Part shown: positions 1-64,000 of the stretch, in pieces
How the letters are laid out: the number at the start of each line of letters is the position of its first letter
Numbering within the stretch: the stretch's first letter is position 1
NCBI GenBank assembly: GCA_049287345.1
Contig: JBAQFQ010000017.1
Coordinates: 4,555-68,554, forward strand
Direction: 5' to 3'
DNA from: Candidatus Moraniibacteriota bacterium
GTDB taxonomy: Bacteria > Patescibacteriota > Minisyncoccia > Moranbacterales > UBA9337
DNA: 64,000 bases
The notes under the pieces: model-generated
The model's database searches: none
Seen by the model: only the letters and a program-made list of their open reading frames with translations
What the model was told of the DNA's origin: nothing
Position numbers and translations under genes: made by a program

Positions 1-443
1 CCCCCTACATTGGGCAATTTGCCGAGCAGAATATTAAATGGACAACTGGCTTAAAATTGGCCTCTATCATTCAGCGAGAGGCAGGTGGAAAATCTGATAT
101 GCCACTGATTGCAGGAATTATGTGGAACCGCTTAAATCAAGAAATGAATCTAGAGATAGACGCAACGGTGCAATATGCACGTGGAAAAATTGAGACGACT
201 TGGTGGGCTCCGATAAAAGCAGAAGATATTACCAACATTGATTCACCTTATAATACTTATAAATATAAAGGTTTACCGCCGCACCCGATTTGTAATCCCG
301 GGCTGGATGCTATCGAAGCAGTTTTAAATTCTACTGAAACAGAATGCTTATATTATCTTCACGATAGTAATCGAGAAATCCATTGTGCTAAAACTTATGA
401 AGAGCATAAGATAAATATCGAGAAATATCTTTTAAGAGTTTAA
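1..443 (+). CDS. mltG: MltG/YceG-family endolytic murein transglycosylase, C-terminal fragment (gene begins upstream of window)
   Basis: Frame is open from base 1. The YKGLPPHPICNPG and LYYL..D motifs match the C-terminus of the full-length MltG at 54826..55833. Confidence 0.7.
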   Translation, partial: PYIGQFAEQNIKWTTGLKLASIIQREAGGKSDMPLIAGIMWNRLNQEMNLEIDATVQYARGKIETTWWAPIKAEDITNIDSPYNTYKYKGLPPHPICNPGLDAIEAVLNSTETECLYYLHDSNREIHCAKTYEEHKINIEKYLLRV

Positions 444-459
444 ATAAAGTTTAAAATAT

Positions 460-1005
460 ATGAAAGAAGAAAAAGTTTTATTTAATGCTAGTCTGGGTTT
501 TTTATTACGAGAAGATAAAATTTTACTGGCTAAAAAAGCCAAAAAAATTGGAGCAGGCCGCTTAAATGGTTATGGTGGAGGAATTGATGGTGATGAAACT
601 CCCCAAGAATCAATGGTTCGTGAGCTAAAAGAAGAGGCTGGAGTTATTACCTCGGAAAGTTCTTTGGAAAAAGTGTCCATCATTGATTTTCATAATACCA
701 AAAGTGACGGTCAAACATTTGTTTGTAGAGTGCATATTTTCTTTATCAATGAGTGGATAGGCGAGCCGAAAGAAAGTGAAGAAATGCTAAATCCTACTTG
801 GTTTGATATAAAAAATCTTCCTTTTGACGAAATGATGCCCAATGATAAAGATTGGCTACCTCAAGCGTTAGCAGGAAAGAAAATAATTGCCAAAGCTTAT
901 TTGGGACCTTTTCAAAAAGAGTCTCTGGCGAATATGGAGATTGAAGTTGTAGAAAGTTTTTCGGATAATTTTTGCCCACCGAACCCAAGTGTAGCAATCT
1001 CTTAA
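460..1005 (+). CDS. NUDIX hydrolase (MutT-like)
   Basis: Nudix box GGGIDGDETPQESMVRELKEEAGV (G-x5-E-x7-REuxEEuGu). Confidence 0.8.
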   Translation: MKEEKVLFNASLGFLLREDKILLAKKAKKIGAGRLNGYGGGIDGDETPQESMVRELKEEAGVITSESSLEKVSIIDFHNTKSDGQTFVCRVHIFFINEWIGEPKESEEMLNPTWFDIKNLPFDEMMPNDKDWLPQALAGKKIIAKAYLGPFQKESLANMEIEVVESFSDNFCPPNPSVAIS

Positions 1006-1021
1006 TATAAAACTTTCCAGT

Positions 1022-1138
1022 TGTGTCATCTCGAGCCCATCCGCCAGCTGGCGGAGGAGTCGAGAGATCTATGTTTTATATCGCATCTATTATTTGAGAT
1101 TCCTCCACTTCGCATTCGCTTCGGTCGGAATGACAACC
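1022..1138 (+). repeat. Family-2 intergenic element, copy A: TGTGTCAT + long imperfect hairpin + AGATCT ... second hairpin + ATGACAA
   Basis: Homologous to 62283..62368 and 49219..49290. Conserved flanks around structurally equivalent but sequence-divergent hairpins; the ends TGTGTCAT / ATGACAA are imperfectly inverted. Confidence 0.5.
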
Positions 1139-1231
1139 GATAGCCTATTGAAGTATTTATTTTGCAGCGGTAAAGAAAAAGTTTTTTGTGTTATACTGAG
1201 TTAAGATTGAAATAATTTTAAATTACGCTAA

Positions 1232-2992
1232 ATGAAACAAGAAATTGCTTTTAAAATTTTATGTTCGGGAGAAAATGTTTTTTTAACTGGTTCAGCGGGA
1301 ACGGGTAAAACTTTTGTGATTAATCAATATATTCAATATTTAAGAGAGCGAGGAATTGAACCGGCAATTGTTGCTCCCACCGGGATTGCGGCTTCACACA
1401 TTGGCGGTAAAACCATTCATTCTTTTTTTAGTGTGGGCATTCGAGAATACATCGATGATTACTATCTGAGATGGATGAAACGACAAACGTTTTTAGATAA
1501 ACGGATGAAAAACATGAAAGTCTTGATTATTGATGAGATTTCCATGGTTTCGCCAGAATTATTTTTTTCTATGGATAGAATCCTGCGTGCCTTTAAGGAC
1601 GAAGAAAAGCCTTTTGGCGGCGTGCAGGTAGTTTTATCAGGAGATTTCTTTCAATTACCTCCAGTAGCCAAGACCCCTCGGGAACTAAAGTTTGTCTGGC
1701 AGACCCAGCTGTGGCAAGACGCTAATTTAAAAATCTGTTATTTAAAGGAAAAATTTAGACAAGAAGAAAATAATCAATTGATCAATATTTTAGATGAAAT
1801 TCGCTCCGGAGAAGTTTCGGAAGAATCCATGGAAATTTTTCGAACAAGATATAAAAAAAAGCTAGCCAATGATTTTACTATCACAAAACTTTATACTCAC
1901 AATGTGGATGTAAATAAAATCAATGATGGTGAGCTCGATAAGCTACCTGGGAAAGCTTTTGTCTTTGAGGCGGAAACCAAGGGTTCCAAACAAAATATTG
2001 AAAAGATTTTTAAAAGTTCCTTAGTTTCCCAGGAGGTGAAATTAAAAGTGGGGGCTACGATAATTTTTATTAAAAATAATTACGAAAAAGATTATATCAA
2101 TGGGACATTGGGAAAGATAATCGGCTTTCAAAATAAAACCAACTTTCCTATTGTGGAAGTTTTTGATGGCAGGAAGATTGTTGCTACACCAGAAGAATGG
2201 CTTTGGGAAGATGATAAAGGGAAAATTAAGGCGATCGTTAAGCAATTGCCGATTAAACTAGCTTGGGCGCTTACAATTCATAAGTCTCAAGGGATGACTT
2301 TGGATGCAGCGGAAATTGATTTGAGTAAAACTTTTGAAATCGGGCAAGGTTATGTGGCTCTGTCTCGAATTAAGTCTATAGAGGGTTTACGTTTGATGGG
2401 ACTTAACGATATCGCCCTACAGGTGGATAGGCTAGTATTGGAAAAAGATAGTTTTCTTAAGGAAGAATCTCATTGTAATTTTAGAAAATTTCAAGAAATC
2501 GCGGAGGTTGAATTTATAGAAATATCGGAGCAGTTTATAATTAAAATTGGTGGAGAGAAAATAAGTCAAAAAACAAATTCCAAAAAACCTGCCTACCGGA
2601 CAGACAGGCAAGCTGCAAATAAAAAAGAGGAAGAAAAAAAATCTTTTTCTGGGAAATCTAGCGCTAGGGGGACACTGGAAGTTACCAAAAGAATGGTGCT
2701 GGGCAAGAAAACACTTGAAGAAATTGCTAAAGAAAGAGGTCTCGCAAAAGACACGATTGTTAGTCATTTAATGCAGCTTAAGAAACTTTTACCAGAAACA
2801 GATATTGATTACCTAAAACCTAAAGAACAAATTTTAAGCTTAGTACTAAAAGCTGTTGATAGTATAAAAAAAGATAAAAATCCCGAGAATCTTTCCCAAG
2901 ATGGGCAAGTGAAGTTAAAGCCAATTTTTGAATTCCTAAATAAAAAAATTTCTTATGATGATATAAAGCTGGCGATGTTATTTTATAAATAA
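1232..2992 (+). CDS. PIF1/RecD-family ATP-dependent DNA helicase with C-terminal HTH-like tail
   Basis: Walker A GSAGTGKT, Walker B LIIDEISMV, and the GDFFQLPPV and ALTIHKSQG motifs typical of PIF1/RecD/TraA-like helicases. Confidence 0.8.
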   Translation: MKQEIAFKILCSGENVFLTGSAGTGKTFVINQYIQYLRERGIEPAIVAPTGIAASHIGGKTIHSFFSVGIREYIDDYYLRWMKRQTFLDKRMKNMKVLIIDEISMVSPELFFSMDRILRAFKDEEKPFGGVQVVLSGDFFQLPPVAKTPRELKFVWQTQLWQDANLKICYLKEKFRQEENNQLINILDEIRSGEVSEESMEIFRTRYKKKLANDFTITKLYTHNVDVNKINDGELDKLPGKAFVFEAETKGSKQNIEKIFKSSLVSQEVKLKVGATIIFIKNNYEKDYINGTLGKIIGFQNKTNFPIVEVFDGRKIVATPEEWLWEDDKGKIKAIVKQLPIKLAWALTIHKSQGMTLDAAEIDLSKTFEIGQGYVALSRIKSIEGLRLMGLNDIALQVDRLVLEKDSFLKEESHCNFRKFQEIAEVEFIEISEQFIIKIGGEKISQKTNSKKPAYRTDRQAANKKEEEKKSFSGKSSARGTLEVTKRMVLGKKTLEEIAKERGLAKDTIVSHLMQLKKLLPETDIDYLKPKEQILSLVLKAVDSIKKDKNPENLSQDGQVKLKPIFEFLNKKISYDDIKLAMLFYK

Positions 2993-3136
2993 AAACATAA
3001 GTTTTATTTGGAGCACAGTTTTATTTTTTCTTTAAAGGGTAGTATACTTGAGTTAGTTTAAAATTCTTGAATAATCAAAGGTCGATAAATAAATTTGTAA
3101 GTAAAATAAATATAAAATAATAATTAATATAAAAAA

Positions 3137-4270
3137 ATGAAAAAGATTGTAACAATTATTTTAGTAGCTTTATTTTTTTGGGGAACAGGATTAGCTAACG
3201 CGCAAAAAGAAGAAAAAGTGAAATTAAAGGCTGAAAATATACAAATAAAAACCAAGAAACCTATCTCAAACGAGGAGATAAATAAATTAGAAGAACTTTA
3301 TCCCAAGGGGAAACCGTCAACCTCAGTTGATTCAGTTACTAAATTTATTTTTCCAGCAACCGGCATAAACGCTCCAGCTGTGGTTGGTCAGAAATATGCC
3401 ATTGTAATCGGAATGGCTAATTATCCAGGAATGGATTTTGATTTATGTGTGCCTGAGGCAAGGACAGATTTAAGTATGCCAATTTCGGGGCTATCATTAT
3501 ATTGTAAGGATGATGATTCACATCACATGAAAAATACTTTAATTAGTAGCGACTATGGTTTTAATGCAGAAAATATAAGGTGGATTGCTGATGCGGATGC
3601 AACTTATGACAACATTAAGACTGCTGTAGATGAAATAAAACTTAAACTTACCGAAAACGATGAATTGGTGTTCTTTTTTAGTGGACATGGATTTACTGGT
3701 CAATTTAATGATCCGACAGGCGTTAGCGACTCTGATAAAGATGGAGTGGATGAGGCTATTGGTATTTATGATAGTACCTATCCAACCGATGAGTCTATTT
3801 TAGCTGATCCAACTGTTTTAGATAATTATGATTATACTAAATCCAATGCATTAATTTTTGATGATGAGTTGAGAAATTGGTTTGTAAATTCACCCACCAG
3901 CAGGATAGCTTTTATTTTTGATATTTGTGGCGCAGGGGGTATGAGTGATTTAGCTGGAGAGGGAAGAGTTTTGGCAATGTCTAGTCTTGAGGGTCAAACT
4001 TCCTATACTTATTATTTGGGAGGAACATATACTTCCGCAACTACTATTCAAGAAAGCCAGGGATTGTTTAGTCATTATTTTGTTAATAATGGCATGGAAA
4101 GTGGCTTAGCGGACGGATACAATTTACTAAGCAAAAGAGATGCTAAGAAATATGATGGGAAAGTTTCGATTGAAGAAGCTTTCGGATATGCTTATCCGAT
4201 TATAAAAAGTGTTAAACCACAAACTTCAATCTTAAATGATTCAGATAAATTATTGGATTTCTTGCCATAA
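3137..4270 (+). CDS. Secreted caspase-fold cysteine peptidase (C14/C13/CHAT-like)
   Basis: Signal peptide MKKIVTIILVALFFWGTGLANA. Caspase-like catalytic dyad context FFFSGHG (His) and FIFDICGAGG (Cys); YAIVIGMANY start of the fold. Confidence 0.5.
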   Translation: MKKIVTIILVALFFWGTGLANAQKEEKVKLKAENIQIKTKKPISNEEINKLEELYPKGKPSTSVDSVTKFIFPATGINAPAVVGQKYAIVIGMANYPGMDFDLCVPEARTDLSMPISGLSLYCKDDDSHHMKNTLISSDYGFNAENIRWIADADATYDNIKTAVDEIKLKLTENDELVFFFSGHGFTGQFNDPTGVSDSDKDGVDEAIGIYDSTYPTDESILADPTVLDNYDYTKSNALIFDDELRNWFVNSPTSRIAFIFDICGAGGMSDLAGEGRVLAMSSLEGQTSYTYYLGGTYTSATTIQESQGLFSHYFVNNGMESGLADGYNLLSKRDAKKYDGKVSIEEAFGYAYPIIKSVKPQTSILNDSDKLLDFLP

Positions 4271-4335
4271 AAAAGGAAAAATTAAAAAAACACTATCTTG
4301 GCAAAGAAAGTATTTTTTTAAAAGTTATGCTATAA

Positions 4336-5217
4336 TTGAAGCAATTTAAAATCTTTAATAAAAAAAATATGAATCAAAAAATAATGCCAGTCTATCTGTT
4401 TGTTACATCATTCTTTTTATTAGCAGGTTTTGCTACTATGGTGGCAATAGCCAAGAATGATAATGCTAACAATAACGAAAATAAAAGCGAAAAGTCAGAA
4501 AAAACTGAGAAGTCAGATAAATCCTCTCAGTCGACGAAGGATGGTGAAAAAGTGGTTAATCTTAAGGATTATAAAAAGGCAGATACAACAAAAGGAGAAA
4601 GTAATGCAAAAATACACAAAGAAAAAACTACTGAGGTGATAGAAAATTTAGAACAAGAGCAGCTACAAGTCCAAACAGAAAATGCAGGTACAGAAGAAAA
4701 ACTTAGGGTAGAAACTAGAAATAAAGCAAAGAAGCAAATTGAAGAGGTGGCAACTGAGCAAGAAGCCTCTCAGGAGCAAGTAGCAGAAGCAATTGAAGAA
4801 GTTGAAAATGATGGTGCAACTAAGAAATTTTTTCTGGGGCCAGATTATAAAAACTTGGGGCAATTAAGAAGTGAGTTGGTGCACAATAGAAATCAAATTA
4901 GAAAACTTACGCAAGCCATTACTGCATTATCTCAAAATGAAGGAGATATAACTAATCTTCAGTTACAACTGCAAACTCTCACACAAGAGAGAGAAAGAAT
5001 TAAAAATATAATTACCACCAATCAAGATGGTTTTAGCTTGTTTGGTTGGGTGAGCAGGTTTTTAACTAACTATGAAGAAACTCCAATAAATGAAACCGAG
5101 GAGGAAGAATTAATAACAGAAGTTGAAGAGACAATTATTGATGACGGGGTAGTGGATAACATTGATGCTCCAATAGTAACAGAAACTTCAGCGCCAGTTA
5201 CAGTGGTTACTCCATAG
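4336..5217 (+). CDS. Membrane-anchored coiled-coil protein with acidic C-terminus (hypothetical)
   Basis: N-terminal TM helix, KE-rich coiled-coil heptads, D/E-rich tail; no recognisable catalytic motif. Confidence 0.45.
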   Translation: MKQFKIFNKKNMNQKIMPVYLFVTSFFLLAGFATMVAIAKNDNANNNENKSEKSEKTEKSDKSSQSTKDGEKVVNLKDYKKADTTKGESNAKIHKEKTTEVIENLEQEQLQVQTENAGTEEKLRVETRNKAKKQIEEVATEQEASQEQVAEAIEEVENDGATKKFFLGPDYKNLGQLRSELVHNRNQIRKLTQAITALSQNEGDITNLQLQLQTLTQERERIKNIITTNQDGFSLFGWVSRFLTNYEETPINETEEEELITEVEETIIDDGVVDNIDAPIVTETSAPVTVVTP

Positions 5218-5241
5218 GAAGGTCTTTGAATTTAAATATGA

Positions 5242-5270
5242 AAAACACTCCCTCGGGGAGTGTTTTTTAA
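5242..5270 (+). terminator. Rho-independent terminator
   Basis: Hairpin AACACTCCC-TCG-GGGAGTGTT followed by a T tract. Confidence 0.6.
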
Positions 5271-5333
5271 TTGGGTAATAAAGTCGTTTAATATTTGAAA
5301 AGAGTAAGTTGAATTAAGAATTTCTGAAATAGT

Positions 5334-5361
5334 TTGACAAAAAAAATGAATTTGCTATTAT
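5334..5361 (+). promoter_or_regulatory. Sigma70-like promoter for lexA (TTGACA-N16-TATTAT), with palindrome TGTTTGGTAAACA at 5377..5389
   Basis: Near-consensus hexamers ~100 nt upstream of lexA. The perfect 5-N3-5 palindrome sits just downstream of -10 and is a candidate operator. Confidence 0.4.
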
Positions 5362-5460
5362 GAATTATATAGTGAATGTTTGGTAAACAAGCGCAAGTGA
5401 GCATTAAAACAAAAGAACATAAAAACAATAAGGCAATTTTAATTTTTTAATTTAAAAAAT

Positions 5461-6105
5461 ATGGAAATATTAACCCCCAAACAAAAAATAGTATTGCAAG
5501 CTATCAAGAGTTATTATTCAGAGCACGGCATCATGCCCACAATTCGAGAAATTAAAGATGAAGCTGGGAATCTTGGTTTAAATTTAAAGAGTATCCGAAG
5601 TTTCTTTAATTACTTAAATGAGCTAGAGGAAAAAGGATATATTCAAAGAACTTCTGAAGATAGGGGGATTGAATTGAGAGGGCTTAATCAGCAGATGTTT
5701 ATCGATGTGCCAATTCTAGGTATGGCAAATGCAGGAATGGCCTTGGCTTTTGCAGATGATTATATCGAAGGTTATTTAAAAGTTTCCAAAAGTATTGTGC
5801 GAGATAAAAATGTTTTTGCGATTCAGATTTCTGGAACCTCAATGAATAAGGCAAAAGTAAATAATAAGAATATTGGTGATGGGGATTTTGTTTTAGTAGA
5901 AAAAACGGAGGACTATGTTTATGGTGATAAAGTTTTAGTAGTAATTGATGGTTTGGCTACTGTAAAAACATATCGAATTTTTGATGAGGAAAATATTGTT
6001 TTAGCTCCAGACTCTACTGATAAAAAGCATCAACCGATTTTCCTAACTAAGGAGGATAACTTTGTTATTACCGGTAAAGTGATTGATGTTTTAAAAATAC
6101 GATAA
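5461..6105 (+). CDS. lexA: LexA repressor (S24 peptidase)
   Basis: N-terminal winged HTH (MPTIREI..LGL.S.RS); catalytic Ser in ISGTSM and Lys in VKTYR context; C-terminal S24 fold. Confidence 0.85.
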   Translation: MEILTPKQKIVLQAIKSYYSEHGIMPTIREIKDEAGNLGLNLKSIRSFFNYLNELEEKGYIQRTSEDRGIELRGLNQQMFIDVPILGMANAGMALAFADDYIEGYLKVSKSIVRDKNVFAIQISGTSMNKAKVNNKNIGDGDFVLVEKTEDYVYGDKVLVVIDGLATVKTYRIFDEENIVLAPDSTDKKHQPIFLTKEDNFVITGKVIDVLKIR

Positions 6106-6124
6106 ATTTAAAAAATTAAAAAGT

Positions 6125-6613
6125 ATGATTATATTTATTAGCGGGTCAATTAATGCTGGCAAAAGTACCGTAGCTAAATTGTTGGCCGAAAAAATTAAAA
6201 ATACCGCCGTAGTGGAGGTGGATAGTTTTCACGAGTTCGTCCCTTGGATGCCAATTGCTGAGAGCGTTTTGATTAATTTAGAAAACGCTGTTTTGGTAAT
6301 TAGAAATTTTTATAAAAGAGGTTTTAATGTAATTGTCCCTTACCCACTTTCCAAAAGAAATTATGAATATCTAATGGAAGAATTAAAAGATATTATTGAG
6401 GATATTTCTATTTTTACTTTGAGCCCAGATCTCAAAGAAGTGCTTAAAAATAGGGGAAAAAGAGAATTGACTGAGGCGGAAAAGGAAAGAATTAAATATC
6501 ACTACTCAATTGGCATTGATAATCCTACTTTCGGAAAAGTTATCAATAACACCAAGCAAGCTCCAGAGGAAACGGTAGAAAATATTTTAGAGTTAATGGA
6601 TAATAAAAACTAA
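6125..6613 (+). CDS. Small P-loop kinase (AAA_33 / zeta-toxin-like nucleotide kinase fold)
   Basis: Walker A GSINAGKST near the N-terminus; ~160 aa. Confidence 0.55.
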   Translation: MIIFISGSINAGKSTVAKLLAEKIKNTAVVEVDSFHEFVPWMPIAESVLINLENAVLVIRNFYKRGFNVIVPYPLSKRNYEYLMEELKDIIEDISIFTLSPDLKEVLKNRGKRELTEAEKERIKYHYSIGIDNPTFGKVINNTKQAPEETVENILELMDNKN

Positions 6614-6629
6614 AATCTAAATATTTAAT

Positions 6630-7361
6630 ATGAAATCAAAAATCGTCGCGGAGGGAAAATTTTATCCAGAAGATATCAGTCTTGAATTTGCAGATTTTTC
6701 TAATAGAAAAATAGATTTTGAAACTGAAAATAAGATTGATGAATATTGGAAAAAATATGCAAAAGTTAAAAAAGAAAGCGGAGGGATGATTTGGGATGCG
6801 GTAACTTATCGACTGGAGGGTTTAAGTCAGTGTGATAATAAAATAGATATTTCCTTAGGAGAAATTAATTTCTCTAAAAGAATTGGAGCTAGGGAGTACT
6901 TAAATGAACTTAGTGTTTTAGGTAGAGATTATTATCCTGCTGGAATATATTTAGCCAGTATTATTAAAACAAATGATGAATATTATGTAATGGGCGAGCT
7001 AAGCGGAAAAACTGTTGTAGAGAGTGATATTAGTCTTATTGGAGGAGTTTTGTCTAGGGATGAAATGATAATTAAAAACTCAGTTGATATTTTTGAAATG
7101 TTACAGAGAGAGCTTGATGAGGAAATATATATAAAGAATAGCGAGATCAGTGATATTTATTTAAGAGCAATTACTCAAACAGAGCGACTGAATTTTGGTT
7201 TCATATTTTGTGTGAATTTAAATATTGACGCTAAGGATATTCAGGATAGATTTGTGCCAAATGATGAAATAGCTGGGGTAAGATTTTGCAGCAAAAAAGA
7301 AATTAAAAATATCTTAAGATCGATGGGTGGAGCTAGGGCACTGGTGGGAGAATTAATTTAA
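6630..7361 (+). CDS. Hypothetical protein, possibly a degenerate Nudix-like fold
   Basis: GGVLSRDE...QRELDEEIYI loosely resembles a Nudix box but with wrong spacing; no confident assignment. Confidence 0.35.
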   Translation: MKSKIVAEGKFYPEDISLEFADFSNRKIDFETENKIDEYWKKYAKVKKESGGMIWDAVTYRLEGLSQCDNKIDISLGEINFSKRIGAREYLNELSVLGRDYYPAGIYLASIIKTNDEYYVMGELSGKTVVESDISLIGGVLSRDEMIIKNSVDIFEMLQRELDEEIYIKNSEISDIYLRAITQTERLNFGFIFCVNLNIDAKDIQDRFVPNDEIAGVRFCSKKEIKNILRSMGGARALVGELI

Positions 7362-7381
7362 TTTTTTATAATTATTTTATT

Positions 7382-8086
7382 ATGAAAGAAATCATATTTA
7401 CAATTTTATTTCTAGGAATGATCGCGAGTATGAGTTGGTTTTTATTTGGAAAAGATAATTTTTCAAAAAATGATTCAGTCGCTAGGGTGTCGGATGTCAA
7501 TATTTCTGATACGGTGATTAAGGCAGATAAAAATACTGTAATGGAGAAAGCTCAGGCTAACGATATTACTTCGACAGATGAAAAAAAATTTCAATTTCCA
7601 TTGAGTAGGGCCACTGAGCGGGTGAGTAAAAAACCATTTGGAATTTTTATTACGCCAAAAAATTCGCCTATACAGCCTGAGAAATTTAGCGGTTACCACA
7701 CTGGAGTGGATTTCGAAATTTTTCCTGAGGAGATTGATGCAGATGTCCAAGTCACGGCAATTTGTGCAGGAAAATTATCCCTAAAGAAAATGGCTACTGG
7801 TTACGGCGGAGTAGTGGTGCAATCTTGCAATTTAGCCAAGAAGCCAATTTCGGTTGTTTACGGCCATCTAAAATTGAATAGTATTAAAGCGGCCTTAGGA
7901 GATGATATTGCTGTTGGTGAGCCCCTGGGAGTCCTAGGCGAGGCTTATGGCGTCGAAAATGGTCAAGAGCGAAAACATTTACATCTGGGCGTGCATAAGG
8001 GTTTAGAAATCAACATTTTGGGCTATGTTTCTTCGGAGACTGATCTTTCGGGGTGGTTGGATCCCTTATCAGTTATTTTTGAATAG
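7382..8086 (+). CDS. M23 family peptidoglycan DD-metalloendopeptidase (LytM-like), membrane-anchored
   Basis: HTGVDF and HLHLGVH zinc-binding motifs of M23; N-terminal TM. Confidence 0.8.
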   Translation: MKEIIFTILFLGMIASMSWFLFGKDNFSKNDSVARVSDVNISDTVIKADKNTVMEKAQANDITSTDEKKFQFPLSRATERVSKKPFGIFITPKNSPIQPEKFSGYHTGVDFEIFPEEIDADVQVTAICAGKLSLKKMATGYGGVVVQSCNLAKKPISVVYGHLKLNSIKAALGDDIAVGEPLGVLGEAYGVENGQERKHLHLGVHKGLEINILGYVSSETDLSGWLDPLSVIFE

Positions 8087-8181
8087 TTTTTTCACTTGCT
8101 TTTAAGGGATAGTGTGATATAAATAAAGCAAAAGAAACATCGTATATTTATGAGTCGGATTATTATTTAATTTTTTATTTT

Positions 8182-8287
8182 AATCTACCTACACTCAAGC
8201 TTCGGCAGACGAGCTCGTTTTGAGTAAATTCTCCACAGCTTGCTTCAAGTAGGGTCCAGGGCAAGCCCCTAGGGTTAATACCTTTTA
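8182..8287 (+). repeat. Family-1 intergenic repeat, copy 1 (AATCTACCTAC..AAGCTTCGG..ACGAGCTCGTTTTGAGTAAATTCTCCACAGCTTGC..GC-rich hairpin..ACCTTTTA)
   Basis: ~85-90% identical to copies at 9421, 21382 and 39278, all on the + strand between + strand genes. Confidence 0.85.
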
Positions 8288-8292
8288 ATAAT

Positions 8293-9447
8293 ATGAAGAA
8301 GCTGGCTATCTTGGGAAGCACAGGTAATGTTGGGACACAAGTTTTAGATGTTGTGGATCAATATCCTGATAAGTTTAAAGTGGTGGCACTTTCGACAAAT
8401 AGTAATATTGAATTATTAAAAACGCAAATAGAAAAATATCAGCCATCTTTTGTGGGAGTAGCCGATGAAATAAAAGCTAAAGAATTAAAGGAACAAATTA
8501 ATGTTCCTATTTTTTTTGGCGAAAAAGTTAATATCCAAATTGCCCAGCTGGAGGAATATGATACTTTGATAAATGCGGTAGTCAGTTTAGCGGGGATTGA
8601 GGCTACTTTAGTCGCTATCGAAAAAAAGAAAAACATCGCCCTAGCAAATAAGGAGGCCTTGGTGGCAGCTGGTGAAATTGTATTAAAGGCAGCTAGAGAA
8701 AATGGGGTAAAGATTATGCCAATTGATTCGGAGCATAGTGCTCTATTTCAATGTTTAAATGGTGAAGATATTAAAACAGTCGAGCAATTAATTATTACTT
8801 GTTCAGGTGGGGCACTGCGAGATAAAACTAAGGAGGAGATTGAATCAGCGACAGTGGTCCAAGCTTTGGGGCATAAAACTTGGGCAATGGGAAAAAAGAT
8901 TACCATTGATTCAGCAACTCTAATGAACAAGGGTTTTGAAGTAATTGAAGCAATGTGGTTGTATGATATGCCCATTGAAAAAATAAAAGTAGTTATTCAT
9001 CCAGAAAGTATCATCCATTCGATGGTGGAGTACACTGATGCGAGCATCATCGCGCAAATATCCGAGCCAGATATGCGACTGCCTATTCAATATGCACTCT
9101 CTTATCCTGAGCGTTGGCAAGCACCAATTAAGAGATTTGAATTTAATAAAAATCTTACCTTTGCTGAGCCTGACTTGGAGAGATTTCCTTGTTTGGGTTT
9201 AGCCTTTTGGGCTGCCAGAGAATTGGGGACATTGCCAGCGGTGATGAATGCCGCCAATGATTTTATGGTGGAAATTTTTTTAAGAGGAGACTGTCGATTT
9301 GGAGAAATTTATAGAATAATTAAGCAGGTTATGGAAGCGCATAAAAATATTAAAAACCCTAGTTTGGCAGAAATTAATCAAGCTATTTTGTGGTCAAGAG
9401 AAAAATCGATGGAGTTTTTTAATCTATCTACGCCCAAGCTTCGGTAG
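8293..9447 (+). CDS. dxr: 1-deoxy-D-xylulose 5-phosphate reductoisomerase
   Basis: N-terminal ILGSTGNVG NADPH-binding motif and full-length similarity to IspC. The last ~9 codons are supplied by repeat copy 2. Confidence 0.9.
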   Translation: MKKLAILGSTGNVGTQVLDVVDQYPDKFKVVALSTNSNIELLKTQIEKYQPSFVGVADEIKAKELKEQINVPIFFGEKVNIQIAQLEEYDTLINAVVSLAGIEATLVAIEKKKNIALANKEALVAAGEIVLKAARENGVKIMPIDSEHSALFQCLNGEDIKTVEQLIITCSGGALRDKTKEEIESATVVQALGHKTWAMGKKITIDSATLMNKGFEVIEAMWLYDMPIEKIKVVIHPESIIHSMVEYTDASIIAQISEPDMRLPIQYALSYPERWQAPIKRFEFNKNLTFAEPDLERFPCLGLAFWAARELGTLPAVMNAANDFMVEIFLRGDCRFGEIYRIIKQVMEAHKNIKNPSLAEINQAILWSREKSMEFFNLSTPKLR

Positions 9448-9530
9448 GCGAGCTCGTTTTGAGTAAATTCTCCACAGCTTGCTAGTAAACAGGGTCCAGG
9501 GGCTTGCCCCTGGGGTTAATTACCTTTTAT
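9421..9530 (+). repeat. Family-1 intergenic repeat, copy 2 (overlaps 3' end of dxr)
   Basis: Same element as 8182..8287. Has a perfect 7-bp stem hairpin CCAGGGG-CTTG-CCCCTGG; the dxr stop codon lies inside the element. Confidence 0.85.
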
Positions 9531-9540
9531 TAAATAATTT

Positions 9541-10236
9541 ATGAATATCGCAATTATTTTAGCCTCAGGCACAGGGAGTCGCATGGGAGCAGGAAAAAAC
9601 AAAACTCTTTTAAAGCTGGCCAATAAGCCACTGATTTATTATGCAATTTCAAATTTTCAAAAATCAACCTTGATAAATAAAATTATTTTAGTGGTTAAGG
9701 ATGGCGAAAAAGAAATCTTTGAGAAAATTGTAAAGAAATATAATTTAAAAAAAGTGAAGGCGGTGATAATTGGTGGGCCGGAGCGCCAAGATAGCGCACA
9801 AAATGGGGTAGAGTTTATTGGAAAAAATTTTAAAGAAATTAATAATGCAATAGTTCTTTTTCATAATGGTGCCAACCCCTTTGTGACAAAAAATGAAATT
9901 GAAACAGTTATTAATAGTGCCAATAAATTTGGTGCAGCAGTCGTGGCCCATAAAACCAAAGATACTATTCGAAAAGTTGATAACAAAGATTTTTCTATAG
10001 GTGTGGTAGAGAGGCATAATCTTTGGAATATGCAAACCCCGCAAGCTATTAAACTAACCTTGGCCCTAAAGGCTTTTCGTCAAGCTAAACAAGATAATTT
10101 TCTAGGCACAGATGATGTCTCTCTGGTAGAGCGATTGGGCAAAAAAGTTAAAATTGTAGAGGCGAGTACAAATAATTTTAAAATTACTACCCCGTTGGAT
10201 TTCGAGCTGGCAAAAATAATTTTAAAGAAAATTTAA
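9541..10236 (+). CDS. ispD: 2-C-methyl-D-erythritol 4-phosphate cytidylyltransferase
   Basis: N-terminal AIILASGTGSRMG motif typical of IspD. Confidence 0.85.
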   Translation: MNIAIILASGTGSRMGAGKNKTLLKLANKPLIYYAISNFQKSTLINKIILVVKDGEKEIFEKIVKKYNLKKVKAVIIGGPERQDSAQNGVEFIGKNFKEINNAIVLFHNGANPFVTKNEIETVINSANKFGAAVVAHKTKDTIRKVDNKDFSIGVVERHNLWNMQTPQAIKLTLALKAFRQAKQDNFLGTDDVSLVERLGKKVKIVEASTNNFKITTPLDFELAKIILKKI

Positions 10237-10330
10237 TAAGATTTTTAAAATTATATTAAACTTTCAACACTGCTATGGATTGCATTATTATTTGCACGGT
10301 ATAATTGTTAATTAAGTAATCATCACAATT

Positions 10331-10819
10331 ATGTTTAGAATAGGTTTTGGACAAGATTCTCATCGCTTTAGTGAGGATGAGAATAAAAAACTAATTTTAG
10401 GTGGAGTTGAGATTGGCGGAGAGCGAGGGTTAGTATCGAATTCTGATGGAGATTTAATTTTACATGCAATTTGTGCGGCGATTGAGCAATCTTTGGGAAG
10501 AGTTAATTTTTCTGTGTATGCAGATGAGATGTGTCAGCGGGGAATAATTGATAGTGGAGAATATCTAAAGGTGGCCAAAAATCACCTTAAAGAGGCTGGT
10601 TATGCGGTTAATAATCTAGGTATTTCTATTGAGGGAAAAAGACCAAAAATATTACCAATAGAGGATAAAATAAAGGATAATTTAGCAAGGATTCTAGAGA
10701 TAGACAAACAACAGTTGGGAATCAATGCTACTAGCGGAGAGGGTTTAACGGCTTTTGGGCGAGGAGAAGGCATACAAGTATTTGTAATTATTAGTCTTAA
10801 AAAAGATGAAAAAAGTTAA
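10331..10819 (+). CDS. ispF: 2-C-methyl-D-erythritol 2,4-cyclodiphosphate synthase
   Basis: RIGFGQDSHRF start with the metal-binding D-x-H, and DGDLILHA motifs. Confidence 0.9.
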   Translation: MFRIGFGQDSHRFSEDENKKLILGGVEIGGERGLVSNSDGDLILHAICAAIEQSLGRVNFSVYADEMCQRGIIDSGEYLKVAKNHLKEAGYAVNNLGISIEGKRPKILPIEDKIKDNLARILEIDKQQLGINATSGEGLTAFGRGEGIQVFVIISLKKDEKS

Positions 10820-11675
10820 ATTGTTTTCACCAGCCAAAATTAATTTAACCCTGGAAATTATCAAAAAACTTCCCAATGGTTTTCATGATCTGCGTTCAGT
10901 GATGTATAAAACTGAAAATTTAAAAGATGAAGTGGAAATAACCTTCAACCATCGTCAAACGGGAATTAAAATAATTTGTAATAATAAAAATGTTCCCATT
11001 GATGAAAAAAATATTTGCCACAAAATTGCCCAGAAATTTTTTGTAGTTTCAGGGAAAAGAGTAGGACTAAATATCAAGATAAAGAAACGAATTCCTTTGG
11101 CGGCGGGATTAGGTGGGGGTAGCTCAAATGGAGCTGCGGTTTTGTTGGCGCTGAATAAATATTTCAAAAAACCCTTGAAATATAAGGATTTAGTGACTCT
11201 GGCGGCGGAGGTTGGCAAAGACATTCCCTTTTTTATTTCTAAAAAGAAAGAGGCACTGGTTAAGGGGGCGGGAGAAAAGGTGCAAACTATTAAAAATTTT
11301 CCTAAACTTAATTTATTATTGATAAATCCTCAAGGAGAAATTAGCACCGCCTGGGCTTATTCGCAGTTGGATGAGCGCATGTGGTTTATGGAAAATTCAC
11401 AAAGAAAAAATATTTCACGGAAATTATTAAAATGCGGTAATAGCGCAGAATGTATTGGCCAAAATGTTTATAATGATTTTTCCATTGTTGCTGAGGAATT
11501 ATTTCCAGTGATCAAAGAAATTAAAAATGCCTTAATTGTTTTTGGGGCAGTGGGCGCTGAGATTACCGGCAAGGGTCCAACAGTGGTGGGATTTTTAAAA
11601 ACAAAAAATGACGCCATTGCTATGCGACGGAGGTTAAGAAAAAAGTATCCTCAATTTTTTATCGAAATAGCTTAA
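10806..11675 (+). CDS. ispE: 4-diphosphocytidyl-2-C-methyl-D-erythritol kinase
   Basis: PAKINLTL N-terminus and GHMP-kinase motif PLAAGLGGGSSNGAA; overlaps ispF by 14 nt, suggesting operon coupling. Confidence 0.85.
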   Translation: MKKVKLFSPAKINLTLEIIKKLPNGFHDLRSVMYKTENLKDEVEITFNHRQTGIKIICNNKNVPIDEKNICHKIAQKFFVVSGKRVGLNIKIKKRIPLAAGLGGGSSNGAAVLLALNKYFKKPLKYKDLVTLAAEVGKDIPFFISKKKEALVKGAGEKVQTIKNFPKLNLLLINPQGEISTAWAYSQLDERMWFMENSQRKNISRKLLKCGNSAECIGQNVYNDFSIVAEELFPVIKEIKNALIVFGAVGAEITGKGPTVVGFLKTKNDAIAMRRRLRKKYPQFFIEIA

Positions 11676-11753
11676 ATGCAATTTTATATAAGATGGCTGG
11701 AAAGGCTAAATATTTTTTAAATTGACTTAAAAACTACAAATATGTTAGGATAA

Positions 11754-13007
11754 TTGGAAATAATTAAATCCGACATAAATATGAGTAAAAAAGGAAAACA
11801 CAAGAAACGAGGAAAGATTAAAAAGGATTTTAAAACACAAATAATAAAAACAACCGATAACTTAGAACAGAAAGTTTCTACAATTAAAATAGCCAAAGAA
11901 AAACTCGTAAACAAAGGCTGGGAAGTTAAAAAAAACTTTGTTGCTAGGTTAACTGTTGCCCAAGAATTTTTGAGAAATATGATGATTAAAGAGAGGCTAA
12001 ATTCTTTTTATCAAAAAACAAAAGTAACTTTAAAAAAATGGAATAATATTTTTTGTACAGGTATGGTTTGCGAGACAAACCTCAAGCGTGACATTGGTAT
12101 TGTTTCTGTGGCGATATTGGTGGCTGTAGTATTTTTAGTCATGGGGCAATATACTAGCAGGATAAAGGAGGTCGTAGAGGAAAGGGGCGAAATGCTAGTG
12201 GTGGATGAGAGTTTAGTGGCTGAGTTTGAAGAAAATAGTATAGACAATATTCGATCTATTCAGGACAATATCCAAACCCAAGGGTGGAAGGAATTTAGCA
12301 GCGATTGGTATGGTTTTAAGATAAAATATCCCGAAGATTGGGGGGTGCCAACAATTAGTACTTACAAGAAAGATGCATTAGCGGAATATCGAATTTCTTT
12401 TTTAAGTAAATTGCCAGAAGAAAAAAATATTTTAGGTTTTGAAGTTTCAGTTTATAACATTAATAAAATTAAGGAGCTCTCTAGTACTAGTGAATTTCCT
12501 AAAGTTAAAAATTTAGAGCTAAAGAATTCCGGTAGTTGTAATTCATTAGAGGGGCACGTGTTGGAGACAGGTGATTATCCAGCAGAGGAGATTTATATTT
12601 CCCCATTAGATGATTGTTATTTCCCAGTATTATTTTTTTCAGTAACCAAGGGTCAGTATTTGTATAATATTGCACCCATTGTAAGGGAAATTCAAACAGA
12701 TAATGATTTGATGGTGGAGGTGAGTGATAATTTGCCAGAATTTTTTGCAGCTATTTCTCAATTTGAAAATATTGATATTGTCAGGCCAAAACCCAGAGCG
12801 GTTCAGCCAAGAATAACTGCCCCTAAGCCAGCGTCTCATAAGGTAGTGGGTGGTAGGCTAGTTTGCGAGAAGGATAAAGACAAGCCGGGAAAAAGTGATA
12901 AGGGTAAGGGAAAGCATCTAGATATGGAGTGTTGTTTGGATCCAGATGAATATCCTAACCCACACTGCTATTATGACCCCGCTAAGTATGGTAAATATTT
13001 GAAATAG
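11754..13007 (+). CDS. Hypothetical membrane-anchored protein with basic N-terminus and Cys-containing C-terminus
   Basis: One TM helix; no recognisable domain. The start could be an internal Met. Confidence 0.4.
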   Translation: MEIIKSDINMSKKGKHKKRGKIKKDFKTQIIKTTDNLEQKVSTIKIAKEKLVNKGWEVKKNFVARLTVAQEFLRNMMIKERLNSFYQKTKVTLKKWNNIFCTGMVCETNLKRDIGIVSVAILVAVVFLVMGQYTSRIKEVVEERGEMLVVDESLVAEFEENSIDNIRSIQDNIQTQGWKEFSSDWYGFKIKYPEDWGVPTISTYKKDALAEYRISFLSKLPEEKNILGFEVSVYNINKIKELSSTSEFPKVKNLELKNSGSCNSLEGHVLETGDYPAEEIYISPLDDCYFPVLFFSVTKGQYLYNIAPIVREIQTDNDLMVEVSDNLPEFFAAISQFENIDIVRPKPRAVQPRITAPKPASHKVVGGRLVCEKDKDKPGKSDKGKGKHLDMECCLDPDEYPNPHCYYDPAKYGKYLK

Positions 13008-13085
13008 TTTTTTGAAAAGCACTTGTTTTCTAACGAGTGTTTTTTTGTGGGAAAAATATTTTTGGATATGTTATAATTTAGTTAG

Positions 13086-14483
13086 ATGAAAAATAATAAG
13101 AAAAAAAATATTATAAAAATATTAAAAATTCAAGCCTGGATAACAGGCTTATTTTTAGTGGCATATTTACTGGTTTTAAGTTTTGGAGAAAGTGGAGTTT
13201 TTTTATCTGATTTGAATAACAAAAAAAGAGTGGCTGGCGCTATGGTTGGTGCTATGATAAGAATTTTTGGGCCACCGACTCAGCCAGTGGTAAGTGGCAA
13301 TAGTTTTTGCGATAGCAACAATCTTTCTGTCGTTCGTTTGGACTGGGTAAATGTTGTGGATGCGACGAGCTACGATGTTTTTCGGGAGGGGAATTCGGTT
13401 GCCGATGACATAACGGATAATTTTTTATTAGATGAAAATTTATTAAATAATTTTAGTTATAACTATTATGTAGTGGCTAGTGGACCAGCTGGCGTAGCAA
13501 ATTCGGAAGTTATAAATATTTCAACTCAAGGCTGTGAGGCGCCAATCACTTATTATGTTAAAATTGATGATTTTGAAGGAAGATCAATGACTAGTTGGGC
13601 GGGAACTATAACAACAGAAAATCAGCAACCATTTTTTTCGGGTATCGCTTCGAGAGCTGATGCTTGGGTGGAACTAGAAATCTATGGTGACAATGCTTTT
13701 TATGCTAAAACTTTAACTAATCAAAATGGATTTTGGCAGTGGAGGTTTAATAGTAATCTTTTAGTGGGTAATTATTTGATTTATGTTAAATTATTGGATT
13801 TAGACGGAGAAATAGTCTTGGCTCAAGATAGTCTAAATTTTGAGATATTGGCCAAAGACGAAGATAACTCAGAGAAGAAAAAGAAAAAAGAGCAGATTGA
13901 TTTAACCTTAAGTGACTTTAGCTCAACTAAGCAACCCGTAGTTAAAAAGCCTTTTAATCTAGATATTTCATTGAGTAACGATATTTATATTCGAGGTGTA
14001 AGTGTTGATAGGGAGGCTTATCGGGGTGAGGGTCTTGGAACTAGTATTGATTTTAGTGATGTTGTGGTGGGTGGTTTACCTTTAAAAATTTCCTATACAC
14101 TAATCAACGAAAAAAATGAAATTGCATCTCACTATAATGAAGAATATATTTTGGAGAAAAATTTGAGAGTAGAAAAATATATCCCATTGCCACTCTCTTT
14201 GGAGCTAGGCGAATATCGATTAAGAATAGATGCTAGTATTTCGGGCATTACTGTCAGTGATGAAAGCACGTTTATTTTAAAAGATCGGCCGTTGCTCAAA
14301 ATCGGGGCGACTACTTATTTGACTTATCATGATTTAGTGGGTAATTTGAGTTGGCTATTTATTGGGTCTACCTCATTTTTATCATTTTTCTCGATAGCTG
14401 CTATGCGTGAGCATTATTTATATAAGCGAGCAGTTTTTCATATAACGGAAAAAGTTTTAAAAAGAAGAGGTTTTATTAATTAA
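13086..14483 (+). CDS. Hypothetical surface protein with Fn3-like domain and C-terminal TM anchor
   Basis: N-terminal TM, then VVRLDWVNVVDATSYDVFREG (Fn3-like), then a C-terminal hydrophobic segment. Confidence 0.4.
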   Translation: MKNNKKKNIIKILKIQAWITGLFLVAYLLVLSFGESGVFLSDLNNKKRVAGAMVGAMIRIFGPPTQPVVSGNSFCDSNNLSVVRLDWVNVVDATSYDVFREGNSVADDITDNFLLDENLLNNFSYNYYVVASGPAGVANSEVINISTQGCEAPITYYVKIDDFEGRSMTSWAGTITTENQQPFFSGIASRADAWVELEIYGDNAFYAKTLTNQNGFWQWRFNSNLLVGNYLIYVKLLDLDGEIVLAQDSLNFEILAKDEDNSEKKKKKEQIDLTLSDFSSTKQPVVKKPFNLDISLSNDIYIRGVSVDREAYRGEGLGTSIDFSDVVVGGLPLKISYTLINEKNEIASHYNEEYILEKNLRVEKYIPLPLSLELGEYRLRIDASISGITVSDESTFILKDRPLLKIGATTYLTYHDLVGNLSWLFIGSTSFLSFFSIAAMREHYLYKRAVFHITEKVLKRRGFIN

Positions 14484-14504
14484 AAAAATAAACACATCCT
14501 TAAG

Positions 14505-14816
14505 GTGGATGAAAAAAATATGCAAAATTATTTGGTGATTGGTTTACAAATTATATCCTTAATTCTATTGGCTTTTTCGCTAGTTTTTACCTTGGGAATT
14601 ATTTGGCGAGTAGAGATGAAGCTTGACTCGGCCTATAAGGTTTTTTTTGTAGCCTTGGTCTTTATTTTTTTAGCTACAGTATTGGATGTTTTTATAAAAA
14701 ATGAATTTTTTATTATAGTGGATAAGGTGCTAAATTTATTATTTGCTATTTTTTTATTGGTAGGTATTTGGATGATGCGAGATTTAATGAGAAATATCGA
14801 CGGTGAAAAACGTTAG
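14505..14816 (+). CDS. Small integral membrane protein (3 TM)
   Basis: Hydrophobicity pattern only. Confidence 0.35.
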   Translation: MDEKNMQNYLVIGLQIISLILLAFSLVFTLGIIWRVEMKLDSAYKVFFVALVFIFLATVLDVFIKNEFFIIVDKVLNLLFAIFLLVGIWMMRDLMRNIDGEKR

Positions 14817-14845
14817 AAGTAAGCAGCTTGTAAGAAACGGCAAGA

Positions 14846-15583
14846 TTGCTAAGTTTTTTAAAAAATAGTAAGATAGACATGATGTATAAGGTTATGTTGG
14901 AACAATTTGAGGGCCCAATGGATCTTCTCCTTGATTTAATTAGTAAGGAGAAGATGGATATTACTAATATCAGCTTGGCGCAGATAACTGATCAGTACTT
15001 AGATTATCTAGAAAAGAAAGAAGATATCAATCTAGTTAATTTGGCTGATTTTTTAACTGTGGCAGCAAAACTGATTTTAATTAAATCTAAAGCATTGTTG
15101 CCCCTCTTAGATTTAAGTAACGAAGAGGAAGAAGAAATTTTTGATTTAGAAAAACAATTAGCAGAATATCGAAAGTTTAAAATAGCCGCTCAACAGTTGG
15201 AAACGATTTATAATGATAAGCGGCAATCTTTTTCCCGAGACAATTTTTTAGAAGTGGAGGTTCGATTTTCTCCACCTAAAGGAATCGGCCCTAGTGAATT
15301 AGCCAGTATTTATGAGGATATTTTGGGTCAGATTCCCATTTTGGAAAAGTTAGAAGAGGAAAAAGTGGCTAGAATAATTTCTCTTAAGGAGCGTATCGAT
15401 AGTCTCAAGAAGATGCTAACCCTTAAGGCAGAGTTTAATTTTAGTGAGTTGATCAAAAAGGGGGAGGATAAGGTTGAGATAATCGTTTCATTTTTAGCGG
15501 TATTGGAAATGGTAAAGAGACGAATTGTCATAGTGGAGCAAGATGAGATGTTTTATGAAATTAAACTTAAGCGAGGTAACTAA
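14846..15583 (+). CDS. scpA: Segregation and condensation protein A
   Basis: FEGPMDLLLDLI N-terminal kleisin motif. Confidence 0.85.
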   Translation: MLSFLKNSKIDMMYKVMLEQFEGPMDLLLDLISKEKMDITNISLAQITDQYLDYLEKKEDINLVNLADFLTVAAKLILIKSKALLPLLDLSNEEEEEIFDLEKQLAEYRKFKIAAQQLETIYNDKRQSFSRDNFLEVEVRFSPPKGIGPSELASIYEDILGQIPILEKLEEEKVARIISLKERIDSLKKMLTLKAEFNFSELIKKGEDKVEIIVSFLAVLEMVKRRIVIVEQDEMFYEIKLKRGN

Positions 15584-15600
15584 AATAGTAAGCGTATAAT

Positions 15601-16158
15601 ATGGAAAAAGAAAAATTAAAATCAATTATTGAAAGTATCTTATTTGCTAGGGGCGAGGAGATTGAATATGCTCAGCTAGCTAAAATTATTGAAGTGGATG
15701 AGGAGGCGATTAAACAGGCAGTAGAGGAATTAATTTCAGAGTATAATACTGCACAGCGGGGATTTAATATTGTCAAAAATGAAAAGGCCATTCAGCTGGT
15801 GACCAATCCTGATAACGCTGAAATTGTAGAAAAAACTATCAAAAAAAATCTGCAAGAAAATATGACCAAAACAGCCTTAGAGGTTTTGGCAATTGTGGCT
15901 TATCGGGGACCTGTTTCCCATTCAGATATTGAGGCAATTCGGGGAGTAAACTCTAGCTTTACTTTGCGCAATTTGCTTATGCGAGGGTTGATTATCAAAA
16001 ATGTAAATGATAATGATCAGCGAGGATATCTATACAGTATTGCGACTGAATTTATAAAAAAAATGGGTATTGGAAAAATAGAGGAACTCCCTGATTATGA
16101 AAATTTATCCAAAGATAAAAGAGTAGAATCGATCATTAATTTAAATACAGAAAAATAA
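15601..16158 (+). CDS. scpB: Segregation and condensation protein B
   Basis: IESILFARGEE winged-helix N-terminus; immediately downstream of scpA. Confidence 0.8.
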   Translation: MEKEKLKSIIESILFARGEEIEYAQLAKIIEVDEEAIKQAVEELISEYNTAQRGFNIVKNEKAIQLVTNPDNAEIVEKTIKKNLQENMTKTALEVLAIVAYRGPVSHSDIEAIRGVNSSFTLRNLLMRGLIIKNVNDNDQRGYLYSIATEFIKKMGIGKIEELPDYENLSKDKRVESIINLNTEK

Positions 16159-16165
16159 ATTTATT

Positions 16166-17221
16166 ATGTTAAGAAAGTTGTTTTCTATAAAAATAATAAT
16201 TATTTGGGGGTTAGTATTTTTAGCCCTGGGATTTTTTTTAGACAATGATTTTATTGGAGAAAGGTATTTTTCCAAAAGTATCAGTGTAGAGAATGAGCTA
16301 GCGGATGCCCCGATGGTCAAAGGGGATTCTGACATCAATGTTTCTTCGAGTAACGATACTTTAGTTAATCAATATAACTTTCCAGTTTCTAGTTATTTGC
16401 CGGTCAAAAATGAGTATTCCCCAGAGTTGGAGATTTTTAGAGCACATTCCTCAATTATTCTGGACGCAGATTCGGGCACTATTTTGCATTATAATAATGG
16501 AAAAGAGGAGCGCCAGATTGCTTCTTTGACTAAGATTATGACGGCGGTTTTGGTAGTTGAAAATATTGATGATTTGGAAAAAGAGGCTGTCACCATTGAT
16601 GAAGAAGCTGTTTTTGCTGATGGCACTAAAATTGGTTGCCCTTCTTCAGGTAATTGTATCGGTAATCGTTTGCGGGTAGGTGAGGTTATTTCTGCTGGAT
16701 CACTTTTTAAAGCAATGTTGATGAATAGTGCTAATGATTCAGCGATTGCTCTAGGGAAACATATTGCTGGTAGCCAGGAAAATTTTGCCCAAATGATGAA
16801 TGATCGTGCCAAGGAAATGGGTCTAAATAATTCAAATTTCTGTACTCCTTCGGGACTTGAGCTTGAAGGACGAGAAACAGAATGTTATTCAAGCGCTTAC
16901 GATATTGCCAGAATCACCGCTTTTTCTATGCAGTACAAGGTGATTTGGGATACCTTTAAAATTCGTGATACCAAAGTTTATTCTATGGATGGAAAAATTT
17001 CTCATGATATAATGAATACAAATAGATTGCTAGATGAGATGCCAGAGTGTTTGGGGACAAAAACTGGATTTACTCCCTTGGCTGGGAAATCTTTGATGCT
17101 CGCCGCTCAAGATAGTACCAAAAAGCATAAAATTATTGCGGTGGTTTTAAATGATCCTTATATGTGGGAGGATATTCGAGAAATGGCACACTGGGCTTTT
17201 AATTCCTATACATGGCAGTAG
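16166..17221 (+). CDS. D-alanyl-D-alanine carboxypeptidase (S11, PBP5-like), membrane-anchored
   Basis: SxxK (SLTK), SxN (SAN) and KTG (KTGFT) motifs in canonical order. Confidence 0.8.
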   Translation: MLRKLFSIKIIIIWGLVFLALGFFLDNDFIGERYFSKSISVENELADAPMVKGDSDINVSSSNDTLVNQYNFPVSSYLPVKNEYSPELEIFRAHSSIILDADSGTILHYNNGKEERQIASLTKIMTAVLVVENIDDLEKEAVTIDEEAVFADGTKIGCPSSGNCIGNRLRVGEVISAGSLFKAMLMNSANDSAIALGKHIAGSQENFAQMMNDRAKEMGLNNSNFCTPSGLELEGRETECYSSAYDIARITAFSMQYKVIWDTFKIRDTKVYSMDGKISHDIMNTNRLLDEMPECLGTKTGFTPLAGKSLMLAAQDSTKKHKIIAVVLNDPYMWEDIREMAHWAFNSYTWQ

Positions 17222-17405
17222 GATCAGTAACTCGTAGCTGGTGATTAGTAGCTAGTAATAACTAGGTATTAAAAAAGGTTTGTGAGTCTAGGGCATAATA
17301 CAATTATTACCAGAGAACATTAAATTGAAGCGATACAAAATTTTTAAAAGATTTATCAATAATTAACTACTAGTTACCAGTTACTGGCTGCTAGTTACCA
17401 AAAAA

Positions 17406-18512
17406 ATGACAAGAATAGTTATAACGGGAGGAGGATCGGGCGGCCACATTTTTCCATTGATTGCGGTGGTTGAAAAATTAAGGGAAAAGGATCCCCAAGT
17501 AGAGATTCTTTATTTGGGTTCAAAAGGAGAGATGGAAACAAAGGTGATGAAAGAAAATTCCATCCCTACTAAATATGTGATGAGTGGAAAATTTAGGAGA
17601 TATTTTTCTTTTAATAATTTCGTAGATTGTTTGAAGTTTCCAGTTGGAATTATTCAGGCCCTGTGGCATCTTTTGGTGTATATGCCAGATGTAGTTTTTT
17701 CTAAAGGGGGTCATGTTTCTGTCCCAGTGGCTCTGGCTGCCTGGGTGTATGCGATTCCTATTTTGACGCACGAGTCTGATGCGATGCCTGGACTAGCTAA
17801 TCGAATTATTGGGATTGTTTCAGAGAGAATTGCGGTTTCTTACCCAACGGCTAAGAGATATTTTGCAGAAAAAAAGATTTTACTTACTGGCAATCCAATT
17901 AGAGCGGATATTACCAAAGGAGATAAAGCGACTTTTTTGAAAGAGCTTGGCTTAACTGAATCTAAGCCGATTATTTTAATACTGGGAGGCAGTCAGGGGG
18001 CGCAAAATATTAATTTAGCTATCGCTAATATTATTGGCGAATTAACAAAAGTAGCTCAGGTTGTTCATCAGACTGGAGTAAGCAATTATGAACAAGTAAT
18101 TAAATTAATTCGGGCCAAGGGTGTGAAGGAGGGTCGCGATGGTTATTATCCAGTAGCCTTTATCGATTCAAACAATATGAAAAATGCCTTGGCCGCAGCA
18201 GATATTATCATTAGTCGTTCAGGGGCAAACTCCATTTCAGAGATTGCTGCTTATGGAAAGCCGAGTATTTTAATACCATTGGCTTCAGCAGCTTCTAACC
18301 ATCAGGGTATGAATGCGTATCTTATTGCGGAGAAAAAGGGCGCTATCGTCTTAGAGGAATCTAATATCGGCAGAAATATGCTAATCGGCAGAATAGAAAA
18401 AATTCTTAGCGATCAGATTTATCGAGAGAGTTTATCTAAAAATATTCGAGAATTTTATCATGCGGATGCTGCGGATAAGATTGCCCAAGGAATCATTGAT
18501 TTAGCCCAATAA
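17406..18512 (+). CDS. murG: UDP-GlcNAc:lipid I GlcNAc transferase MurG
   Basis: TGGGSGGHIFP N-terminal motif; GT28 architecture. Confidence 0.9.
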   Translation: MTRIVITGGGSGGHIFPLIAVVEKLREKDPQVEILYLGSKGEMETKVMKENSIPTKYVMSGKFRRYFSFNNFVDCLKFPVGIIQALWHLLVYMPDVVFSKGGHVSVPVALAAWVYAIPILTHESDAMPGLANRIIGIVSERIAVSYPTAKRYFAEKKILLTGNPIRADITKGDKATFLKELGLTESKPIILILGGSQGAQNINLAIANIIGELTKVAQVVHQTGVSNYEQVIKLIRAKGVKEGRDGYYPVAFIDSNNMKNALAAADIIISRSGANSISEIAAYGKPSILIPLASAASNHQGMNAYLIAEKKGAIVLEESNIGRNMLIGRIEKILSDQIYRESLSKNIREFYHADAADKIAQGIIDLAQ

Positions 18513-18560
18513 TTGTGATAAACTAAAAAACTAAATAAGATCATTGTATAAATTAAAAAT

Positions 18561-19955
18561 ATGCAAAAGAAAAAAATTTATATGATAAGTATCGAGGGGG
18601 CAGGAACCTCGGCTTTGGCGGTGATTTATAAAAAGTTAGGTTTTGAAGTTTTGGGTTCAGATAATGGTGATCATTTTTACGGAGATGTTTTGAAAAGAAA
18701 TGGCATTGAGGTTTTTGATAATTATGATAGTAAAAATTTACCGGCAGATATTTATAAAACAGTTTATTCTACTTGTGTAAGTAGGGAGAATCCCGAATTA
18801 CTCGCTTCTATTAGTCGAGGAGTTCCAACGATTAGTTACCCAGAGGCCTTGGCTGAATTATTTAATGAGAAGATGGGTATCGCTGTTTGTGGGACACATG
18901 GTAAGACCACTACTACAGCTATCCTAGCTACTGTTTTTAAAGAATTGGGATTAAAGCCCAGTGCCCTAGTGGGAAGCAAGGTTAAAGATTGGCAGGGTAA
19001 TAGTTTAGCGGGTAGCGGGGATTATTTTATTATCGAGGCGGATGAATATCAAAATAAGTTAATGAACTATAACCCTTGGGCGGTTATTTTAACCAGTATT
19101 GATTATGACCATCCTGATTTTTTTAAAAATTTTACTGATTATAAGCAAGCCTTTATTGATTTTGTAAAAAAAATTCCTCGTCATGGATTTCTTGTTTATT
19201 GTAATGATGATAGCGATGTAGTGGAAATAGCTAAGGCAGCCAGTTGCCAGAAAATTAGTTATGGATTTTCCGATGGCAGTAATTTTAAAATAGAGAATTT
19301 TGAGTTTAAGATTAATAATTTTCAAATTAATAATAGTGTTAGTCAATCTTTCGAAGTTTTTTTTAAGGAAAGTTCTCTGGGCAAATTTATGATTGCTCTA
19401 CCAGGAAAGCACAATGTCCTCAATACTACAGCCGTAATTGCCCTGTGTCATAAATTTAATTTAAATAACTTGAGAGTGGCAGATGCCTTAAAAACTTTTC
19501 AGGGAACAGCCAGAAGGTTTGAATATATCGGAGAAAACAAAGGAGCTATTTTAATTGATGACTATGCTCATCATCCAGAGGAAGTAAAGGCTACTCTTAA
19601 AACAGCGAGGAATATTTTTCCTCAAAAAAATATTATTACTGTTTTTCATCCACATTCCTTTAGTCGCACAGAGGCACTACTTTCAGATTTTTCTCAAAGT
19701 TTTGATAATACAAATGAAGTTATTATTTTGGATATTTATGGTAGCGCCAGGGAAACTGAAGGGAATGTGAGTTCACGAGATTTAGTGCGGTTGATCAATC
19801 GTTATAGTCCACAAAAAGCTCAGTATGTGCCAACTATTGAGGAGGCAACAGAAATTATTAGAGAAAAAATGGGGGAAAATGATTTAATTATTTCTATGGG
19901 AGCAGGGGATGTCTGGCACGTGACTCATAATTTAAAAAATAAATATATCCGATAA
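18561..19955 (+). CDS. murC: UDP-N-acetylmuramate--L-alanine ligase MurC
   Basis: Mur ligase P-loop GTHGKTTTT and C-terminal domain motifs. Confidence 0.9.
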   Translation: MQKKKIYMISIEGAGTSALAVIYKKLGFEVLGSDNGDHFYGDVLKRNGIEVFDNYDSKNLPADIYKTVYSTCVSRENPELLASISRGVPTISYPEALAELFNEKMGIAVCGTHGKTTTTAILATVFKELGLKPSALVGSKVKDWQGNSLAGSGDYFIIEADEYQNKLMNYNPWAVILTSIDYDHPDFFKNFTDYKQAFIDFVKKIPRHGFLVYCNDDSDVVEIAKAASCQKISYGFSDGSNFKIENFEFKINNFQINNSVSQSFEVFFKESSLGKFMIALPGKHNVLNTTAVIALCHKFNLNNLRVADALKTFQGTARRFEYIGENKGAILIDDYAHHPEEVKATLKTARNIFPQKNIITVFHPHSFSRTEALLSDFSQSFDNTNEVIILDIYGSARETEGNVSSRDLVRLINRYSPQKAQYVPTIEEATEIIREKMGENDLIISMGAGDVWHVTHNLKNKYIR

Positions 19956-20000
19956 TTTAAATTTTTAAATAATTAATGTTGAAATTGTTTAAAAATTGAA

Positions 20001-20029
20001 GCAGAGACGAGGCAATGCCTCGTCTCTGC
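20001..20029 (+). other. 12-bp perfect GC-rich hairpin (GCAGAGACGAGG-CAATG-CCTCGTCTCTGC) without U tract
   Basis: Seen directly; immediately downstream of murC and followed by a second hairpin that is a terminator. Confidence 0.6.
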
Positions 20030-20048
20030 GCATATTTAATGCAGATTT

Positions 20049-20090
20049 ATCCCGTCACTTATGAGTGACGGGATTTATTGTGTTTTTGTG
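20049..20090 (+). terminator. Rho-independent terminator (ATCCCGTCACT-TATG-AGTGACGGGAT + T-rich tract)
   Basis: 11-bp stem followed by TTATTGTGTTTTTGTG. Confidence 0.6.
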
Positions 20091-20206
20091 ACCAGTGACT
20101 CCCTCAAGCTATATGATTTATGCTCAAATAATAGGGTCGTGCCAAGATACTGGGGGTATGATATAATAGAGGTGAAGAATAATTTATTTTTTAATCTAAA
20201 AATGAG

Positions 20207-20371
20207 ATGGAGAAGGAAGTTAGAAAATTAAATAAGACCTCTAATCATAGTTACTCGATAATTATTCCTAGAGAAATGGTGCGTAAATATCGCTGGAGAG
20301 AGAAACAAAAATTGACGGTAGAGGATCGAGGAAAGGGAGTGCTAGTAATTAGGGATTTGAAAAAACGATAA
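20207..20371 (+). CDS. 54-aa AbrB/MazE (SpoVT-AbrB swapped-hairpin) family DNA-binding protein; too short for the supplied ORF track
   Basis: Manual translation gives MEKEVRKLNKTSNHSYSIIIPREMVRKYRWREKQKLTVEDRGKGVLVIRDLKKR. The pattern SIIIPREMVRKY..TVED.G.GVLVIR fits an antitoxin/transition-state-regulator fold. A TATGATATAAT -10 box lies upstream. Confidence 0.5.
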   Translation: MEKEVRKLNKTSNHSYSIIIPREMVRKYRWREKQKLTVEDRGKGVLVIRDLKKR

Positions 20372-20431
20372 AATAAAAGTATATACTTAAGTATATACCT
20401 GGGTATATTCTCAACTAATTCGATTGAATTT

Positions 20432-21367
20432 ATGAATATTATAATTGAAAAAAATGTTGAATTGGCGCCACTTACCACCTTTAAGATAGGTGGTCGAGCA
20501 AAGTTTTTTGTGGAGGTAGCCAGTAAGGAAGAGATTGTAGCGGCCGTGCAGTATGCCAGAGAAAACAAATTAAAAATATTTATTTTGGGTGGCGGATCAA
20601 ATGTTTTGATTAGTGATAATGGATTTGATGGATTGGTAATAAGGATAAAAAACAGCGAAATAGAGATTGTCGATGGGGTGGAGATTATTTGTGCAGCTGG
20701 GGTAAAATTAATGGATCTGGTTAATTTTTCGGTTAAAAATAAGTTAACTGGTTTAGAATGGGCAGCGGGAATTCCGGGTACGGTAGGTGGGGCGGTGCGA
20801 GGCAATGCAGGGGCTTTTGGTGGTGAAATTAAAGATTCGGTCCTTAGTGTGGGGGTTATTGATTTAAATAAAGAGGAGTTAACGATAGAAACTTTAACTG
20901 GAGAGCAATGTCAATTTAAATATCGTAGTAGTTTGATTAAAGAATCGGATAGTTTGGTTATCGTTATGGTGAGATTTAAATTGGCGAAAACTGATGTCAG
21001 TAATGAGGCAGAAATTGCTGCAATTATTGAGAAAAGAAAGCATAATCAGCCAGTGGGGCCGAGTGCGGGTAGTTTTTTTAAGAATCCTAAAGTGACTGAC
21101 GCAAAAACTATTGAGAAATTCGAGCATGATATGGAAATGAAAATGAGAGGAGAAAAGCTTCCGGCAGGATGGTTTATCGACGATCTGGGTTTTAAAGGAA
21201 AAAAGATTGGGGGCGCACAGGTGAGTGAAAAACATGGTAATTTTATTATGAATAGTGGCAAAGCTAGCGCGGAGGATGTGATAATTTTGAGTAGTTTTTT
21301 GAAACAAAAAGTTAGAGATAGTTACGGTGTGCAGTTAGAAGAAGAAATTAGTCGGATAGGGTTTTGA
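20432..21367 (+). CDS. murB: UDP-N-acetylenolpyruvoylglucosamine reductase MurB
   Basis: FAD-binding LTTFKIGG and GGGSNVL motifs; C-terminal MurB domain. Confidence 0.9.
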   Translation: MNIIIEKNVELAPLTTFKIGGRAKFFVEVASKEEIVAAVQYARENKLKIFILGGGSNVLISDNGFDGLVIRIKNSEIEIVDGVEIICAAGVKLMDLVNFSVKNKLTGLEWAAGIPGTVGGAVRGNAGAFGGEIKDSVLSVGVIDLNKEELTIETLTGEQCQFKYRSSLIKESDSLVIVMVRFKLAKTDVSNEAEIAAIIEKRKHNQPVGPSAGSFFKNPKVTDAKTIEKFEHDMEMKMRGEKLPAGWFIDDLGFKGKKIGGAQVSEKHGNFIMNSGKASAEDVIILSSFLKQKVRDSYGVQLEEEISRIGF

Positions 21368-21381
21368 GATTAATGATTTTT

Positions 21382-21485
21382 AATCCACCTACGCTAAAGC
21401 TTCAGTGGACGAGCTCGTTTTGAGCAAATTCTCCGCAGCTTACTGAAAGTAGGGTTTAGGGCTTTATCTGGGGTTAGTAATTTTT
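21382..21485 (+). repeat. Family-1 intergenic repeat, copy 3 (most diverged)
   Basis: Keeps the ACGAGCTCGTTTTGAG core. Compensatory changes TTCAGT / ACTGAA relative to the other copies. Confidence 0.8.
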
Positions 21486-21549
21486 ATTAATTAATTAAAG
21501 ATAATTTTATATATTTTTATAAAAATATATAGGAATTATCCACAAACGT

Positions 21550-21900
21550 ATGAACATAAAATATCTTTACAAAAACATTACAATTGATGATACACAGCGA
21601 GGCTATATCGAAAAAAGACTCGCGACTATTGAAAAAATATTAGAAAGTATCACTAAAGTTGAGGTAGAGGTTGATATGGATAAAAAAGGCTTACGTAGAG
21701 TAGAAGTGATGATTCATACTCCTCGAGATTTATTTCGAGCCGAAGAGACAACGGAAAGTGTTGAGGGTTCAATTGATTTAGTAGTTGAGGAATTGAAAAC
21801 TCAAATTACTAGAAAGAAAGACAAGCTCTGGACTAGAATTATGCGGGGAGCACGCTCAGTTAAGAAAAAGATGTCTATTGATAAGGATGCTAGGTTTTAG
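21550..21900 (+). CDS. hpf: Ribosome hibernation promoting factor / RaiA (S30EA family)
   Basis: Short (116 aa) S30EA fold pattern: ITIDDTQRGYIEKRL..VEVEVD..VEVMIHTPRDLFRAEE. Confidence 0.75.
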   Translation: MNIKYLYKNITIDDTQRGYIEKRLATIEKILESITKVEVEVDMDKKGLRRVEVMIHTPRDLFRAEETTESVEGSIDLVVEELKTQITRKKDKLWTRIMRGARSVKKKMSIDKDARF

Positions 21901-22008
21901 AATGTTTTAGATGTTCAAATTGTTAAAATTGTTGTAAATGTCAAAAATGTTAAATTATAAGTTGCGACACTTAGAACATTTGAAGCACATAGAACATTTA
22001 GAACAGTG
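21901..22008 (+). promoter_or_regulatory. Array of AATGTT-type hexamers in forward then inverted orientation (AATGTTTTAGATGTTCAAATTGTTAAAATTGTT..AAATGTCAAAAATGTT .. TAGAACATTTGAAG..TAGAACATTTAGAACAG)
   Basis: At least 6 forward and 3 reverse copies at ~10-bp spacing between hpf and the rplU promoter. A related block recurs at 55838..55865. Confidence 0.4.
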
Positions 22009-22015
22009 CTGGCTA

Positions 22016-22043
22016 TTGACTTTTTCTGGTAAAAATATATGAT
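22016..22043 (+). promoter_or_regulatory. Sigma70-like promoter (TTGACT-N16-TATGAT) for rplU
   Basis: Hexamers seen ~45 nt upstream of the rplU start. Confidence 0.4.
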
Positions 22044-22090
22044 TAAGTCTGTGGTCGTAAGCGACTGGATAATTTTTGATTTATAAAGAT

Positions 22091-22399
22091 ATGTTGGCAA
22101 TTATAAAAACTGGCGGAAAACAATATAAAATCGCCCAAGGAGATAAGATTAAAATTGAAAAAATCGAGGGACAAGTTGGGGATAGCGTGTTATTTTCCGA
22201 GGTTTTATTTGTGGGAGATGAAAAGGAAGTAAAGGTGGGAGCTCCTTTTTTAGAGGGTGCTGTAGTTGAGGGAAAAATTTTAACTCAAGAAAAAGATAAG
22301 AAGGTTTGGGGAATTAAGCATAAGGCTAAAAAGAGATACAAAGTTAAATTTGGTCATCGACAACAAATTACTGAAGTGGAAATTACCAAGATTGGGTAA
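22091..22399 (+). CDS. rplU: 50S ribosomal protein L21
   Basis: MLAIIKTGGKQYKI conserved N-terminus. The track ORF begins 5 codons earlier at 22076. No rpmA follows. Confidence 0.85.
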   Translation: MLAIIKTGGKQYKIAQGDKIKIEKIEGQVGDSVLFSEVLFVGDEKEVKVGAPFLEGAVVEGKILTQEKDKKVWGIKHKAKKRYKVKFGHRQQITEVEITKIG

Positions 22400-22423
22400 T
22401 CAAAATCAATATCAAATATTTCA

Positions 22424-22452
22424 AAACTCTTCGTGAAAGCGAAGAGTTTTTT
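22424..22452 (+). terminator. Rho-independent terminator of rplU
   Basis: ACTCTTCG-TGAAAG-CGAAGAGT + TTTTTT. Confidence 0.7.
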
Positions 22453-22744
22453 CGTTAACCAGAAAAACCACCGACTTTATCCGATGTGCGCTTTTGAATT
22501 ACAAATCTTTGTTACCAATATTTTTTTACTAACTTTTTTGGCAGCAAAAGAAGTTACAAAAAACTGCCACACGTACTACTAAAATAAATAAATCTAACTC
22601 TTATCGCTAAAACTTCAGACTTCGCATCCGCTACGTAACAAAGTTTCTTAACGCTCTTTTCGAGTTGATTTATTTTTATTTTATCCGTAAGGTGTGGACC
22701 AGAATGCATTAAGGACTAAATTCAAAAGCCCGCTTGAAGCGGGC

Positions 22745-22932
22745 AGAGTAGCGGACACTAACATCGCTGCTGGTTTTCATTTTTGGTGAGATGTAGGGAC
22801 CGTAGCATTGCTACGTCTAAAAAATTGCAGAGATGTGATATTGCAGGCTATGTTTTTTATTAGATGAAGCAGTGCTTCATCTCTACACGATAACCATCTA
22901 TTATTTGGCGTTAATTTAATTTATATTAAAAA
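22745..22932 (-). ncRNA. Candidate small RNA between two minus-strand intrinsic terminators; contains two perfect hairpins (22801..22815 and 22862..22882)
   Basis: Terminator-like hairpins at 22933..22970 and 22716..22744 (GCCCGC-TTCAA-GCGGGC + U tract on the minus strand) bracket ~190 nt with no ORF. Strand and ends are uncertain. Confidence 0.2.
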
Positions 22933-22970
22933 TAAAAAAAGGACTCGAATCCAGGATTGGACGCGAGTCT
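22933..22970 (-). terminator. Rho-independent terminator (minus strand) of the 127-aa/61-aa operon
   Basis: GGACTCG...CGAGTC stem followed by U7 on the minus strand, directly after the stop at 22997. Confidence 0.5.
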
Positions 22971-22996
22971 CGGCGGTGGGTGGGAAGGGTGAATTA

Positions 22997-23182
22997 TTAC
23001 CAAAATCCACCAGTGGATTCTTCTTGGAGGACGTTAGGCGGGATAGATGAAGGTCCATCTAGACATCTTCCACAAAAAGGACAGCATGGTCTTTCAGGGA
23101 TAGAATCCTGTCCATGATCGTTAGTTTCTGCAACTCTCTTAACTAGCGGGGGATTATCTTTCTTAGAGTCATTAGAACCCAT
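22997..23182 (-). CDS. 61-aa Cys-rich small protein (CCPFCGRC), hypothetical
   Basis: Strong SD GAAAAGGAGGAATGTT then ATG (MGSNDSKK...). The longer track ORF (to 23272) would translate through the SD. The ATG overlaps the stop of the upstream gene as ATGGGTTCTAA. Confidence 0.4.
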   Translation of the reverse strand: MGSNDSKKDNPPLVKRVAETNDHGQDSIPERPCCPFCGRCLDGPSSIPPNVLQEESTGGFW

Positions 23183-23555
23183 AACATTCCTCCTTTTCTT
23201 CTTCAGGTGAAATTTCCCCAAATTCATCCATCTCAAAATCATCTTCCGGAGCTTCAAAAATGTCTCCGACACGTGTTAAGTAAGTGTAGATTAACCCTGC
23301 TATCTGTGGAGTAGGAAAGAAATAGTCGCTAGCGATCAGCTCTTTGATTATGTCAAAAAAATCTTGATCAAAATCGGCAGAGCTTTCAATGGTCTGGGCA
23401 ATGTATTCGGCGGTTTCCCTGCAACCTAAACCACCCTCGGTTGCAAAAAGAATTATCTCTAGTGCCTCCTTATCCACAGGCTGTTGACTGGATAAAATGG
23501 TGCTATTGATGGCCATGGAGCTGGGTTGCTTTAAGATTCCAAATTTATCGCTCAT
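23172..23555 (-). CDS. 127-aa acidic hypothetical protein (C-terminal D/E-rich tail)
   Basis: SD AAGGAGAAAG precedes MSDKFGILKQ. The track ORF start at 23609 is probably an over-extension. No recognisable domain. Confidence 0.45.
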   Translation of the reverse strand: MSDKFGILKQPSSMAINSTILSSQQPVDKEALEIILFATEGGLGCRETAEYIAQTIESSADFDQDFFDIIKELIASDYFFPTPQIAGLIYTYLTRVGDIFEAPEDDFEMDEFGEISPEEEKEECYGF

Positions 23556-23649
23556 GCGCTTTCTCCTTGTAGAATTAATAAAAATAAGGTGAAATACACT
23601 TCTAACCAATAAACGAAGTTGATAAAAAAAGAACTGCTTTAAAATTAGT

Positions 23650-24237
23650 CTAATTCATTTGCTCGCGGTTAGTCAAGGCGCTGCCTAAGGTTATTTCGTC
23701 AGCGTATTCAATGTCTCCACCATTAGATAATCCTCTACCAAGGCGAGTAACTTTAACTGGGAAATCTTGGAGTTTTCTGCGTAAATAAAGAGAGGTTAAA
23801 TCCCCTTCGGTAGTTGGATTGGTGGCGATAATAATTTCTTGAGGTTTTTCTTGTTTGATTCTTTCCAAAAGTTCATTAACTTTAAGGTCAGAGTTTTCGG
23901 TATTGGCATCGAGTGAACCACCTAAAACATGATAAATACCTTTATAAATAGAAGTCCTTTCAATAGAAATTATATCCAAAGGATCTTCTACTACACAGAT
24001 GGTGTGTACGTAGCGATTTTTATTGAGACAAATTTCACATTCTTCTTTTTCTGAAATATTGAAACATTTTTTGCAATGACGTAATTTTTTAAGTTCGGTT
24101 AAATTTTTTGCAAATTCTAAAAGTTTTTCTTGGTCTTGTTTGAAAAGAAAGAGAACCAATCTCTCCGCCATTTTTGGACCGACTGAGGGTAGGGCGGAAA
24201 AGTTATCAATTAATTTTTGAAATATTTTTGGGTACAT
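23650..24237 (-). CDS. recR: Recombination protein RecR
   Basis: N-terminal HhH (LPSVGPKMAERL), C4 zinc finger (CKKC..CEIC), Toprim region. Confidence 0.9.
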   Translation of the reverse strand: MYPKIFQKLIDNFSALPSVGPKMAERLVLFLFKQDQEKLLEFAKNLTELKKLRHCKKCFNISEKEECEICLNKNRYVHTICVVEDPLDIISIERTSIYKGIYHVLGGSLDANTENSDLKVNELLERIKQEKPQEIIIATNPTTEGDLTSLYLRRKLQDFPVKVTRLGRGLSNGGDIEYADEITLGSALTNREQMN

Positions 24238-24345
24238 GGGTTTAATTTTTAATTTTGAATTTTTAATTTAAAATGAATTTCAAATGACTTAATTTTAAAA
24301 AGGAACTCTTTAATGCGTTAACTTTAAATAAATAATAATTCTGGT

Positions 24346-25749
24346 TTAGTTTTCCATATAGACTTCTTGGGAACCTTGGCCGTTATGAATTCTCTCTAGA
24401 TTTTTGAAAGTAGTGGATTGTTCTTCAAAGTAAAGACTAGCTCGGCCAACCGGACCATTTCTATGTTTGGCGATAAGCACATCCACAATTTGTTTGTTGG
24501 GAGTATCAGGTTTTTCGCGGTCCTCACGGTAAAGCATCATTACTACATCGGCGTCCTGCTCGATAGAGCCAGATTCACGAAGATCAGATAATTTAGGAAT
24601 TTGCGGTGAGCGGGATTCTACCTGTCGAGATAGCTGAGAGAGAGCGATAATAGGGATATTTAACTCACGGGCCAGTTGTTTTAAAGCTCGAGAAATTTCT
24701 GAAATTTCTTGTACTCGGTTATCACCCGCTCGAGAGCGGCCTTCCATTAATTGTAAGTAGTCGATGATGATAAGTCCCAAGTTGTGTTCAGTTTGAAGTC
24801 GCCTAGCCATGGTACGCATTTCCATGATATTAGCCGAAGCGGTGTCATCGATATAAATAGGGGCTTCACTTAAAATACCCATAGCCTCGTTAAGCTTTTC
24901 AAAGTCATTTTCTGGGCCACTAGAGCGTAATTTTCCAGTTCGTAAGCGCCACAGATCAATCCCGGCTTGAGCAGCGAGCATCCTGTCGATAAGTTGGTCG
25001 GATGACATTTCTAAGGAGAAGATACCCACTGGAATTTTAGCTTGGACCCCCACTTGTCTAGCAATGTCCAGTGCCAGAGTGGTTTTACCAATGGAGGGTC
25101 GAGCAGCTAAAATTATTAAATCTGATTTTTGAAAACCGGCTAAAACTTTGTCCAGATCAGTAAAGCCTGATGGCACGCCACGAAGACTACCATCATCACG
25201 GTGAAGTTCATCAATACGATTGAAGGCGTTTTCCAAAATTGACTTGATTGGGATAAAATCTTGTTTTAAATATTTTTGAGAAACTTTAAAAATTCCCTGT
25301 TCCGCTTCGTCGAGAATTCTTTCCACATCTTCATTGCCAGAATAACCCATTTCCACAATATGATCGGCCGCGCTAATCAGTCTTCTGAGCATGGCTTTTT
25401 TCTGAACCACTTTAGCATAATGGATTACATGGGCAGCTGAAGGGACAATATTTACTAAGGATGCGATATAGCTAGAGCCGCCAATATTTTCCAATTTGCC
25501 AACCTCATCTAATTTATTAGAGATACTAAGTACATCGATAGGTTCGCGATTTTCGTAAAGACTGAGCATTACCTCAAAAATTACTTGATGGGTATGCTTG
25601 TAAAAATCAACCGGTAATAAAAAATCTGCTATTTTAACAATCGCATCTTTGTCCAGCATTAAAGAGCCCAAAATGGACTGCTCAGCTTCAACATTATTAG
25701 GAGGAACGCGAAGTTCCTCAATTTTTTTATTACCTTTAGCGCTAGCCAT
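24346..25749 (-). CDS. dnaB: Replicative DNA helicase DnaB
   Basis: Walker A ARPSIGKTT, DnaB N-terminal domain, and RecA-like motifs H1a/H2 (IIIDYLQLM). Confidence 0.9.
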   Translation of the reverse strand: MASAKGNKKIEELRVPPNNVEAEQSILGSLMLDKDAIVKIADFLLPVDFYKHTHQVIFEVMLSLYENREPIDVLSISNKLDEVGKLENIGGSSYIASLVNIVPSAAHVIHYAKVVQKKAMLRRLISAADHIVEMGYSGNEDVERILDEAEQGIFKVSQKYLKQDFIPIKSILENAFNRIDELHRDDGSLRGVPSGFTDLDKVLAGFQKSDLIILAARPSIGKTTLALDIARQVGVQAKIPVGIFSLEMSSDQLIDRMLAAQAGIDLWRLRTGKLRSSGPENDFEKLNEAMGILSEAPIYIDDTASANIMEMRTMARRLQTEHNLGLIIIDYLQLMEGRSRAGDNRVQEISEISRALKQLARELNIPIIALSQLSRQVESRSPQIPKLSDLRESGSIEQDADVVMMLYREDREKPDTPNKQIVDVLIAKHRNGPVGRASLYFEEQSTTFKNLERIHNGQGSQEVYMEN

Positions 25750-25860
25750 ATATAGAACACTACACTATCTAAATAATTGGGGGAGTTGCCTGCCACCAAT
25801 TAACTTGGGGGTCCTTAAAGTATCTGTAAGTATATATGATAAGCCTGGACAAATCAACGC

Positions 25861-25888
25861 TTGACAATTTATGCAATTATGTGATAAT
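25861..25888 (+). promoter_or_regulatory. Sigma70-like promoter TTGACA-N16-GATAAT
   Basis: Upstream of the CDS at 26015. Confidence 0.4.
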
Positions 25889-26014
25889 CTTTCTTAATTG
25901 ATAAAGAGCTCATAATTTAAGGTGATTATGCAGTTGTTGTTAATTGTTTAATATTGTTTGGGGTAATTTTTAGTAAATATAATTTGAGTTGCTAAATTTT
26001 ATTGTTTTTATTTT

Positions 26015-27079
26015 ATGAAAAAAACTGTAAGTAAAAAAACTTCTAATAATTTATTTTTTGAAGAAGTAGTTAAGTCAATCACTAAGGAAATAAATGAGCG
26101 AGCGATTGTAATGATTGCTGAGCGTTTTGGTTTTAACAAAAAGGGAACTAAAACTTTAGGAGAGATCGGCGATACTTATGGAATTACTCGAGAGCGAGTG
26201 CGTCAGATAATAAGAGAGGCTATTTCCAAAGTAAAGCACCGATCCAAGAATGACCAATTATTTAAAGCGGCAGAGAGCAAGATTAGTTTTGTGGTAGAAA
26301 AAAAACATGGTATAATTTCAAAGAAAGAATTAATAGAATTGATAATCGAGCATGAAAAAGAGGAAAATTTTATTAATTTTATTTTGCATTGTTCAGATAA
26401 CTTTAATGTTATAGAAGCTGAGTTAGAAATGGAGGAAGCTGTCGCTTTAAGTAAGTTTGATATAGTTCATTGGCGAGAGGTTAAGGAAAAAGCGATGACA
26501 GTTTTAAATAAACATAATAAGGCTTTGCATTCAAGTTTGTTTTTTGCTGAACTTTTAAAATTTCACCCAGAGTTAGAAGAACAGAAATTTTTAAATTTTC
26601 TAAACGTTTCTAAGGAGATTAAGAAAAGTGTTTTTGATAAGTGGGGTATTTTTCACTGGACAGAGATTAATCCTAAAGGTGTGCGAGAAAAAGCTTACTT
26701 GATAATTAAAGAAAATAAGGAACCTTTGCACTTTAGAGAGGTGGCTCAATTAATCGATAAACATAGTTTAAGTAAGAAAAAAACACATCCTCAGACAGTG
26801 CACAACGAGTTAATTAAAGATGAGAAATTCGTTTTAGTAGGCCGTGGTACTTATGCTCTTAGTGAATGGGGTTATCAAAAAGGAACTGTGCGAGATGTGA
26901 TTGAGGAAATTTTAAAAAATAGTGCAGTGGCTTTAACCCAAGAAGAAATTATAGAAAAGGTCTTGAAAGTTAGAAATGTTAAGAAAACTACAGTAATTAT
27001 AAATTTAAATAAATTTTTCAAAAAAATGGATGGACGTAAATATTCCTTGAAAAATAAAAATAGCAAAAAGACTGTTTAG
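26015..27079 (+). CDS. DNA-binding protein with N-terminal sigma-70 region-4-like HTH and C-terminal HARE-HTH-like domain
   Basis: TLGEIGDTYGITRERVRQIIREAISKV resembles sigma70 region 4.2. The C-terminal PLHFREVAQLI...THPQTVHNELIKDEKFVLVGRGTYALSEW matches the HARE-HTH signature. Confidence 0.45.
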   Translation: MKKTVSKKTSNNLFFEEVVKSITKEINERAIVMIAERFGFNKKGTKTLGEIGDTYGITRERVRQIIREAISKVKHRSKNDQLFKAAESKISFVVEKKHGIISKKELIELIIEHEKEENFINFILHCSDNFNVIEAELEMEEAVALSKFDIVHWREVKEKAMTVLNKHNKALHSSLFFAELLKFHPELEEQKFLNFLNVSKEIKKSVFDKWGIFHWTEINPKGVREKAYLIIKENKEPLHFREVAQLIDKHSLSKKKTHPQTVHNELIKDEKFVLVGRGTYALSEWGYQKGTVRDVIEEILKNSAVALTQEEIIEKVLKVRNVKKTTVIINLNKFFKKMDGRKYSLKNKNSKKTV

Positions 27080-27135
27080 ATATCACGAGATCTTTAGGTA
27101 TCAATAAAAAGGTTAGTTAAAATAAATAAAAATAA

Positions 27136-28416
27136 ATGGATATTTTAGGAGAAATAATTCCCAATAACTTCTTCCATAATCTAGGGCAAATGCTTTCGAT
27201 TTCATGGTTTTTGGTTTTTCCTCCTTTGCTGTATTGGTTGTTTAAAATTTTGTGGTTGGATCATGCTATCGGGGGTTATTGGTCAAAGGTGCAGTGGGTT
27301 CTTTTGGAAGTGGTTCCACCTAGCAATATTGAAGAAACTCCGCAGGCCATGGAGATGATTTATGATGGATTGATGGGAATAACAAAGGGAATTAATGCGA
27401 TTGAAGAATTTGTGAATGGTGAAACCCGGATGTATTTGAGTTTGGAGCTAGTGAGTAAAGAGGGTCAGATTCATTTTTATGTTCGAGTCGCTAAGCAATT
27501 TAAAAATTTAGTGGAATCCAATTTTCATGCTCAGTATCCCACTTGTGAAGTGAAGGAGGTTCCTGATTATGTAACTGATATTCCCAAGGTTATTCCTAAT
27601 AAAAAATGGAATGTTTGGGGAACAGACTTTATTTTAAAAAAACCAGATCCATATCCGATCAAAACTTATAAATGGTTTGAGGAAAGTGTTACTGGAAAAT
27701 CGCTAGATCCTTTGGCGACAATCGTGGAGAGTTTAAGTAAAATTGGCCCTAAACAATATTTCTGGTTTCAGTTAATCATTAGTCCTTATGGAGATGGTGA
27801 ATATGAGACTGGAAAAGGTATCGTGGACAAATTAGCTGGAAAAGCTAAGCCAGCATCTAAAGGTTTGTTTGAATCTATTTTTGGGGATATTAAGGATGTT
27901 TTTTTGGCAGTTTTTAAAGGGATGGCTGGTAATCCAATCGAGTTTGCGACAGCGAAAGAAAAAGCTTTGGATGCTCCATTAGAATTTAAACTTACTCCAG
28001 GTGAACGGGATGTCTTAAAGGCCATTGAAGAGGGGATGGGTAAGGGATCATTTAAAACTAAAATGCGTATGATTTATGCGGGACGCAGAGAAGCTTTTAA
28101 TAAAGTAGTAATAGGTTCTTTTGCTGGTGGTTTCAATCAGTTTACGGATGCTAATTTGAATAGTTTTATTATGGATAATGATAGTAAAACTTTTGCCCTA
28201 CATCTTTTTGTGGACGCAAGAACTCGTTATCGTCAAAGAAAAATTTTAAGAAGATATCGAGCAAGAAATCGTGATGGGAAAAATTTCTTTTTAAACACAG
28301 CTGAATTGGCAACAATATTTCATTTGCCAAATATGGCGGTGATTTCTTCAGCAGTGCATAAGATAGAAAACAAAACTGGGGCAGCACCAGCTAATTTACC
28401 AATAGGTATAGAATAA
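27136..28416 (+). CDS. Hypothetical membrane protein (2 N-terminal TM + ~350-aa soluble domain)
   Basis: Hydrophobic N-terminus; no motif recognised; 6 nt upstream of the ATPase gene. Confidence 0.4.
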   Translation: MDILGEIIPNNFFHNLGQMLSISWFLVFPPLLYWLFKILWLDHAIGGYWSKVQWVLLEVVPPSNIEETPQAMEMIYDGLMGITKGINAIEEFVNGETRMYLSLELVSKEGQIHFYVRVAKQFKNLVESNFHAQYPTCEVKEVPDYVTDIPKVIPNKKWNVWGTDFILKKPDPYPIKTYKWFEESVTGKSLDPLATIVESLSKIGPKQYFWFQLIISPYGDGEYETGKGIVDKLAGKAKPASKGLFESIFGDIKDVFLAVFKGMAGNPIEFATAKEKALDAPLEFKLTPGERDVLKAIEEGMGKGSFKTKMRMIYAGRREAFNKVVIGSFAGGFNQFTDANLNSFIMDNDSKTFALHLFVDARTRYRQRKILRRYRARNRDGKNFFLNTAELATIFHLPNMAVISSAVHKIENKTGAAPANLPIGIE

Positions 28417-28422
28417 ATAATT

Positions 28423-30546
28423 ATGCAAGACATTACTTTTTTTGCCAAAACCAATTTTCGAAACCAAAATATAAAATTTGGTATCAAGACCGCTGATCGA
28501 CAGCGACATATGTATGTGATTGGAAAAACTGGTATGGGTAAAACCACCCTGCTGGAAAATATTGTAATGCAAGATATCGCCAATGGTCACGGTGTGGCCT
28601 ATATTGATCCGCATGGAGATACCGCAGAAAAGTTAATTAAGGCTATTCCCGCCAACAGAATTAATGATGTAGTTTACTTTAATCCAGCGGATACGGAGTT
28701 TCCTATCGCTTTTAATATCTTGGAATCCGTCAGTGAAGATAAGAAGCATTTAGTAGCTTCTGGTATGATGGGGGTATTTAAAAAGATTTGGCCAGATGTC
28801 TGGAGTGCGAGAATGGAATATATCTTAAGTAATGCCCTGTTGGCTCTTTTGGATTATCCTGGTTCAACAATGATGGGAGTCAATCGGATGATGAGTGATA
28901 AAAAATATCGCCAAAGAGTTTATGAAAAAATAAAGGATCCGGTGGTAAAGGGTTTCTGGGTAGATGAATTTGAAACATGGGAAGATCGTTTTCGAAAAGA
29001 AGCCGTGGCGGCAATTCAAAATAAGGTGGGACAATTCCTTTCTTCTTTCTTGATTAGAAATATTGTGGGGCAAACAAAATCCACAATTAACATGAGGGAA
29101 ATAATGGATAATAACAAAATTTTAATTGTTAACTTATCCAAGGGAAGAATCGGAGAAGATGCGATGCGACTTTTGGGTGGGATGATTGTTACTAAAATTC
29201 AATTAGCAGCGATGGAGAGAGTGGATATGCCAGAAGAAGAAAGAAAGAATTTTTATTTAACTGTGGATGAGTTTCAAAATTTCGTAACAGAATCGTTTGC
29301 TAATATTTTGTCAGAGGCTAGAAAATATCGTTTAAACTTGTTAGTGGCGCACCAATATATTAATCAGCTCGTGACTGACAGTAGTGCAGTTGTTAAAGAT
29401 GCTATTTTTGGTAATGTGGGAACTATTATTTCTTTTCGAGTTGGAGCCGAGGACGCGGAATTTCTGGAAAAGGAATTTGAGCCAGTTTTTATGATGAATG
29501 ATATCGTTAACTTGCCTAAGTTTAGCATCTATCTAAAATTAATGATTGATGGAATTGCGGGTAATGCTTTTTCCGCTACAGCTTTACCACCCATTGATTT
29601 AGAGGGCACAATGGAAAACGCCGAAAAAGTTATCCGAATTTCCAGAGAGCGCTATGCTAAAGACAGAAAAGAAATTGAGGAGAAAATTGCTAGATGGACA
29701 GGTATGCTGGTTAATACGGACACCAGCAGAAATATTTTAGAAAATAGAAATCAACAACCAGTACGCAGCGCTTACGTTAAGCCTGTAGTTAGAAAGGATT
29801 TTGTTAATAAAAATGAGGCGGTGGAGAAAAAAAATCAAATAGATAATACTCCCGTTGTAAAAGAAATTAAGATTGATGAGTCGATTAATTTGACTCAAGA
29901 TAAAATTATCAATGTTGAGCCTATTAAAGCAGATACGCAAACTGTTTTAAAAAATGAGGTAGTGACTGCTATTGAAAAAGATAATATTCAATCCAATATA
30001 GCTCCAATTAAAATTGAAGAGCAAATAAAAGTTAATGATGAGACGGCGGTTAAGGAGGAATCTTTAAATGTGCAGGAAGAAATCTTGCTTGCAAAGAAAG
30101 ATGAGACTGTTGAAAAGCCAGGAGTTAAAAATAAAACACTACATGATTCAGAATGTGATACTTGTGGGGTAGCTATCCAAATACCATTTAAGCCAGATGG
30201 AGAGCGTCCTACTTTTTGTAAGGATTGTTTAAAGGATTATCAGCGAGCAATTGCTAGAATACAAAATGAGGAAAGTGAAAATAAGAAAAGAATTTCCCAA
30301 GAGGGTGAAATCTTTAATCCCGCTAAAGCTAATGGTATCGAAAGAGATAATTACCGACCAAATTTGCAGGGAAAAATAGAGACCGAACAGCGGGTTTATC
30401 AGCCACAAGAGAAGCCATTAAGTTTATCCCAGACACGTTTTATGGCTCCAAAAAAAATAAAAAACATGGATGCGGGTAGAGAATTGTCTAAATTAAGGGA
30501 GATAATTCAAAAAAATAATGAAGCCAGACATAAAGATGAAAAATAA
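28423..30546 (+). CDS. VirD4/TrwB-like (T4CP-family) P-loop ATPase lacking TM segments, with KE-rich linker and C-terminal CxxC...CxxC zinc ribbon
   Basis: Walker A VIGKTGMGKTT, downstream YIDPHGD (cf. the T4CP DPxGD motif), Walker B FYLTVDEFQNF, RKYRLNLLVAHQ. C-terminus CDTCGVAIQIPFKPDGERPTFCKDC. Confidence 0.5.
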   Translation: MQDITFFAKTNFRNQNIKFGIKTADRQRHMYVIGKTGMGKTTLLENIVMQDIANGHGVAYIDPHGDTAEKLIKAIPANRINDVVYFNPADTEFPIAFNILESVSEDKKHLVASGMMGVFKKIWPDVWSARMEYILSNALLALLDYPGSTMMGVNRMMSDKKYRQRVYEKIKDPVVKGFWVDEFETWEDRFRKEAVAAIQNKVGQFLSSFLIRNIVGQTKSTINMREIMDNNKILIVNLSKGRIGEDAMRLLGGMIVTKIQLAAMERVDMPEEERKNFYLTVDEFQNFVTESFANILSEARKYRLNLLVAHQYINQLVTDSSAVVKDAIFGNVGTIISFRVGAEDAEFLEKEFEPVFMMNDIVNLPKFSIYLKLMIDGIAGNAFSATALPPIDLEGTMENAEKVIRISRERYAKDRKEIEEKIARWTGMLVNTDTSRNILENRNQQPVRSAYVKPVVRKDFVNKNEAVEKKNQIDNTPVVKEIKIDESINLTQDKIINVEPIKADTQTVLKNEVVTAIEKDNIQSNIAPIKIEEQIKVNDETAVKEESLNVQEEILLAKKDETVEKPGVKNKTLHDSECDTCGVAIQIPFKPDGERPTFCKDCLKDYQRAIARIQNEESENKKRISQEGEIFNPAKANGIERDNYRPNLQGKIETEQRVYQPQEKPLSLSQTRFMAPKKIKNMDAGRELSKLREIIQKNNEARHKDEK

Positions 30547-30562
30547 TTTTTTCTTTAAAATA

Positions 30563-30591
30563 TTGACTAGTTCCATATTTTTGACTAAGAT
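30563..30591 (+). promoter_or_regulatory. Sigma70-like promoter TTGACT-N17-TAAGAT for groES
   Basis: Seen directly; no CIRCE inverted repeat is present. Confidence 0.4.
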
Positions 30592-30681
30592 ATAGTATGG
30601 ATTGAGGCTTAGTTAATTAATATAAATAGGAATTGTTGCTGCAGATTTTAAAAATATCTGACGATGAATTCTTTATTAGGT

Positions 30682-30963
30682 ATGAATATTCAACCACTCA
30701 AAAGCAATATTTTAATTATTCCTGAAAAAAATGTGGAAAAAAATAAAACTGAAACGGGTATTTATTTACCAGAATCAGCTGCCACAGATGGTGAACGACC
30801 GCAAATAGGCAAAGTAGTAGCGGTGGGGGATAGTAATAAAATAGTCGTTAAAAAGGGTCAGAAAGTTATCTTTAGCCGATACAGTGGGACAGAAGTATCC
30901 GTAAATGGAGAGGAATACTTGATTGTGAAAAATGATGATGTACTAGCGGTGATCACTAAATAA
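30682..30963 (+). CDS. groES: Co-chaperonin GroES
   Basis: MNIQPLKSNILI start (the track ORF starts 6 codons earlier). Mobile-loop and roof-hairpin pattern IYLPESA..GKVVAVG. No groEL downstream. Confidence 0.85.
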   Translation: MNIQPLKSNILIIPEKNVEKNKTETGIYLPESAATDGERPQIGKVVAVGDSNKIVVKKGQKVIFSRYSGTEVSVNGEEYLIVKNDDVLAVITK

Positions 30964-30965
30964 AA

Positions 30966-31000
30966 AAAATAAAAAACACCCTCTTTTCTGGGGGTGTTTT
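30966..31000 (+). terminator. Rho-independent terminator
   Basis: AAAAACACCC-TCTTTTCTG-GGGGTGTTTTTTTG. Confidence 0.6.
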
Positions 31001-31028
31001 TTTGTTCAATAAGTAAATTGAATATTTA

Positions 31029-31850
31029 CTACTTTACTATTTCAAATCTTTTTTCCTGCCAAGCAGCAAAGCCTCCGCGCAGAGTATAAGTGGCTAGTAA
31101 TCCTAAATCATTGAGTTTAACACTCGCTTTAAAATCATCATCGTTATTAGCGCCATAAACTAAAATTTCCTTGGAAACAGGGAGCTCACTTTTTCTTTTT
31201 TCGAGTTCTGCTAGGGGAATATTGACCGCTCCAGGAATGTGTCCGGTGCTATATTGAGAAGCCAAACGGACATCTAGTACAAAAACCGGATATTGGCCCT
31301 CAAGGGCTAATTTGAGCTGCTCAGGGATGATGTAGTCCACCTTGGACCAGTCCAGGGCAGACTCTTTATCTCCGCCGCCAATAAGAGGGGTGCCTTCTTC
31401 TGCCCAACCTTTAATTCCACCGGTAAGCGCTAGAACATTTTTAAAATTCAACTCAATTTTAAGTTTTTTTATAACAGCAGAAACATCGGTCATCTTGTCG
31501 TAATCATAGCCCACAACTACTACTAAATTATCCTTATTTAGTTCACTAATTGTTTTTTCAAAATTTTCCGGAGAAAGATTGATGGATTTTTGAATATGAT
31601 TTTTTTCAAAATTTACGGCGTCTCTTATGTCCAATATAGCTAAATCTTCCTTGGCGATTATTTTGGTGTTGAGTTCTAGTGAAGTTATATATTTATAATC
31701 GGAATAGGTCGGAGTTTTAGTTGCCACTGGCAAATCTTCGGGAGTTTTATTTAACAGGGAGCTTTTGATTAGAGTGAAACATAAAACCACGACTATCAGG
31801 AGGATGCCAAAAAAAATTATTTTATTTTCTTTTTTTTCTTTTGAGTTCAT
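31029..31850 (-). CDS. Membrane-anchored tandem rhodanese-like domain protein (no catalytic Cys evident)
   Basis: Two rhodanese-fold segments (DIRDAVNFEKNHIQKSINL; LDVRLASQYSTGHIPGAVNIP). The active-site loop reads VYGANNDDD instead of CxxGxR. Confidence 0.55.
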   Translation of the reverse strand: MNSKEKKENKIIFFGILLIVVVLCFTLIKSSLLNKTPEDLPVATKTPTYSDYKYITSLELNTKIIAKEDLAILDIRDAVNFEKNHIQKSINLSPENFEKTISELNKDNLVVVVGYDYDKMTDVSAVIKKLKIELNFKNVLALTGGIKGWAEEGTPLIGGGDKESALDWSKVDYIIPEQLKLALEGQYPVFVLDVRLASQYSTGHIPGAVNIPLAELEKRKSELPVSKEILVYGANNDDDFKASVKLNDLGLLATYTLRGGFAAWQEKRFEIVK

Positions 31851-31853
31851 AAT

Positions 31854-32813
31854 TTATTTTAAAATACTGCCAATGAAATTTGGATAACCATTAAGAAAAT
31901 CTTCTATAGTAACTTCATTTTTTCCAGCTAGCTGAATTTTCTTGAGTACAATTATTCCATCATTAGTTTGAACTCCCACTAGGTTGTCAGTTTTAAAAAC
32001 TTCTCCTAGGTGGTATCTTTTTTCTAAAATATTATTTTGAGCAACTATCTCGTTGAGAGATATTTTTTGAAGATTACCTTTGTTTTCCCAGAAAGTAAAA
32101 ATTCCTGGCCAGACACGAAAGGCTCTAAGTTTATTATAAATATCTTTAGCATCTTGGTCCCAACTTATTTTGCCATCATTCTTTTCAATTAATTGGCAAA
32201 GTGTTGCTTGGGAGTTGTCTTGGGGGGTGGGCTTGAGGGTGCCGGCGGTCCACTCGGTAATGGTAGAAATTAGTAAATGGGCGGCATTAACAGCCATTTT
32301 TCCGCCTAAGGTTAAGTAATCATCATGTGGATCAATGGGGATAATCTTTTGCGCCAAGATGTCTCCAGTGTCAACGCCCTTATCCATTAGCATTATGGTT
32401 ATGCCACTTTGCTCTAGACCCTCAATGAGAGCATTTTGAATGGGTGATGAACCTCTTAATTTTGGCAAAAGCGAGGCGTGGACGTTAATTGATTTGTAAC
32501 GCGGTATCTTGAGAATTTTTTCTGGAATTATTTTTCCAAAAGCAACTACTATAATAAGATCAGGCTTAAACTCTTCAATTTTTTTTTCAAAATCTAGATC
32601 CAGTTTAATGGGTTGAAGGAGGGGGATATTTTTTTCGGTAGCAATTTTTTTAACAGGACTCAAGACAACCTCCTTCCCATTTTTTGATAGGTAATCTGGT
32701 TGCGTTACGACGGCACAGATGGGGTAATTTTCTGCTAGTAAGGTTTCTAATACCAAGCTAGCAATGTCTGGGGTGCCCATAAAAACGATTGATGGTTTTT
32801 TTGTTTCTGACAT
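31854..32813 (-). CDS. fmt: Methionyl-tRNA formyltransferase
   Basis: IVFMGTPDIA N-terminus; SLLPKLRG and HASLLP formyltransferase motifs. Confidence 0.9.
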   Translation of the reverse strand: MSETKKPSIVFMGTPDIASLVLETLLAENYPICAVVTQPDYLSKNGKEVVLSPVKKIATEKNIPLLQPIKLDLDFEKKIEEFKPDLIIVVAFGKIIPEKILKIPRYKSINVHASLLPKLRGSSPIQNALIEGLEQSGITIMLMDKGVDTGDILAQKIIPIDPHDDYLTLGGKMAVNAAHLLISTITEWTAGTLKPTPQDNSQATLCQLIEKNDGKISWDQDAKDIYNKLRAFRVWPGIFTFWENKGNLQKISLNEIVAQNNILEKRYHLGEVFKTDNLVGVQTNDGIIVLKKIQLAGKNEVTIEDFLNGYPNFIGSILK

Positions 32814-32824
32814 ATTTATTTTTT

Positions 32825-33253
32825 TTATCTGTTTATAAAAAGAATTCCTTCTAAATGATCAATCTCGTGTTGAAATGCTCGAGCTAGTAACTCAGTAGCT
32901 TTTATCTTGCACGGTTCTCCTTTTTCATTTAAATATCTAACCTGCACAGTTTCAAAACGTTTAACGGGAATAAATTTTTTAGGAAAACTTAGGCAACCTT
33001 CCTCGGTGATTATTTTTTCGTTAGAGTGAGCAGTAATTTTTGGATTGATTAGTACGTACGTCTTTCCTGCGTGCTCGATAATGCAAAGTCTGATGGATTC
33101 ACCAATCTGAGGAGCCGCCAAGCCCATGCCACTATTTTCTCGCATGGTTTTAATCATGGCTGGAATCAATGCCTGAATTTTGGGGTCAAGCGGGTTTTTT
33201 ACATTGGTAGCTTTTTTTTCTAAAATTGGATTGGGATAAGTTAGTATTTCCAT
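32825..33253 (-). CDS. def: Peptide deformylase
   Basis: GMGLAAPQIG, EGCLSFP and HEIDHLEG metal-binding motifs. Confidence 0.9.
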   Translation of the reverse strand: MEILTYPNPILEKKATNVKNPLDPKIQALIPAMIKTMRENSGMGLAAPQIGESIRLCIIEHAGKTYVLINPKITAHSNEKIITEEGCLSFPKKFIPVKRFETVQVRYLNEKGEPCKIKATELLARAFQHEIDHLEGILFINR

Positions 33254-33265
33254 GATTGTGATGAT

Positions 33266-33622
33266 TTATTGTGTAAAGTTGTTCCGATATAGGGTTTTTA
33301 CCTCTTTGTCACAGTAAACTTTAATTTTTACAGAGCCCTGATTTAAGGGTTGGTTAATAATAACACTTTCTTGGTTATTTTTCAAGACAGATAGACTACC
33401 TTGATCAATGGGTGTTTCATTAAGAAATAATTCCCAGGAGAAGTCTTTTTTGTTGGTATAATTTTCAATAGTAAAATCAAGGGATGAAGCTTGGGGGTTT
33501 TTGAAATATAAAAACCAACCATCTTTAAGTTTATTTTGATTATTTTCAATGATAGCTAAGAAGGAGAAGCTAAGGACAATGAAAATACTTAACGTTATTA
33601 AAATAATTTTTTGATTGAACAT
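33266..33622 (-). CDS. Small secreted/anchored hypothetical protein
   Basis: N-terminal hydrophobic segment only. Confidence 0.35.
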   Translation of the reverse strand: MFNQKIILITLSIFIVLSFSFLAIIENNQNKLKDGWFLYFKNPQASSLDFTIENYTNKKDFSWELFLNETPIDQGSLSVLKNNQESVIINQPLNQGSVKIKVYCDKEVKTLYRNNFTQ

Positions 33623-33642
33623 ATGTTTTTTTAAATATTAAC

Positions 33643-35685
33643 TTATTTTTTGTAAAAAATAGAGAGACTTGGCCCTTCATATATCTTGGAAAATTGAGGG
33701 TTGGATTCAAATTGGGGTCCATCAACTGAGGTATCCACTGCAATATAATGAGTTTTGGTGGCGAGATAACAGGATTGAGCTCTCTCGGAGGATGGCTCAC
33801 TAATCATCCAGAGTGTGCACATTTCTCGGGGCTTAGTGGGATCTTCGTATCTTTTGAAATATCCGCGCGAGAGAGGGTAATTGTAGTCCTTAAGGAAAAA
33901 TAATTTTATCCAAGAATCAGCGGTAATGTAATTATGATCCTTGAGAAAGTTTTCCTCATTGGCTTCTGGACGAAGAGCAATCTGCTCGGCTAAAAATTTA
34001 GAAAGATGAAAAGTTTGCAGAGCTCTTTGACTTTTTTGTCCATCAGAAAGTGACCCAGAGTTGTCGTAGTAGCCAGCAAAGATAATAGTAGTAAATATTG
34101 CGATAAACCCAAGGCGAGTTATATTTTTAGAGATGTTGAAATTATTTTCTATTTTTTGCAGAGAGACAATTAGGTAAATTAACCCTAAAGAGGAGAGAAT
34201 AATAAAGGGAAAATTAGCATAATTAGATACTCTTTCTGAGGGAAGATTTATATGTAGATAGTGTGGGAAAACGGTCATAAAAAATAAGCAAAGTGCCCAG
34301 CCAATAAGGATAGTGGCAGGTAGTAATTTTCTATAATCATCTTTTATCTCCCAAGATTTAATGACGCCAACAATCATCAAAACAAAGATACCAATAATCC
34401 CCAGGGCTAATCTTAATTCTCCTACAGCGTATTTAAATTGCTCTAGGGTGAGTCCTGCTCTAGTGGACTTAGACGGCGCCCCTACAGCAGTGGATGTAGC
34501 TGAGGGGGATAGATAACTAGGTGTATAAACTAGAAATAAAAATAATATAGCCCCGATAAAAAATAATATTATTTGGGGACGAATAAATATCGACATTAAG
34601 TCTTTAAATACTTTTTGGTAAGTTTGCCAGAGAGTGGGAATTTTATTGGAGGAGGCATTGAATATTTTTTGTAAAATAAGTAATCCATTAAAAGTTAGGA
34701 AAATAAAAGCTAAAATAAAGAGAAAGATGAATCCACTTAAGTGATGAGTATAAAATAAACCAGCACTTAAAAATAAGCCCAAAAATAAAAACCAGGAATT
34801 TTTTTCTTTGAGGGCTCGATAAAATAGGTAGAGGCAAAGTGGAATTAGTAAGTTACCAATCAAATTGCCAATAACTCCGCCACTTACAAATTTGGCCTGG
34901 GGGGAAGTAATTGCATAGATGGGACCAATTATTAACAAGCTGAGAATAGCTAGATTAGTAGAATTGATTATTTTTTCGTAAAAAGTATCGGCAAAAATTC
35001 TTAAAGTCAAAATGAATATTGCTAATATGCTAAAGATATTGATAGCAAATAAAATAAGGGCTGGGAAATAGGAATTAAATGGAATTTTGCTCAGGAGATT
35101 AATGCCGGAAAAAATTAAATGTTCACCAATGATAAAGTCAGCGATGGAGTTGGACTCAAGGCGGTATTCATTATCTTGTTTTACGATTTCGATTTTCTGG
35201 TAATCGGGTATTTTTCCAGTTTGGGCAGTTAGTTTTGACCAATACATATGGTGGCCCAAGTCAGTAGCAGTAGGGAAAATAGCGTCTTTTAAATAGGCAG
35301 TTTTAATGAAAATCGTTAGAAATAAGATCAGGACAATCAAAATAGTCTGACTCCGGGTAAAGATTATTTTAGGTAGAGATTTTTTTGGTTGAAGGGGGTT
35401 TTTGCGGACTAAAAATTTATAAAGAGCATACAAGCTGATTATAAATAGGGAAAATAAAATAAGGATTAATTTTTGATTTATAAGAAGGCCTAATTTTCCA
35501 GAAAGAATTATCAGAAAATCAAAGACAATAAGACTGAGGGCAAAAGACAGCACAGCTATTTCAATTGGCAAAAAGAGATGGTTTGTTTTTTTTCTAAAAA
35601 TAGCAAGTAATAAAAAATATCCTGGTAGAATCAGTAAGAAAATAAAACTTAAGAAAAAAAGCAGTAGTTCAATAAAAATAGACAT
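33643..35685 (-). CDS. Polytopic membrane protein, putative GT-C-type glycosyltransferase (ArnT/PMT-like)
   Basis: More than 12 TM helices plus a C-terminal soluble domain; operon context with a GT2 polyprenyl-phosphate sugar synthase and a GT4. Confidence 0.35.
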   Translation of the reverse strand: MSIFIELLLFFLSFIFLLILPGYFLLLAIFRKKTNHLFLPIEIAVLSFALSLIVFDFLIILSGKLGLLINQKLILILFSLFIISLYALYKFLVRKNPLQPKKSLPKIIFTRSQTILIVLILFLTIFIKTAYLKDAIFPTATDLGHHMYWSKLTAQTGKIPDYQKIEIVKQDNEYRLESNSIADFIIGEHLIFSGINLLSKIPFNSYFPALILFAINIFSILAIFILTLRIFADTFYEKIINSTNLAILSLLIIGPIYAITSPQAKFVSGGVIGNLIGNLLIPLCLYLFYRALKEKNSWFLFLGLFLSAGLFYTHHLSGFIFLFILAFIFLTFNGLLILQKIFNASSNKIPTLWQTYQKVFKDLMSIFIRPQIILFFIGAILFLFLVYTPSYLSPSATSTAVGAPSKSTRAGLTLEQFKYAVGELRLALGIIGIFVLMIVGVIKSWEIKDDYRKLLPATILIGWALCLFFMTVFPHYLHINLPSERVSNYANFPFIILSSLGLIYLIVSLQKIENNFNISKNITRLGFIAIFTTIIFAGYYDNSGSLSDGQKSQRALQTFHLSKFLAEQIALRPEANEENFLKDHNYITADSWIKLFFLKDYNYPLSRGYFKRYEDPTKPREMCTLWMISEPSSERAQSCYLATKTHYIAVDTSVDGPQFESNPQFSKIYEGPSLSIFYKK

Positions 35686-35848
35686 AGGGACTTAATTAGT
35701 ACATTAGGTTAATTTTATTTATGTTGACGATGGGGTTGCCATCAAATAATCTTAAATCTGCCAGTAAGTATCTATATAGTAGCACATTGTAAGGGACATG
35801 TTAATGTGTAAAATGGTTGATCTTTTTCGGATAATTTTTAAATATAAA

Positions 35849-35877
35849 AAGCGCGAAGTTGGATACTTCGCGCTAAT
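35849..35877 (-). terminator. Rho-independent terminator (minus strand) after the GT4 gene
   Basis: GCGCGAAGT-ATCCAACT-TCGCGC hairpin with a U tract on the minus strand. Confidence 0.5.
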
Positions 35878-35888
35878 TTGTGGAATTG

Positions 35889-37022
35889 TTAGATATTGGT
35901 GAGCTCCTTGAAATAGCGTTTACCAACAGCTTCCCAGGAGAAATTTTCAAATGTAAAGCTTTGGGCTTGAGCGCCAAATTTTTCCATTAAATCTTCATCG
36001 GTTAAGACATTTTTTATTTTTTGAGCATACTGCTGCGCATTTTGGGGTTCTACTAAAAAGCCATTTTTGCCATCGATTATTGCATCCTTAAGTCCTTCTA
36101 AGTCGGCTGCTATTACCACTTTAGCACAAGCCGCTCCTTCAATAGCATTAATACCAAATCCTTCCATGGAGCCAGGTACTTTAATGTTGGGGGAAATAAA
36201 TAAATCAACCGTATTAAAGAGAAGATTCATGTGTTGTTGTGAGATGTTGGTGAATAATTTAACGCGTTCGGTTAAATTTTGTTGTTGGATATTTTTTTCA
36301 CAATCTGGAAAGATATCGCTATCGCCAACTGTCTTTTTAGCTACTCGGCCACCAGCTCCAACTAGGATGTAATTTGAGGGGAGCAGCGGCATAACTTCTT
36401 TAATAAACCAATCTAAGCCCTTGTGTCGGACGAAACGACCAACTCTTAAAATTACCTTTTTATCAGTTAAATCTAGATCTAAAAAATTAGCTAAATCTTT
36501 TCTATTAAAATTGGAGCAAACCTTATCTTTATCAAATCCATTGGGAATAAAGACACATTTTTCTTGAGAAATGCCCAGTTTAACAGCCTCCAGGATGGTG
36601 TAATTGCCAACCATAATAAGTTTATCCATTTTGCCAATAGCTGGAATGATAAGCATTTTGTAAATTTTTCCTAAAAATGATTTTTTATAAGCAAAGGTTA
36701 AATCTAGGCCATGAATAATGCTGGCTACCTTTTTTTGGGGATAAATAAGTTTAAAAAATATTCCCAAAGGAGAAAGAACACCGTCGCCAAAAAGAATTAC
36801 GTCATATTTTCGAGCGGAGTAGATCCCCGTAAAGGCAGTCTTAATTAGAAACAGGGGTAGAAATTTCTTTCCACGTGTATTGGCGATTATTTTTACTTCA
36901 GTTAAGCGAGAAAGTTCAGTGGCAATTCCATAGTTTTGGTTTTCGATACCGCCGAGAGTTGGCGGATAAGCCCTAGAGATAAATAAGATGCGAGGTTTTT
37001 TATTCATTTTTTTTGAATTCAC
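35889..37022 (-). CDS. GT4 family glycosyltransferase
   Basis: E-x7-E region MEGFGINAIEGAA; GT-B fold motifs. Confidence 0.75.
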   Translation of the reverse strand: MNSKKMNKKPRILFISRAYPPTLGGIENQNYGIATELSRLTEVKIIANTRGKKFLPLFLIKTAFTGIYSARKYDVILFGDGVLSPLGIFFKLIYPQKKVASIIHGLDLTFAYKKSFLGKIYKMLIIPAIGKMDKLIMVGNYTILEAVKLGISQEKCVFIPNGFDKDKVCSNFNRKDLANFLDLDLTDKKVILRVGRFVRHKGLDWFIKEVMPLLPSNYILVGAGGRVAKKTVGDSDIFPDCEKNIQQQNLTERVKLFTNISQQHMNLLFNTVDLFISPNIKVPGSMEGFGINAIEGAACAKVVIAADLEGLKDAIIDGKNGFLVEPQNAQQYAQKIKNVLTDEDLMEKFGAQAQSFTFENFSWEAVGKRYFKELTNI

Positions 37023-37977
37023 GTTTTCTTTTATTATAAAAGTAAGATTTTAGTAAATACATCTGATCTTCAGTTAATTTACGATTAGTTTTTATCATAT
37101 CTGCAATTAAGGCGAAAATTATGGCTTGGAGGCCAATTAGAAAAAGGGTTACAGAAAGTAGGAGGTAATTTCGGTAAGGAGAAACTTTAAAATCTTGAAA
37201 ATAGAAGAAAAGAAAGAAGATAAATATTAATAAAGAAGCAATAATTAAAATTAGTCCAGGGATGCCAAAAAATTTCATTGGGCGAACATCGCGAATGGCC
37301 TTAATGATTATTTTAAAGCTATTGTTAACAAAATGATAAACACTTTTAACTACTCGAGATTTTCGATCAGCAAAATAAGTGACGGTAACCGGAACCCATT
37401 TTAACTTTAGATTTTTCCCCAAGGCATCAATGATGGTTTCTTGGGTATAAGTAAATCCGCCAGGTAGATTAAGCTTCAACATTGTTTCACTATTCATCGC
37501 TCGAAACCCACAAGTTAAGTCTTTTATTTTAAATTGCATAAATTTCCCAACTGTATTGGCGGCAAATCGATTGAGAAAATCTTTTATCCAGGGAATATTT
37601 TTAGCCTTATGCTCACCAAAGCGGTCAGCAATAACCATATCAGCCTCGCCATTTAAGATGGGGTCGAGCAACTTTTGAATATCATTGGGATCAAACTGTC
37701 CATCAGCATCAATATTAACCATCATATCAGCACCTTGATCCAGAGCATTGGTAACGGCGGTCTTGAAAACTACCCCAATTCCTCGGTTAGTATTGTGAGA
37801 AACAACGAAATCTGCCCCAGCTTCTCGAGAGACTTCGGCAGTTCTATCTTTAGAGCCATCGTTGACTACCTGAATTAAAACTTCGCTAATCCCATTAAAT
37901 TTTCTGGGGATTCTTCTAATAGTTTGACCAATTTTCTCTTCCTCATTAAAGGCTGGTAAGTTTACAATAAGTTTCAT
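37000..37977 (-). CDS. GT2 family polyprenyl-phosphate glycosyltransferase (DPM1/GtrB/ArnC-like) with C-terminal TM segments
   Basis: VVNDGSKD, DADGQFD (DxD), and C-terminal TM helices; overlaps the GT4 gene by 23 nt. Confidence 0.75.
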   Translation of the reverse strand: MKLIVNLPAFNEEEKIGQTIRRIPRKFNGISEVLIQVVNDGSKDRTAEVSREAGADFVVSHNTNRGIGVVFKTAVTNALDQGADMMVNIDADGQFDPNDIQKLLDPILNGEADMVIADRFGEHKAKNIPWIKDFLNRFAANTVGKFMQFKIKDLTCGFRAMNSETMLKLNLPGGFTYTQETIIDALGKNLKLKWVPVTVTYFADRKSRVVKSVYHFVNNSFKIIIKAIRDVRPMKFFGIPGLILIIASLLIFIFFLFFYFQDFKVSPYRNYLLLSVTLFLIGLQAIIFALIADMIKTNRKLTEDQMYLLKSYFYNKRKREFKKNE

Positions 37978-38132
37978 AATAATGGTTTTTTTAAATAATT
38001 ATTATCAGAAAGTTATTTTAATATTAGCTTAAAAGTATGATTTTAGCAATGTAAAGCTAGCTGAATATAATTTGGCAAATGTTCTTTTTTAGATTAGGAT
38101 AATAGGGAGTTGTTATTATTGTTGGGTAAAAT

Positions 38133-39251
38133 ATGCTGAGAAAAATATTAAAATTAGATTGGATTTTAATTGGAGCAGTAGCTTCTCTTTTGGGTGTGGG
38201 CTTATTGGCGTTGTATAGTATTTCTGTGGCAGAAAAATCTACAGCAGAGATGACTTTTTTTGTTAAACAAATTGTGGCGGTAGCTATCAGTATTTTTCTT
38301 CTGATTATTTTTTCCTTGATGGATTATCATTATTTCCGTTTGCATAGTAAAATAATTTACTTCTTGATGATAATTTTATTATTAGTAGTTTTGGTGAAAG
38401 GCTCCTTAATTAGGGGGACGACTGGTTGGATTAGCATTGGTTTTTTTAATTTACAGCCAGTGGAATTTTCTAAGGTGTTGTTAATTCTATCCTTGGCTAG
38501 TTTTATTACAAAAAGTAAGGCAATGCTGGGTGAGGTTACTAGAATTATTGCCTCTTTTGCTATTGCGGGGGTAATTATCTTTTTAGTTTTAATGCAACCA
38601 GATTTTGGTAGTGCTTTAGTTCTGGTAGCGATTTTATTGATTATGCTCTTGTTATCGGGTATTGAGTGGAAGTATTTGGCGACCTTATTCTTTCTGGGAA
38701 TTTTGAGTTTGATTATGATTTGGTTTTTACTGGCTGACTATCAAAAAAACAGAATAGTAAATTTTGTTAATCCGGAAAACGATCCTCGCGGGAGTGGATA
38801 TAATGTGATTCAATCAATGATTGCCGTGGGATCTGGTGGCGTGATGGGCAAAGGTTTAGGACATGGTTCACAATCACAGCTTAATTTTTTACCAGAAAAT
38901 CACACCGACTTCATCTTTGCGGTAATTGTTGAAGAATTTGGAGTTTTTGGTGCAGGGGTGGTAATCATGCTTTTTTTGACAATTTTCTATAGATTAAAAA
39001 AGATAGCTGAAATGGCAATGGATAATTTTGGTTATTTAATTGTCACCGGGGCCATGGCGATGCTTTTTGTGCAAGTGCTAGTTAATATTGGTATGAATAT
39101 TGGGGTTATGCCAGTAACAGGTATCCCGTTGGTTTTTCTAAGTTATGGGGGGAGCTCTTTGATTGCCTCATTTATTTTGATAGGAATTGTGAACAATATT
39201 TTCTTGGTTAGTCAGCGAAATATTGAAAATAGGATAGATATGGAGCAATAA
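38133..39251 (+). CDS. SEDS-family peptidoglycan polymerase FtsW/RodA
   Basis: 10-TM profile; conserved FLPE..TDFIFAVI.EE.G segment. Confidence 0.85.
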   Translation: MLRKILKLDWILIGAVASLLGVGLLALYSISVAEKSTAEMTFFVKQIVAVAISIFLLIIFSLMDYHYFRLHSKIIYFLMIILLLVVLVKGSLIRGTTGWISIGFFNLQPVEFSKVLLILSLASFITKSKAMLGEVTRIIASFAIAGVIIFLVLMQPDFGSALVLVAILLIMLLLSGIEWKYLATLFFLGILSLIMIWFLLADYQKNRIVNFVNPENDPRGSGYNVIQSMIAVGSGGVMGKGLGHGSQSQLNFLPENHTDFIFAVIVEEFGVFGAGVVIMLFLTIFYRLKKIAEMAMDNFGYLIVTGAMAMLFVQVLVNIGMNIGVMPVTGIPLVFLSYGGSSLIASFILIGIVNNIFLVSQRNIENRIDMEQ

Positions 39252-39277
39252 TTATAGTTTACTGAGGAATAATTTTT

Positions 39278-39384
39278 AATCTACCTACGCCCAAGCTTCG
39301 GTAGACGAGCTCGTTTTGAGTAAATTCTCCACAGCTTGCTGTAAATAGGGCCCAGGGCTTGCCCCAGGAATGGACACCTTTTAT
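39278..39384 (+). repeat. Family-1 intergenic repeat, copy 4
   Basis: Same element as 8182..8287. Confidence 0.85.
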
Positions 39385-39492
39385 TTAAATTTTAACCAAG
39401 GGTGCTATATTGGAAATTGAATTAGGCTATTAGATAAGAGGATGGGTTTGAGTGGGGTTGATTATTAATATAATCTATGTATAATAGTTATT

Positions 39493-39792
39493 ATGAGAGA
39501 ACAAGAATATAATTTAAAAAATCTAGCCAAGTGTCCTTTGTGTAAAGCTAAATATGACCATTCGCAAGCTTTAGTTTTAGAGGAAAACAATGGCAGAAAA
39601 GTTTTTCATCTGAAGTGCGACAAATGTCAAACTGCAATGCTGGCTTTCATTATCGCTGATGGAAAGCAGGGGATGATTAGCCTGGGAATGGCGACCGATT
39701 TGAGCGCCAAGGAGGCAGTGGATATTTTTAAAAAAGTTCCTGTTAGTGAAGAAGAGGTTTTAAAAGTTTATAAGTATTTAAATAATAAGTAA
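39493..39792 (+). CDS. Small zinc-ribbon protein (CPLC...CDKC), hypothetical
   Basis: Two CxxC pairs 25 residues apart. Confidence 0.4.
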   Translation: MREQEYNLKNLAKCPLCKAKYDHSQALVLEENNGRKVFHLKCDKCQTAMLAFIIADGKQGMISLGMATDLSAKEAVDIFKKVPVSEEEVLKVYKYLNNK

Positions 39793-39859
39793 GAATGAAA
39801 TTGAATTTGCAGAGAAGATTGATAGTGGTTTTCTGTGAATGTATTTCGGTAAAAGATTT

Positions 39860-40516
39860 ATGCAAAGTGTAAATTTAAAAGCAGAGCTAAGAGATTTAAA
39901 AAAGGATAATCTAAATGACGAAAGAACAGCTGGAAGAATTCCAGTGGTTTTGTATGGTCAAGGTAAGGAAAACATCAATGTTTGGGTAAATAATATTGAG
40001 TTCGAAAAAGTATTTCAGCAAGCTGGTGAAAATACTGTGGTAGAATTATCTATTGCGGATGGAAGCAAAGAGAATGTTATAATCTACGATTATCAGACCA
40101 ACCCTCTAAGCGGTAAGATTAGACATGTTGATTTATTGAGAGTTAATATGAAGGAATCAATCGAGACAGAAATTCCTCTAGTCTTCATAGGAGAAGCTCC
40201 GGCTGTTAAAGAAAAGGGTGGAATTTTGGTGAAAGTACTTGATGAAGTGGAAGTGAGATGTCTTCCTGGTAATATGCCTCATGAATTCAATGTAGATTTG
40301 AGCAAGTTGATTGATTTCGAAGATAGAATTACCGTGGGAGATTTAGTAGCACCAGAAAATGTTGAAATTATAGATAACCCAGAAACTGTAATTGCTTCAG
40401 TGACAGAACCTCGTAGTGAAGAGGAGCTAGCTGGATTAAATGAAAAAGTTGAAGAGGATGTTTCAAAGGTTTCAGCAGTCAAAGAGAAGGTTGAGGAAAC
40501 AGAGGAAAAGAAATAA
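39860..40516 (+). CDS. rplY: 50S ribosomal protein L25 / general stress protein Ctc
   Basis: Two-domain Ctc form; RTAGRIPVVLYG motif. The track ORF starts 7 codons earlier. Confidence 0.8.
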   Translation: MQSVNLKAELRDLKKDNLNDERTAGRIPVVLYGQGKENINVWVNNIEFEKVFQQAGENTVVELSIADGSKENVIIYDYQTNPLSGKIRHVDLLRVNMKESIETEIPLVFIGEAPAVKEKGGILVKVLDEVEVRCLPGNMPHEFNVDLSKLIDFEDRITVGDLVAPENVEIIDNPETVIASVTEPRSEEELAGLNEKVEEDVSKVSAVKEKVEETEEKK

Positions 40517-40597
40517 TATATTCTTACAAGTAAAAATGAAAAATTTAAAAACTCCCCGATTGGGGAGTTTTTAAATTTCAGTGCAGAGATTTATTTG

Positions 40598-40669
40598 TAC
40601 CCCCACCAGGAATCGAACCTAGATCTTTAGCTTAGAAGGCTATTGCTCTATCCGTTGAGCTATGGGGGC
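40598..40669 (-). tRNA. tRNA-Arg (anticodon TCT)
   Basis: Manual cloverleaf: acceptor GCCCCCA/TGGGGGT, D stem GCTC/GAGC, anticodon loop CTTCTAA, T loop TTCGATT, discriminator A; CCA not encoded. Confidence 0.8.
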
Positions 40670-40725
40670 ATAGATGATCTAATTTTAAATTTAAAATTTT
40701 AAATTTAAAATTGCATTCGTACATG

Positions 40726-40798
40726 TGCGCCGTGGGGGATTCGAACCCTCGACCGTTTGCTTAAGAGGCAACTGCTCTACCAACTGAGCTAACAGCGC
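40726..40798 (-). tRNA. tRNA-Lys (anticodon CTT)
   Basis: Manual cloverleaf: acceptor GCGCTGT/ACGGCGC, D loop AGTTGGTA, anticodon loop CTCTTAA, T loop TTCGAAT, discriminator A. Confidence 0.8.
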
Positions 40799-41095
40799 AT
40801 TTTGTTAAATTTAAATTTTTTTGATAACTTAGAAGTCCTACAATAATCAGTAGATTATCTTAACTTAATTAACAATATAAAAGTATCAATAACATGGTCA
40901 ATAGTAGCAATAAAGAAGAAGTTAGTCAATAATATGGTCAAAGTGACAAGATTAGCATTATTTCATTTTACCAAAAAAGAGAGTAGAATGCAGATGCTAT
41001 AAGATTGTTGGTAATTGGGGTAGCTATAATATTAAGCCGAGATATATTTTAGACTATTAAATAAATAGACTAAAGTTTAAATTTTATTTAAATTT

Positions 41096-41791
41096 ATGAA
41101 ATTTTTTCTAAAAGATAGTAAAAATATCGTAGCGATAATATCGGAAAAAAAGGATGGATCCATGAAGCTCTCTGGAAGCTTATCGGCTGGAAAAAATAGG
41201 GACATCTTTTTAGCTAAAAATGAAATTAATGCTAATAATATTGTTTCGGCGAGGATGATTCATGGGAGTGCAGTGGGGGTAGTTGATAAGAAATCCCCTC
41301 GAGTAATTGAGGGGGTAGATTCTTTGGTGACTAGAGAGAAGATATTTTTAGCTATAACTGTGGCAGATTGTGTGCCGGTATATTTTTATGATAAAAAAAG
41401 TTCAATAATTGGTTTAGCTCATGCTGGTTGGCGGGGTGTAACCGGTGGTGTAATTGAAAATACGATGCAAGCATTAATCGGCCTTGGCGGGAGCAGTAGA
41501 GATATCTTAGTCACCCTAGGACCGGGCATAAAAGCTTGTCACTTTGAAATTAAGGCAGATATTTTGGATTGTTTTAAAAGATATCCAGATTTTATTTTTA
41601 AAAGGAATGATAAAATATTTGTTGATCTTTTCGGTATTATACAGACTCAGCTCTTAGTGTCTGGTATAAATAGTAATAATATTTCTGTTGTTGATGAGTG
41701 TACTTTTGAAAAATGCGATAAATATTTTTCTTATCGTCGAGATAAACCAAAAGAAGTGGAGGTGATGCTGGCAGTGATAGGGTTGAAGTAA
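41096..41791 (+). CDS. PgeF/YfiH-family (DUF152) purine nucleoside phosphorylase / peptidoglycan editing factor
   Basis: Conserved HAGWRG, C/H metal ligands (DCVPVYF; ACHFEI; ECTFEKC..YFSYRRD). Confidence 0.6.
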   Translation: MKFFLKDSKNIVAIISEKKDGSMKLSGSLSAGKNRDIFLAKNEINANNIVSARMIHGSAVGVVDKKSPRVIEGVDSLVTREKIFLAITVADCVPVYFYDKKSSIIGLAHAGWRGVTGGVIENTMQALIGLGGSSRDILVTLGPGIKACHFEIKADILDCFKRYPDFIFKRNDKIFVDLFGIIQTQLLVSGINSNNISVVDECTFEKCDKYFSYRRDKPKEVEVMLAVIGLK

Positions 41792-41932
41792 TTTAAAATT
41801 TTTAATTTTGAATTTTAAATCAATTTTTAATGACTAGATTTTTATTAACTGCATCATCAAATAATTAATTATTAAAAAATTAATATTTGACTCTAAATTA
41901 AAAAATTTGAAATTCAAAATTAAGCGATAGCG

Positions 41933-43189
41933 CTATAGGTTATTATCTTTCTTGTATTCCTTCCACTCTTTATCAGACCAATTTTTTGGTTTAGAGGTCA
42001 AGACTTCCCCTGGTTTAGGATAATCATTAGGGGAATTGTAGCTACTTTTAAAGTCTTCGTTAATGAGGATATTCCCTTGACTGTCTGCAACTTTTTGATA
42101 AAAAACGGTTTTCATTGCTCCATCGGGCTCTCTTGAAATGACACGTGGACCTTCTATTTCTACTTTACGCTCATCATTTGTGCCATAAAATTTAAAAACT
42201 AATGTTTTTTTAGCTACATCGAGCTCAGTTTTGATTAAAATATGTCCAGGGGTGTTATTGATAAAACGAAGATCAGGGCTAGGAATGTATACTGCGCTAT
42301 CCATACCTTGAGGTGCATAATAGTGAACCGGGTAAGCGTGATTTCTGCGTGCAGTTATTTCGAGTCCACTATAAATGGCGGCACGAAATGCAGTGGTGGA
42401 GACTTGGCAAACTCCTCCACCGAATTCTGGCTCAGTAACTCCCTTTTTAATAACAAGTTCTTGTTTGTATCCATGCTCACCATCGACTTCGCCTAGGGCT
42501 TTTACAAAAGAAAATTCTTCTCCTGGTTTAATAAGGAGGCCATCAAATCGGCTAGTAGCAACTTTAATGTTGTGAATTCTGCTAAGGGTTGAGCCAGTAA
42601 AATTAGAGGTGCCTTCTCCAATGAGCGTTTCAATACCTAATTTTCCAGCATCGTTAGCTTTGACAGTGGGCTCAATAATATCAAAAGAGAGCTTTATTCT
42701 ATTGGACTTTTCTGTTTGACTTAGGAAATTATTGATATCCTGGAGGCTTTTTTCTAAATCTAATCGATAGCCATTTTGACTTAGGGAGAAGTTGGAAACC
42801 TTATCTTCAACCACGTTAAAAGTAGCATCAATGGGCTCTTTATTAAATCGGCGAGCGATATCCTCTAAGAACAGGGTGGCATTTTTTTTATTTACTGTGC
42901 GGGATTCAATTTTTTTCCTAGTATGTTTGATTCTTTCAGGAATGGTTAGCTGGCAAATTATTTTTTCTGTAGTACAATAATTAGTATTTTCTATTTCAGA
43001 TAAGTAGTTGTCAGCAAAAATTAAAGTGGGTTGGGTAATTTCCCAACCATTGGTTTCTTCCTTGCTAATGGTGATTTCTTGGTCGGGAGTTACTATTATG
43101 ATGTCTTCACTAGCAAAACTAATCCCTGTAATAAAAAAGGGGAGAGTCGAGATTAATAGATATTTTATTGTCTTTAATTCTTTTGACAT
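41933..43189 (-). CDS. VanW-family protein, membrane-anchored
   Basis: VanW signature GGGVCQVSTT..RNH.YP; N-terminal TM. Confidence 0.7.
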   Translation of the reverse strand: MSKELKTIKYLLISTLPFFITGISFASEDIIIVTPDQEITISKEETNGWEITQPTLIFADNYLSEIENTNYCTTEKIICQLTIPERIKHTRKKIESRTVNKKNATLFLEDIARRFNKEPIDATFNVVEDKVSNFSLSQNGYRLDLEKSLQDINNFLSQTEKSNRIKLSFDIIEPTVKANDAGKLGIETLIGEGTSNFTGSTLSRIHNIKVATSRFDGLLIKPGEEFSFVKALGEVDGEHGYKQELVIKKGVTEPEFGGGVCQVSTTAFRAAIYSGLEITARRNHAYPVHYYAPQGMDSAVYIPSPDLRFINNTPGHILIKTELDVAKKTLVFKFYGTNDERKVEIEGPRVISREPDGAMKTVFYQKVADSQGNILINEDFKSSYNSPNDYPKPGEVLTSKPKNWSDKEWKEYKKDNNL

Positions 43190-43304
43190 GTCTTTTTTCG
43201 TAGGAGAGGTAAAAGTTTGTGGGCTATATATTAAGACAAAACTGCTAGAGATATTTATTTAGCAGTTTTGTTATTTTTTGAAATAATTTTGAGATAAAAA
43301 ATTT

Positions 43305-43868
43305 CTAGAATCCTCTAACTTTAATTTTTTTAGTTTTGTTTACATCTGCCTTAGGTAGACGGATAGTTAGAATTCCATTTTTTAAAGCTGCCTCAATTTT
43401 TTCTGAAATAACGTCTACTGGCAAAACAACTGAACGAGAAAAACTTCCCCAATAACATTCTTGGTAATAAAAATTTTCATCCTTAATATCTTCTTCAAAC
43501 TTGCGTTCGCCTTTTATAGTCACCATATCGTTATTGATGGAAACGTCCAAATCCTCAGGATTTACTCCGGCAATAGTTGATTTTATTACAATATCCTCAT
43601 CTGTTTGATAAACATCAATGGTTAACTGACCATCCCCGGATTCCTCTTGGTTGGTATTAATCGCTGTTGATTGAGAGGTGGAAGTGCCCCAATTGTTAGA
43701 AAAATCATCGTCATTGTCGATGTGAGAGCTCGGAATGGAGATGTCCTCCATCTCATCTTCCGTGGCGATATGCATGGGTCGAATAGAGTTTTCTGTATCA
43801 ATATCATCCTCAATGCGTCTGGAACCAATTAGTTTTTCCATAAATGATTTTTTCTCTTTTGTTGGCAT
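43305..43868 (-). CDS. Hsp20/alpha-crystallin small heat-shock protein
   Basis: Alpha-crystallin domain pattern (VTIKGERK..F.R...LP..V....I.A.L.NG.L.I..PK) with an acidic N-terminal extension. Confidence 0.8.
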   Translation of the reverse strand: MPTKEKKSFMEKLIGSRRIEDDIDTENSIRPMHIATEDEMEDISIPSSHIDNDDDFSNNWGTSTSQSTAINTNQEESGDGQLTIDVYQTDEDIVIKSTIAGVNPEDLDVSINNDMVTIKGERKFEEDIKDENFYYQECYWGSFSRSVVLPVDVISEKIEAALKNGILTIRLPKADVNKTKKIKVRGF

Positions 43869-43939
43869 AGTTTTATTTTTTAAAGTGTGTAATTAAAATT
43901 TAATATTATTGAACAATGTACAGTTAAATTATAGGATAT

Positions 43940-44533
43940 TTATTCGTTGGAGGCAAGTTTTTTATTCACAATCAAAAATCCATAAAAATTGATAATAATG
44001 AGTAAAATGGTTATAGAGAGGGTTATGGGTTGGCTATAATTTTCCAGGTAAATTATCGAATAATTATAAATTAGATGAATAATAAAATTAAAACTTAAAA
44101 TTTTGAAATTTAGACCACGATTTTCTTGGGTAGCGAGAAAATAACCTAGCGTCCCAAAGGTTAAAATGTGCAAGGGGGCAGTTTTAACTACGTCCAGTAG
44201 ATCAAAACTGATATGTTCGTAGATATTTTTTTGGTAAATGATATAGGCTTCTAGCAGTGAAAAACCAAGGCCACCAATCCAGGCATTAAATAAAAATCCT
44301 TTTCCATAAGAGAGGGGCAATATCTTTTTGAAAACAATTAAATATTTAAAAGATTCTTCAGTCAGTGCGTAGATAATTAAAAAGATAAAGGTTCCTAAAA
44401 AAGCTTGGTCAGTAGGGCTTGTTGCATAATCATTAAGTACAAACGAAATAATGATGAGTTGGAATAGCAAAGAAATTCCAGCGGTAATTATCCCCCAAAA
44501 GAAGGATTGCAAAGTGTTTTTAAAGTAGACCAT
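43940..44533 (-). CDS. Integral membrane protein (6 TM), hypothetical
   Basis: Hydrophobicity; 6 nt downstream of valS. Confidence 0.35.
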   Translation of the reverse strand: MVYFKNTLQSFFWGIITAGISLLFQLIIISFVLNDYATSPTDQAFLGTFIFLIIYALTEESFKYLIVFKKILPLSYGKGFLFNAWIGGLGFSLLEAYIIYQKNIYEHISFDLLDVVKTAPLHILTFGTLGYFLATQENRGLNFKILSFNFIIHLIYNYSIIYLENYSQPITLSITILLIIINFYGFLIVNKKLASNE

Positions 44534-44538
44534 TAGAT

Positions 44539-47235
44539 TTATTTTAATTTTTCTAAATATTTTTCCATTTCCTGAGCATTAAGTTGAGCTTGAGATAATT
44601 TTTCCTTTTCTTGATTGATTATTTGAGTAGGTGCTTTTTTTGTAAATTCTTTATTGGAAAGTCTCTGTGATAGGTTGGTTATATATTTTTGAAGATTTAC
44701 TAGCTCTTCCTGGATTCTCTGTCGCTCAGCGATTATATCAATTTCATTAATTAAATAAATTTCAATGCCGCCAACGATAGTGTATAGAGCTTCCTGGGGT
44801 TTTTCTCCTGTTTTTTCGATAATTAGCTCACCAACGCCTGTGCGAAGATTTTTAATTAGCGTGCCTTCATTTTTAATTAACTCATAGTCAGCCCCAGCAT
44901 AGATAATAGTTTTTAATTTTTTGACTGGTGGGATTTTATTTTCTGCGCGCAGGTTTCGAATAGCGGTGATTATCGCTTGAGTTTTCATAAATATGTATTC
45001 CTCCGCTTGGTTGTTATTATTTGCTGAGCCATTGTTTTTAGCTATTATTTCATCCCAATTTTTTGCAGTGGGCCAGTTTTCAATTAAGAGCAGATTGTCC
45101 TTATCAAGATTACCCCAGATTTCTTCAGTTACAAAAGGGATAAAGGGGTGCCAAAGTTTTAAAATATCTTCCAGGACTTTTCTTAAAATTATATTTTTTT
45201 CTGTTTGGTTATCTTCGAATTTAGCCACCTCTAAATACCAATCAGCGAAATCATTTTTGGTGAAATCTTGAATTTTTTCCCCCGCTAAAGAAAAATTATA
45301 TTTTTCTAAATCCGTAGTAACTTCATTAATTAAATCTTTAATTTTACTAATAATCCACTTGTCAGCATAGGTAAGATTTTTTTCTTCAATTTTTTCTTCA
45401 ACGGTAGCGTCTTCAATTTTGGCAATAACAAACCGACTAATGTTCCAAAGTTTGTTGATGAAATTGCGATAATTTTCCATTTTTTCTTCCCCAATGCGCA
45501 TATCATTGCCGGGAGTACTTCCCATCAGAATTGATAAGCGAATAGTGTCTGTGCCGAATTTTTCGATAACATCCAGAGGATCAATTCCATTGCCTTTTGA
45601 TTTACTCATTTTTTTCCCATCCTTATCCACAACCATTCCATGGAGGTAGACATTTTCAAAAGGTATTTCCCCTAGCGCAAAAAAACTCATCATAATCATA
45701 CGACTAACCCAAAGGGTTAAGATTTCATGACCAGTTTCCAAAACTTGGGTGGGGTGAAATTTTTTTAAATCACCTGTTTTTTGATTATTGGCAAAGTTTT
45801 CTGGCCAGCCCAGGGTGGAAAAAGACCACATCCCAGAGGAAAACCAAGTATCCAAAGAGTCTGGATCCTGTACTAACTCTTTGGCTTGGCAGCTCGGGCA
45901 GTGTTGAGGCTTCTCTTCGGCTACGGTGATTTCTCCACAGTTACAATAATAAGCAGGAATAGGGTGACCAAACCAAATTTGACGACTAATACACCAATCG
46001 TGTAAGTTTTCCATCCAATTTGAATATATTTTTGTAAAGCGATGGGGGATAAACTTTATCGCCTTAGTTTCTGCCGCCTCAAGAGCTTTTTCTTTTAATG
46101 ATTTATGGGATAATTTTTCCAGAGGCTTATCAACAGCAATGAACCATTGTTTTGATGGCAAGGGTTCAATAGCGGTATCGCAGCGGTAGCAAACAGATAA
46201 ATTGTTATTGAGAATTTCTTCTTTTTCTATTAAATTTTCCTCTTTTAATTTGATAACAATTAATTCTCTAGCTTCAAGAGTAGTTAAATTGGAAAATTCT
46301 CCATAGTGAGAGTGAATTCTTCCTGTTTCGTCAATAACTTTTTTTATTTCTAAATTATTATTTTCTGCCATTTTCCAATCAATCATGGAATGGGCAGGAG
46401 TAACACCCAAAGCGCCAGTTCCAAAATCCATAGCAACCTCTCGATCGGCAATTATTTTTATATTTAAATTTATGCCACAAAAAATTCCTGTAAATTCTTG
46501 CCCAATATATTTTTTGTATCTTTCATCTTTGGGATTAACTGCCACCGCAGTATCTCCTAGCTTTGTTTCTGGTCGGGTAGTGGAGATAGCAATAGGAAAA
46601 TCTTTCCAATAGCGAAAAGTGAAAAGCGTGGTTTCTTGATTTTTATGTTCCACCTCATCATCGGCTAAAGTACTGCTACACCTGGGGCACCAGTTTACAA
46701 TTCTTTCACCTTGATAAATTGCCCCGGCCTTATACATATCAACAAACATTTTGGTCACCGCCTTTTTTCTTTGTTCATCAAAAGTGAAAGCAGTTCTGCT
46801 CCAGTCTAGCGAGGAGCCCATTTTTTTGGATTGATGAAGAATTGTGGCTTGAGTTTCTTCTAAGAATTCCCAAACTTTTTTTAAAAATGATTCCTTGCCT
46901 AAATCATGTCTGGTGAGACCGGATTCTTTGAATATTTTTTTTTCAACTACATTTTGTGTGGCGATAGCAGCATGATCTGTGCCAGGTAACCAAAGAGTTC
47001 GGTAGCCCCCCATGCGATGAAATCGAATCATTAAGTCTTCAATAGCTAGCATGGCGCTGTGTCCAAGATGCAATTTGGCGGTGATATTGGGTGGTGGGAG
47101 CACAATGGTGTAGGTGGGCGCATCTTCAGTTAAATTTAAATTGTCTGGGTTAAAAAAACCAGAGTCTTCCCAGATTTTATATAGTCTATCTTCTACTTTT
47201 TTCGGATCGTATATTTTCGGTAATTCCTTGGACAT
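44539..47235 (-). CDS. valS: Valyl-tRNA synthetase
   Basis: HIGH-type motif LHLGH, KMSKS (KMSKSKGN), editing domain, C-terminal coiled coil. Confidence 0.95.
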   Translation of the reverse strand: MSKELPKIYDPKKVEDRLYKIWEDSGFFNPDNLNLTEDAPTYTIVLPPPNITAKLHLGHSAMLAIEDLMIRFHRMGGYRTLWLPGTDHAAIATQNVVEKKIFKESGLTRHDLGKESFLKKVWEFLEETQATILHQSKKMGSSLDWSRTAFTFDEQRKKAVTKMFVDMYKAGAIYQGERIVNWCPRCSSTLADDEVEHKNQETTLFTFRYWKDFPIAISTTRPETKLGDTAVAVNPKDERYKKYIGQEFTGIFCGINLNIKIIADREVAMDFGTGALGVTPAHSMIDWKMAENNNLEIKKVIDETGRIHSHYGEFSNLTTLEARELIVIKLKEENLIEKEEILNNNLSVCYRCDTAIEPLPSKQWFIAVDKPLEKLSHKSLKEKALEAAETKAIKFIPHRFTKIYSNWMENLHDWCISRQIWFGHPIPAYYCNCGEITVAEEKPQHCPSCQAKELVQDPDSLDTWFSSGMWSFSTLGWPENFANNQKTGDLKKFHPTQVLETGHEILTLWVSRMIMMSFFALGEIPFENVYLHGMVVDKDGKKMSKSKGNGIDPLDVIEKFGTDTIRLSILMGSTPGNDMRIGEEKMENYRNFINKLWNISRFVIAKIEDATVEEKIEEKNLTYADKWIISKIKDLINEVTTDLEKYNFSLAGEKIQDFTKNDFADWYLEVAKFEDNQTEKNIILRKVLEDILKLWHPFIPFVTEEIWGNLDKDNLLLIENWPTAKNWDEIIAKNNGSANNNNQAEEYIFMKTQAIITAIRNLRAENKIPPVKKLKTIIYAGADYELIKNEGTLIKNLRTGVGELIIEKTGEKPQEALYTIVGGIEIYLINEIDIIAERQRIQEELVNLQKYITNLSQRLSNKEFTKKAPTQIINQEKEKLSQAQLNAQEMEKYLEKLK

Positions 47236-47387
47236 AATTTGTAATAATATAGATATGTTATGTGTTTATCTTAGCAGGAGTAGGGATATTTTTCAAGAAA
47301 TTTTTCTGTAAGAATATTTGTAAGTAAAAAATAAAAGGGAGTTTTCTAATTAATTAATTAAAAAACTCCCCAAAGAGGCTGCTGGCT

Positions 47388-47636
47388 TTATTCATCGGTT
47401 TTTAACTCGCTATGGCAATTTTTGCAAATCCCATGACTTACCAGTCCTGAGGATTCGTTTGTTTGATGACGAGGCGTAAAGTACACCTTCTGTCCGTTTT
47501 TGTATTCCCCATAACACTTATCACAATAGCAACAAACTATAAGAATTTCTTCATCTTTGTTAGTCACAACTTCCCCCTTTTGTTTTAGATTATTATTAAC
47601 CATAAAGAACCAGGAGAATAATAATTTATTTTGCAA
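47388..47636 (-). CDS. Small Cys-rich zinc-binding protein (CCYCDKC...CKNCH), hypothetical
   Basis: Cysteine pattern only; followed on the minus strand by a hairpin + U-tract terminator at 47330..47375. Confidence 0.35.
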   Translation of the reverse strand: MQNKLLFSWFFMVNNNLKQKGEVVTNKDEEILIVCCYCDKCYGEYKNGQKVYFTPRHQTNESSGLVSHGICKNCHSELKTDE

Positions 47637-47682
47637 GAAATGTCTAATTTTTATTTTTGAGCCAAGAAATATTAAATTAAAT

Positions 47683-48990
47683 TTATAATTTTAATTGAGC
47701 GGTGGTAGTTAGGACTTTCCAATTGTTTAGAGTCAGAGCTTTTTCTGCAGAGGTCATTTTTTGCCAACGATAAATAGCCGCCACACTAATCATAGTAGCA
47801 TTATCAGTTGAATAATTAGAAACTTGAGACTGAAATTGCACGTGAGGAAGATTTTTTTTAATAGCTAAATTCATTTTTTCTCGAAGATTATCATTGGCAG
47901 AAACTCCTCCAGCAATGAAAATTGTCTGAGAATTGTGTAAAATAGCAGCTTGAATAGTTTTTTTAACTAAAACATCGGTAGCTGCCTCTTGAAATTCATA
48001 AGCCATTTCTTGGACAAAACTTTCTGGAAGCGGGTTTTTATCCTCGAGATTGTTTTCTTTTCTGTAATTTTTAACTTTGTATAAAACAGCTGTTTTTAAG
48101 CCAGAGAAGGAAAAATTAAAATCTTTGCTGTGTAACATCGGGCGAGGCAGATTATGTTTTTTGTCATTTGAAACTGGACGCCCGTTAGCCGTGACTGACG
48201 AATTGAAATTAGCCGCTTGGGTGGCTATAGCTGGTCCTCCTGGGTAACCTAAATCTAAAATACGAGCAACTTTATCAAAAGCTTCTCCCACGGCGTCATC
48301 TTGGGTTTCTCCAATTATTTCGTATTTAAAATGATCAGACATTAAAATCAATTGAGTGTGTCCACCAGAAACAACTAGAGACAAAATGGGAAATTTTATG
48401 TTAGCAGATTTAGCTGGTAGTTTAGTTAGCTTTTTAGAATCTGTATTTTTGGATGTTTCTTTATCATTAGAAATTAAATCATCTGGCATTGATTTGATAT
48501 TTGATATTGGTAATTTGGAATTTACGCTAATTTTATCGCAGATAAAATTAGCATAAATATGTCCCTCAATGTGATGAATTCCAAGGAGGGGCTTGTTATA
48601 AAGATAAGCAAGAGTTTTAGCAAAATTAGTGCCAATAAGCAGAGCAGGAATAAGGCCTGGACCATGAGTTACAGCAATTAAATCAATATCTTCTATTTGC
48701 TTATTTGCTTCTTGGAGAGCGGATTTTAAAACGGGGATGATATTTTTCAAGTGTTCTCTAGCGGCTAAATTAGGCACTACTCCTCCCCAAACGGCGTGCA
48801 GAGCTATTTGTGAAGAAATTATATTGGATAATACTAAAATTTCACCATTTTTTTCTTCTAAAATTGCGATAGCGGTTTCATCGCAAGAGGTCTCGATTCC
48901 TAAAACTAGCATAGTATTCATCATTAATATTACTTGTTTATCATAGTATTTGGGGAGAAAATAAGCAAGGTGAAGGTTATTAATATTCAA
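47683..48990 (-). CDS. tsaD: tRNA N6-adenosine threonylcarbamoyltransferase TsaD (Kae1/TsaD family) with ~45-aa low-complexity insertion
   Basis: MLVLGIETSCDET start (probable true start ~48912) and HIEGH metal-binding motif. The insertion SNIKSMPDDLISNDKETSKNTDSKKLTKLPAKSAN lies before the LVVSGGHTQL region. Confidence 0.85.
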   Translation of the reverse strand: MNINNLHLAYFLPKYYDKQVILMMNTMLVLGIETSCDETAIAILEEKNGEILVLSNIISSQIALHAVWGGVVPNLAAREHLKNIIPVLKSALQEANKQIEDIDLIAVTHGPGLIPALLIGTNFAKTLAYLYNKPLLGIHHIEGHIYANFICDKISVNSKLPISNIKSMPDDLISNDKETSKNTDSKKLTKLPAKSANIKFPILSLVVSGGHTQLILMSDHFKYEIIGETQDDAVGEAFDKVARILDLGYPGGPAIATQAANFNSSVTANGRPVSNDKKHNLPRPMLHSKDFNFSFSGLKTAVLYKVKNYRKENNLEDKNPLPESFVQEMAYEFQEAATDVLVKKTIQAAILHNSQTIFIAGGVSANDNLREKMNLAIKKNLPHVQFQSQVSNYSTDNATMISVAAIYRWQKMTSAEKALTLNNWKVLTTTAQLKL

Positions 48991-49131
48991 TACTCAACAT
49001 ACAATACTCATTCAATAATCAATAATACAATGTCCCATTAATTTGTTAAGTGTTGGATATTAAGTGTATATTGAATTTTGGTTATTTTTTTGAATAAACC
49101 CATCATTAACGCCGCAAACTGGCATTTTTGA

Positions 49132-49160
49132 TTGACAAAAAGCCTATTTGGGTGTATAAT
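49132..49160 (+). promoter_or_regulatory. Consensus sigma70 promoter TTGACA-N17-TATAAT
   Basis: Perfect hexamers; drives a ~250-nt leader before the CDS at 49415. Confidence 0.55.
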
Positions 49161-49198
49161 TATAAATTAGTACCTTGAAATAGGAAATGGCAAATTCA

Positions 49199-49309
49199 CC
49201 ACAGCAGAAAGAATTTTATGTGTCATTCCGAACTTGATTCGGAATCTCTCTAGATCCTAAATCAAGCTCAGGATGATGGGAGAAATGCAAAAAACTCTTT
49301 CTGCTGTGG
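49199..49309 (+). promoter_or_regulatory. Structured 5' leader: 14-bp long-range helix (CCACAGCAGAAAGA / TCTTTCTGCTGTGG) enclosing two hairpins with complementary loops; embeds a Family-2 element copy (TGTGTCAT at 49219)
   Basis: Hairpin 1 ATTCCGAA-CTTGA-TTCGGAAT, hairpin 2 ATCCT-AAATCAAGCTC-AGGAT. Loop CUUGA is complementary to UCAAG, a candidate kissing interaction. Confidence 0.4.
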
Positions 49310-49414
49310 CGAAACCATATCGGCCAAGTCTGACAGCGAACATCAAATTGATAAGTCTGGGACTCTGATTATTGAAATTGGAGCGAGGGACGAATCAAAA
49401 ATGGAGGTATTATT

Positions 49415-50080
49415 ATGGCAAAGAGTAAAAGGCAGATTGAAGCAATTTCTTCAGGAATGGGAGTTTTTGTAGCAATTATTTCTGGACTTGTTGAGCTTGT
49501 AAAAAGTTTCGGTGGGTCGATGGAAGATTTGTATAAGTTGGGGACTCCCGAAGGTAGACAAAAGCTGGAAGCGATCGCTTGCATTGTAGTTGGGAAAGAA
49601 ACGGAACTTAAAAATGAGTTTCTTAAACTCATCTCTGGTAATGAAACTCTCACCATTGATGCTTGCGACGGAACTAAAATTCTAGCGGAGGCAAATGATG
49701 TATTCAAATACGTGGACCTTGAATTTAAAAGTTGGAGCGCTGATCGGCGAGGGCAAGCGACTGTAGAAACCTCAGTGGAAGTTTATGAAATAGAGAAAGA
49801 CGCGACGTTTGTTCAAATGTTTAGCTCTCTCTCGTCTGATGTACGGAGACTTTGTTTTACACAAAATCAAATTATCGATTTTGTAAAAAAACATCGAAAG
49901 TGGCTTCAGACTATTGATCATGGAACATTTTTTCTATTTGAGTCCACTGGTGAAATATTCGTCGCCAACGTGAGCGTTGAATCGGGCGGCTTGCTCTGGG
50001 TGGAGGTGTTTCGCTTTGGGCACTTGAGCGTCTGGCACGTTGGGATTCCCCCTCGTTTGGTGATCCCGAAACTGGCTTGA
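49415..50080 (+). CDS. Hypothetical cytoplasmic protein (221 aa)
   Basis: Good SD (GGAGG) 7 nt upstream of the start; no recognisable domain. Confidence 0.45.
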   Translation: MAKSKRQIEAISSGMGVFVAIISGLVELVKSFGGSMEDLYKLGTPEGRQKLEAIACIVVGKETELKNEFLKLISGNETLTIDACDGTKILAEANDVFKYVDLEFKSWSADRRGQATVETSVEVYEIEKDATFVQMFSSLSSDVRRLCFTQNQIIDFVKKHRKWLQTIDHGTFFLFESTGEIFVANVSVESGGLLWVEVFRFGHLSVWHVGIPPRLVIPKLA

Positions 50081-50362
50081 AACTAAGTCACTTAGTTTCT
50101 TTAATTTTAAAGCCCCCTGATTCTTTGTCTCATTGACACTTTGAATTGGGGGGATTTTTTTTGTCTAACGAATAGGTGATAGCTAGAAAAATAGATGAAG
50201 AAATAATTTAATTTTAAAAGCATCTTCAATAAAGCTGGCATCAATATTTGGGGGTTTTTGAGTTGTTGTCTTGGGTGGAGAATTGGAGGATTGATTTCAT
50301 TAGACAAAAACCGATTCTTACCCTATATTTAGTTATAGAGTTATTGATTAAATTTAAATAAA

Positions 50363-51805
50363 ATGTCTAGTACTAATGTAAAGAAGGTATTTTTTTGGAT
50401 TTTAGTGTGTTTGTTTTTGTTAGTGGCCCCAGTGATTGTTATCTATTCAATGGGTTATCGTTTTAGTTTTGAGCGAGGAGTTTTTATCTATTCAGGTTCC
50501 ATTACGATTAAGCCCACCCCTCGGGAAGTGGAAATTTTTTTGGATAACAAGCGAGTCTCTACTGGTATGGTTAATTTCTTGAATTATTCCTATCACATGG
50601 GATCAATTTTGCCTGGGCGATATGTGCTGGAGGTAAAGGCGCCGGGATATCTGAGCTGGGCAAAAGAGGTTTATGTGCACAGTGGGGTTTCTACTGAGTT
50701 CTGGAACACTTTTTTGGTGAGAGAAAATTATACGCAAGTTGTTTATCCAACCAAGCAGGCGGAAAGCTTTTTTATTTCGCCAGATGGAAAAAGAGTGGCT
50801 TTGGTAGAGCGGGGAGAGGGAGAAACTTGGGTTAAAATTTTAGATATAAAAAAAGAGGAAATTTTGTATGCCTTTAATTTTGTCGGTTATAATTTTTCTG
50901 CTAATAAAAAAGACAATATTGAATGGTCACCTAAGGAAGGACGCCTAGCAGTGCCAATGGAAAAAGACGGAAAGAAGGAATATTTTATTATAAGCATTGG
51001 TGATGAAGAAGTTTTTAATTTAAATGAAAAATTAAAGACGGAGAATATTAGAAAACTTAGATGGAGTAGCGGAGACAGAAATACTCTTTTCTATATTCAG
51101 GACGAAAAACTTTTTCGATTAGATTTAGATAATTTGGAGAGTAGTCTGGAAGTGGCTAATAATTTGGCTAGTTATGATTTATCTGGTTCAAATATTTATT
51201 ATTTCTCCAAGGAGAACGGAATAATTTATCAAAAAAATATCAGTGGTCGAGGTGAGGCTACCCAAATAACAACTCAATCCATCGCAGCTAAGAGTGGTGA
51301 TGATTTTGAATTAATTGCTTATGATGAAGATCGGATTGCGGTTATTGATCAAGATAAAAAGTTATATTTATATAATCAAGGTGAAGTAGAAAGTGGGATA
51401 AAAGAATTAGCGACTGATGTACTTGGTGTGCACTTTTCTAATGACGGCAAGAAAATTGCCCTTTGGAGTAATAACGAAATTGCTGTTTACTTTGTTAGAA
51501 AATGGGAGACTCAGCCAGCTAGAACTGAGGGTCAAAAAATAGATATTGTCCGTTTTTCTCAACCAATTAGTAATGTGGGTTGGTTTAAGGATTATGAACA
51601 TCTTATCTTTTCTACAGGTAATCAGATTAAGATAGTTGAATTGGATAATCGATCGTTAAAAAATATCAATAATTTGGTAACCCTTAAGGACAATGTAACT
51701 AAGGCTAATTATAATGTTAGAGAGGATAATCTTTTCTATGTTGATAAAGCTATTGAGGCTGGGGGGTTGTGCTCGATCAGCTTAACTGAGGAGAATAAGG
51801 ATTAA
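50363..51805 (+). CDS. Membrane-anchored protein with PEGA-like domain and TolB-like beta-propeller region, hypothetical
   Basis: N-terminal TM. PEGA-like KPTPREVEIFLDNKRV..ILPGRYVLEVKAPGY, then repetitive beta-strand-rich segments. Confidence 0.35.
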   Translation: MSSTNVKKVFFWILVCLFLLVAPVIVIYSMGYRFSFERGVFIYSGSITIKPTPREVEIFLDNKRVSTGMVNFLNYSYHMGSILPGRYVLEVKAPGYLSWAKEVYVHSGVSTEFWNTFLVRENYTQVVYPTKQAESFFISPDGKRVALVERGEGETWVKILDIKKEEILYAFNFVGYNFSANKKDNIEWSPKEGRLAVPMEKDGKKEYFIISIGDEEVFNLNEKLKTENIRKLRWSSGDRNTLFYIQDEKLFRLDLDNLESSLEVANNLASYDLSGSNIYYFSKENGIIYQKNISGRGEATQITTQSIAAKSGDDFELIAYDEDRIAVIDQDKKLYLYNQGEVESGIKELATDVLGVHFSNDGKKIALWSNNEIAVYFVRKWETQPARTEGQKIDIVRFSQPISNVGWFKDYEHLIFSTGNQIKIVELDNRSLKNINNLVTLKDNVTKANYNVREDNLFYVDKAIEAGGLCSISLTEENKD

Positions 51806-51822
51806 ATTTTAGATAAAAATAT

Positions 51823-52332
51823 ATGGAAGAAAACTTTCAAACAATATCATTTTACTTATTGATAATTTTATTTGTTTTACTTTTCTTGATAATTTTATTA
51901 AATGTTTTTTTATTTGCTAAGTTTAAAAAGATAAATCAGTTAGCGCAGAGCTTTTTTTCTGGAAAGAATGGAAAGGATTTAGAAGAGGTTATTAACATCC
52001 AAAATAAAAACATTGAAAAATTAGAAAAAGATATCAAAGAATTATTTGATGGTTATGAAAAAATATTTAATATTGCTGCCAAGGGTATTCAAAAGGTGGG
52101 GGTTTTAAGATATAATCCTTTTCGAGATATGGGCGGTAATCAAAGTTTCTCCATTGCTTTGTTAGATAGAAGTGACTCGGGTTTATTGATCACTACTTTA
52201 GCCACTAGGGATGGGGCAAGAGTTTTTAGTAAGATGGTTACCCGTGGGGATTGCACTGAATTTCCATTATTAGAAGAGGAGAAAAAAGCGATAAAAATAG
52301 CGCGATCATCAAAAAAGAATATTGCCGTTTAG
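51823..52332 (+). CDS. Small membrane-anchored hypothetical protein
   Basis: N-terminal TM only. Confidence 0.35.
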   Translation: MEENFQTISFYLLIILFVLLFLIILLNVFLFAKFKKINQLAQSFFSGKNGKDLEEVINIQNKNIEKLEKDIKELFDGYEKIFNIAAKGIQKVGVLRYNPFRDMGGNQSFSIALLDRSDSGLLITTLATRDGARVFSKMVTRGDCTEFPLLEEEKKAIKIARSSKKNIAV

Positions 52333-52360
52333 GATTGATTTAAATTATTTTACAAAAATA

Positions 52361-52395
52361 AAAAACGCCAGTAGTTGTGCTGGCGTTTTTGTTTG
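52361..52395. terminator. Bidirectional rho-independent terminator between convergent genes
   Basis: AAAAACGCCAG-TAGTTGTG-CTGGCGTTTTTG; A/T tracts on both sides. Confidence 0.6.
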
Positions 52396-52397
52396 GT

Positions 52398-52733
52398 TTA
52401 TTTTATTTTCTTGAAGCTTACTTTGTAAACAGGTTCGTATTCAGCTTCGTATTCATCTTTAATTTGAATGCTCTTCCCCTCCATTAGTTGAGAGATGGCA
52501 ATGTCAGAGGCCATTTCATTTAGTGTATCAATTTCATGTTTTAAATCGTCTAGGCGAGGAGATTTGTTAACTTCTTCTATTTTCTTTTTTTGATCTCTGA
52601 GTTTTTTAGCTTCTTCAACTATTTTTTGGTAATTTCCATCATTATCTAAGAGATATTTGTATTCGCGACTGATTTCTCGACGTTCTTTTTTAAATTTTTG
52701 AATTTCATCAAAAACTTCTTGGAGATTTTTCAT
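52398..52733 (-). CDS. Coiled-coil hypothetical protein (111 aa)
   Basis: Heptad-rich K/E sequence only. Confidence 0.35.
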   Translation of the reverse strand: MKNLQEVFDEIQKFKKERREISREYKYLLDNDGNYQKIVEEAKKLRDQKKKIEEVNKSPRLDDLKHEIDTLNEMASDIAISQLMEGKSIQIKDEYEAEYEPVYKVSFKKIK

Positions 52734-52822
52734 TTTTTTTATTTTTAAAATTTATTTACAAATAACAGAAATAATTCTAACATAGAAGAAGATAAACTCA
52801 AAATTTCGCAAATCCGTCTAAA

Positions 52823-53806
52823 TTGTCAAACATTGGTGAGTTGAAATATTTAAAAGTTTTTATGAAAATTTATTTAAAAATAATAATATTAATATTTTTG
52901 GCTTTAGGTGGGATATTTTTTGTTACGAGTAATTTGGAGGAATTTAAATATGAAACTAGGCAGGCGCTAAAGGTTGCAAAGCTTGTTACGGTTTGTGATG
53001 AAACATTATATTACTCTTTGGGAAGTGTGGATAGTCGATTCAACCTTTCAACAGAAGAAATAAAAGCGGTAACTCTGGCGGCTGAAGGGGTTTGGGAACA
53101 AGCTTTGGGGAAAAATGTTTTTGAATATCGAGAGGGCGCCGAATTTAAGATAAATTTTATTTTTGATGAACGTCAGCAAAGTACGATAGAGAAAAGTAGT
53201 TTGGATCTAGAGTTGGATAAGCTGGAGCAGCATAAAGATAATATCTCTCAGGAGTATTTGGGTATTCAAGCGAGTTACAAAAAAGCGGTGGCGAGTTATG
53301 AGAAAAAAATAAAGAATTACGAGGAGGCTGTGGATGATTTTAACGCGCAGGTAAAAAAATGGGATGAGCAGGGCGGTGCCCCGGCAGATGAATATGATAA
53401 ATTGAAAAAAGAAGAAAAATCCTTAGATAAACTTCGAAATCAATTGGAGCAGGATCGCAAAGCTATTAATGGATTAGTGACAAAAATGAATGCCCTAGCA
53501 ACTAAGGAGGGTACTTTGGTGGAAAATTATAATAAGAGTATTGAAACATATAAAGATAAGTTTGGAGAAAGTCGGGAGTTTAATCAGGGGGAATATGTCG
53601 GCACGGAAATTAATATTTACCAATTCCATGAACAAAAAGATTTGAAATTAGTAATTGCTCATGAGTTGGGACATGCTTTGACGGTGGGACATGTGGAAAA
53701 TCCGCAATCTTTGATGTATTATTTAATGGATAAGCAGGATTTGGAAAATATAAAATTAACCCAAGAGGATTTAGCTGCTATTAAAGAGATTTGCAAAATA
53801 AAATAA
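52823..53806 (+). CDS. Membrane-anchored zinc metalloprotease, metzincin-like (HELGHALTVGH + Met-turn), with central coiled coil
   Basis: HExxHxxxxGH followed by SLMYY near the C-terminus; N-terminal TM. Confidence 0.5.
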   Translation: MSNIGELKYLKVFMKIYLKIIILIFLALGGIFFVTSNLEEFKYETRQALKVAKLVTVCDETLYYSLGSVDSRFNLSTEEIKAVTLAAEGVWEQALGKNVFEYREGAEFKINFIFDERQQSTIEKSSLDLELDKLEQHKDNISQEYLGIQASYKKAVASYEKKIKNYEEAVDDFNAQVKKWDEQGGAPADEYDKLKKEEKSLDKLRNQLEQDRKAINGLVTKMNALATKEGTLVENYNKSIETYKDKFGESREFNQGEYVGTEINIYQFHEQKDLKLVIAHELGHALTVGHVENPQSLMYYLMDKQDLENIKLTQEDLAAIKEICKIK

Positions 53807-54801
53807 TAAATAAAACAAAAATGAAAAAGAAAATATTTAAGGTTCTATGTTTGGCAGCGGTATTGTTTTCAGCATTGGCAGTTTGGTATTTGGTAGATAA
53901 GCTTTTTAATCAAGCTTATTTAAGTAGTTGGCCTTGGCTTATTTTTTTTGTGGCAGTATTTTTCATCACTTGGTTAATTGGTGCGATTGTGCTAAGGGAT
54001 GGAAAATTATTTTTGGGCATTACTATGCTAGCGTTGCTATCTCAACTTATTTTTACAAAAAGCTTTGAATCGCTAGGAATAATTTTTGTGGCTCAGGCGG
54101 TTCTTTGGATAGCCAGGAAGTTTATCCGAAAAGAGATTAAAATGAGGTTAAAGCTAGATATCTGGAATTATCTGCGGGTAGGTAGACGTTTTTTTATTTT
54201 AGCTATTGCTCTGATGTTAGCTGGTCAATATTATTTTACGAGCAATACGCAGATGGTTTCAGAAAATTTTCCTAAATTTAAAATTAATCATAATCAGTCT
54301 GGTTTATTGTTGAAAATTATTGCTTGGGTGGATCCAAATTTAATTAAGCCTGATGGACAAGCGGTAAATGTAAATGAATTCATTATTAACAAATTTAATC
54401 AGGATCCACTGACAAGTAAAAAGATGGGCATGGTGGTTGATTTTAATAATGTTAATTACAATCAGCAAGCTGTTATTTTAGCAGAGGGGAAAAGCAATAT
54501 TTCTCGGATGGTTGAGCGAGAGGTTGGTGAGGAGGAAAAGATGGTGGATATTTTTTTGGAAATAACTAATAATAAACTAGATGATTTCATGAGTGTGAAT
54601 ATTGGTTATGTGGATAAAGATATGCCGATTACTCATTTAATATTTACCGTAGCTATCTTTTTGGCAATTATGGGAACGGGCATGCTAGTGAGTGTCTTTT
54701 TGGTAATATTTATTGTGGGCTTGTTTAGATTTTTAATTATTATCGGGCTGTTGTCGATTAATAAAAAAGCAGTTAATATGGAAGTAATCAAAATTGTTTA
54801 A
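53791..54801 (+). CDS. Polytopic membrane protein, hypothetical
   Basis: Multiple TM helices; 16-nt overlap with the upstream gene. Confidence 0.35.
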   Translation: MQNKIINKTKMKKKIFKVLCLAAVLFSALAVWYLVDKLFNQAYLSSWPWLIFFVAVFFITWLIGAIVLRDGKLFLGITMLALLSQLIFTKSFESLGIIFVAQAVLWIARKFIRKEIKMRLKLDIWNYLRVGRRFFILAIALMLAGQYYFTSNTQMVSENFPKFKINHNQSGLLLKIIAWVDPNLIKPDGQAVNVNEFIINKFNQDPLTSKKMGMVVDFNNVNYNQQAVILAEGKSNISRMVEREVGEEEKMVDIFLEITNNKLDDFMSVNIGYVDKDMPITHLIFTVAIFLAIMGTGMLVSVFLVIFIVGLFRFLIIIGLLSINKKAVNMEVIKIV

Positions 54802-54825
54802 ATATTGGGTACTTAAAATTAGTAT

Positions 54826-55833
54826 ATGTTCAAAAAAATAGGAATTTTAGTTTTATTGGGAGTAATTATTGCAATAGGGGTGTTGTCTATACAGGGAGAT
54901 AAGCAGGCAAATCAGCTAGTTGATTTTGAGGTGAAAAAAAATGAAAATATTTGGAATACTGCTGGTAATTTAAAAAAAGCAGGGATTATTGAAAGTAAGA
55001 TTTATTTTGTGACCTATGCTTTTGTTAAAAATTATCGAGGGAAAATTAAGGCGGGAAAGTATTCAATTAGTCCAAATTTAAAAACACAAGAAATATTGAT
55101 ATTACTTTCTAAAGGTAGCGAGGGGGTAGAAAGGGAATCGCGAACAATCACCTTCCCACCATATTTTTCTTTAAAACAAATAGCCAAGCTTTTAACTGAC
55201 AATAATTTTGATGGTGAGGCTTTTTTGGAATTAATAAATAGTCCCCAATATTTTAAGGAGAAATATGGTTTTGATTTTTTAGGAGAGATTCCAGCGGGGA
55301 AAAATTTGGAGGGATATTTATTTCCAGACACTCATTCATTTTTTGTGGATGCTAGTGCTGAGGAAATCATTGTTAAAATGTTAAATAATTTTGATCGAAG
55401 AATTTCTCCAGAAATAAGAAGTGAGATCAAAAAACAAAATAAGACTATTTATGAGATATTGACTATGGCTAGTATTATCGAAAAAGAGTCCAATAATGCC
55501 AATGATAAAAGAATAGTGAGTGGAATATTTTATAATAGAATAAAAAGTGGGCAAGCTTTGCAAAGTTGCGCTACTTTGGCTTTTGTTTTGGGCGAGGATA
55601 AAGATCAGTATTCCTATGAGGATACACAGGTTAAATCGCCCTACAATACTTATCTGAACGCCGGGCTTCCACCGGGACCGATTGTTAATCCGACGCTGGA
55701 ATCAATAATGGCAGCAATTTACCCAACTAAAACTAACTATTATTATTTTTTAAATAATCCAAAAACTAAGGAAACTTTCTTTGCCACTACCCTGGAAGAG
55801 CACAATAGAAATAAAGATAAGAATGGGTTGTAG
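54826..55833 (+). CDS. mltG: Endolytic murein transglycosylase MltG/YceG (full length)
   Basis: N-terminal TM, YceG domain, and the C-terminal SPYNTYLNAGLPPGPIVNP motif shared with the partial copy at 1..443. Confidence 0.85.
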   Translation: MFKKIGILVLLGVIIAIGVLSIQGDKQANQLVDFEVKKNENIWNTAGNLKKAGIIESKIYFVTYAFVKNYRGKIKAGKYSISPNLKTQEILILLSKGSEGVERESRTITFPPYFSLKQIAKLLTDNNFDGEAFLELINSPQYFKEKYGFDFLGEIPAGKNLEGYLFPDTHSFFVDASAEEIIVKMLNNFDRRISPEIRSEIKKQNKTIYEILTMASIIEKESNNANDKRIVSGIFYNRIKSGQALQSCATLAFVLGEDKDQYSYEDTQVKSPYNTYLNAGLPPGPIVNPTLESIMAAIYPTKTNYYYFLNNPKTKETFFATTLEEHNRNKDKNGL

Positions 55834-55837
55834 GTGT

Positions 55838-55980
55838 TAAAATGTTCTAGATGTTGAAAATGTCGTATCTTTTTGATTGTTTCCCTGGTCTACAAAATAA
55901 TAATTTGGTCATCAAGTCAAAAGTCATCAGTTATCGAGGTTGAGATGTATTTAGATGACGGATTGCGGATGACTGATGAT
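55838..55980 (+). promoter_or_regulatory. Regulatory repeat block: AAATGTTCTAGATGTTGAAAATGTC followed by GTCATCA x2 / TGATGAC x2 inverted array
   Basis: Seen directly upstream of the DedA gene; the first motif matches the hexamer array at 21901..22008. Confidence 0.35.
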
Positions 55981-56017
55981 TTTGAGTGTTTTAATGTTAA
56001 TATGTTAACGTGATTTT

Positions 56018-56608
56018 ATGTTTTTTACCGGACAAGAAATTTTGGATTTTTTAAGTGTTTGGGGATATTTTGTTATTTTGCCCTTGATGATCGTTGAAGG
56101 TCCAATTGTAACTATAATTGCGGCTATGTTGGCTTCGTTTGGGGTTTTAAATGCTTGGGTGGTATTATTCTTTTCAATAGGGGGAGATATCATTGGTGAT
56201 GTGGTTTTATATTGGTTGGGGAAGAGTTGGGGGATGAAATTTGTGGATAAGTTTGGCAGATACTTTGGGATTACCAGAGAGTTGGTTTTAAAAATGGAAA
56301 AGTATTTCAAAGGACATGGAGGAAAAACTATTTTTGCAGTTAAATCAACAACTGGACTTTGCTGGGCAACCTTTGTGGCGGCAGGTATTGTTAGAATGGA
56401 TTTTAAGAAATTTTTAGGTTATTCTATTTTAGGAGGAATTGTTTGGAGTGGATTTTTGGTGGCGATGGGTTATTTTTATGGGTATATGTGGCAACAAATT
56501 AAGCAGTATATTGAGTGGGCTGGTTTTCTGGCAATTGGTCTAGCAATTGTAACTTTCATTTTAATAACTTCGTATAAGAAATATAAATCAAAAGAAATAA
56601 TAAATTAA
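56018..56608 (+). CDS. DedA/TVP38 (VTT domain) family membrane protein
   Basis: Conserved G..G(D/E) and re-entrant loop pattern; GYFYGY near the C-terminus. Confidence 0.7.
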   Translation: MFFTGQEILDFLSVWGYFVILPLMIVEGPIVTIIAAMLASFGVLNAWVVLFFSIGGDIIGDVVLYWLGKSWGMKFVDKFGRYFGITRELVLKMEKYFKGHGGKTIFAVKSTTGLCWATFVAAGIVRMDFKKFLGYSILGGIVWSGFLVAMGYFYGYMWQQIKQYIEWAGFLAIGLAIVTFILITSYKKYKSKEIIN

Positions 56609-56635
56609 TTAATTTAAGTTTTATTTTACAAATAT

Positions 56636-56794
56636 ATGGCTGACAATTTATCTCAATTAAAAGAAAAAATTCGTGATTTGGAGAGACAGCGTGAAATGAT
56701 GGCTGATAAAATCCAAGAACTATCCAGAGAAATGGAAAAAACCAGAGAAGATATCCGAGAAATAGGGAAAATAGTGGAGGATATTGAAAAATAA
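56636..56794 (+). CDS. 52-aa coiled-coil small protein (not in the ORF track), hypothetical
   Basis: MADNLSQLKEKIRDLERQREMMADKIQELSREMEKTREDIREIGKIVEDIEK, followed by a 10-bp stem terminator at ~56808..56850. Confidence 0.3.
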   Translation: MADNLSQLKEKIRDLERQREMMADKIQELSREMEKTREDIREIGKIVEDIEK

Positions 56795-56918
56795 GGAAAA
56801 TATTAAAAACGCAAGAGACCCATTTTTAAAAGATGGGTCTCTCTATGCAAAATGAGGCAAAAGAGATAAAATTGGCTTAGTTGACTGTGAATCTAAAAAA
56901 TTGAAAAAGCATTAATGT

Positions 56919-57740
56919 ATGGTGAAAAAATTTATCAATAAGACTAAGGGCATTTTATTTGCTAGTCCCAAGCTACTTTATAAGAATGAGAAGCATCTAG
57001 TTAATAAGACTTTTTATTTTAAGGGAAAAAATAACAAAGCCGTGCTGCTTCTACATGGTTGGACAGCTACTCCTTATGAGTTGAGAAGGTTGGCAATTTA
57101 TCTCAATGAGGCGGGTTATACAGTTTATGGCCCGATGCTTCGAGGACACGGAACCAAGCCAGCTGATTTGGAAAAAGTTACTTATTTGGATTGGCTGGAG
57201 GACGCCCGATTGGCTTATGAAAAATTAAAAAGAACTCACGATAAAGTTTTTGTGGGTGGAACCTCATTGGGTGGGACAGTGGCCCTGTCTTTAGCTAAGG
57301 AATTTAAGGAAATTGATGGATTAATCTTGATGGCTACTCCATATAAAATAAGAATGGAAAAGGTGGGATCATTGCTGGTATTTTTATTGAGTTTATTTAA
57401 GAAATATAAAAAGAAATTTTATCCACCAACTTTTGGCTCAAGAAAAACTATTACAAGAATTATCTCTTATCAGACTTACCCGATTAAAAATGTTTTAGAA
57501 GTGGGGAAGTTGGTTAATTATTCTAGGAAAGATTTGAATGAGATAACTCAACCTTGCTTGATTATGCAATCCTCTAGCGATCATATCGTGGCTAGAAATA
57601 GCTTAGCTAAAATTTATAAAAAAATAGGTTCCAGGGTTAAAAAGAAAAAATATGTAAAAAGATCTTATCATACTTTTATCTCTGATATAAAAAATGAGCA
57701 CGTTTTTGAAGATATTTTAAAGTTTATTGAGCTGATATAA
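56919..57740 (+). CDS. Alpha/beta hydrolase (esterase/lipase)
   Basis: HGW oxyanion region and GGTSLGG nucleophile elbow (GxSxG). Confidence 0.7.
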   Translation: MVKKFINKTKGILFASPKLLYKNEKHLVNKTFYFKGKNNKAVLLLHGWTATPYELRRLAIYLNEAGYTVYGPMLRGHGTKPADLEKVTYLDWLEDARLAYEKLKRTHDKVFVGGTSLGGTVALSLAKEFKEIDGLILMATPYKIRMEKVGSLLVFLLSLFKKYKKKFYPPTFGSRKTITRIISYQTYPIKNVLEVGKLVNYSRKDLNEITQPCLIMQSSSDHIVARNSLAKIYKKIGSRVKKKKYVKRSYHTFISDIKNEHVFEDILKFIELI

Positions 57741-57745
57741 AAAGT

Positions 57746-58906
57746 ATGAAAATTGCCATTTTTACCAACAATTATTTACCCAACCCTTACGGAGTGACAA
57801 CTTCGGTAGAAAGTTTTAGAAAAGAGTTTGAAAAAGATGGTCATCAAGTTTATATTTTTGCCCCAAATTATTTGAATTATAAGGATAAAAATAAAAATGT
57901 TTTTCGCTATCCTGCTTTGGATATTAAATATAAAATTAAATTTCCTGTGCCTATTCCTTATTCAAATAAGCTAAGACGATTAATAGCTAACTTAGATATT
58001 GATATTATTCACTCTCAGCATCCTAATCTTTTGGGCAGTGTCGCGATGCGCTGGGCCAAAAAAAAGAAAATTCCACTAGTTTTTACTTGGCACACTATTT
58101 ATGATAAATATACTCACTACACTCCTTTGGTACCCAGGAAGTTGGCAAATTATTGGGTAATAGGAAATTCAGTTAGATATGCTAACCGAGTAAATAGGAT
58201 AATTATTCCCACTGAGGGGGTGCACGAAATTATTAATAATTGGGGAAATACCAATACTAATGTGAGTGTGATTGCGACTGGGGTAGATGAGGAAATTTTT
58301 AAAAATCCTCAAGAAAATAAGATTAGGGAGACATTGGGAATAGCTAAAGATAAAATGGTATTACTTTCCATCTCTCGTTTAACGGAGGAAAAGAATGTTG
58401 TTTTTTTGATTCGAGAAGTCGTTAAAGTTTTAAAGAAAAATAAGCAAGCAGTTTTTATTTTGGGTGGAGATGGTTATTTGAAAGATGAGTTGATAAAAAT
58501 AATTAATCAATCTGGTGTAGGCAAGCAAGTTTTCTTATTGGGATTAGTTGAGCGTGACCAAATAAAAAATTATTTAAATATTGCAGATATTTTCGTTTAT
58601 GCATCCCTAAGTGAAACTCAGGGTACAATTATTACGGAGGCGATGTATGGAGGGCTACCAATTGTGGCCTTGGATGGTTTGGGTATAAGGGATTTAATCA
58701 AGCACAGAAAGACCGGAATATTAGTAAGGAAAAGTAATACTTTTGCTCGACAAATCAATAATCTAATTGCCAATACTGAGCTCACTCAGACCTTGGGACA
58801 AAACGCCAAGCAAGAAGCTCAAAAAAAGTACACCAGTCGGGTTTGTGCAAAGAAGATGCTAAAAATTTATCAAGATTTGATAGCAAAAAATAATTTATCA
58901 AAGTAG
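57746..58906 (+). CDS. GT4 family glycosyltransferase
   Basis: GT-B fold; C-terminal E-x7-E (SETQGTIITEAM). Confidence 0.75.
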   Translation: MKIAIFTNNYLPNPYGVTTSVESFRKEFEKDGHQVYIFAPNYLNYKDKNKNVFRYPALDIKYKIKFPVPIPYSNKLRRLIANLDIDIIHSQHPNLLGSVAMRWAKKKKIPLVFTWHTIYDKYTHYTPLVPRKLANYWVIGNSVRYANRVNRIIIPTEGVHEIINNWGNTNTNVSVIATGVDEEIFKNPQENKIRETLGIAKDKMVLLSISRLTEEKNVVFLIREVVKVLKKNKQAVFILGGDGYLKDELIKIINQSGVGKQVFLLGLVERDQIKNYLNIADIFVYASLSETQGTIITEAMYGGLPIVALDGLGIRDLIKHRKTGILVRKSNTFARQINNLIANTELTQTLGQNAKQEAQKKYTSRVCAKKMLKIYQDLIAKNNLSK

Positions 58907-58927
58907 ATGCAATCCATAAAGAGTTTT

Positions 58928-59899
58928 TTATTCTGAAGTGAGTTCTTCTTTTTGAGATAAGGTTTTAAGGACAGCTTTAAAATCTGCCGGTGTCGGGGCA
59001 GTAAAATTAAACTCTTCTCCAAAGAGAGTAAATTCTATCTGGCTAGCGTGCAGCATATGGCGCGTAGCAGCGGTAAACTTTTCATAATTTTTTTTGCGAT
59101 AAAGATTGTCGCCAACAATCGGGTGACCAATCGAGGAGAGGTGCACTCGGATTTGATGGGTCCGACCGGTTTGAGGAGAGACTTCAATAAGTGAAAAATT
59201 ATCTCCTAATTTTTCTAAAACTTTGTAATGCGTAAGAGCTTCGCGAATTTTAGTTTTAGTTCTTTTTCCGGCAATGGTTTGTTTGCGATAATTGGTAGTT
59301 CGCGCTAGAGCTTTATCAATCAAACCTTCTTGCTCTAGTGGCACCCCATAGCTAATAGCTAAATATTTTTTGGTAATAGTTTTTTCTTGAAACATGTTTT
59401 TAAATTCCAAGAATGATTTTTTGTTTTTGGCGATAATTAAGATGCCAGAAGTTTCTTTGTCTAGGCGGTGGACAATCCCGGGTCGCATCTGATATGAATA
59501 TACGTGGTCATCTTTAAGTTTGGCAATTTCTGGATATTGAAAAATTAACCCATTAACAATAGTATTCTCTTTTTCATTGAAATCAGGGTGCACTTGAATC
59601 CCCGCTGGTTTATTGATAACTAAAAAATCTTCATTTTCAAAAATGACAGCTAGCTTTATTTCTGGATTGGGAATTAATACTTCCTCCACCTTTTTAATAT
59701 TGATAGTTACCTGATCATTTGCGCTTGTTTTATAGCTAGGTTTAACCTTTTGTCCATTAACTAAGATTTTTCCACCTTTAATCGCACGGATAAAATCTCC
59801 GCGGGAAAATCCCAGCAAATTTTCTTCTTTTAAGCTAAGATTAGCTAAAATTTTATCTAAACGCTTATTGGCGTTGTATTCTTCTATTATTATCTCCAT
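58928..59899 (-). CDS. rluD: RluA/RluD-family 23S rRNA pseudouridine synthase with N-terminal S4 domain
   Basis: HRLDKETSGILIIAK catalytic Asp motif; S4-like N-terminus. Confidence 0.8.
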   Translation of the reverse strand: MEIIIEEYNANKRLDKILANLSLKEENLLGFSRGDFIRAIKGGKILVNGQKVKPSYKTSANDQVTINIKKVEEVLIPNPEIKLAVIFENEDFLVINKPAGIQVHPDFNEKENTIVNGLIFQYPEIAKLKDDHVYSYQMRPGIVHRLDKETSGILIIAKNKKSFLEFKNMFQEKTITKKYLAISYGVPLEQEGLIDKALARTTNYRKQTIAGKRTKTKIREALTHYKVLEKLGDNFSLIEVSPQTGRTHQIRVHLSSIGHPIVGDNLYRKKNYEKFTAATRHMLHASQIEFTLFGEEFNFTAPTPADFKAVLKTLSQKEELTSE

Positions 59900-60216
59900 A
59901 GGTATTGTCTTTAATTTGAAATTATTGATGCTTGTTAGTTATAAGCTATTATCTTTTAAATAGCAAATCTAAATATAATCGAGTGTTAATATGACAAAAT
60001 GCTAATATGCAGATACTCTTGCCAAAAATGAACTTTTGATATAGACTAACACTAAGATAATTATTAAGAAAATTTAATATTTATAGAATGTTTTAATTCT
60101 ATCAGTTTTCTTTATAATTTCCTATTGCATGGGAAATTTTTGTTTTTATCTAAGTGCCATTTTAATTATTAATAAAAAGTAGATTGCGGCACGAATTTAC
60201 AAGTTTTTACAAATAA

Positions 60217-61596
60217 ATGAGTAATAAAGGAAATATTTTGGATACTTTGGTGGATAGTGTAAAAGTAGACGAAAATAGTAAAAAAGCTGCCACTAAAACA
60301 GTGGTTAAAGAAGAAGATAATTCAGTGATGGGAAAATTGTTGCAAGGTTCATCCTTGGAGTTTCCTGAGCTGGGTGATGTTTTAGACGGAGTGGTAATTG
60401 ATATTAGCCCACATTCTGTTCTTTTGGATTTGGGAAGTTTTGGTACAGGAATAGTTTATGGTAAAGATACTAGAGATGGCTTAAGAGGTGATATAAAGTT
60501 AAAGTTGGGAGATAAGGTCCATGCTACTTTAACAAGTTTGGAAAATGAAGATGGCTACATAGAATTATCTATTAGAGAGGCTTCTTATGAGAAAGCTTGG
60601 GAAGATTTGGAATCAAAGAAAGATAATGAAGAGGCTGTTAATACCAGAGTTTTGGATGCTAATAAGGGTGGATTGATGATTGAAATTAATGGTATCGGAG
60701 GTTTCTTGCCAGTTTCTCAATTGGCTAGTGAACATTATCCAAGAGTAGAGGATGGAAATAAAAATAAGATTTTAGAAAAACTAAAGAGATTGGTAGGTCA
60801 AACTTTATTGGTTAAAATTATCGATACTTATCGAGATGAGGAAAAATTGATCGTAAGTGAAAAAGCAGCGATGAGTGAAAAAGAACAGGCTATGATTTCT
60901 CGTCTTAAAGAAGGTGATACTATCGAAGGTGAAGTTAGTGGTGTAGTTGACTTCGGTGCTTTTGTTAAATTTCTTCCTATGGGAGTTAAGATGGCCGATG
61001 ACTCTATTGAAGGTGATAAATTAGAGGGATTGGTACATATTTCAGAATTAGCTTGGCAGTTAATTGATAATCCACGAGAGATTATTAAGGTTGGAGACAA
61101 AATCAAAGCTAAAATTATTGGTATTGATGACGCTAGAATTTCTCTTTCTATTCGTGCTTTGGCTAAGGATCCTTGGAAAGAGGCTCAAGAAAAATATGAG
61201 GCTGGAAAAATATATAAGGGTAAAGTGGATAAAATTAATCATTTTGGAGCCTTTGTTTATTTAGATGAAAATATCCATGGTTTAGCACATATTAGTGAAT
61301 TTAGTGAGATGTATCCTGGTAAGAAGATGGATGAGATGATGGAAGCTGGCAAGGAATATGATTGGAAAGTGCTCTCTATCGAACCTAAAGATCATCGTAT
61401 GGGATTAGTTTTAGTAGATGAGTCTGCTAAAGTTGAGGAAAAGGAAACTAAAAAAGCAGTTAAAAAGGAGAAAGTTGCTAAAGAAGAGGTGATTGAAAAA
61501 AAACCTGCTAAAAAAACAACTAAAAAAGAAACTGTAAAAAAAGAATCCTCCTCTGCTAAAGCTAAGGCGGACAAGAAAAAGACTTCTGAAAAATAG
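60217..61596 (+). CDS. rpsA: 30S ribosomal protein S1 (four S1 repeats, Lys-rich C-terminal tail)
   Basis: Repeated S1 OB-fold signatures (G..V.G.V..I...G.FV.L..G..G..H.S). Confidence 0.8.
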   Translation: MSNKGNILDTLVDSVKVDENSKKAATKTVVKEEDNSVMGKLLQGSSLEFPELGDVLDGVVIDISPHSVLLDLGSFGTGIVYGKDTRDGLRGDIKLKLGDKVHATLTSLENEDGYIELSIREASYEKAWEDLESKKDNEEAVNTRVLDANKGGLMIEINGIGGFLPVSQLASEHYPRVEDGNKNKILEKLKRLVGQTLLVKIIDTYRDEEKLIVSEKAAMSEKEQAMISRLKEGDTIEGEVSGVVDFGAFVKFLPMGVKMADDSIEGDKLEGLVHISELAWQLIDNPREIIKVGDKIKAKIIGIDDARISLSIRALAKDPWKEAQEKYEAGKIYKGKVDKINHFGAFVYLDENIHGLAHISEFSEMYPGKKMDEMMEAGKEYDWKVLSIEPKDHRMGLVLVDESAKVEEKETKKAVKKEKVAKEEVIEKKPAKKTTKKETVKKESSSAKAKADKKKTSEK

Positions 61597-61611
61597 ATCT
61601 TAAATTTTGCG

Positions 61612-61655
61612 AAAACAAAAACCGCAAGACTTAAGGTCTTTGCGGTTTTTTGTTT
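61612..61655 (+). terminator. Rho-independent terminator
   Basis: AAAACCGCAAGAC-TTAA-GGTCTTTGCGGTTTTTTG. Confidence 0.7.
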
Positions 61656-61684
61656 TTTAAATAAACATTAACTTTTAAAAAAAT

Positions 61685-62254
61685 ATGTCAAAGTCAAATA
61701 TTTTTATTATTTCTGGTCCTTCTGGGGCTGGAGAGGATTCAATAATTGATGGTTTGAAGAAAAAATTTGAAGTAGAGAAAATTGTTACAACAACAACTCG
61801 TCAAATGCGCCCAGGCGAATCGCATGGAAAGCAATATTATTTTATTTCCAAGGATGAATTTATGGAAAAAATAAAAAATGATGAATTTGCCGAGTATGCC
61901 CAAGAATATAATGACAATTTTTATGGTGTCACCAAAGATGAACTGGAGAGAGTTAATGGTTGCGGTAAAATTGGGTTATGGAAAATAGAGTATAAGGGCG
62001 TCATGACAGCTAAAAAGAAGTTTCCAGAAATTAAATCTATATATATTGCACCGCCATCTTTAGAAATATTGAAAAAGAGGATAATGAAAAGAGATAATGT
62101 TAGTGAAGAATATGTGAATGAGCGGATGGAATATACAAAAGAATGGATGAAATTTGAACATATTTATGATTATAAAGTGGTGAATGAGGAGGATAAACTT
62201 GATGATGCAATTATTGAGGTTGCTAATATTATAAAAAATAATATTAGTGAATAG
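61685..62254 (+). CDS. gmk: Guanylate kinase homolog with degenerate Walker A (GPSGAGEDS instead of GPSGAGKS/T)
   Basis: Collinear with Gmk: TTRQMRPGESHGKQYYF, Y..YG, IEYKG, IYIAPPS are conserved, but the P-loop Lys is Glu and Ser/Thr is Asp. Confidence 0.7.
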   Translation: MSKSNIFIISGPSGAGEDSIIDGLKKKFEVEKIVTTTTRQMRPGESHGKQYYFISKDEFMEKIKNDEFAEYAQEYNDNFYGVTKDELERVNGCGKIGLWKIEYKGVMTAKKKFPEIKSIYIAPPSLEILKKRIMKRDNVSEEYVNERMEYTKEWMKFEHIYDYKVVNEEDKLDDAIIEVANIIKNNISE

Positions 62255-62282
62255 TTTAAACAAAAAAATCAAACTTCCCAGA

Positions 62283-62368
62283 TGTGTCATTTCGACCGGA
62301 GCGACAGCGGAGTGGAGAAATCTAAATTAATATTTTGAGATATCCGGGTCAAGCCCGAATATGACAAG
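62283..62368 (+). repeat. Family-2 intergenic element, copy B (TGTGTCAT ... AAATCT ... ATTTTGAGAT + hairpin ATATCCGGG-TCAAG-CCCGAATAT + GACAAG)
   Basis: Alignable to 1022..1138; different hairpin sequences, same layout. Confidence 0.5.
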
Positions 62369-62377
62369 AATCTTTCA

Positions 62378-63358
62378 ATGCATAGGCTAATCAAAAAAAT
62401 TCAAACCTTTTCACATCAATTTGATCTTTGGCAAGAAGGGGCTAAAATCGTGGTGGGAGTTTCGGGCGGACCAGATAGTGTCTGCCTTTTGGATATTTTG
62501 GTGCATTTGGCTAAAAAAAGAAAATTCGAACTTTTGGTGGCACATGTTAATTATGGACTGCGATTGGAGGATAGTGATAAAGATGAATTATTTGTGCGAA
62601 AGTTGGGACAAAAATATAATTTAAGATTAGAGGTGTTAGATGCTAAAAAAGAAAGTCAAAAAAAACAGACAGAAAATTTTTTACGAAATGTCCGGTATGA
62701 TTTTTTTGAAAAAATTAGAAAAGAAAATAACTTTGATTTGATTGCCGTAGCTCACAACCAAGATGATCAAGCAGAGACAATTTTAATGCGCTTGATTCGC
62801 GGCGCTGGACTTTGGGGGCTCATGAGCATTCGGCCAAAAAATAATAAAATTATTCGACCATTACTGGATATTAGTCGCGGAGAAATCATTGATTATTTAA
62901 AGGAAAGTGAGCTAAGTTATCGGGTGGATAAGACCAATAAGGAGAATAAATTTTTGCGAAATAAAATTAGAAATAAATTGATTCCCTCTATAGAAAAGGA
63001 ATATAATCCAATCTTAAGACAAACGTTAGCTAATTCAGCTCGCGTAATTGCTGATGATTATGATTTTATCTCTAGCAGTGTGGATAAAATTTTTAAAAAA
63101 ATTAGTTTTGATGAAGTGAGTAATAGTTATTTTTTTGAAAGTCATAAATTTAGTAAAAATCATTTAGCTCTACAAAAGCACCTTTTGCGAAAAATAGTTT
63201 TTAAGTTAAGAAAAAATATTTTAAATGTTGAAAATGCTCATTTGGAGGAAATCATAAAAATTATTAAAAGCGATAAAAATAAAGCTCAGCGGATGAATTT
63301 CCAAGGCTTGAAAATTAGTAAAAAAGGTGATATTATCTACATTAGCACTGAAAAGTGA
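62378..63358 (+). CDS. tilS: tRNA(Ile)-lysidine synthetase
   Basis: PP-loop VGVSGGPDSV; ~320 aa. Confidence 0.8.
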   Translation: MHRLIKKIQTFSHQFDLWQEGAKIVVGVSGGPDSVCLLDILVHLAKKRKFELLVAHVNYGLRLEDSDKDELFVRKLGQKYNLRLEVLDAKKESQKKQTENFLRNVRYDFFEKIRKENNFDLIAVAHNQDDQAETILMRLIRGAGLWGLMSIRPKNNKIIRPLLDISRGEIIDYLKESELSYRVDKTNKENKFLRNKIRNKLIPSIEKEYNPILRQTLANSARVIADDYDFISSSVDKIFKKISFDEVSNSYFFESHKFSKNHLALQKHLLRKIVFKLRKNILNVENAHLEEIIKIIKSDKNKAQRMNFQGLKISKKGDIIYISTEK

Positions 63359-63384
63359 AAATAATTTGTTAAAATAAAATTACA

Positions 63385-64000
63385 ATGGATAAATTTTTTA
63401 AAAACGTATTAGCGCCAACTTTGTTAGTTTTTTTGTTAATTTCAGGCTTAATGATTTTGTATAAATCACCCAAAGATAAGGTGGAAGATATTACTTTATC
63501 TAAATTAGTCAGCCAAATTAATGCCAATGAAGTTAAACAAATAGCAGTTGAGGGTGGTAATCTTAAAATAGAATTAGCTAATGGTACTAAGGAAAAAGCT
63601 TCTAAGGAAGTAGAGAGCTCTTTGGTGGAAACTTTAGCTAACTATGGCGTTGATAAGGGAGCCTTACAAAAGATTGATATTGAAATCAAGAGAGAGTCTG
63701 GCATGGCGCTTTGGGCGGGAATAATTTTACCTTTCTTATTACCCATTCTTTTGATTGTGGGATTTTTATGGTTCATGATGCGTCAGGCGCAAAGAGGAAA
63801 TTCTCAAGCGATGTCTTTTGGGATGAGCAAGGCAAGAATGCTTGATCCTAAAGATAAAAAGAAGAGAACAATGTTTAAGGATGTGGCTGGAGCTAAAGAA
63901 GCCAAGGAGGAGTTAATGGAAATAGTGGAATTTTTAAAACATCCAAAGAAGTTTCTTGATATGGGCGCTAAAATTCCTAAAGGAGTTTTATTATTAGGGC
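63385..64000 (+). CDS. ftsH: ATP-dependent zinc metalloprotease FtsH, N-terminal part (continues beyond window)
   Basis: N-terminal TM, periplasmic domain, second TM, then the [21 protein letters not shown] start of the AAA module. Confidence 0.85.

Follow-up and report, generated by a model that had tools for sequence, protein, structure and literature searches.

Inverted pairs of TGTC-tagged hairpin repeats in a Candidatus Moraniibacteriota genome, probable members of the CGTC-type REP and Ssn-related repeats

Three intergenic loci with paired hairpin units

The window (the whole 64-kb stretch of Candidatus Moraniibacteriota DNA that was analysed) had a G+C content of 34.5%. A preliminary description had pointed to three copies of an element beginning with the octamer TGTGTCAT, and a sequence search confirmed the octamer at 1022 (locus A), 49219 (locus C) and 62283 (locus B). 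It was mildly enriched in the window, with four copies observed against 0.97 expected, and four or more were reached in 3 of 100 shuffles. The fourth copy, at 19444, lay within a long ORF without a hairpin and is a chance match. The hairpins at the three loci were present as described, and A and B did end in the inverse ATGACA. The three loci thus stood, but the number of elements was found to be six, because each locus held a dimer of two inverted hairpin units with their TGTC tags outward. The layout of a unit was TGTC, an AT-stem, a loop, a stem-AT and then CT(C/A), and the loci spanned 58–117 bp. The features are listed here, with E values from the covariance model R1 that is described in the next section.

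1010–1023, forward strand: 5' flank common to A and B by reading of the sequence, AAACTTTCCAGTTG, with AAACTTCCCAGATG at 62271–62284
1024–1071, forward strand: unit A+, TGTC, ATCTCGAG...CCGCCAGCTGGCGG...GTCGAGAGAT, CTA, a long-hairpin variant around CCGCCAGCTGGCGG; R1 E = 0.13
1072–1095: spacer of dimer A, 24 nt, AT-rich, without coding remnant
1096–1135, reverse strand: unit A−, TGTC ATTCC GACCGAAGCGAATGCGAAGTGGAG GAAT CTC, as a whole TGTCATTCCGACCGAAGCGAATGCGAAGTGGAGGAATCTC; R1 E = 1e-5, the top match in the window
49132–49160, forward strand: TTGACA-17-TATAAT promoter, 12/12 matches, ∼60 nt upstream of dimer C; context, outside the repeat
49199–49211, forward strand: 5' arm of an outer stem around dimer C, CCACAGCAGAAAG, 13-bp perfect stem
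49221–49248, forward strand: unit C+, TGTC ATTCCGAA CTTGA TTCGGAAT CTC, as a whole TGTCATTCCGAACTTGATTCGGAATCTC; R1 E = 4e-5
49251–49278, reverse strand: unit C−, CATC ATCCTGAG CTTGA TTTAGGAT CTA, as a whole CATCATCCTGAGCTTGATTTAGGATCTA; aligned by hand
49297–49309, forward strand: 3' arm of the outer stem around dimer C, CTTTCTGCTGTGG
62285–62324, forward strand: unit B+, TGTC ATTTC GACCGGAGCGACAGCGGAGTGGA GAAAT CTA, as a whole TGTCATTTCGACCGGAGCGACAGCGGAGTGGAGAAATCTA; R1 E = 7e-4
62325–62336: spacer of dimer B, 12 nt
62337–62366, reverse strand: unit B−, TGTC ATATTCGGG CTTGA CCCGGATAT CTC, as a whole TGTCATATTCGGGCTTGACCCGGATATCTC; R1 E = 0.25

The two units of dimer C were only 2 nt apart. 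Recognition of the dimers changed how several parts of the preliminary description were read. The supposedly conserved 3' flank AGATCT was really AT followed by CT(C/A), and TCTCTAGATCC, which had been taken as the 3' flank of copy C, was the junction between the two units of C. The end of copy C, previously placed at 49290, was moved to 49278, since C is a dimer as well. The 3' part reading ATTTGAGAT ... ATGACAA was indeed present in A and B, where it represented the second unit read backwards. Among the units, B− had a 9-bp stem with a 5-nt loop, which is the classical geometry of CGTC-tagged repeats, and C+ had an 8-bp stem with a 5-nt loop. Unit C− was degenerate, with CATC replacing TGTC and 19 of 28 positions the same as in C+, and appears to be a decayed copy. 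Unit B+ and a unit of an unrelated viral contig (L108) were alike at all but 2 of 40 positions. When folded as ssDNA, z values of −3.1 (−12.4 kcal/mol), −3.25 and −3.9 were obtained for A+, B− and C+, respectively; A− and B+ folded weakly (z about 0 with nearest-neighbour DNA parameters).

Dimer A followed a NUDIX gene (stop at 1005) and preceded PIF1 (start at 1232), lying upstream of an extended −10 element, TGTGTTATACT, that was common to a relative (L248). At the place of dimer A, from the NUDIX stop to the PIF1 promoter, this relative had a terminator-like hairpin. Dimer A was absent from the Moranbacteria relatives with 72–91% PIF1 identity, in which the upstream synteny differed or the spacer was unalignable. 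Dimer B occupied most of the 123-nt gmk–tilS spacer and was kept in a relative with 98% TilS identity; in a relative with 77% TilS identity another gene was found upstream, overlapping tilS. Dimer C was probably transcribed within the 240-nt leader of the gene at 49415, because a perfect promoter was present ∼60 nt upstream of it. The fold of 49195–49313, which includes the outer stem, had a z value of −6.7, and given the leader position and the outer stem, dimer C may have an incidental RNA effect.

Neither a clean empty site nor a target-site duplication was observed at the window loci and in the relatives. Among related phage contigs there was likewise no clean empty site; the flanks were replaced at the unit positions rather than showing a simple indel. 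A check for target-site duplications, proposed in the preliminary description, revealed none at A, B or C, and no direct repeat was enriched at any offset among 365 units. Mobility is therefore only suggested, by the distribution and the architecture of the units.

Recovery, folding and distribution of the repeat family

The seed of the covariance model R1 comprised 21 equal-length units from unrelated contigs, viral and genomic, with none from the window. With filters off and both strands searched (128 kb), the top five matches of R1 in the window were A−, C+, B+, A+ and B−, in this order. The next-best match had an E value of 1.1, and nothing besides the five units scored below 1. Both weak matches, A+ and B−, directly adjoined a strong one and had the expected orientation. 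On ∼80 kb of Moranbacteria relatives, R1 found just dimer B and one other dimer.

In the R1 seed, 89.7% of the cells were paired, compared with 71% in shuffled seeds and 23–53% when the partners were slid. Two-sided changes were seen in 6 of the 7 pairs of the upper stem, a count that was partly circular because the seed had been picked for at least 5/7 pairs. A case independent of the R1 seed was found in a related 1.27-Mb Moranbacteria genome (L252), whose positions 6826–6855 read TGTC ATGTTCGGG CTTGA CCCGGACAT CTC. Comparison of the stem arms of this unit with those of B− showed a compensatory change from A-T to G-C, and the unit also sits in a tags-outward dimer.

In 220 of 241 units the tagged strand formed the better fold of the two strands, and in 17 the complement did. 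The apical loops were dominated by C(GNA)G triloops, with 66 of the 241 units matching exactly and 73 having a GNA loop regardless of the closing pair; GNRA tetraloops were rare. In PMC13037366, the motif GCGNAGC is referred to as an 'extraordinarily stable mini-hairpin DNA'. The 12 nt on the 5' side of the tag were G-poor.

A search with the pattern TGTCATTNCGA-N(8-38)-GNAATCTC gave more than 120 loci in IMG/VR and more than 120 in GTDB contigs (one genome per species). Among the matches listed, more than 15 phyla were represented, and the GTDB hosts included Chloroflexota, Planctomycetota, Firmicutes, Desulfobacterota, Alpha-, Beta- and Gammaproteobacteria, Bacteroidota, Omnitrophota, Nitrospirota, Acidobacteriota, Verrucomicrobiota, Cyanobacteria, Spirochaetes, Gemmatimonadota, Armatimonadota, Patescibacteria and one Nanoarchaeota MAG. 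The Patescibacteria representative (L157) carried two dimers arranged like those of the window. Copies were also found on plasmids of Methylosinus trichosporium OB3b, Methylocystis, Calothrix, Trichormus variabilis, Novosphingobium and Legionella, and the Methylosinus copy had the tail CCA. No annotation lay beneath the matches in the plasmid and phage records, and a literature text search with 11-mers of the consensus returned primers only.

The family consensus was TGTC ATTGC GA [variable hairpin] GWR GCAAT CTC. A K-turn or other RNA motif in its GA//GWR internal loop was considered by hand, and the strand-neutral genomic distribution of the units argued against it. When two units were adjacent, a forward unit followed by a reverse unit was the commonest arrangement (6/11). 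Elsewhere in the family, single units outnumbered dimers.

Published repeat systems and GIY-YIG nuclease genes

REPs have been split into GTAG-tagged and CGTC-tagged superfamilies (Di Nocera 2013; PMC3733652). According to this survey, which listed 5 phyla, CGTC repeats consist of an unpaired 5' tag CGTC (the variants TGTC and CCTC are allowed), a stem of 8–9 bp that opens with A-T residues at positions 1 and 2, a loop of 4–5 nt, and a 3-nt unpaired tail with the consensus CCA. They are extragenic and mostly form HH dimers (tags outside), whose spacers measure 1–2 to 100 bp. Members include Neisseria dRS3 and Rickettsia RPE-4 and RPE-6. These repeats 'apparently lack a dedicated transposase', and no RAYT gene was found to be flanked by them.

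The window units resembled the CGTC repeats in their tag (TGTC in five of the six units, CATC in C−), in the A-T pairs at the first two positions of the stem (AT...AT in 6/6) and in the HH arrangement, which was found at all three loci, all of them intergenic. The stem and loop geometry was matched exactly by B− and C+. In contrast, A+, A− and B+ were longer (40–48 nt) with interrupted stems, and the unpaired 3-nt tail, although present, read CTC or CTA instead of CCA. The Neisseria intergenic mosaic elements (NIMEs) of N. meningitidis consist of short repeat blocks between inverted dRS3 copies, and form long arrays near variable surface-protein genes. The window dimers were similar in that inverted copies of one hairpin repeat bounded a short intergenic block, but unlike NIME arrays they were isolated and stood beside housekeeping genes.

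A second published system links such repeats to a nuclease (Chenal 2025; PMC11893778). The Neisseria NTS (CGTCATTCCCGCGMAVGCGGGAATCYRG) and its kin, the Ssn-related motifs (SRMs), flank genes of the 94-aa GIY-YIG protein SsnA (cd10448); dRS3 is described in the same work. At least one SRM was present near 71% of the Ssn homologues, and on both sides of 42%. SsnA bound and cut the NTS only as ssDNA and on one strand only, the cut lying a few nucleotides 5' of the tag, and it did not bind RNA. The C after the palindrome was most critical for binding, and the three nucleotides before the palindrome for cleavage. SsnA modulated natural transformation, and NTS-ssnA-NTS was noted by the authors to resemble an insertion sequence (PMC11893778).

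The published SRM pattern, HGTCWYN(0-2)YYVSBRHN(0-5)WNVSBRGN(0-2)RNCYNB, matched none of the six window units, and the Neisseria NTS used as a control did match. Elsewhere it matched 0 of 410 canonical units of the subfamily and 4 of 278 units around GIY-YIG loci; the pattern demands G+C-rich stems. The nucleotides critical for Ssn were nevertheless kept, with GTC before the palindrome in 5/6 window units and C directly after it in 6/6. These results suggested an element of the same type, from a subfamily that the published pattern misses. In a close relative (L250), the GTC in the tag of B+ was mutated to GCC. The common 5' flank at 1010–1023 may be the equivalent of the variable-flank zone upstream of the tag in which the Neisseria Ssn nucleases cut.

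The likeness to NTS and SRM thus lay in the (C/T)GTC tag, the palindrome starting with AT, the C right after it, the strand-specific hairpins, the hundreds of orphan intergenic copies and, in the R1 family, the placement of a ∼95-aa single-domain GIY-YIG gene between inverted copies (see below). The differences were the AT-rich stems and, in many units, a long variable upper hairpin above a 5-bp basal stem and the GA//GWR internal loop. The host was also different, being a genome of the Patescibacteria (CPR), a group absent from PMC11893778, and the window contained no ssn gene: no Ssn or GIY-YIG homologue was detected in the 64 kb by tblastn.

The link of the R1 family to GIY-YIG genes was first seen in an Oscillospiraceae MAG (L162), in which a 97-aa GIY-YIG gene lay between a forward and a reverse unit with the extended inverted repeat ATCTCCCGGTAC/GTACCGGGAGAT. 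This case came from a loose GIY-YIG regex; a stricter first regex had matched none of the viral loci. Compared with its single N. gonorrhoeae homologue, the protein showed 48% identity (E = 3e-20), and this homologue was a 94-aa ORF with flanking NTS copies, among which a tags-outward dimer lay immediately upstream. The protein is therefore homologous to Neisseria SsnA. It had no match in NCBIfam, and in the PDB there was a weak match to UPF0213 BH0048. Strict peptide patterns found no ssn relatives in IMG/VR. Homologues of the L162 protein were mostly on contigs of 0.5–2 kb, a length typical for assembly-breaking repeats. Of eight homologues with an N-terminal extension, seven began with unit-derived peptides (MSLRGAKRRGNL, CHCEERSDVAIS, AISRY, LLAMT).

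In the 187 kb of 80 metagenome GIY-YIG loci with 57–83% identity, R1 found 167 units, and a strict regex gave 292 units compared with 10 in shuffled sequence. For 59 loci whose flanks reached 200 nt or more on each side, units within 150 nt were counted when they were forward upstream or reverse downstream of the gene. Such units were present on both sides of 26 loci, upstream alone at 12, downstream alone at 12 and on neither side at 9, so that 50 of the 59 loci had a correctly oriented unit. Over all units, 70 were reverse and 21 forward downstream of the genes, and 50 were forward and 32 reverse upstream. These counts demonstrated that inverted units of this family bracket GIY-YIG genes, which amounts to a rediscovery of the published SRM-ssn association (PMC11893778). 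Since the same family brackets GIY-YIG loci and the window has no homologue, the window dimers can be regarded as the GIY-YIG bracket minus the gene. All-against-all BLASTP of ORFs within 200–300 nt of units at 120 viral and 120 genome loci found phage structural genes or nothing as a recurrent protein family. A partner gene present in single copy would give this result, because such a trans-acting gene escapes a neighbour search.

Taken together, the three loci were assigned, with a probability of about 0.78, to HH dimers of TGTC-tagged hairpin repeats of the CGTC-type REP superfamily, NTS and SRM, present as gene-less shells or relics. A unit comprises an unpaired (C/T)GTC tag, a stem opening with two A-T pairs, a covarying variable upper hairpin and an unpaired tail starting with C. 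By analogy with the characterised relatives, the element would work at the DNA level, with the tag strand folding as ssDNA; the ∼95-aa single-domain GIY-YIG nuclease Ssn would bind the hairpin and the C after the palindrome, and would then nick a few nucleotides 5' of the tag. The ssn genes typically lie between two inverted units, SRM-ssn-SRM being an IS-like cassette. The window dimers, being the same bracket with 2–24 nt between the units and without the gene, would be non-autonomous, MITE-like shells or relics in intergenic DNA. A cognate Ssn may exist in the genome and act on the window copies, and the units may have spread and may affect their neighbour genes. The repeat class and its nuclease association have already been published, and the window copies are added members in a CPR genome.

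Alternative readings and implications

Two readings had been offered in the preliminary description, a functional RNA and a MITE bounded by terminal inverted repeats. The first of these would make the hairpins cis-acting RNA structures that act in the transcript (terminators, attenuators, or stabilisers of 3' or 5' UTRs), as proposed for E. coli REPs. Two loci fit this idea by position: dimer C lies ∼60 nt past a perfect promoter, in a 240-nt leader and within the 13-bp outer stem, and dimer A lies between the NUDIX stop and the PIF1 promoter, where the relative L248 has its terminator-like hairpin. That REPs can act in RNA is argued in PMC3733652 and likewise in a 2026 preprint. However, no U-tract terminators were predicted at A, B or C. 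With Rfam 15, the window gave two tRNAs only at the gathering threshold, and six unit-rich loci gave nothing relevant at E ≤ 1. Orientation relative to the flanking genes was random, with 30 anti/anti and 28 same/same among 161 units of viral contigs, and co-directional, convergent and divergent intergenic regions were used at similar rates; both tests relied on crude ORF calls, and many units were 'inside' spurious ORFs of high-GC contigs. The prevalence of GNA triloops rather than GNRA tetraloops, the lack of the elements at orthologous positions in relatives, and the failure of SsnA, the ssDNA-binding partner of related repeats, to bind RNA (PMC11893778) also spoke against it. The strand-biased folding, the GNA loops, the neutral gene orientation and the lack of Rfam matches and terminators together pointed to a strand-specific ssDNA structure instead of RNA. 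An RNA function was therefore unsupported, and we consider this explanation improbable.

The second idea fared better in part. As classical MITEs derived from DDE-type IS, the loci would have TGT...ACA ends as terminal inverted repeats and a transposase elsewhere. The composite ends TGTGTCAT...ATGACA(A), the length of 58–117 bp and the patchy distribution across relatives would all be compatible with it, but no target-site duplication was seen at any offset (365 units), the family members were mostly single units, no transposase recurred near 280 loci, and the sole recurrent cargo between the arms was the GIY-YIG gene. The MITE-like half of the earlier reading was essentially right, in that each locus pairs two inverted copies of a repeat that looks mobile; an origin as classical MITEs is very unlikely.

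It might also be supposed that the dimers are REPINs mobilised by RAYT, an IS200/IS605-like Y1 transposase. The build is the same in outline, with a tagged ssDNA hairpin (a tetranucleotide tag), inverted dimers in intergenic DNA, a repeat-flanked single-copy nuclease gene and non-autonomous copies. In contrast to REPIN-RAYT, the tag is C/TGTC (TGTC in the window) and not GTAG, and the nuclease is of the GIY-YIG type and not an HUH Y1 transposase. No Y1-like neighbour recurred, and no RAYT gene flanked by CGTC repeats was found in PMC3733652. We find this origin hardly credible and do not regard the window elements as members of that system. Finally, a chance likeness of short motifs in an AT-rich genome, suggested by an octamer that on its own is mildly enriched and of whose four matches one is due to chance, is practically negligible: the foreign-built R1 recovered five units (E of 1e-5 to 7e-4 for the strong ones, which was counted as refuting it), the paired arrangement occurred three times over, and dimer B was kept in a close relative.

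With the assignment to the CGTC-type REP superfamily, NTS and SRM, the host range of CGTC/TGTC-tagged REPs and Ssn-related motifs now includes a CPR genome (Candidatus Moraniibacteriota). The published SRM pattern overlooks a very widespread subfamily with AT-stems and long hairpins (0/410), which is common in phage contigs and nevertheless brackets Ssn-type GIY-YIG genes in metagenomes. A more far-reaching idea, which we put forward tentatively and regard as rather doubtful, is that the window units represent a large uncatalogued SRM subclass that would extend Ssn/SRM to Patescibacteria, Chloroflexota, Firmicutes and phages. It would be marked by an AT-rich basal stem and the GA//GWR internal loop, and a C(GNA)G mini-hairpin would cap its long variable upper hairpin. 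If this were true, orphan dimers in a CPR bacterium could mark incoming DNA for single-strand restriction or mark recombination boundaries, as proposed for Neisseria. The interest would lie in a possible use of the Ssn/SRM system by CPR bacteria, which rely on DNA uptake. For annotation, the units account for many spurious ORFs (with peptides such as CHCEERSDEAIS, SLRGAKRRSNL and ...LAMT) and for broken assemblies.

Hairpin units in phages and relatives

Dimers A, B and C of the window are isolated pairs of inverted TGTC-tagged hairpin units, whereas a Chloroflexus sp. MAG (L130, 1300-1960) carried tandem arrays, with more than eight units in direct orientation at a spacing of ~50 nt, followed by inverted partners. 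Among the matches listed for phage contigs (IMG/VR loci L002-L121), units were common between structural genes in both orientations, and the same intergenic position in related phages was occupied by different units or by none. No close relative of ssn, the small GIY-YIG single-strand DNA nuclease gene linked to such units, was detected in IMG/VR. A tags-outward dimer was found in the Moraniibacteriota relative L252 (GCA_053613725.1) at 6826-6940, downstream of ftsH; its first unit belonged to the B- type, with G-C replacing A-T in a compensatory change, and its partner was unusually long (~68 nt).

Units A- (1096-1135) and B+ (62285-62324) formed a subtype, GACCGRAGCG-N(2-3)-GCGRAGTGGAG, in which a Watson-Crick upper stem was not obvious. 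Nevertheless, it was nearly identical (2/40 differences) in unrelated viral contigs (L108, L025), where its flanks were G+C-rich; this suggests that the subtype is under strong sequence constraint, possibly through tandem G·A pairs, or has recently spread horizontally.

Surroundings of dimers A and C

Dimer A was located at a synteny breakpoint between window positions 1-6200 and L245, a Moranbacteria relative at 91% PIF1 identity. Upstream of PIF1, MCP/SBP genes were present in L245 versus YceG-NUDIX in the window; PIF1 and lexA were separated in the window by two genes at 3137-5217, both of which were absent from L245.

Dimer C lies in a leader of ~240 nt and is accompanied by the following features:

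49132-49160, promoter upstream of the leader, matching the sigma-70 consensus at 12/12 positions
49199-49211 and 49297-49309, outer inverted repeat around dimer C, perfect, 13 bp

One unit of viral contig L095 was likewise flanked by an inverted repeat, CATGCCAG...CTGGCATG. These flanking repeats hint that larger hairpins may serve as insertion sites for units or may be created by them.

Annotation artefacts and other repeats

Among the proteins examined (P0241-P0360), it was observed that gene callers often lengthened Ssn-type ORFs through units; units were also called as spurious free-standing ORFs. The recurrent unit-derived peptides, which include MSLRGAKRRGNL, CHCEERSDVAIS and GDCHVALLLAMT, are an annotation artefact, and such ORFs and ORF extensions deserve a flag in annotation.

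Two other repeat families were present in the window:

8178-8294, + strand, ~117-nt repeat, copy 1, well conserved
9417-9533, + strand, ~117-nt repeat, copy 2, well conserved
21378-21494, + strand, ~117-nt repeat, copy 3, well conserved
39274-39390, + strand, ~117-nt repeat, copy 4, well conserved
24243-24274, 40680-40711 and 41789-41820, AT-only 32-nt repeat (TAATTTTTAATTTTGAATTTTTAATTTAAAAT-like), in three intergenic regions

The ~117-nt family, with the core AATCTACCTACGC.CAAGCTTCGGTAGACGAGCTCGTTTTGAGTAAATTCTCC.CAGCTTGCT...AGGG.CCAGGGC, is separate from the hairpin dimers and presumably corresponds to the 'first family' of the preliminary description. It had no Rfam match at the gathering threshold, and a + strand ORF lay directly downstream of all four copies. 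The AT-only copies stood in both direct and inverted relation, and one of them was flanked by the two tRNA genes (40597-40798).

Follow-up and report, generated by a model that had tools for sequence, protein, structure and literature searches.

Four copies of a short sequence were found on the + strand of a 64,000-nt stretch of DNA from Candidatus Moraniibacteriota bacterium (GCA_049287345.1 JBAQFQ010000017.1:4555-68554; hereafter the window, with coordinates counted from its first letter). They very probably (at about 0.8) represent a small (~100 nt plus a repeated TTTTA), non-coding, non-autonomous mobile DNA element that would be moved in trans by a putative enzyme encoded elsewhere. An earlier note on this DNA had suggested a MITE-like insertion, with copy 2 ending the dxr gene, and this suggestion was borne out by the comparison of filled and empty sites and of Dxr C termini.

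Copies and boundaries of the element

The insertion boundaries were refined by comparison with empty sites. Copy 1 (8183–8287) is a 105-nt insertion that ends in TTTTA and lies 5 nt upstream of the dxr ATG; copy 2 (9422–9529) is a 108-nt insertion at the dxr/ispD junction; copy 3 (21383–21486), the most diverged of the window copies, is a 104-nt insertion at the junction of murB and a hibernation-factor gene; and copy 4 (39279–39383) is a 105-nt insertion downstream of ftsW. All four + strand copies listed in the earlier note are present, with their edges adjusted by the empty sites. Each insertion is preceded by TTTTA and has TTTTA as its own last bases. The sequence TTTTAATC was found at the left junction of all four copies, although copy 1 reads ATTTTAATC instead of TTTTTAATC.

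The common core was recovered with the 24-mer GAGCTCGTTTTGAGTAAATTCTCC, which at up to three mismatches gave four matches in the window versus none in 100 dinucleotide-preserving shuffles. A profile search of the window returned exactly the four known copies and no degenerate further ones, and scans of the window for the left-end and right-end patterns revealed nothing beyond them. Mean column identity among the four copies was 84% over the aligned stretches. The 5′ 60 nt were far better conserved than the remainder; copies 1 and 4 are 84% identical overall and 68% identical in the 3′ part. With lengths of 104–108 nt, no ORF running through all copies, and four copies in 64 kb, the element has the small, non-coding, multi-copy character of a MITE. 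Promoter and terminator scans identified no consensus common to the copies. All four copies are co-oriented with their flanking genes and are therefore transcribed in the sense direction.

Filled and empty sites in strains and relatives

In a strain that is ~97% identical (Logan SRR27069941), sites 1 and 4 are cleanly empty and copy 2 is present; the flanks of sites 1 and 4 are 95–99% identical between the compared strains. At site 1, the window reads ...ATTTTA followed by the insertion, ATCTACC...ACCTTTTA, and then by ATAATATG, versus ...ATTTTAATAATATG in the empty allele (L001). The TTTTA at the left junction of copy 1 (8178–8182, + strand) flanks the insertion on either side in the window and is single in that allele, with a BLAST flank overlap of TTTTAAT. 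At site 4, the window and L005 differ by 105 nt, and the flanks overlap by exactly TTTTA. L001 carries the insertion at site 2; in L002 and L003 this site is empty, and the dxr stop is 4 nt upstream of the ispD ATG; relatives at 83% have the same four-base gap. At site 3, the insertion is present in L004 and in L114 (L114 MurB, 95% identical) and missing from L115 (MurB, 70% identical). The empty alleles are continuous contigs across the site, with one TTTTA and no scar. A fifth independent site was found in a JGI contig (L011, 688–796), where a ~70%-identical copy again shows TTTTA/AT...TTTTA/ (slashes mark the junctions), and the layout flank-TTTTA/AT...ACC-TTTTA/flank is observed at five of five independent sites.

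Because the copies vary in presence between near-identical strains and are missing from relatives, they are insertions rather than an ancestral RNA structure, which speaks against the conserved cistron-boundary RNA that the earlier note had offered as an alternative origin. Copies 1 and 4, both missing from the 97% strain, are nevertheless only 84% identical to each other; either several source lineages exist, or older copies disappeared from the other strain through precise excision or replacement of the allele.

Effect of copy 2 on dxr

The dxr gene (8293–9447, + strand), with three Pfam DXP reductoisomerase domains, has a C terminus that was rewritten by copy 2. The last seven dxr codons (residues 378–384, LSTPKLR), the stop codon (9445–9447), and two bases of codon 377 lie within copy 2, in agreement with the earlier claim that this copy supplies the last codons and the stop. 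When copy 2 was removed in silico, the remaining sequence read ...TTT TTT ATT AAA TAA ttt ATG, giving a 378-aa Dxr that ends in FFIK before the stop, and 378 aa is the Dxr length in four of the closest relatives. In relatives, Dxr is mostly 378–381 aa long, with few exceptions that have N-terminal extensions, and it ends in ..IFKK, ..IFNKKI, ..IFNNL, and similar. Relatives without the element have these other endings, and the tail NL(S/P)TPKLR was confined to two element-carrying proteins (P0001 and P0002). Copy 2 has replaced the last two dxr codons (IK) with NLSTPKLR and has widened the gap between dxr and ispD from ~3 nt to 93 nt. The Dxr tail NLSTPKLR should accordingly be annotated as element-derived.

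Hairpins conserved in the element

Three hairpins are kept across the diverged copies. Hairpin 1, the left-end module, lies at 9423–9448 (+ strand) in copy 2 as TCTATC-TACGCCCAAGCTTC-GGTAGG, with counterparts at 8184–8209, 21384–21409, and 39280–39305. The central hairpin 2 (9449–9481, + strand, in copy 2; counterparts at 8210–8242, 21410–21442, and 39306–39338) contains the best-conserved core, GAGCTCGTTTTGAG.AAATTCTCC. Hairpin 3, the GC-rich right subterminal one, lies at 9496–9513 (+ strand) in copy 2, where the perfect CCAGGGG-CTTG-CCCCTGG of the earlier note was indeed present; it is imperfect or shifted in copies 1, 3, and 4. Hairpin 1 (TCTACC-14-nt loop-GGTAGA) and hairpin 3 are unrelated to each other.

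Over the three hairpins, 92% of cells were paired versus 33–50% with the partners slid, and three pairs were changed on both sides. In hairpin 2, 95–100% of cells were paired, and L011 has a double change from G-C to A-U (columns 40/59). Both arms of hairpin 3 have changed in L011, yet they still form a perfect 7-bp stem, TCAGGAC-TT-GTCCTGA. On the + strand, G-U pairs outnumber A-C pairs across the hairpins. The single-sequence folds were unexceptional, with + strand z-scores of −0.1 to −2.0. Structure-preserving substitutions exist once the diverged L011 is included, although the two examples cited in the earlier note are not real covariation. The exchange of CAAG and CTTG is a loop change and not a pair, and CTTG is the reverse complement of CAAG, as would be expected if the palindrome inverts. 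The pairing TTCAGT/ACTGAA was rejected as covariation, being found in copy 3 only, with TTCGGT in the orthologous copy of strain L114.

Target site and orientation

At the five known sites, a small number, the element is inserted immediately 3′ of TTTTA and in one orientation relative to this asymmetric site. Two features coincide there: TTTTA stands on both sides of all five copies and is single in the empty alleles, as the short direct repeat of a MITE would be, and it directly precedes the left end, in one orientation, in all five, as in IS200/IS605-type insertion. The right end of the element is also TTTTA, which from sequence alone is compatible with either a target duplication or an element-borne cleavage site. 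No terminal inverted repeats were found, the left end ATCTACCTAC sharing no complementarity with the reverse complement of the right end (GGTATTAACC in copy 1, GGTAATTAAC in copy 2). The flanks of the five targets are merely AT-rich, with nothing conserved beyond the 5-nt core.

The window contains 855 TTTTA sites (414 on the + strand and 441 on the − strand), only 170 of which are intergenic. All insertions are intergenic or at a gene 3′ end; they are tolerated solely between genes or at the extreme end of a gene. Given the near-equal strand counts, the location of four of four copies on the + strand is not significant alone; all four are also on the G-rich strand and have the same gene direction, with a chance expectation of ~0.07, and gene and replication direction coincide at all four.

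Searches for a parent element and for further copies

A Pfam scan of 18 of the ~60 window ORFs identified no transposase, including no DDE, Y1, or TnpB. No parent insertion sequence with the same ends was found in the window or in genome, metagenome, viral, plasmid, and phage collections. The exact 24-nt core and a relaxed two-block pattern had no match in the genome contig collection, and the core had none in the metagenome contig or viral contig collections. With a whole copy as the blastn query, phages and plasmids yielded just a 21-nt chance match. A composite six-frame peptide query for spurious ORF calls over copies found nothing in 5.8 billion proteins, and look-ups of the window proteins revealed no new copies. 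In Rfam, no copy had a match at the gathering threshold, and copies 1 and 2 (8150–9560), searched with E up to 10, gave only a chance rimP match (18.9 bits versus a cutoff of 47). Literature searches on the sequence of the element, on IS605 with a TTTTA target, and on Patescibacteria MITEs yielded nothing relevant.

Possible routes of mobilization

The enzyme may need the well-conserved first 60 nt at the 5′ end, which comprise hairpins 1 and 2; of the 3′ 40 nt, only a hairpin and the terminal TTTTA would be required. A hairpin-recognizing, single-strand route of the IS200/IS605 type (HUH tyrosine transposase) is slightly favored, at somewhat below even odds given mobility, because terminal inverted repeats are lacking, each end has a subterminal hairpin, and the 5-nt target is strict and oriented. 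Two features argue against this route: the hairpin on the left does not resemble the one on the right, and the pentanucleotide of the target recurs at the right end, which is more simply explained by a true duplication.

Such a duplication is what a classical MITE would leave, with a DDE transposase acting through subterminal binding sites and making a staggered cut at TTTTA to give a true 5-bp target-site duplication. This route, a serious contender if mobility is granted, is possible but on the whole doubtful. It would account for the same pentanucleotide flanking all five copies and being single in empty sites, and size, non-coding nature, and intergenic spread are typical of MITEs; however, the two ends share no inverted repeat, a strict TTTTA in one orientation is unusual for DDE elements with 5-bp duplications, and the 18 window ORFs scanned included no DDE transposase. 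The label MITE thus fits the behavior of the element and not its structure, since terminal inverted repeats belong to the definition.

An integrating miniature circle, inserted by a site-specific (tyrosine or serine) recombinase with TTTTA as the crossover core of element and target, would likewise give an identical core at both junctions, a fixed orientation, scarless empty sites, and no inverted terminal repeats. Site-specific recombinases normally require sites of 20–30 bp, whereas the five targets share nothing beyond the 5-nt core, and no inverted arm-binding repeats surround the core of the reconstructed RE-TTTTA-LE junction, making this explanation improbable.

It is at least as improbable that the copies are functional paralogues of a conserved cis-acting RNA (attenuator, processing site, stabilizer, or small RNA) kept by selection at cistron boundaries. 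The sense transcription of copies co-oriented with flanking genes, the three maintained hairpins with their excess of G-U over A-C pairs on the + strand, and the much better conserved 5′ 60 nt would suit an RNA element. However, presence and absence differ between 97%-identical strains, and the same operon junctions occur in relatives without copies; moreover, the copies have no common promoter or terminator consensus, unexceptional fold z-scores, and no Rfam match, and the TTTTA junctions would be left unexplained. Inserted copies may still have a secondary RNA effect.

An assembly or binning artifact, or spread of a repeat by recombination or gene conversion rather than transposition, has a negligible probability: the Logan contigs L001 and L114 do terminate within the element, where assemblers evidently struggle, but several independent assemblies contain the same filled junctions (the NCBI MAG and Logan SRR28062869, SRR27069941, and SRR22388065), the diverged copy lies in a JGI contig, the empty alleles are continuous, and the four sites have unrelated flanks, so that homologous recombination cannot have placed the copies. 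The contig ends within the element would fit an assembly break at a repeat, i.e., multi-copy behavior.

The left-end hairpin in metagenomes

Hairpin 1 is a member of a widespread conserved-loop hairpin family found in metagenome and viral contigs of 29–65% GC. The stem is variable and the 14-nt loop, TACGCTAAAGCTTC, is nearly invariant; the unit of ~30 nt is dispersed, often among heptamer tandem repeats, and embedded in other repeats. On the − strand, CGTC overlaps the foot of hairpin 1 in copies 1, 3, and 4 and in L011, with CGCC in copy 2, and the tag in the wider family is mostly TGTC. Rfam gave no match over the family at 20 other loci, and no description of it was found in Rfam or in searchable literature. 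Clustering of 1160 ORFs around the hairpin at metagenome loci identified only generic two-component and TPR/cyclase families. A 26/30 match inside an Escherichia coli ISNCY-family transposase gene was judged to be chance (E = 0.2, inside coding sequence), and strand inference from A-C mismatches in the family was rejected, since position 5 had been set to A in the search pattern itself.

We consider it conceivable, albeit unlikely, that the left-end hairpin is the recognition module of an undescribed mobilization system common to many bacterial phyla and some phages, in which case the Moraniibacteriota element would be the first unit in which the module demonstrably moves (exact empty sites, TTTTA target). 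If so, a widespread hairpin-specific nuclease acting in trans would use the module as its substrate, or the module would itself be a minimal mobile unit seeding different composite repeats in different genomes.

Comparison with known systems

Genomes of Candidate Phyla Radiation (CPR) bacteria measure ~1 Mb and are generally regarded as poor in mobile DNA. The tiny non-coding element described here varies in presence between ~97%-identical CPR strains and reshapes an essential isoprenoid operon through the dxr C terminus and the dxr-ispD spacing. It may also break metagenome assemblies, and its left-end hairpin ties it to a widespread conserved-loop family.

IS200/IS605 elements and PATEs have no terminal inverted repeats, carry subterminal hairpins, insert 3′ of an AT-rich tetra- or pentanucleotide, leave scarless empty sites, and occur in a single leading-strand orientation. 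The element resembles these, as well as REP/REPIN sequences with RAYT transposases, in its lack of inverted ends, its subterminal hairpins, its insertion 3′ of a specific AT-rich sequence, and its scarless empty sites. In IS200/IS605, however, the end hairpins are alike and the sequence cleaved on the right can differ from the target, whereas the present element has dissimilar end hairpins and TTTTA at its right end as well. REPs measure 20–40 nt, and their GTAG or CGTC tag lies outside the stem; hairpin 1 here is ~30 nt. REP hairpins have been described with tags and G-T pairs (PMC3733652), and the CGTC-tagged families have 8–9-bp stems starting with A-T pairs, 4–5-nt loops, and a CCA tail (PMC3733652), none of which was seen here. 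CGTC does adjoin hairpin 1 on the − strand in four of five copies, a likeness to CGTC-tagged repeats and to Rickettsia palindromic elements. The latter are also selfish, ~100 nt long, found in small genomes with no dedicated transposase known, and able to sit in coding sequence and add residues, but they have no sequence similarity to the element.

Very small dispersed repeats of cyanobacteria were reportedly treated by Elhai et al. in 2008. By description only, the left-end hairpin family is like them, being ~30 nt, dispersed, among heptamer tandem repeats, and embedded in other repeats; unlike them, it occurs in contigs of 29–65% GC, beyond cyanobacteria.

Bacterial MITEs (Correia/NEMIS of Neisseria, RUP of pneumococcus, and ERIC) are likewise ~100–150 nt, non-coding, multi-copy, and located between genes or at gene ends. 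They too are strain-polymorphic, flanked by a short repeated target, foldable, co-transcribed with their neighbors, and sometimes alter gene ends. They differ in being defined by terminal inverted repeats matching those of a parent IS and in typically duplicating TA or a variable short target, whereas the present element has no inverted termini, a fixed, oriented TTTTA, and no parent in the searched collections. It is therefore outside the MITE definition, and its lack of inverted repeats and strict, oriented TTTTA target provide a concrete handle for finding its mobilizing enzyme.

Copies of the element and their distribution

The four ~105-nt stretches described in the earlier note were present as stated, and they could be aligned over ~105 nt with a mean column identity of 84%. 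Copy 1 (8183-8287) lies between an M23 peptidase gene and dxr, copy 2 (9422-9529) between dxr and ispD, copy 3 (21383-21486) between murB and a ribosome hibernation factor gene, and copy 4 (39279-39383) between ftsW and a 99-aa ORF with the L25 gene. All copies and the genes around them are on the + strand, which at each copy is the coding strand and throughout the window is also the one rich in G; that all four lie on the same strand is at most suggestive. A 24-nt core occurred four times, always on the + strand, versus none in 100 shuffles, and a profile built from the copies revealed no additional or degenerate copies over the 64-kb window. Neither a promoter or terminator consensus nor an ORF was common to the copies, the element matched no Rfam family, and no overlapping ORF calls were found in the protein collection search. 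The core had no match in 185,579 representative genomes, JGI metagenomes, IMG/VR, or phage or plasmid records; apart from a diverged copy in the JGI metagenome contig L011, the family therefore appears restricted to a narrow lineage within the Moraniibacteriota.

Filled and empty alleles

Same-population contigs of other public assemblies were retrieved via exact protein look-ups. Logan SRR28062869 contained the same strain, with three contigs (L004, L006, and L117) 100% identical to the window, and the flanks in Logan SRR27069941 (contigs L001 and L005) were 95-99% identical. At site 1, the SRR27069941 strain carries the empty allele ...TTTTTTATTTTAATAATATG, and the window carries the filled allele ...TTTTTTATTTTA[ATCTACC...ACCTTTTA]ATAATATG. 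At site 4, the same strain reads ...AATTTTTAGTTAAATTTT, and the window has 105 bases more. In the BLAST pieces, the flanks overlapped by TTTTAAT at site 1 and TTTTA at site 4, and the insert was 105 nt at both. Copy 2 is also present in the SRR27069941 strain, and copy 3 in the SRR22388065 strain (MurB 95% identical). Copy 3 is missing in a relative whose MurB is 70% identical, where homologous intergenic DNA downstream is still recognizable.

Two Logan contigs independently end within the element (L001 at 9861-9917, in copy 2; L114, from the SRR22388065 strain, at 2939-2977, in copy 3), which would be consistent with assemblies breaking at a repeat that has many copies per genome. The strains also differ in gene content. 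L001 has 23 nt (window 6624-7358) in place of a 243-aa ORF without a Pfam match (6630-7361), and 276 nt (window 2797-5332) instead of a caspase-domain ORF (3137-4270) and a 293-aa ORF (4336-5217); its upstream chemoreceptor and solute-binding genes are missing from the window.

Junctions and target

A single boundary rule described all cases: flank-TTTTA / AT-hairpin...ACC-TTTTA / flank, where slashes mark the junctions. The copy at L011 688-796 (32% GC; ~70% identical to the window copies), the sole other full-length relative found, obeyed the same rule, and the same oriented TTTTA was found at five independent sites. The flanks outside TTTTA were AT-rich and otherwise without conservation. 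TTTTA occurs 414 times on the + strand and 441 times on the - strand of the window, with 170 of these sites intergenic. Because so few are intergenic and every copy lies between genes or right at a gene's 3' terminus, the placement of the copies reflects selection. In the AT-rich contig L032 (650-700), the hairpin alone stands between two TTTTA (TTTTA/ATCTATC-loop-GATGGAT-AAAA-TTTTA/); this is a possible minimal version of the element, or it may have arisen by chance in AT-rich DNA.

Effect of copy 2 on dxr

The window Dxr was 100% identical to a Candidatus Moraniibacteriota MAG protein. The element/dxr junction falls within codon 377, and residues 378-384 (LSTPKLR) and the stop codon are element DNA. 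Deletion of 9422-9529 in silico gave ...ATG GAG TTT TTT ATT AAA TAA ttt ATG, which encodes a Dxr of 378 aa with the terminus MEFFIK and has ispD 3 nt further on; L002, a relative without copy 2, has the same layout. Four of the closest Dxr homologues are 378 aa long, and in a relative with an 83% identical Dxr (1.27-Mb contig, GCA_053613725.1), the ispD ATG lies 4 nt after the dxr stop. Among the Dxr homologues inspected, the C-terminus NL(S/P)TPKLR was restricted to the two element carriers; non-carriers ended in IFKK, IFNKKI, IFNNL, IFNDLK, and similar. The absence of the element tail from these relatives bears out the earlier proposal that copy 2 supplies the end of dxr and favors insertion. 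At the other end of the gene, the dxr start codon is only 5 nt 3' of copy 1, and no recognizable Shine-Dalgarno sequence precedes it in the filled (window 8270-8295) or empty (L001 8700-8740) allele.

Structure and divergence of the element

Three successive hairpins were predicted. Hairpin 1, in which a stem of 6 bp closes a 14-nt loop that contains an inner GC/GC pair, lies 2 nt from the left junction; hairpin 2 carries the conserved core; and the GC-rich hairpin 3 lies 11-16 nt upstream of the terminal TTTTA. Across the four copies and L011, 92% of cells were paired, versus 33-50% with partners slid by 1-3 columns, and three column pairs (9/30, 40/59, and 80/97) had changed on both sides. 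Hairpin 3 of L011, read directly, kept a perfect 7 bp with another sequence (TCAGGAC-TT-GTCCTGA). Conserved pairing in five sequences is modest evidence that the element may be structured, and folded DNA and RNA would fit alike. Single-sequence folds of the + strand were unremarkable (z = -0.1 to -2.0).

The two compensatory changes proposed earlier did not hold. The hairpin 3 loop is CAAG in copy 1 (8254-8274) and CTTG in the others (copy 2: 9496-9513); these are loop rather than paired bases, and as reverse complements of each other they bear the signature expected if the palindrome had undergone inversion as DNA. The pairing TTCAGT/ACTGAA is found in copy 3 only, and its L114 orthologue reads TTCGGT.

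Identity among the window copies was 83-97% over the 5' 60 nt but only 56-72% over the 3' 43 nt. Because the strain flanks differ by just 1-5%, the copies did not diverge to this extent at their present sites; the family combines a constrained 5' part with diverse 3' parts. Copies 1 and 4, both lacking in the 97%-identical SRR27069941 strain, share only 84% identity, indicating either several active source lineages or clean loss of old copies in that strain.

A widespread hairpin 1 family

A search of metagenome contigs with a degenerate pattern that covered only hairpin 1, and left its 3' arm unconstrained, gave 99 matches. The ~30-nt module (window 8184-8209, 9423-9448, 21384-21409, and 39280-39305; L007-L101 from JGI metagenomes; L103-L113 from IMG/VR) has a nearly invariant 14-nt loop, TACGCTAAAGCTTC, freely covarying stems of 6-7 bp, and frequently a 3' CAAG tail. 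The unconstrained 3' arm proved conserved and covaried with the 5' arm (positions 4/25: CG 49 and TA 15, versus CA 4 and TG 2). Host contigs ranged from 29 to 65% GC, and viral contigs carried the TACGCTAAAGCTTC loop on unrelated stems, each perfectly complementary. Most distinct contexts of the module (74 of 86) were intergenic, and both orientations relative to genes were seen. It occurred singly, as tandem copies, directly beside tRNA genes, amid heptamer tandem repeats, or within other repeat units. No protein family recurred beside it and no Rfam family covered it. Hairpin 1 thus belongs to a broad family of REP-like hairpins, and no description of this family was found.

Tandem heptamer repeats whose unit varies by locus (for example AAAGACA, CATTGAG, AAATCTN, GGGTACA, GTGAATN, and CCCAAAA-like) surround or adjoin the hairpin at many loci, such as L020 1980-2013, L034 1131-1161, L060 3262-3295, and L074 182-215, with further such loci at L016 4976-5007, L096 196-229, and L014 406-531. 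tRNA genes end 0-4 nt from hairpins at L018 741-822 (also L033, L045, and L080), L035 1000-1032, and L056 2134-2236; in L056, the intact tRNA is adjoined by a tandem pair of 71-nt units, and within each unit the hairpin splits a duplicated 5' half of the tRNA. Several GC-richer contigs (L012 ~140-300, L015 1060-1220, L075, L092, L094, and L097) share a ~130-nt composite with varying downstream flanks, consisting of a hairpin GCTTCGGCGAAACCCGCCGAAGC, the conserved-loop hairpin, and, between TTTTCGCA and TCTGCGAAGG, a third hairpin CCCCGTCC-TTCC-GGACGGGG; the composite may be a further repeat element or a structured RNA. In L078 and L079, the conserved-loop module is part of a 64-nt repeat, AATTTAATGGTTCGCAA-[hairpin]-CAGGTCGTACGGAATGGGGA, which is present four times within 2.9 kb of L079.

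Mode of mobility

The element inserts at TTTTA in one orientation to its target, its empty alleles are scarless, and it has neither inverted repeats between its two ends nor coding capacity. We conclude that it is a genuine insertion element that has moved recently and is non-autonomous; it would be mobilized in trans. Within this explanation, we give a probability of roughly 0.4 to a hairpin-dependent single-strand route like that of IS200/IS605. Such a route agrees with the lack of inverted repeats, a pentanucleotide target that is strict and oriented, hairpins near both ends, and empty sites without scars, but not with end hairpins that are unlike each other or with a right end identical to the target. 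A DDE route, only slightly less likely, would account directly for the repeated TTTTA but leaves the absence of inverted repeats unexplained. A site-specific recombinase, an improbable route, fits the shared core but not a target without any wider conserved sequence. The earlier description as MITE-like is apt for the behavior of the element but not for its definition, since a MITE would have inverted repeats at its ends; the element is a new sequence family of a known sort of entity.

Follow-up and report, generated by a model that had tools for sequence, protein, structure and literature searches.

A conserved Patescibacteria operon pairing a T4CP-type ATPase with a predicted membrane-anchored partner and a sigma region 4/HARE-HTH protein

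What does an ATPase of the type IV coupling protein (T4CP) family do on a chromosome where neither a relaxase nor a VirB gene accompanies it? Orphan T4CP homologues in Patescibacteria have already been reported, and the locus described here, from a Candidatus Moraniibacteriota bacterium, adds a split architecture and partner proteins that appear to be undescribed so far. The genes lie in a stretch of 64,000 nt, which was analysed as a whole and is referred to as the window. The coordinates of the three genes (26015-30546) proved exact in a preliminary description of this DNA, as did its 6-nt gap between B and C; the gap between A and B is 56 nt, and all three ORFs are on the same strand:

25860-25890, + strand: operon promoter, CTTGACA-N17-TATGTGATAATCT, with a consensus -35 and an extended -10 element
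26015-27079, + strand: gene A, 354 aa; sigma-70 region 4, unassigned middle region, HARE-HTH and conserved C-terminal region
27136-28416, + strand: gene B, 426 aa; DUF8128 (PF26449), putative membrane-anchored partner of the ATPase
28423-30546, + strand: gene C, 707 aa; T4CP-type ATPase, disordered linker, zinc ribbon and tail

A promoter scan identified the sequence upstream of A with 11/12 matches plus TG. Across 10 diverged intergenic regions between dnaB and A, both promoter elements are unchanged and the remaining spacer is variable, and no internal terminator was found in the A-B-C operon. The base composition of the three genes is the same as that of their surroundings.

The ATPase domain of C is delimited by the following features:

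28423-29712, + strand: nucleotide-binding domain of TrwB/TraD/VirD4 type, residues 1-430, very highly conserved
28522-28545, + strand: Walker A GKTGMGKT, residues 34-41, invariant in the alignment
28735-29067, + strand: all-helical insertion, residues ~105-215, separating the two Walker motifs where T4CPs have their all-alpha domain
29251-29283, + strand: Walker B FYLTVDEFQNF, residues 277-287, invariant in the alignment
29347-29355, + strand: AHQ, residues 309-311, invariant in the alignment

The T4CP-like motifs noticed earlier are present, and GKTGMGKT, YIDPHGD, VDEF and AHQ are all invariant in an alignment of 14 C homologues. Pfam TrwB_AAD_bind matches residues 24-341 (E 3.8e-11, 43 bits against a cut-off of 20.5), and TraG-D_C scores 26.2 bits against a cut-off of 22. 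The NCBIfam matches include TraD (E 1e-15) and CD1115 VirD4-like models, with equivalog-level scores all far below their cut-offs, and the only PDB sequence matches are TrwB and DotL. DUF87 (HerA) is also above its cut-off, but its E value of 1.3e-5 is weaker than those of TrwB_AAD_bind and TraD, and no KAP match was obtained; assignment to HerA or KAP was rejected. The best models are thus TrwB_AAD_bind, TraD and VirD4-like, so that the check for a rival P-loop family proposed beforehand leaves the ATPase with the T4CPs. A VirB4 identity of B plus C was likewise rejected: there is no AAA_10 or CagE match, TIGR00929 covers the P-loop only (E 3.8e-4, 18.8 bits against a cut-off of 643), and in phage G and an Embleya plasmid the match is the T4CP-like paralogue and not the VirB4-like one. 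More generally, in elements having both VirB4-like and T4CP-like ATPases, tblastn with C selects the T4CP-like protein. The insertion at residues 105-215 is spanned by the TrwB_AAD_bind match and forms seven helices in an AF2 model at a pLDDT of only 56-72; the model of whole C is unusable (pLDDT 45). No hydrophobic segment was found in C, as had been stated, and the only anchor sits in the separate protein B. Judged from its sequence, C is predicted to be a P-loop ATPase of TrwB/TraD type that is catalytically intact and lacks a membrane anchor, and its placement with the type IV coupling proteins, not with HerA, KAP or VirB4, is supported.

Protein B contains three conserved regions:

27181-27264, + strand: sole hydrophobic segment, residues ~16-43, with a conserved mid-segment proline
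27295-28317, + strand: alpha/beta domain, residues 54-394, with a predicted VirB4/TrwK N-terminal domain fold
28291-28401, + strand: C-terminal motif, residues 386-422, conserved L.T.ELAT.FH.P...V....-(x)-APANLP

The idea of a two-TM protein did not hold for B. When B and 19 of its homologues are scanned for hydropathy, one hydrophobic stretch emerges, which belongs to a single long helix (residues 2-51) in the predicted model of B, and the remainder constitutes a soluble alpha/beta domain of ~370 aa. The segment is probably one transmembrane anchor, a short hairpin being possible. Precomputed annotation assigns PF26449 to 120/120 B homologues among the matches listed, and the locus tables give the protein the name DUF8128. 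In a Foldseek search of the PDB with the B model, which is of moderate quality (pLDDT 68), the best 12 matches are all TrwK chains; the soluble domain is thus modelled with a VirB4-type N-terminal domain fold, and B has no detectable sequence similarity to VirB4 proteins. While this predicted fold is shared with VirB4/TrwK, B pairs with a T4CP-type and not a VirB4-type ATPase. Compared by description, TrsD of pGO1-type T4SS, a VirB4-NTD-like protein abundant in Patescibacteria, also stands alone beside an FtsK/HerA-type ATPase; TrsD homologues, however, adjoin virB4 (PMC12102498), whereas B adjoins C.

A search for relatives revealed single-chain plasmid and phage proteins whose N-terminal half corresponds to B and whose C-terminal half corresponds to C. 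Both this correspondence and the VirB4-N-terminal-domain-like nature of B had been missed in the preliminary description. The phrog_5156 profile matches B with its positions 53-358 and C with its positions 396-805 (E 4.5e-58). Bacillus phage G gp156 (825 aa) matches the B profile (probability 96%, E 2.7e-9) and is 28% identical to C (E 4e-46), with a structural match at E 2e-16; gp156 and its phrog_5156 relatives in SPO1-like and CP-51-like phages are B-like/C-like fusions by sequence profile and structure. The phage G protein differs from the trio in being phage-borne and devoid of an N-terminal membrane anchor; it adjoins the VirB4-like ATPase gp155, and no A-like gene was noted. In conjugative elements of monoderm bacteria, a 913-aa 'DUF87' protein of the conjugative-type B. 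subtilis plasmid NZ_OX419568 matches the B profile (probability 74%, E 2.9e-5), and its gene has those for a replication-relaxation relaxase, TcpE and a VirB4-like ATPase as neighbours. The 812-aa T4CP of the Embleya plasmid consists of a TM segment, a domain and the ATPase, in a PrgI-ATPase-T4CP-relaxase-NlpC/P60 cluster, although its N-terminal domain is only marginally similar to B (E 0.009). These monoderm proteins have the same order of parts as B and C, a DUF8128-like N-terminal domain ending in ..EEL....F/HxP followed by a C-like ATPase. The conserved C-terminal motif of B stands right ahead of the ATPase domain in the fused homologues, and it can be aligned with gp156 of phage G as well as with LNIEELSGIVRFPSRSV in the plasmid protein from B. 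subtilis. Unlike the trio, the monoderm proteins are single polypeptides encoded beside a relaxase, a VirB4-like ATPase, PrgI/TcpE and a cell-wall hydrolase, with neither a sigma4/HARE-HTH partner nor a zinc ribbon.

With canonical T4CPs (TrwB of R388, TraD of F/SXT, VirD4 and DotL), C has in common the P-loop domain, Walker A, Walker B, the HQ motif and the TraG-D_C region; its helical insertion, modelled at low confidence, may correspond to their all-alpha domain. By contrast, canonical T4CPs carry their own N-terminal transmembrane domain, and C has no linked relaxase or T4SS and is a chromosomal, core and slowly evolving protein; its zinc ribbon and tail motifs are not known from T4CPs.

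Gene neighbourhoods were compared in 80 Moranbacteria and 80 diverged loci (162 loci examined overall, 82 of them related loci). The order A-B-C is present in 77-80 of the 80 Moranbacteria loci while the flanking genes vary; B-C occurs in 80/80 and A in 77/80, the three loci without A being truncated contigs. Even in lineages whose B retains only ~30% identity, C follows B in 59 of 70 loci (not adjacent in 11) and A precedes B in 45 of 58 (not adjacent in 13), and at three loci (L136, L141 and L143) A remains beside B with C elsewhere. Co-conservation of the three genes, the absence of which had been named beforehand as refuting, was thus found in Moranbacteria and in diverged loci. The position next to dnaB/recR, which had been pointed out, is incidental and recurs in only 12-13 of 80 Moranbacteria loci, and the 82 related loci contain no fourth conserved neighbour. 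In 24 of 41 eligible diverged loci, secD-secF are located directly upstream of (A-)B-C, an arrangement absent in the 80 Moranbacteria loci and one that fits a protein-export link as well as chance synteny.

The term orphan, used earlier for the ATPase, is appropriate. No linked relaxase or VirB4 gene family is present in the 82 related loci, and no relaxase or T4SS was noticed in the 80 diverged loci, which were screened for A, B, C and SecD/F and by Pfam scans of selected neighbours. Within the window, phmmer detected no VirB or relaxase gene, in line with the preliminary description, and no paralogue of C, VirB4-like ORF or PrgI-like ORF, a limited test because the HMM scan covered part of the ORFs. 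On a wider scale, 2,918 of 3,035 Patescibacteria genomes encode T4CP homologues, with virB4 nearby for only 148 of the 5,713 homologues (PMC12102498). Since T4CP homologues are found in more Patescibacteria genomes (96%) than VirB4 (80%), a T4SS cannot be the sole partner. In Southlakia, a T4CP homologue, so named in the paper and perhaps of another family than C, is dispensable whereas the T4SS is essential (PMC12102498).

The ATPase domain of C is 75-90% identical within Moranbacteria. At loci with A and B down at ~33%, its median identity amounts to 64%, and it is about as conserved as the DnaB of the same loci. The trio is an operon kept across ultra-small Patescibacteria, co-linear in very diverged members whatever flanks it. 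These observations bear on the view, offered earlier, of a domesticated remnant of a conjugative element. The intact order across diverged lineages and the DnaB-like conservation of C argue for a domesticated core function and against a decaying remnant; intact copies of the module occur in hundreds of species. An inactive leftover of an integrated conjugative element or prophage, as the plasmid and phage relatives of C and the lack of VirB and relaxase genes nearby might suggest, is scarcely credible and already contradicted. Every locus examined has intact reading frames and invariant catalytic motifs, C is under strong purifying selection and the promoter is conserved. Neither an integrase nor a flanking tRNA accompanies the trio, the tRNAs of the window being 10 kb off, and its composition is not anomalous.

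A PADLOC scan of the three trio proteins matches residues 26-370 of C to mad8 of MADS (E 8.8e-18), with which C shares a soluble TraD/HerA-like ATPase core, and region 4 of A to MzaA, a sigma-like defence protein. The other mad genes are absent here, and the conservation pattern of C is that of a core gene. Membership in MADS was rejected, as only the mad8-like core matches, plus a chance-level mad3 match (E 0.047), and no further neighbour is conserved. A role of the trio as an anti-phage or anti-plasmid defence module, akin to mad8 of MADS or to HerA-type defence ATPases, is also very improbable. The mad8 and MzaA matches, the weak HerA matches of C and the occurrence of HARE-HTH domains in restriction enzymes (Pfam description) would fit it; these mad8 and MzaA matches, however, are limited to a generic ATPase core and sigma region 4, and no nuclease, methylase or other effector gene is present. 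Moreover, defence systems are patchy, fast-evolving and located in variable islands, whereas the trio keeps its synteny in 80/80 of the related species sampled as well as far outside them, is conserved to the degree of DnaB and does not differ in base composition from the DNA around it.

The C-terminal half of C is of a different nature:

29713-30138, + strand: linker, residues 431-572, hypervariable in length and sequence, predicted disordered
30136-30237, + strand: treble-clef zinc ribbon CxxC-x17-CxxC, residues 572-605, with Cys 578, 581, 599 and 602
30409-30465, + strand: tail short linear motif EKPLSLSQTRFMAPKKIKN, residues 663-681, with Q670, P676 and K677 invariant

The linker, modelled at a pLDDT below 35, measures about 143 aa (residues 430-572) with a K+E content of only about 25%, and is therefore not the KE-rich segment of ~250 aa it had been taken for. 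The ribbon matches PF23477 (zf_Tbcl_2; residues 572-604, E 4e-10, 39.6 bits against a cut-off of 27) and TIGR04272 (E 1e-10, 41.2 bits against 36), and its four cysteines are invariant among the 14 aligned homologues. A CxxC-x17-CxxC domain binds zinc in small proteins of Methanosarcina (PMC12704099). The ribbon itself was correctly recognized, but C does not stop there: a 105-aa tail follows, with the conserved motif EKPLSLSQTRFMAPKKIK, and the short linear motif at residues 663-681 is followed by a terminal helix (residues 687-706). Among full-length C proteins of diverged lineages the ribbon is present in 25/45 and absent in 20/45. Related tail motifs (..SL..AL..GP..F.G[RK]K, VD...L[RK]..LE.SL and a terminal PGQxIxF) occur in these lineages, ribbonless tails included.

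The first gene encodes a protein with two recognizable domains, both above the Pfam cut-offs and both named earlier:

26060-26269, + strand: sigma region 4 of A, residues 16-85, complete 4.1 and 4.2 of primary-sigma type, recognition helix ITRERVRQI invariant
26687-26869, + strand: HARE-HTH of A, residues 225-285, RNA polymerase delta-like winged helix (PF05066, E 5.5e-10, above cut-off)

The Sigma70_r4 match spans residues 36-75 (E 8e-10), and a profile search against the PDB relates the domain to region 4 of HrdB/SigA/RpoD (E 1e-14). Residues T58-Q64 (TRERVRQ) are invariant among the homologues aligned, and by sequence the residues predicted to read the -35 element are kept intact. The HARE-HTH is the best conserved part of A, with the nearly invariant block THPQTVHNELIK..FVLVGRGTYAL. 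A shares with primary sigma factors the full region 4 and its conserved recognition helix, but not regions 1-3, and therefore cannot be an initiation factor; with region 2 absent and full-length sigma models far below their cut-offs, identification as a sigma-70 family sigma factor was rejected. The HARE-HTH is common to A and RpoE, the RNA polymerase delta subunit of Bacillota, matching the model of the delta N-terminal domain. A is not the delta subunit (~170 aa) either: TIGR04567 remains below its cut-off (E 1e-8, 35.1 bits against 42), the acidic C-terminal tail of delta is absent and the architecture is different. No description of sigma region 4 and HARE-HTH combined in one protein was found in the literature.

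Taken together, we propose with moderate confidence that these genes form an operon passed on by vertical descent, which encodes a membrane-docked T4CP-type motor in two pieces and a nucleic-acid- or RNA-polymerase-binding partner. The module would be derived from a conjugation coupling protein of monoderms and would now be a core gene set. Its most likely role is that of a coupling motor docked to the membrane and acting on nucleic acid or nucleoprotein, with substrate and channel suggested by analogy. B would enter the membrane via its N-terminal helix, and its VirB4-NTD-like domain, together with the C-terminal ELAT.FH.P motif, would hold a ring of C beneath the membrane, in the way that the N-terminal domain of VirB4 holds its own ATPase ring. 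C would hydrolyse ATP, engage the substrate, most likely DNA or nucleoprotein, and feed a membrane channel, for which the Patescibacteria T4SS, where present, is the obvious candidate. The long disordered tail of C could recruit partners through the zinc ribbon and the short linear motifs, as the flexible tail of TraD binds TraM. A may select DNA or bridge to RNA polymerase, and would at least regulate the operon. The steps beyond the docking of C by B are drawn from such analogies.

Alternatively, B-C could be a receptor or motor for protein substrates, either effectors of the Patescibacteria T4SS or those of a Sec-associated export step, with A only an operon regulator or a general RNA polymerase factor. 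T4CPs such as VirD4 and DotL recruit protein effectors too, and DotL is among the only PDB matches of C. The loci with A beside B and C elsewhere are as expected of a promoter-proximal regulator, and the secD-secF genes upstream of diverged loci would also fit. For want of a relaxase or coupling protein in its cluster, the Patescibacteria T4SS is furthermore assumed not to transport DNA (PMC10633639). We nevertheless consider a protein substrate somewhat unlikely: the closest functional relatives of the fused form adjoin relaxases, i.e. DNA-processing modules, A is a predicted DNA/RNAP-binding protein, and the C tails are basic, of low complexity and often equipped with a zinc ribbon, features more typical of nucleic-acid binding. 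Since the 80 Moranbacteria loci have no secDF linkage, this linkage may be clade-specific synteny.

A nucleic-acid substrate would also be handled if B-C were a T4SS-independent housekeeping DNA pump, acting in uptake with ComEC and type IV pili, the idea of the preliminary description, or in FtsK-like chromosome clearing or segregation. The module is near-universal (PMC12102498 for occurrence) and slowly evolving, T4CP homologues also occur in genomes without VirB4, and C has an FtsK/HerA-superfamily fold, all of which are consistent with such a pump. ComEC is dispensable for Southlakia viability (PMC12857230), which is neutral as to B-C. This function is nonetheless improbable, as none of the 162 loci examined has a linked gene for competence or division and the match of C to FtsK_SpoIIIE is negligible (E 0.14). 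Mentions of ftsK in TM7x papers suggest that FtsK exists in at least part of the Patescibacteria, which also speaks against this function.

A further reading, which we regard as a long shot, gives A a more specific role. A, by means of its sigma region 4 and delta-like HARE-HTH, might tether promoter DNA or RNA polymerase to the membrane-docked motor, forming a Patescibacteria-specific, T4SS-independent machine. If so, the motor would serve the epibiotic lifestyle of these bacteria as a dedicated device for nucleic-acid export/import or for coupling the nucleoid to the membrane, with the motifs of the disordered tail of C as its switchboard.

The operon studied here comprises three ORFs, A, B and C, which lie on the same strand of the AT-rich window (33–37% GC) and whose coordinates in the ORF calls are exactly those of the preliminary description:

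26015–27079, same strand as B and C: A, sigma4/HARE-HTH protein, 354 aa
27136–28416, same strand as A and C: B, DUF8128 protein, 426 aa
28423–30546, same strand as A and B: C, ATPase of the type IV coupling protein (T4CP; TrwB/TraD/VirD4/DotL) type, 707 aa

The intergenic gaps measure 56 nt (A–B) and 6 nt (B–C), and no terminator-like site above chance level was found between the genes. The promoter 5′ of A, with the consensus CTTGACA-N17-TGTGATAAT, is invariant across ten diverged intergenic regions. Directly 5′ of its conserved −35 element, the sequence ACAAATCAAYG (25849–25859) is kept in closer relatives and may represent a UP-like element or an operator. An Rfam scan of the window returned two tRNAs only, and the 5′ leader of the operon had no match.

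The window contains several further features:

1232–2992: PIF1-like helicase with a C-terminal HTH_40
3137–4270: caspase-like Peptidase_C14 protein
11754–14483: two adjoining ORFs, 417 and 465 aa, without Pfam match at E 1e-5
33643–35685: polytopic membrane protein, 680 aa, without Pfam match at E 1e-5
47683–48990: TsaD homologue, 435 aa, N-terminally longer by ~195 residues and matching in two stretches

The helicase/Peptidase_C14 pair (1232–4270) recalls defence or abortive-infection modules, and the TsaD homologue may be fused to another t6A component.

The grouping of the trio, which the preliminary description had made dependent on co-conservation, holds in 80 Moranbacteria genome loci retrieved through C: B and C are adjacent in all 80, and A–B–C is kept in 77, the other three being truncated contigs. 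The position beside dnaB and recR, remarked on in the preliminary description, is incidental, as these genes flank only 12–13 of the 80 loci (groES only 6), and a functional tie of the trio to them is rejected. Unbiased clustering of all ORFs in related loci revealed no fourth conserved neighbour. The order A–DUF8128–TrwB_AAD_bind also occurs in two loci fetched via homologues ~45% identical to A. A set of 80 metagenome loci was retrieved with diverged B representatives, which share only ~30% identity with the window protein; C is the next gene 3′ of B in 59 of the 70 that were eligible, and A lies 5′ of B in 45 of 58. In this diverged set, A and B each have a median identity of 33% to their window counterparts, against 64% for the C ATPase, the conservation of which tracks that of DnaB within Moranbacteria. 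A reading of the trio as a decaying remnant of a mobile element is poorly supported and was rejected. Because some lineages keep A–B without a nearby C (L136, L141 and L143, where A–B is followed by yceG (mltG) and mnmA and C is found elsewhere), the A–B linkage is at least as tight as that of B–C. At one metagenome locus (L163:1248–2354), a reverse transcriptase (RVT_1) ORF is located directly 5′ of B.

Immediately 5′ and on the same strand, secD–secF precede A–B–C in 17 and B–C in 7 of 41 eligible diverged loci, for example:

L090:1501–4099, same strand as the trio: secD–secF
L109:2906–5886, same strand as the trio: secD–secF
L138:2602–5593, same strand as the trio: secD–secF
L159:2839–5837, same strand as the trio: secD–secF

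This linkage is absent from all 80 Moranbacteria loci. It could reflect clade synteny or hint at a tie to protein export, and a protein-export role for the module is a rival explanation of its function. SecD (~690–700 aa) displays an unusual architecture in three scanned loci (L109:2906–4993, L138:2602–4668 and L159:2839–4935), in which PpiC-type peptidyl-prolyl isomerase (Rotamase) domains are inserted after SecD_1st and ahead of the P1 head.

The domain assignments previously made for A and C were confirmed by HMM scans. A matches Sigma70_r4 and HARE-HTH, both above cut-offs, and more than 6,000 homologues share its 350-aa architecture. Residues 16–85 constitute a complete primary-sigma-type region 4 (E 1e-14 to HrdB/SigA/RpoD) with an invariant helix, ITRERVRQI, whose residues in sigma-70 region 4.2 read the −35 hexamer. 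No block of the protein is more conserved than the HARE-HTH module (225–285), which is similar to the RNA polymerase delta N-terminal domain. Because A lacks both sigma regions 1–3 and the acidic tail of delta, it falls outside the two families.

A protein identical to C has been deposited from a Candidatus Moraniibacteriota MAG. C displays Pfam matches above cut-offs to TrwB_AAD_bind (24–341), TraG-D_C, DUF87 and zf_Tbcl_2, the last corresponding to the CxxC-x17-CxxC ribbon, and NCBIfam matches to TraD and VirD4-like models. Membership in the HerA or KAP families, which would have contradicted the original assignment, is rejected: coupling-protein models give the best HMM matches, and the only PDB sequence matches are TrwB and DotL, even in a profile search. 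In elements that encode both VirB4-like and T4CP-like ATPases (phage G gp155/gp156 and an Embleya plasmid), tblastn with C matched only the T4CP-like gene. C has no membrane segment, and its Walker A, Walker B and AHQ motifs do not vary. A putative all-alpha domain is predicted from the Pfam alignment and low-confidence secondary structure, because the AlphaFold model, for which 14 close homologues were used, was of too low a quality (pLDDT 44.7).

The C-terminal part of C differs from its first description. The hypervariable linker measures 143 aa rather than ~250 aa, and the protein does not end in the ribbon (Cys 578/581/599/602), which is followed by a 105-aa tail containing the conserved motif EKPLSLSQTRFMAPKKIK. 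The ribbon is found in 25 of 45 full-length diverged C proteins, and short clade-specific motifs occur in ribbon-bearing and ribbon-less tails alike. Members of the ribbon family bind zinc in small proteins of Methanosarcina (PMC12704099). At L088:9503–11315, the ATPase ORF terminates after 466 aa, and ribbon and tail are found on a separate overlapping-frame ORF (10917–11315). Two explanations fit this arrangement: a frameshift within the hypervariable linker, or a ribbon/tail module that is split off naturally.

PF26449 (DUF8128) is found on homologues of B; its members fall into 2,850 representative clusters at the 50% identity level. B had been described as a protein with two transmembrane segments; it displays a single hydrophobic stretch (~16–43) and then a large soluble domain. 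A Foldseek search with a structure model of moderate quality (pLDDT 68, pTM 0.67) ranked 12 TrwK chains first, with EccE of ESX systems as a weaker, second match. On the basis of this model, DUF8128 has the fold of the N-terminal domain (NTD) of VirB4. Profile comparisons detected no sequence-level similarity between B and VirB4, and the B profile matched neither PDB sequences, nor VirB4-like gp155 and an Embleya protein of 643 aa, nor the T4CP N-termini of Bradyrhizobium and Haladaptatus; tblastn with B against plasmids also gave no match.

Single-chain relatives of B and C were found in phages and plasmids. In phrog_5156 (PHROG, 824 positions), B matches positions 53–358 and C positions 396–805. 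The 825-aa gp156 of Bacillus phage G belongs to this family. Its first 322 residues align to the B profile (hhalign 96%, E 2.7e-9) and its residues 381–780 to C (E 4e-46); of the viral models, it matches the structure of B best (E 2e-16). Plasmids also encode C-like ATPases, in 440 records that span Streptomyces, Bacillus, Pseudomonas, haloarchaea and Sulfolobus. A 913-aa protein of a B. subtilis plasmid, adjoining a replication-relaxation relaxase, TcpE and a VirB4-like ATPase, matches the B profile with its N-terminal 311 residues (74%, E 2.9e-5), ending in a common ..EEL....FP motif. An 812-aa T4CP of an Embleya plasmid, with an N-terminal TM helix and encoded in a PrgI/ATPase/T4CP/relaxase/NlpC-P60 cluster, matches only marginally (E 0.009). 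From these single-chain forms it follows that B and C together represent, in split form, a type of monoderm coupling protein that has a VirB4-NTD-like front half.

In phage G, gp155, a VirB4-like ATPase, adjoins the fused B–C-like gp156 (L081:1196–5338). Such pairs, without assigned function, occur in large Bacillus phages, also in SPO1 (gp27.4), CP-51 and JL, and could be phage-borne DNA-delivery or DNA-handling pairs.

Taken together, a sigma4/HARE-HTH protein, a T4CP-type ATPase and its membrane partner of VirB4-NTD-like fold make up a conserved operon, which shares its ancestry with monoderm conjugative coupling proteins. In the proposed mechanism, a ring of C would be docked at the membrane by B and would feed a nucleic-acid or nucleoprotein substrate into a channel, with selection or regulation supplied by A and the C tail. 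A T4SS-independent DNA pump is a rival to this reading. A role as a defence module or island is poorly supported and was rejected. The MADS preprint assigns no function to mad8.

T4CP homologues have been reported in 2,918 of 3,035 Patescibacteria genomes, seldom near virB4 and possibly exapted (PMC12102498), and the essential T4SS cluster of Southlakia is without a coupling protein (PMC10633639). Despite their tiny genomes, almost all Patescibacteria retain a coupling-protein homologue, outside the essential T4SS cluster (PMC12102498, PMC10633639). Judged from annotation, C of the window likely belongs among these homologues. The ATPase family and DUF8128 were already catalogued and orphan T4CPs noted. 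Literature searches on DUF8128 and on HARE-HTH in Patescibacteria gave nothing, and we found no account of the B–C split, of a VirB4-NTD fold for DUF8128, of the plasmid/phage fusion link, of the sigma4/HARE-HTH partner or of the C tail motifs.

The present analysis adds that the coupling-protein homologue is half of a split protein, the other half being DUF8128 with its modelled VirB4-NTD fold; that it travels together with a sigma4/HARE-HTH protein; and that its single-chain relatives are relaxase-adjacent ATPases of monoderm plasmids and large Bacillus phage proteins. From the split, the A partner and these relatives, an evolutionary origin emerges together with specific partners that can be tested. 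The same findings suggest a VirB4-like N-terminal module in at least one class of monoderm coupling proteins, a point relevant to the divergence of VirB4 and T4CPs. Should the motor transport DNA in the absence of a relaxase, this would be a new way of using a T4CP.
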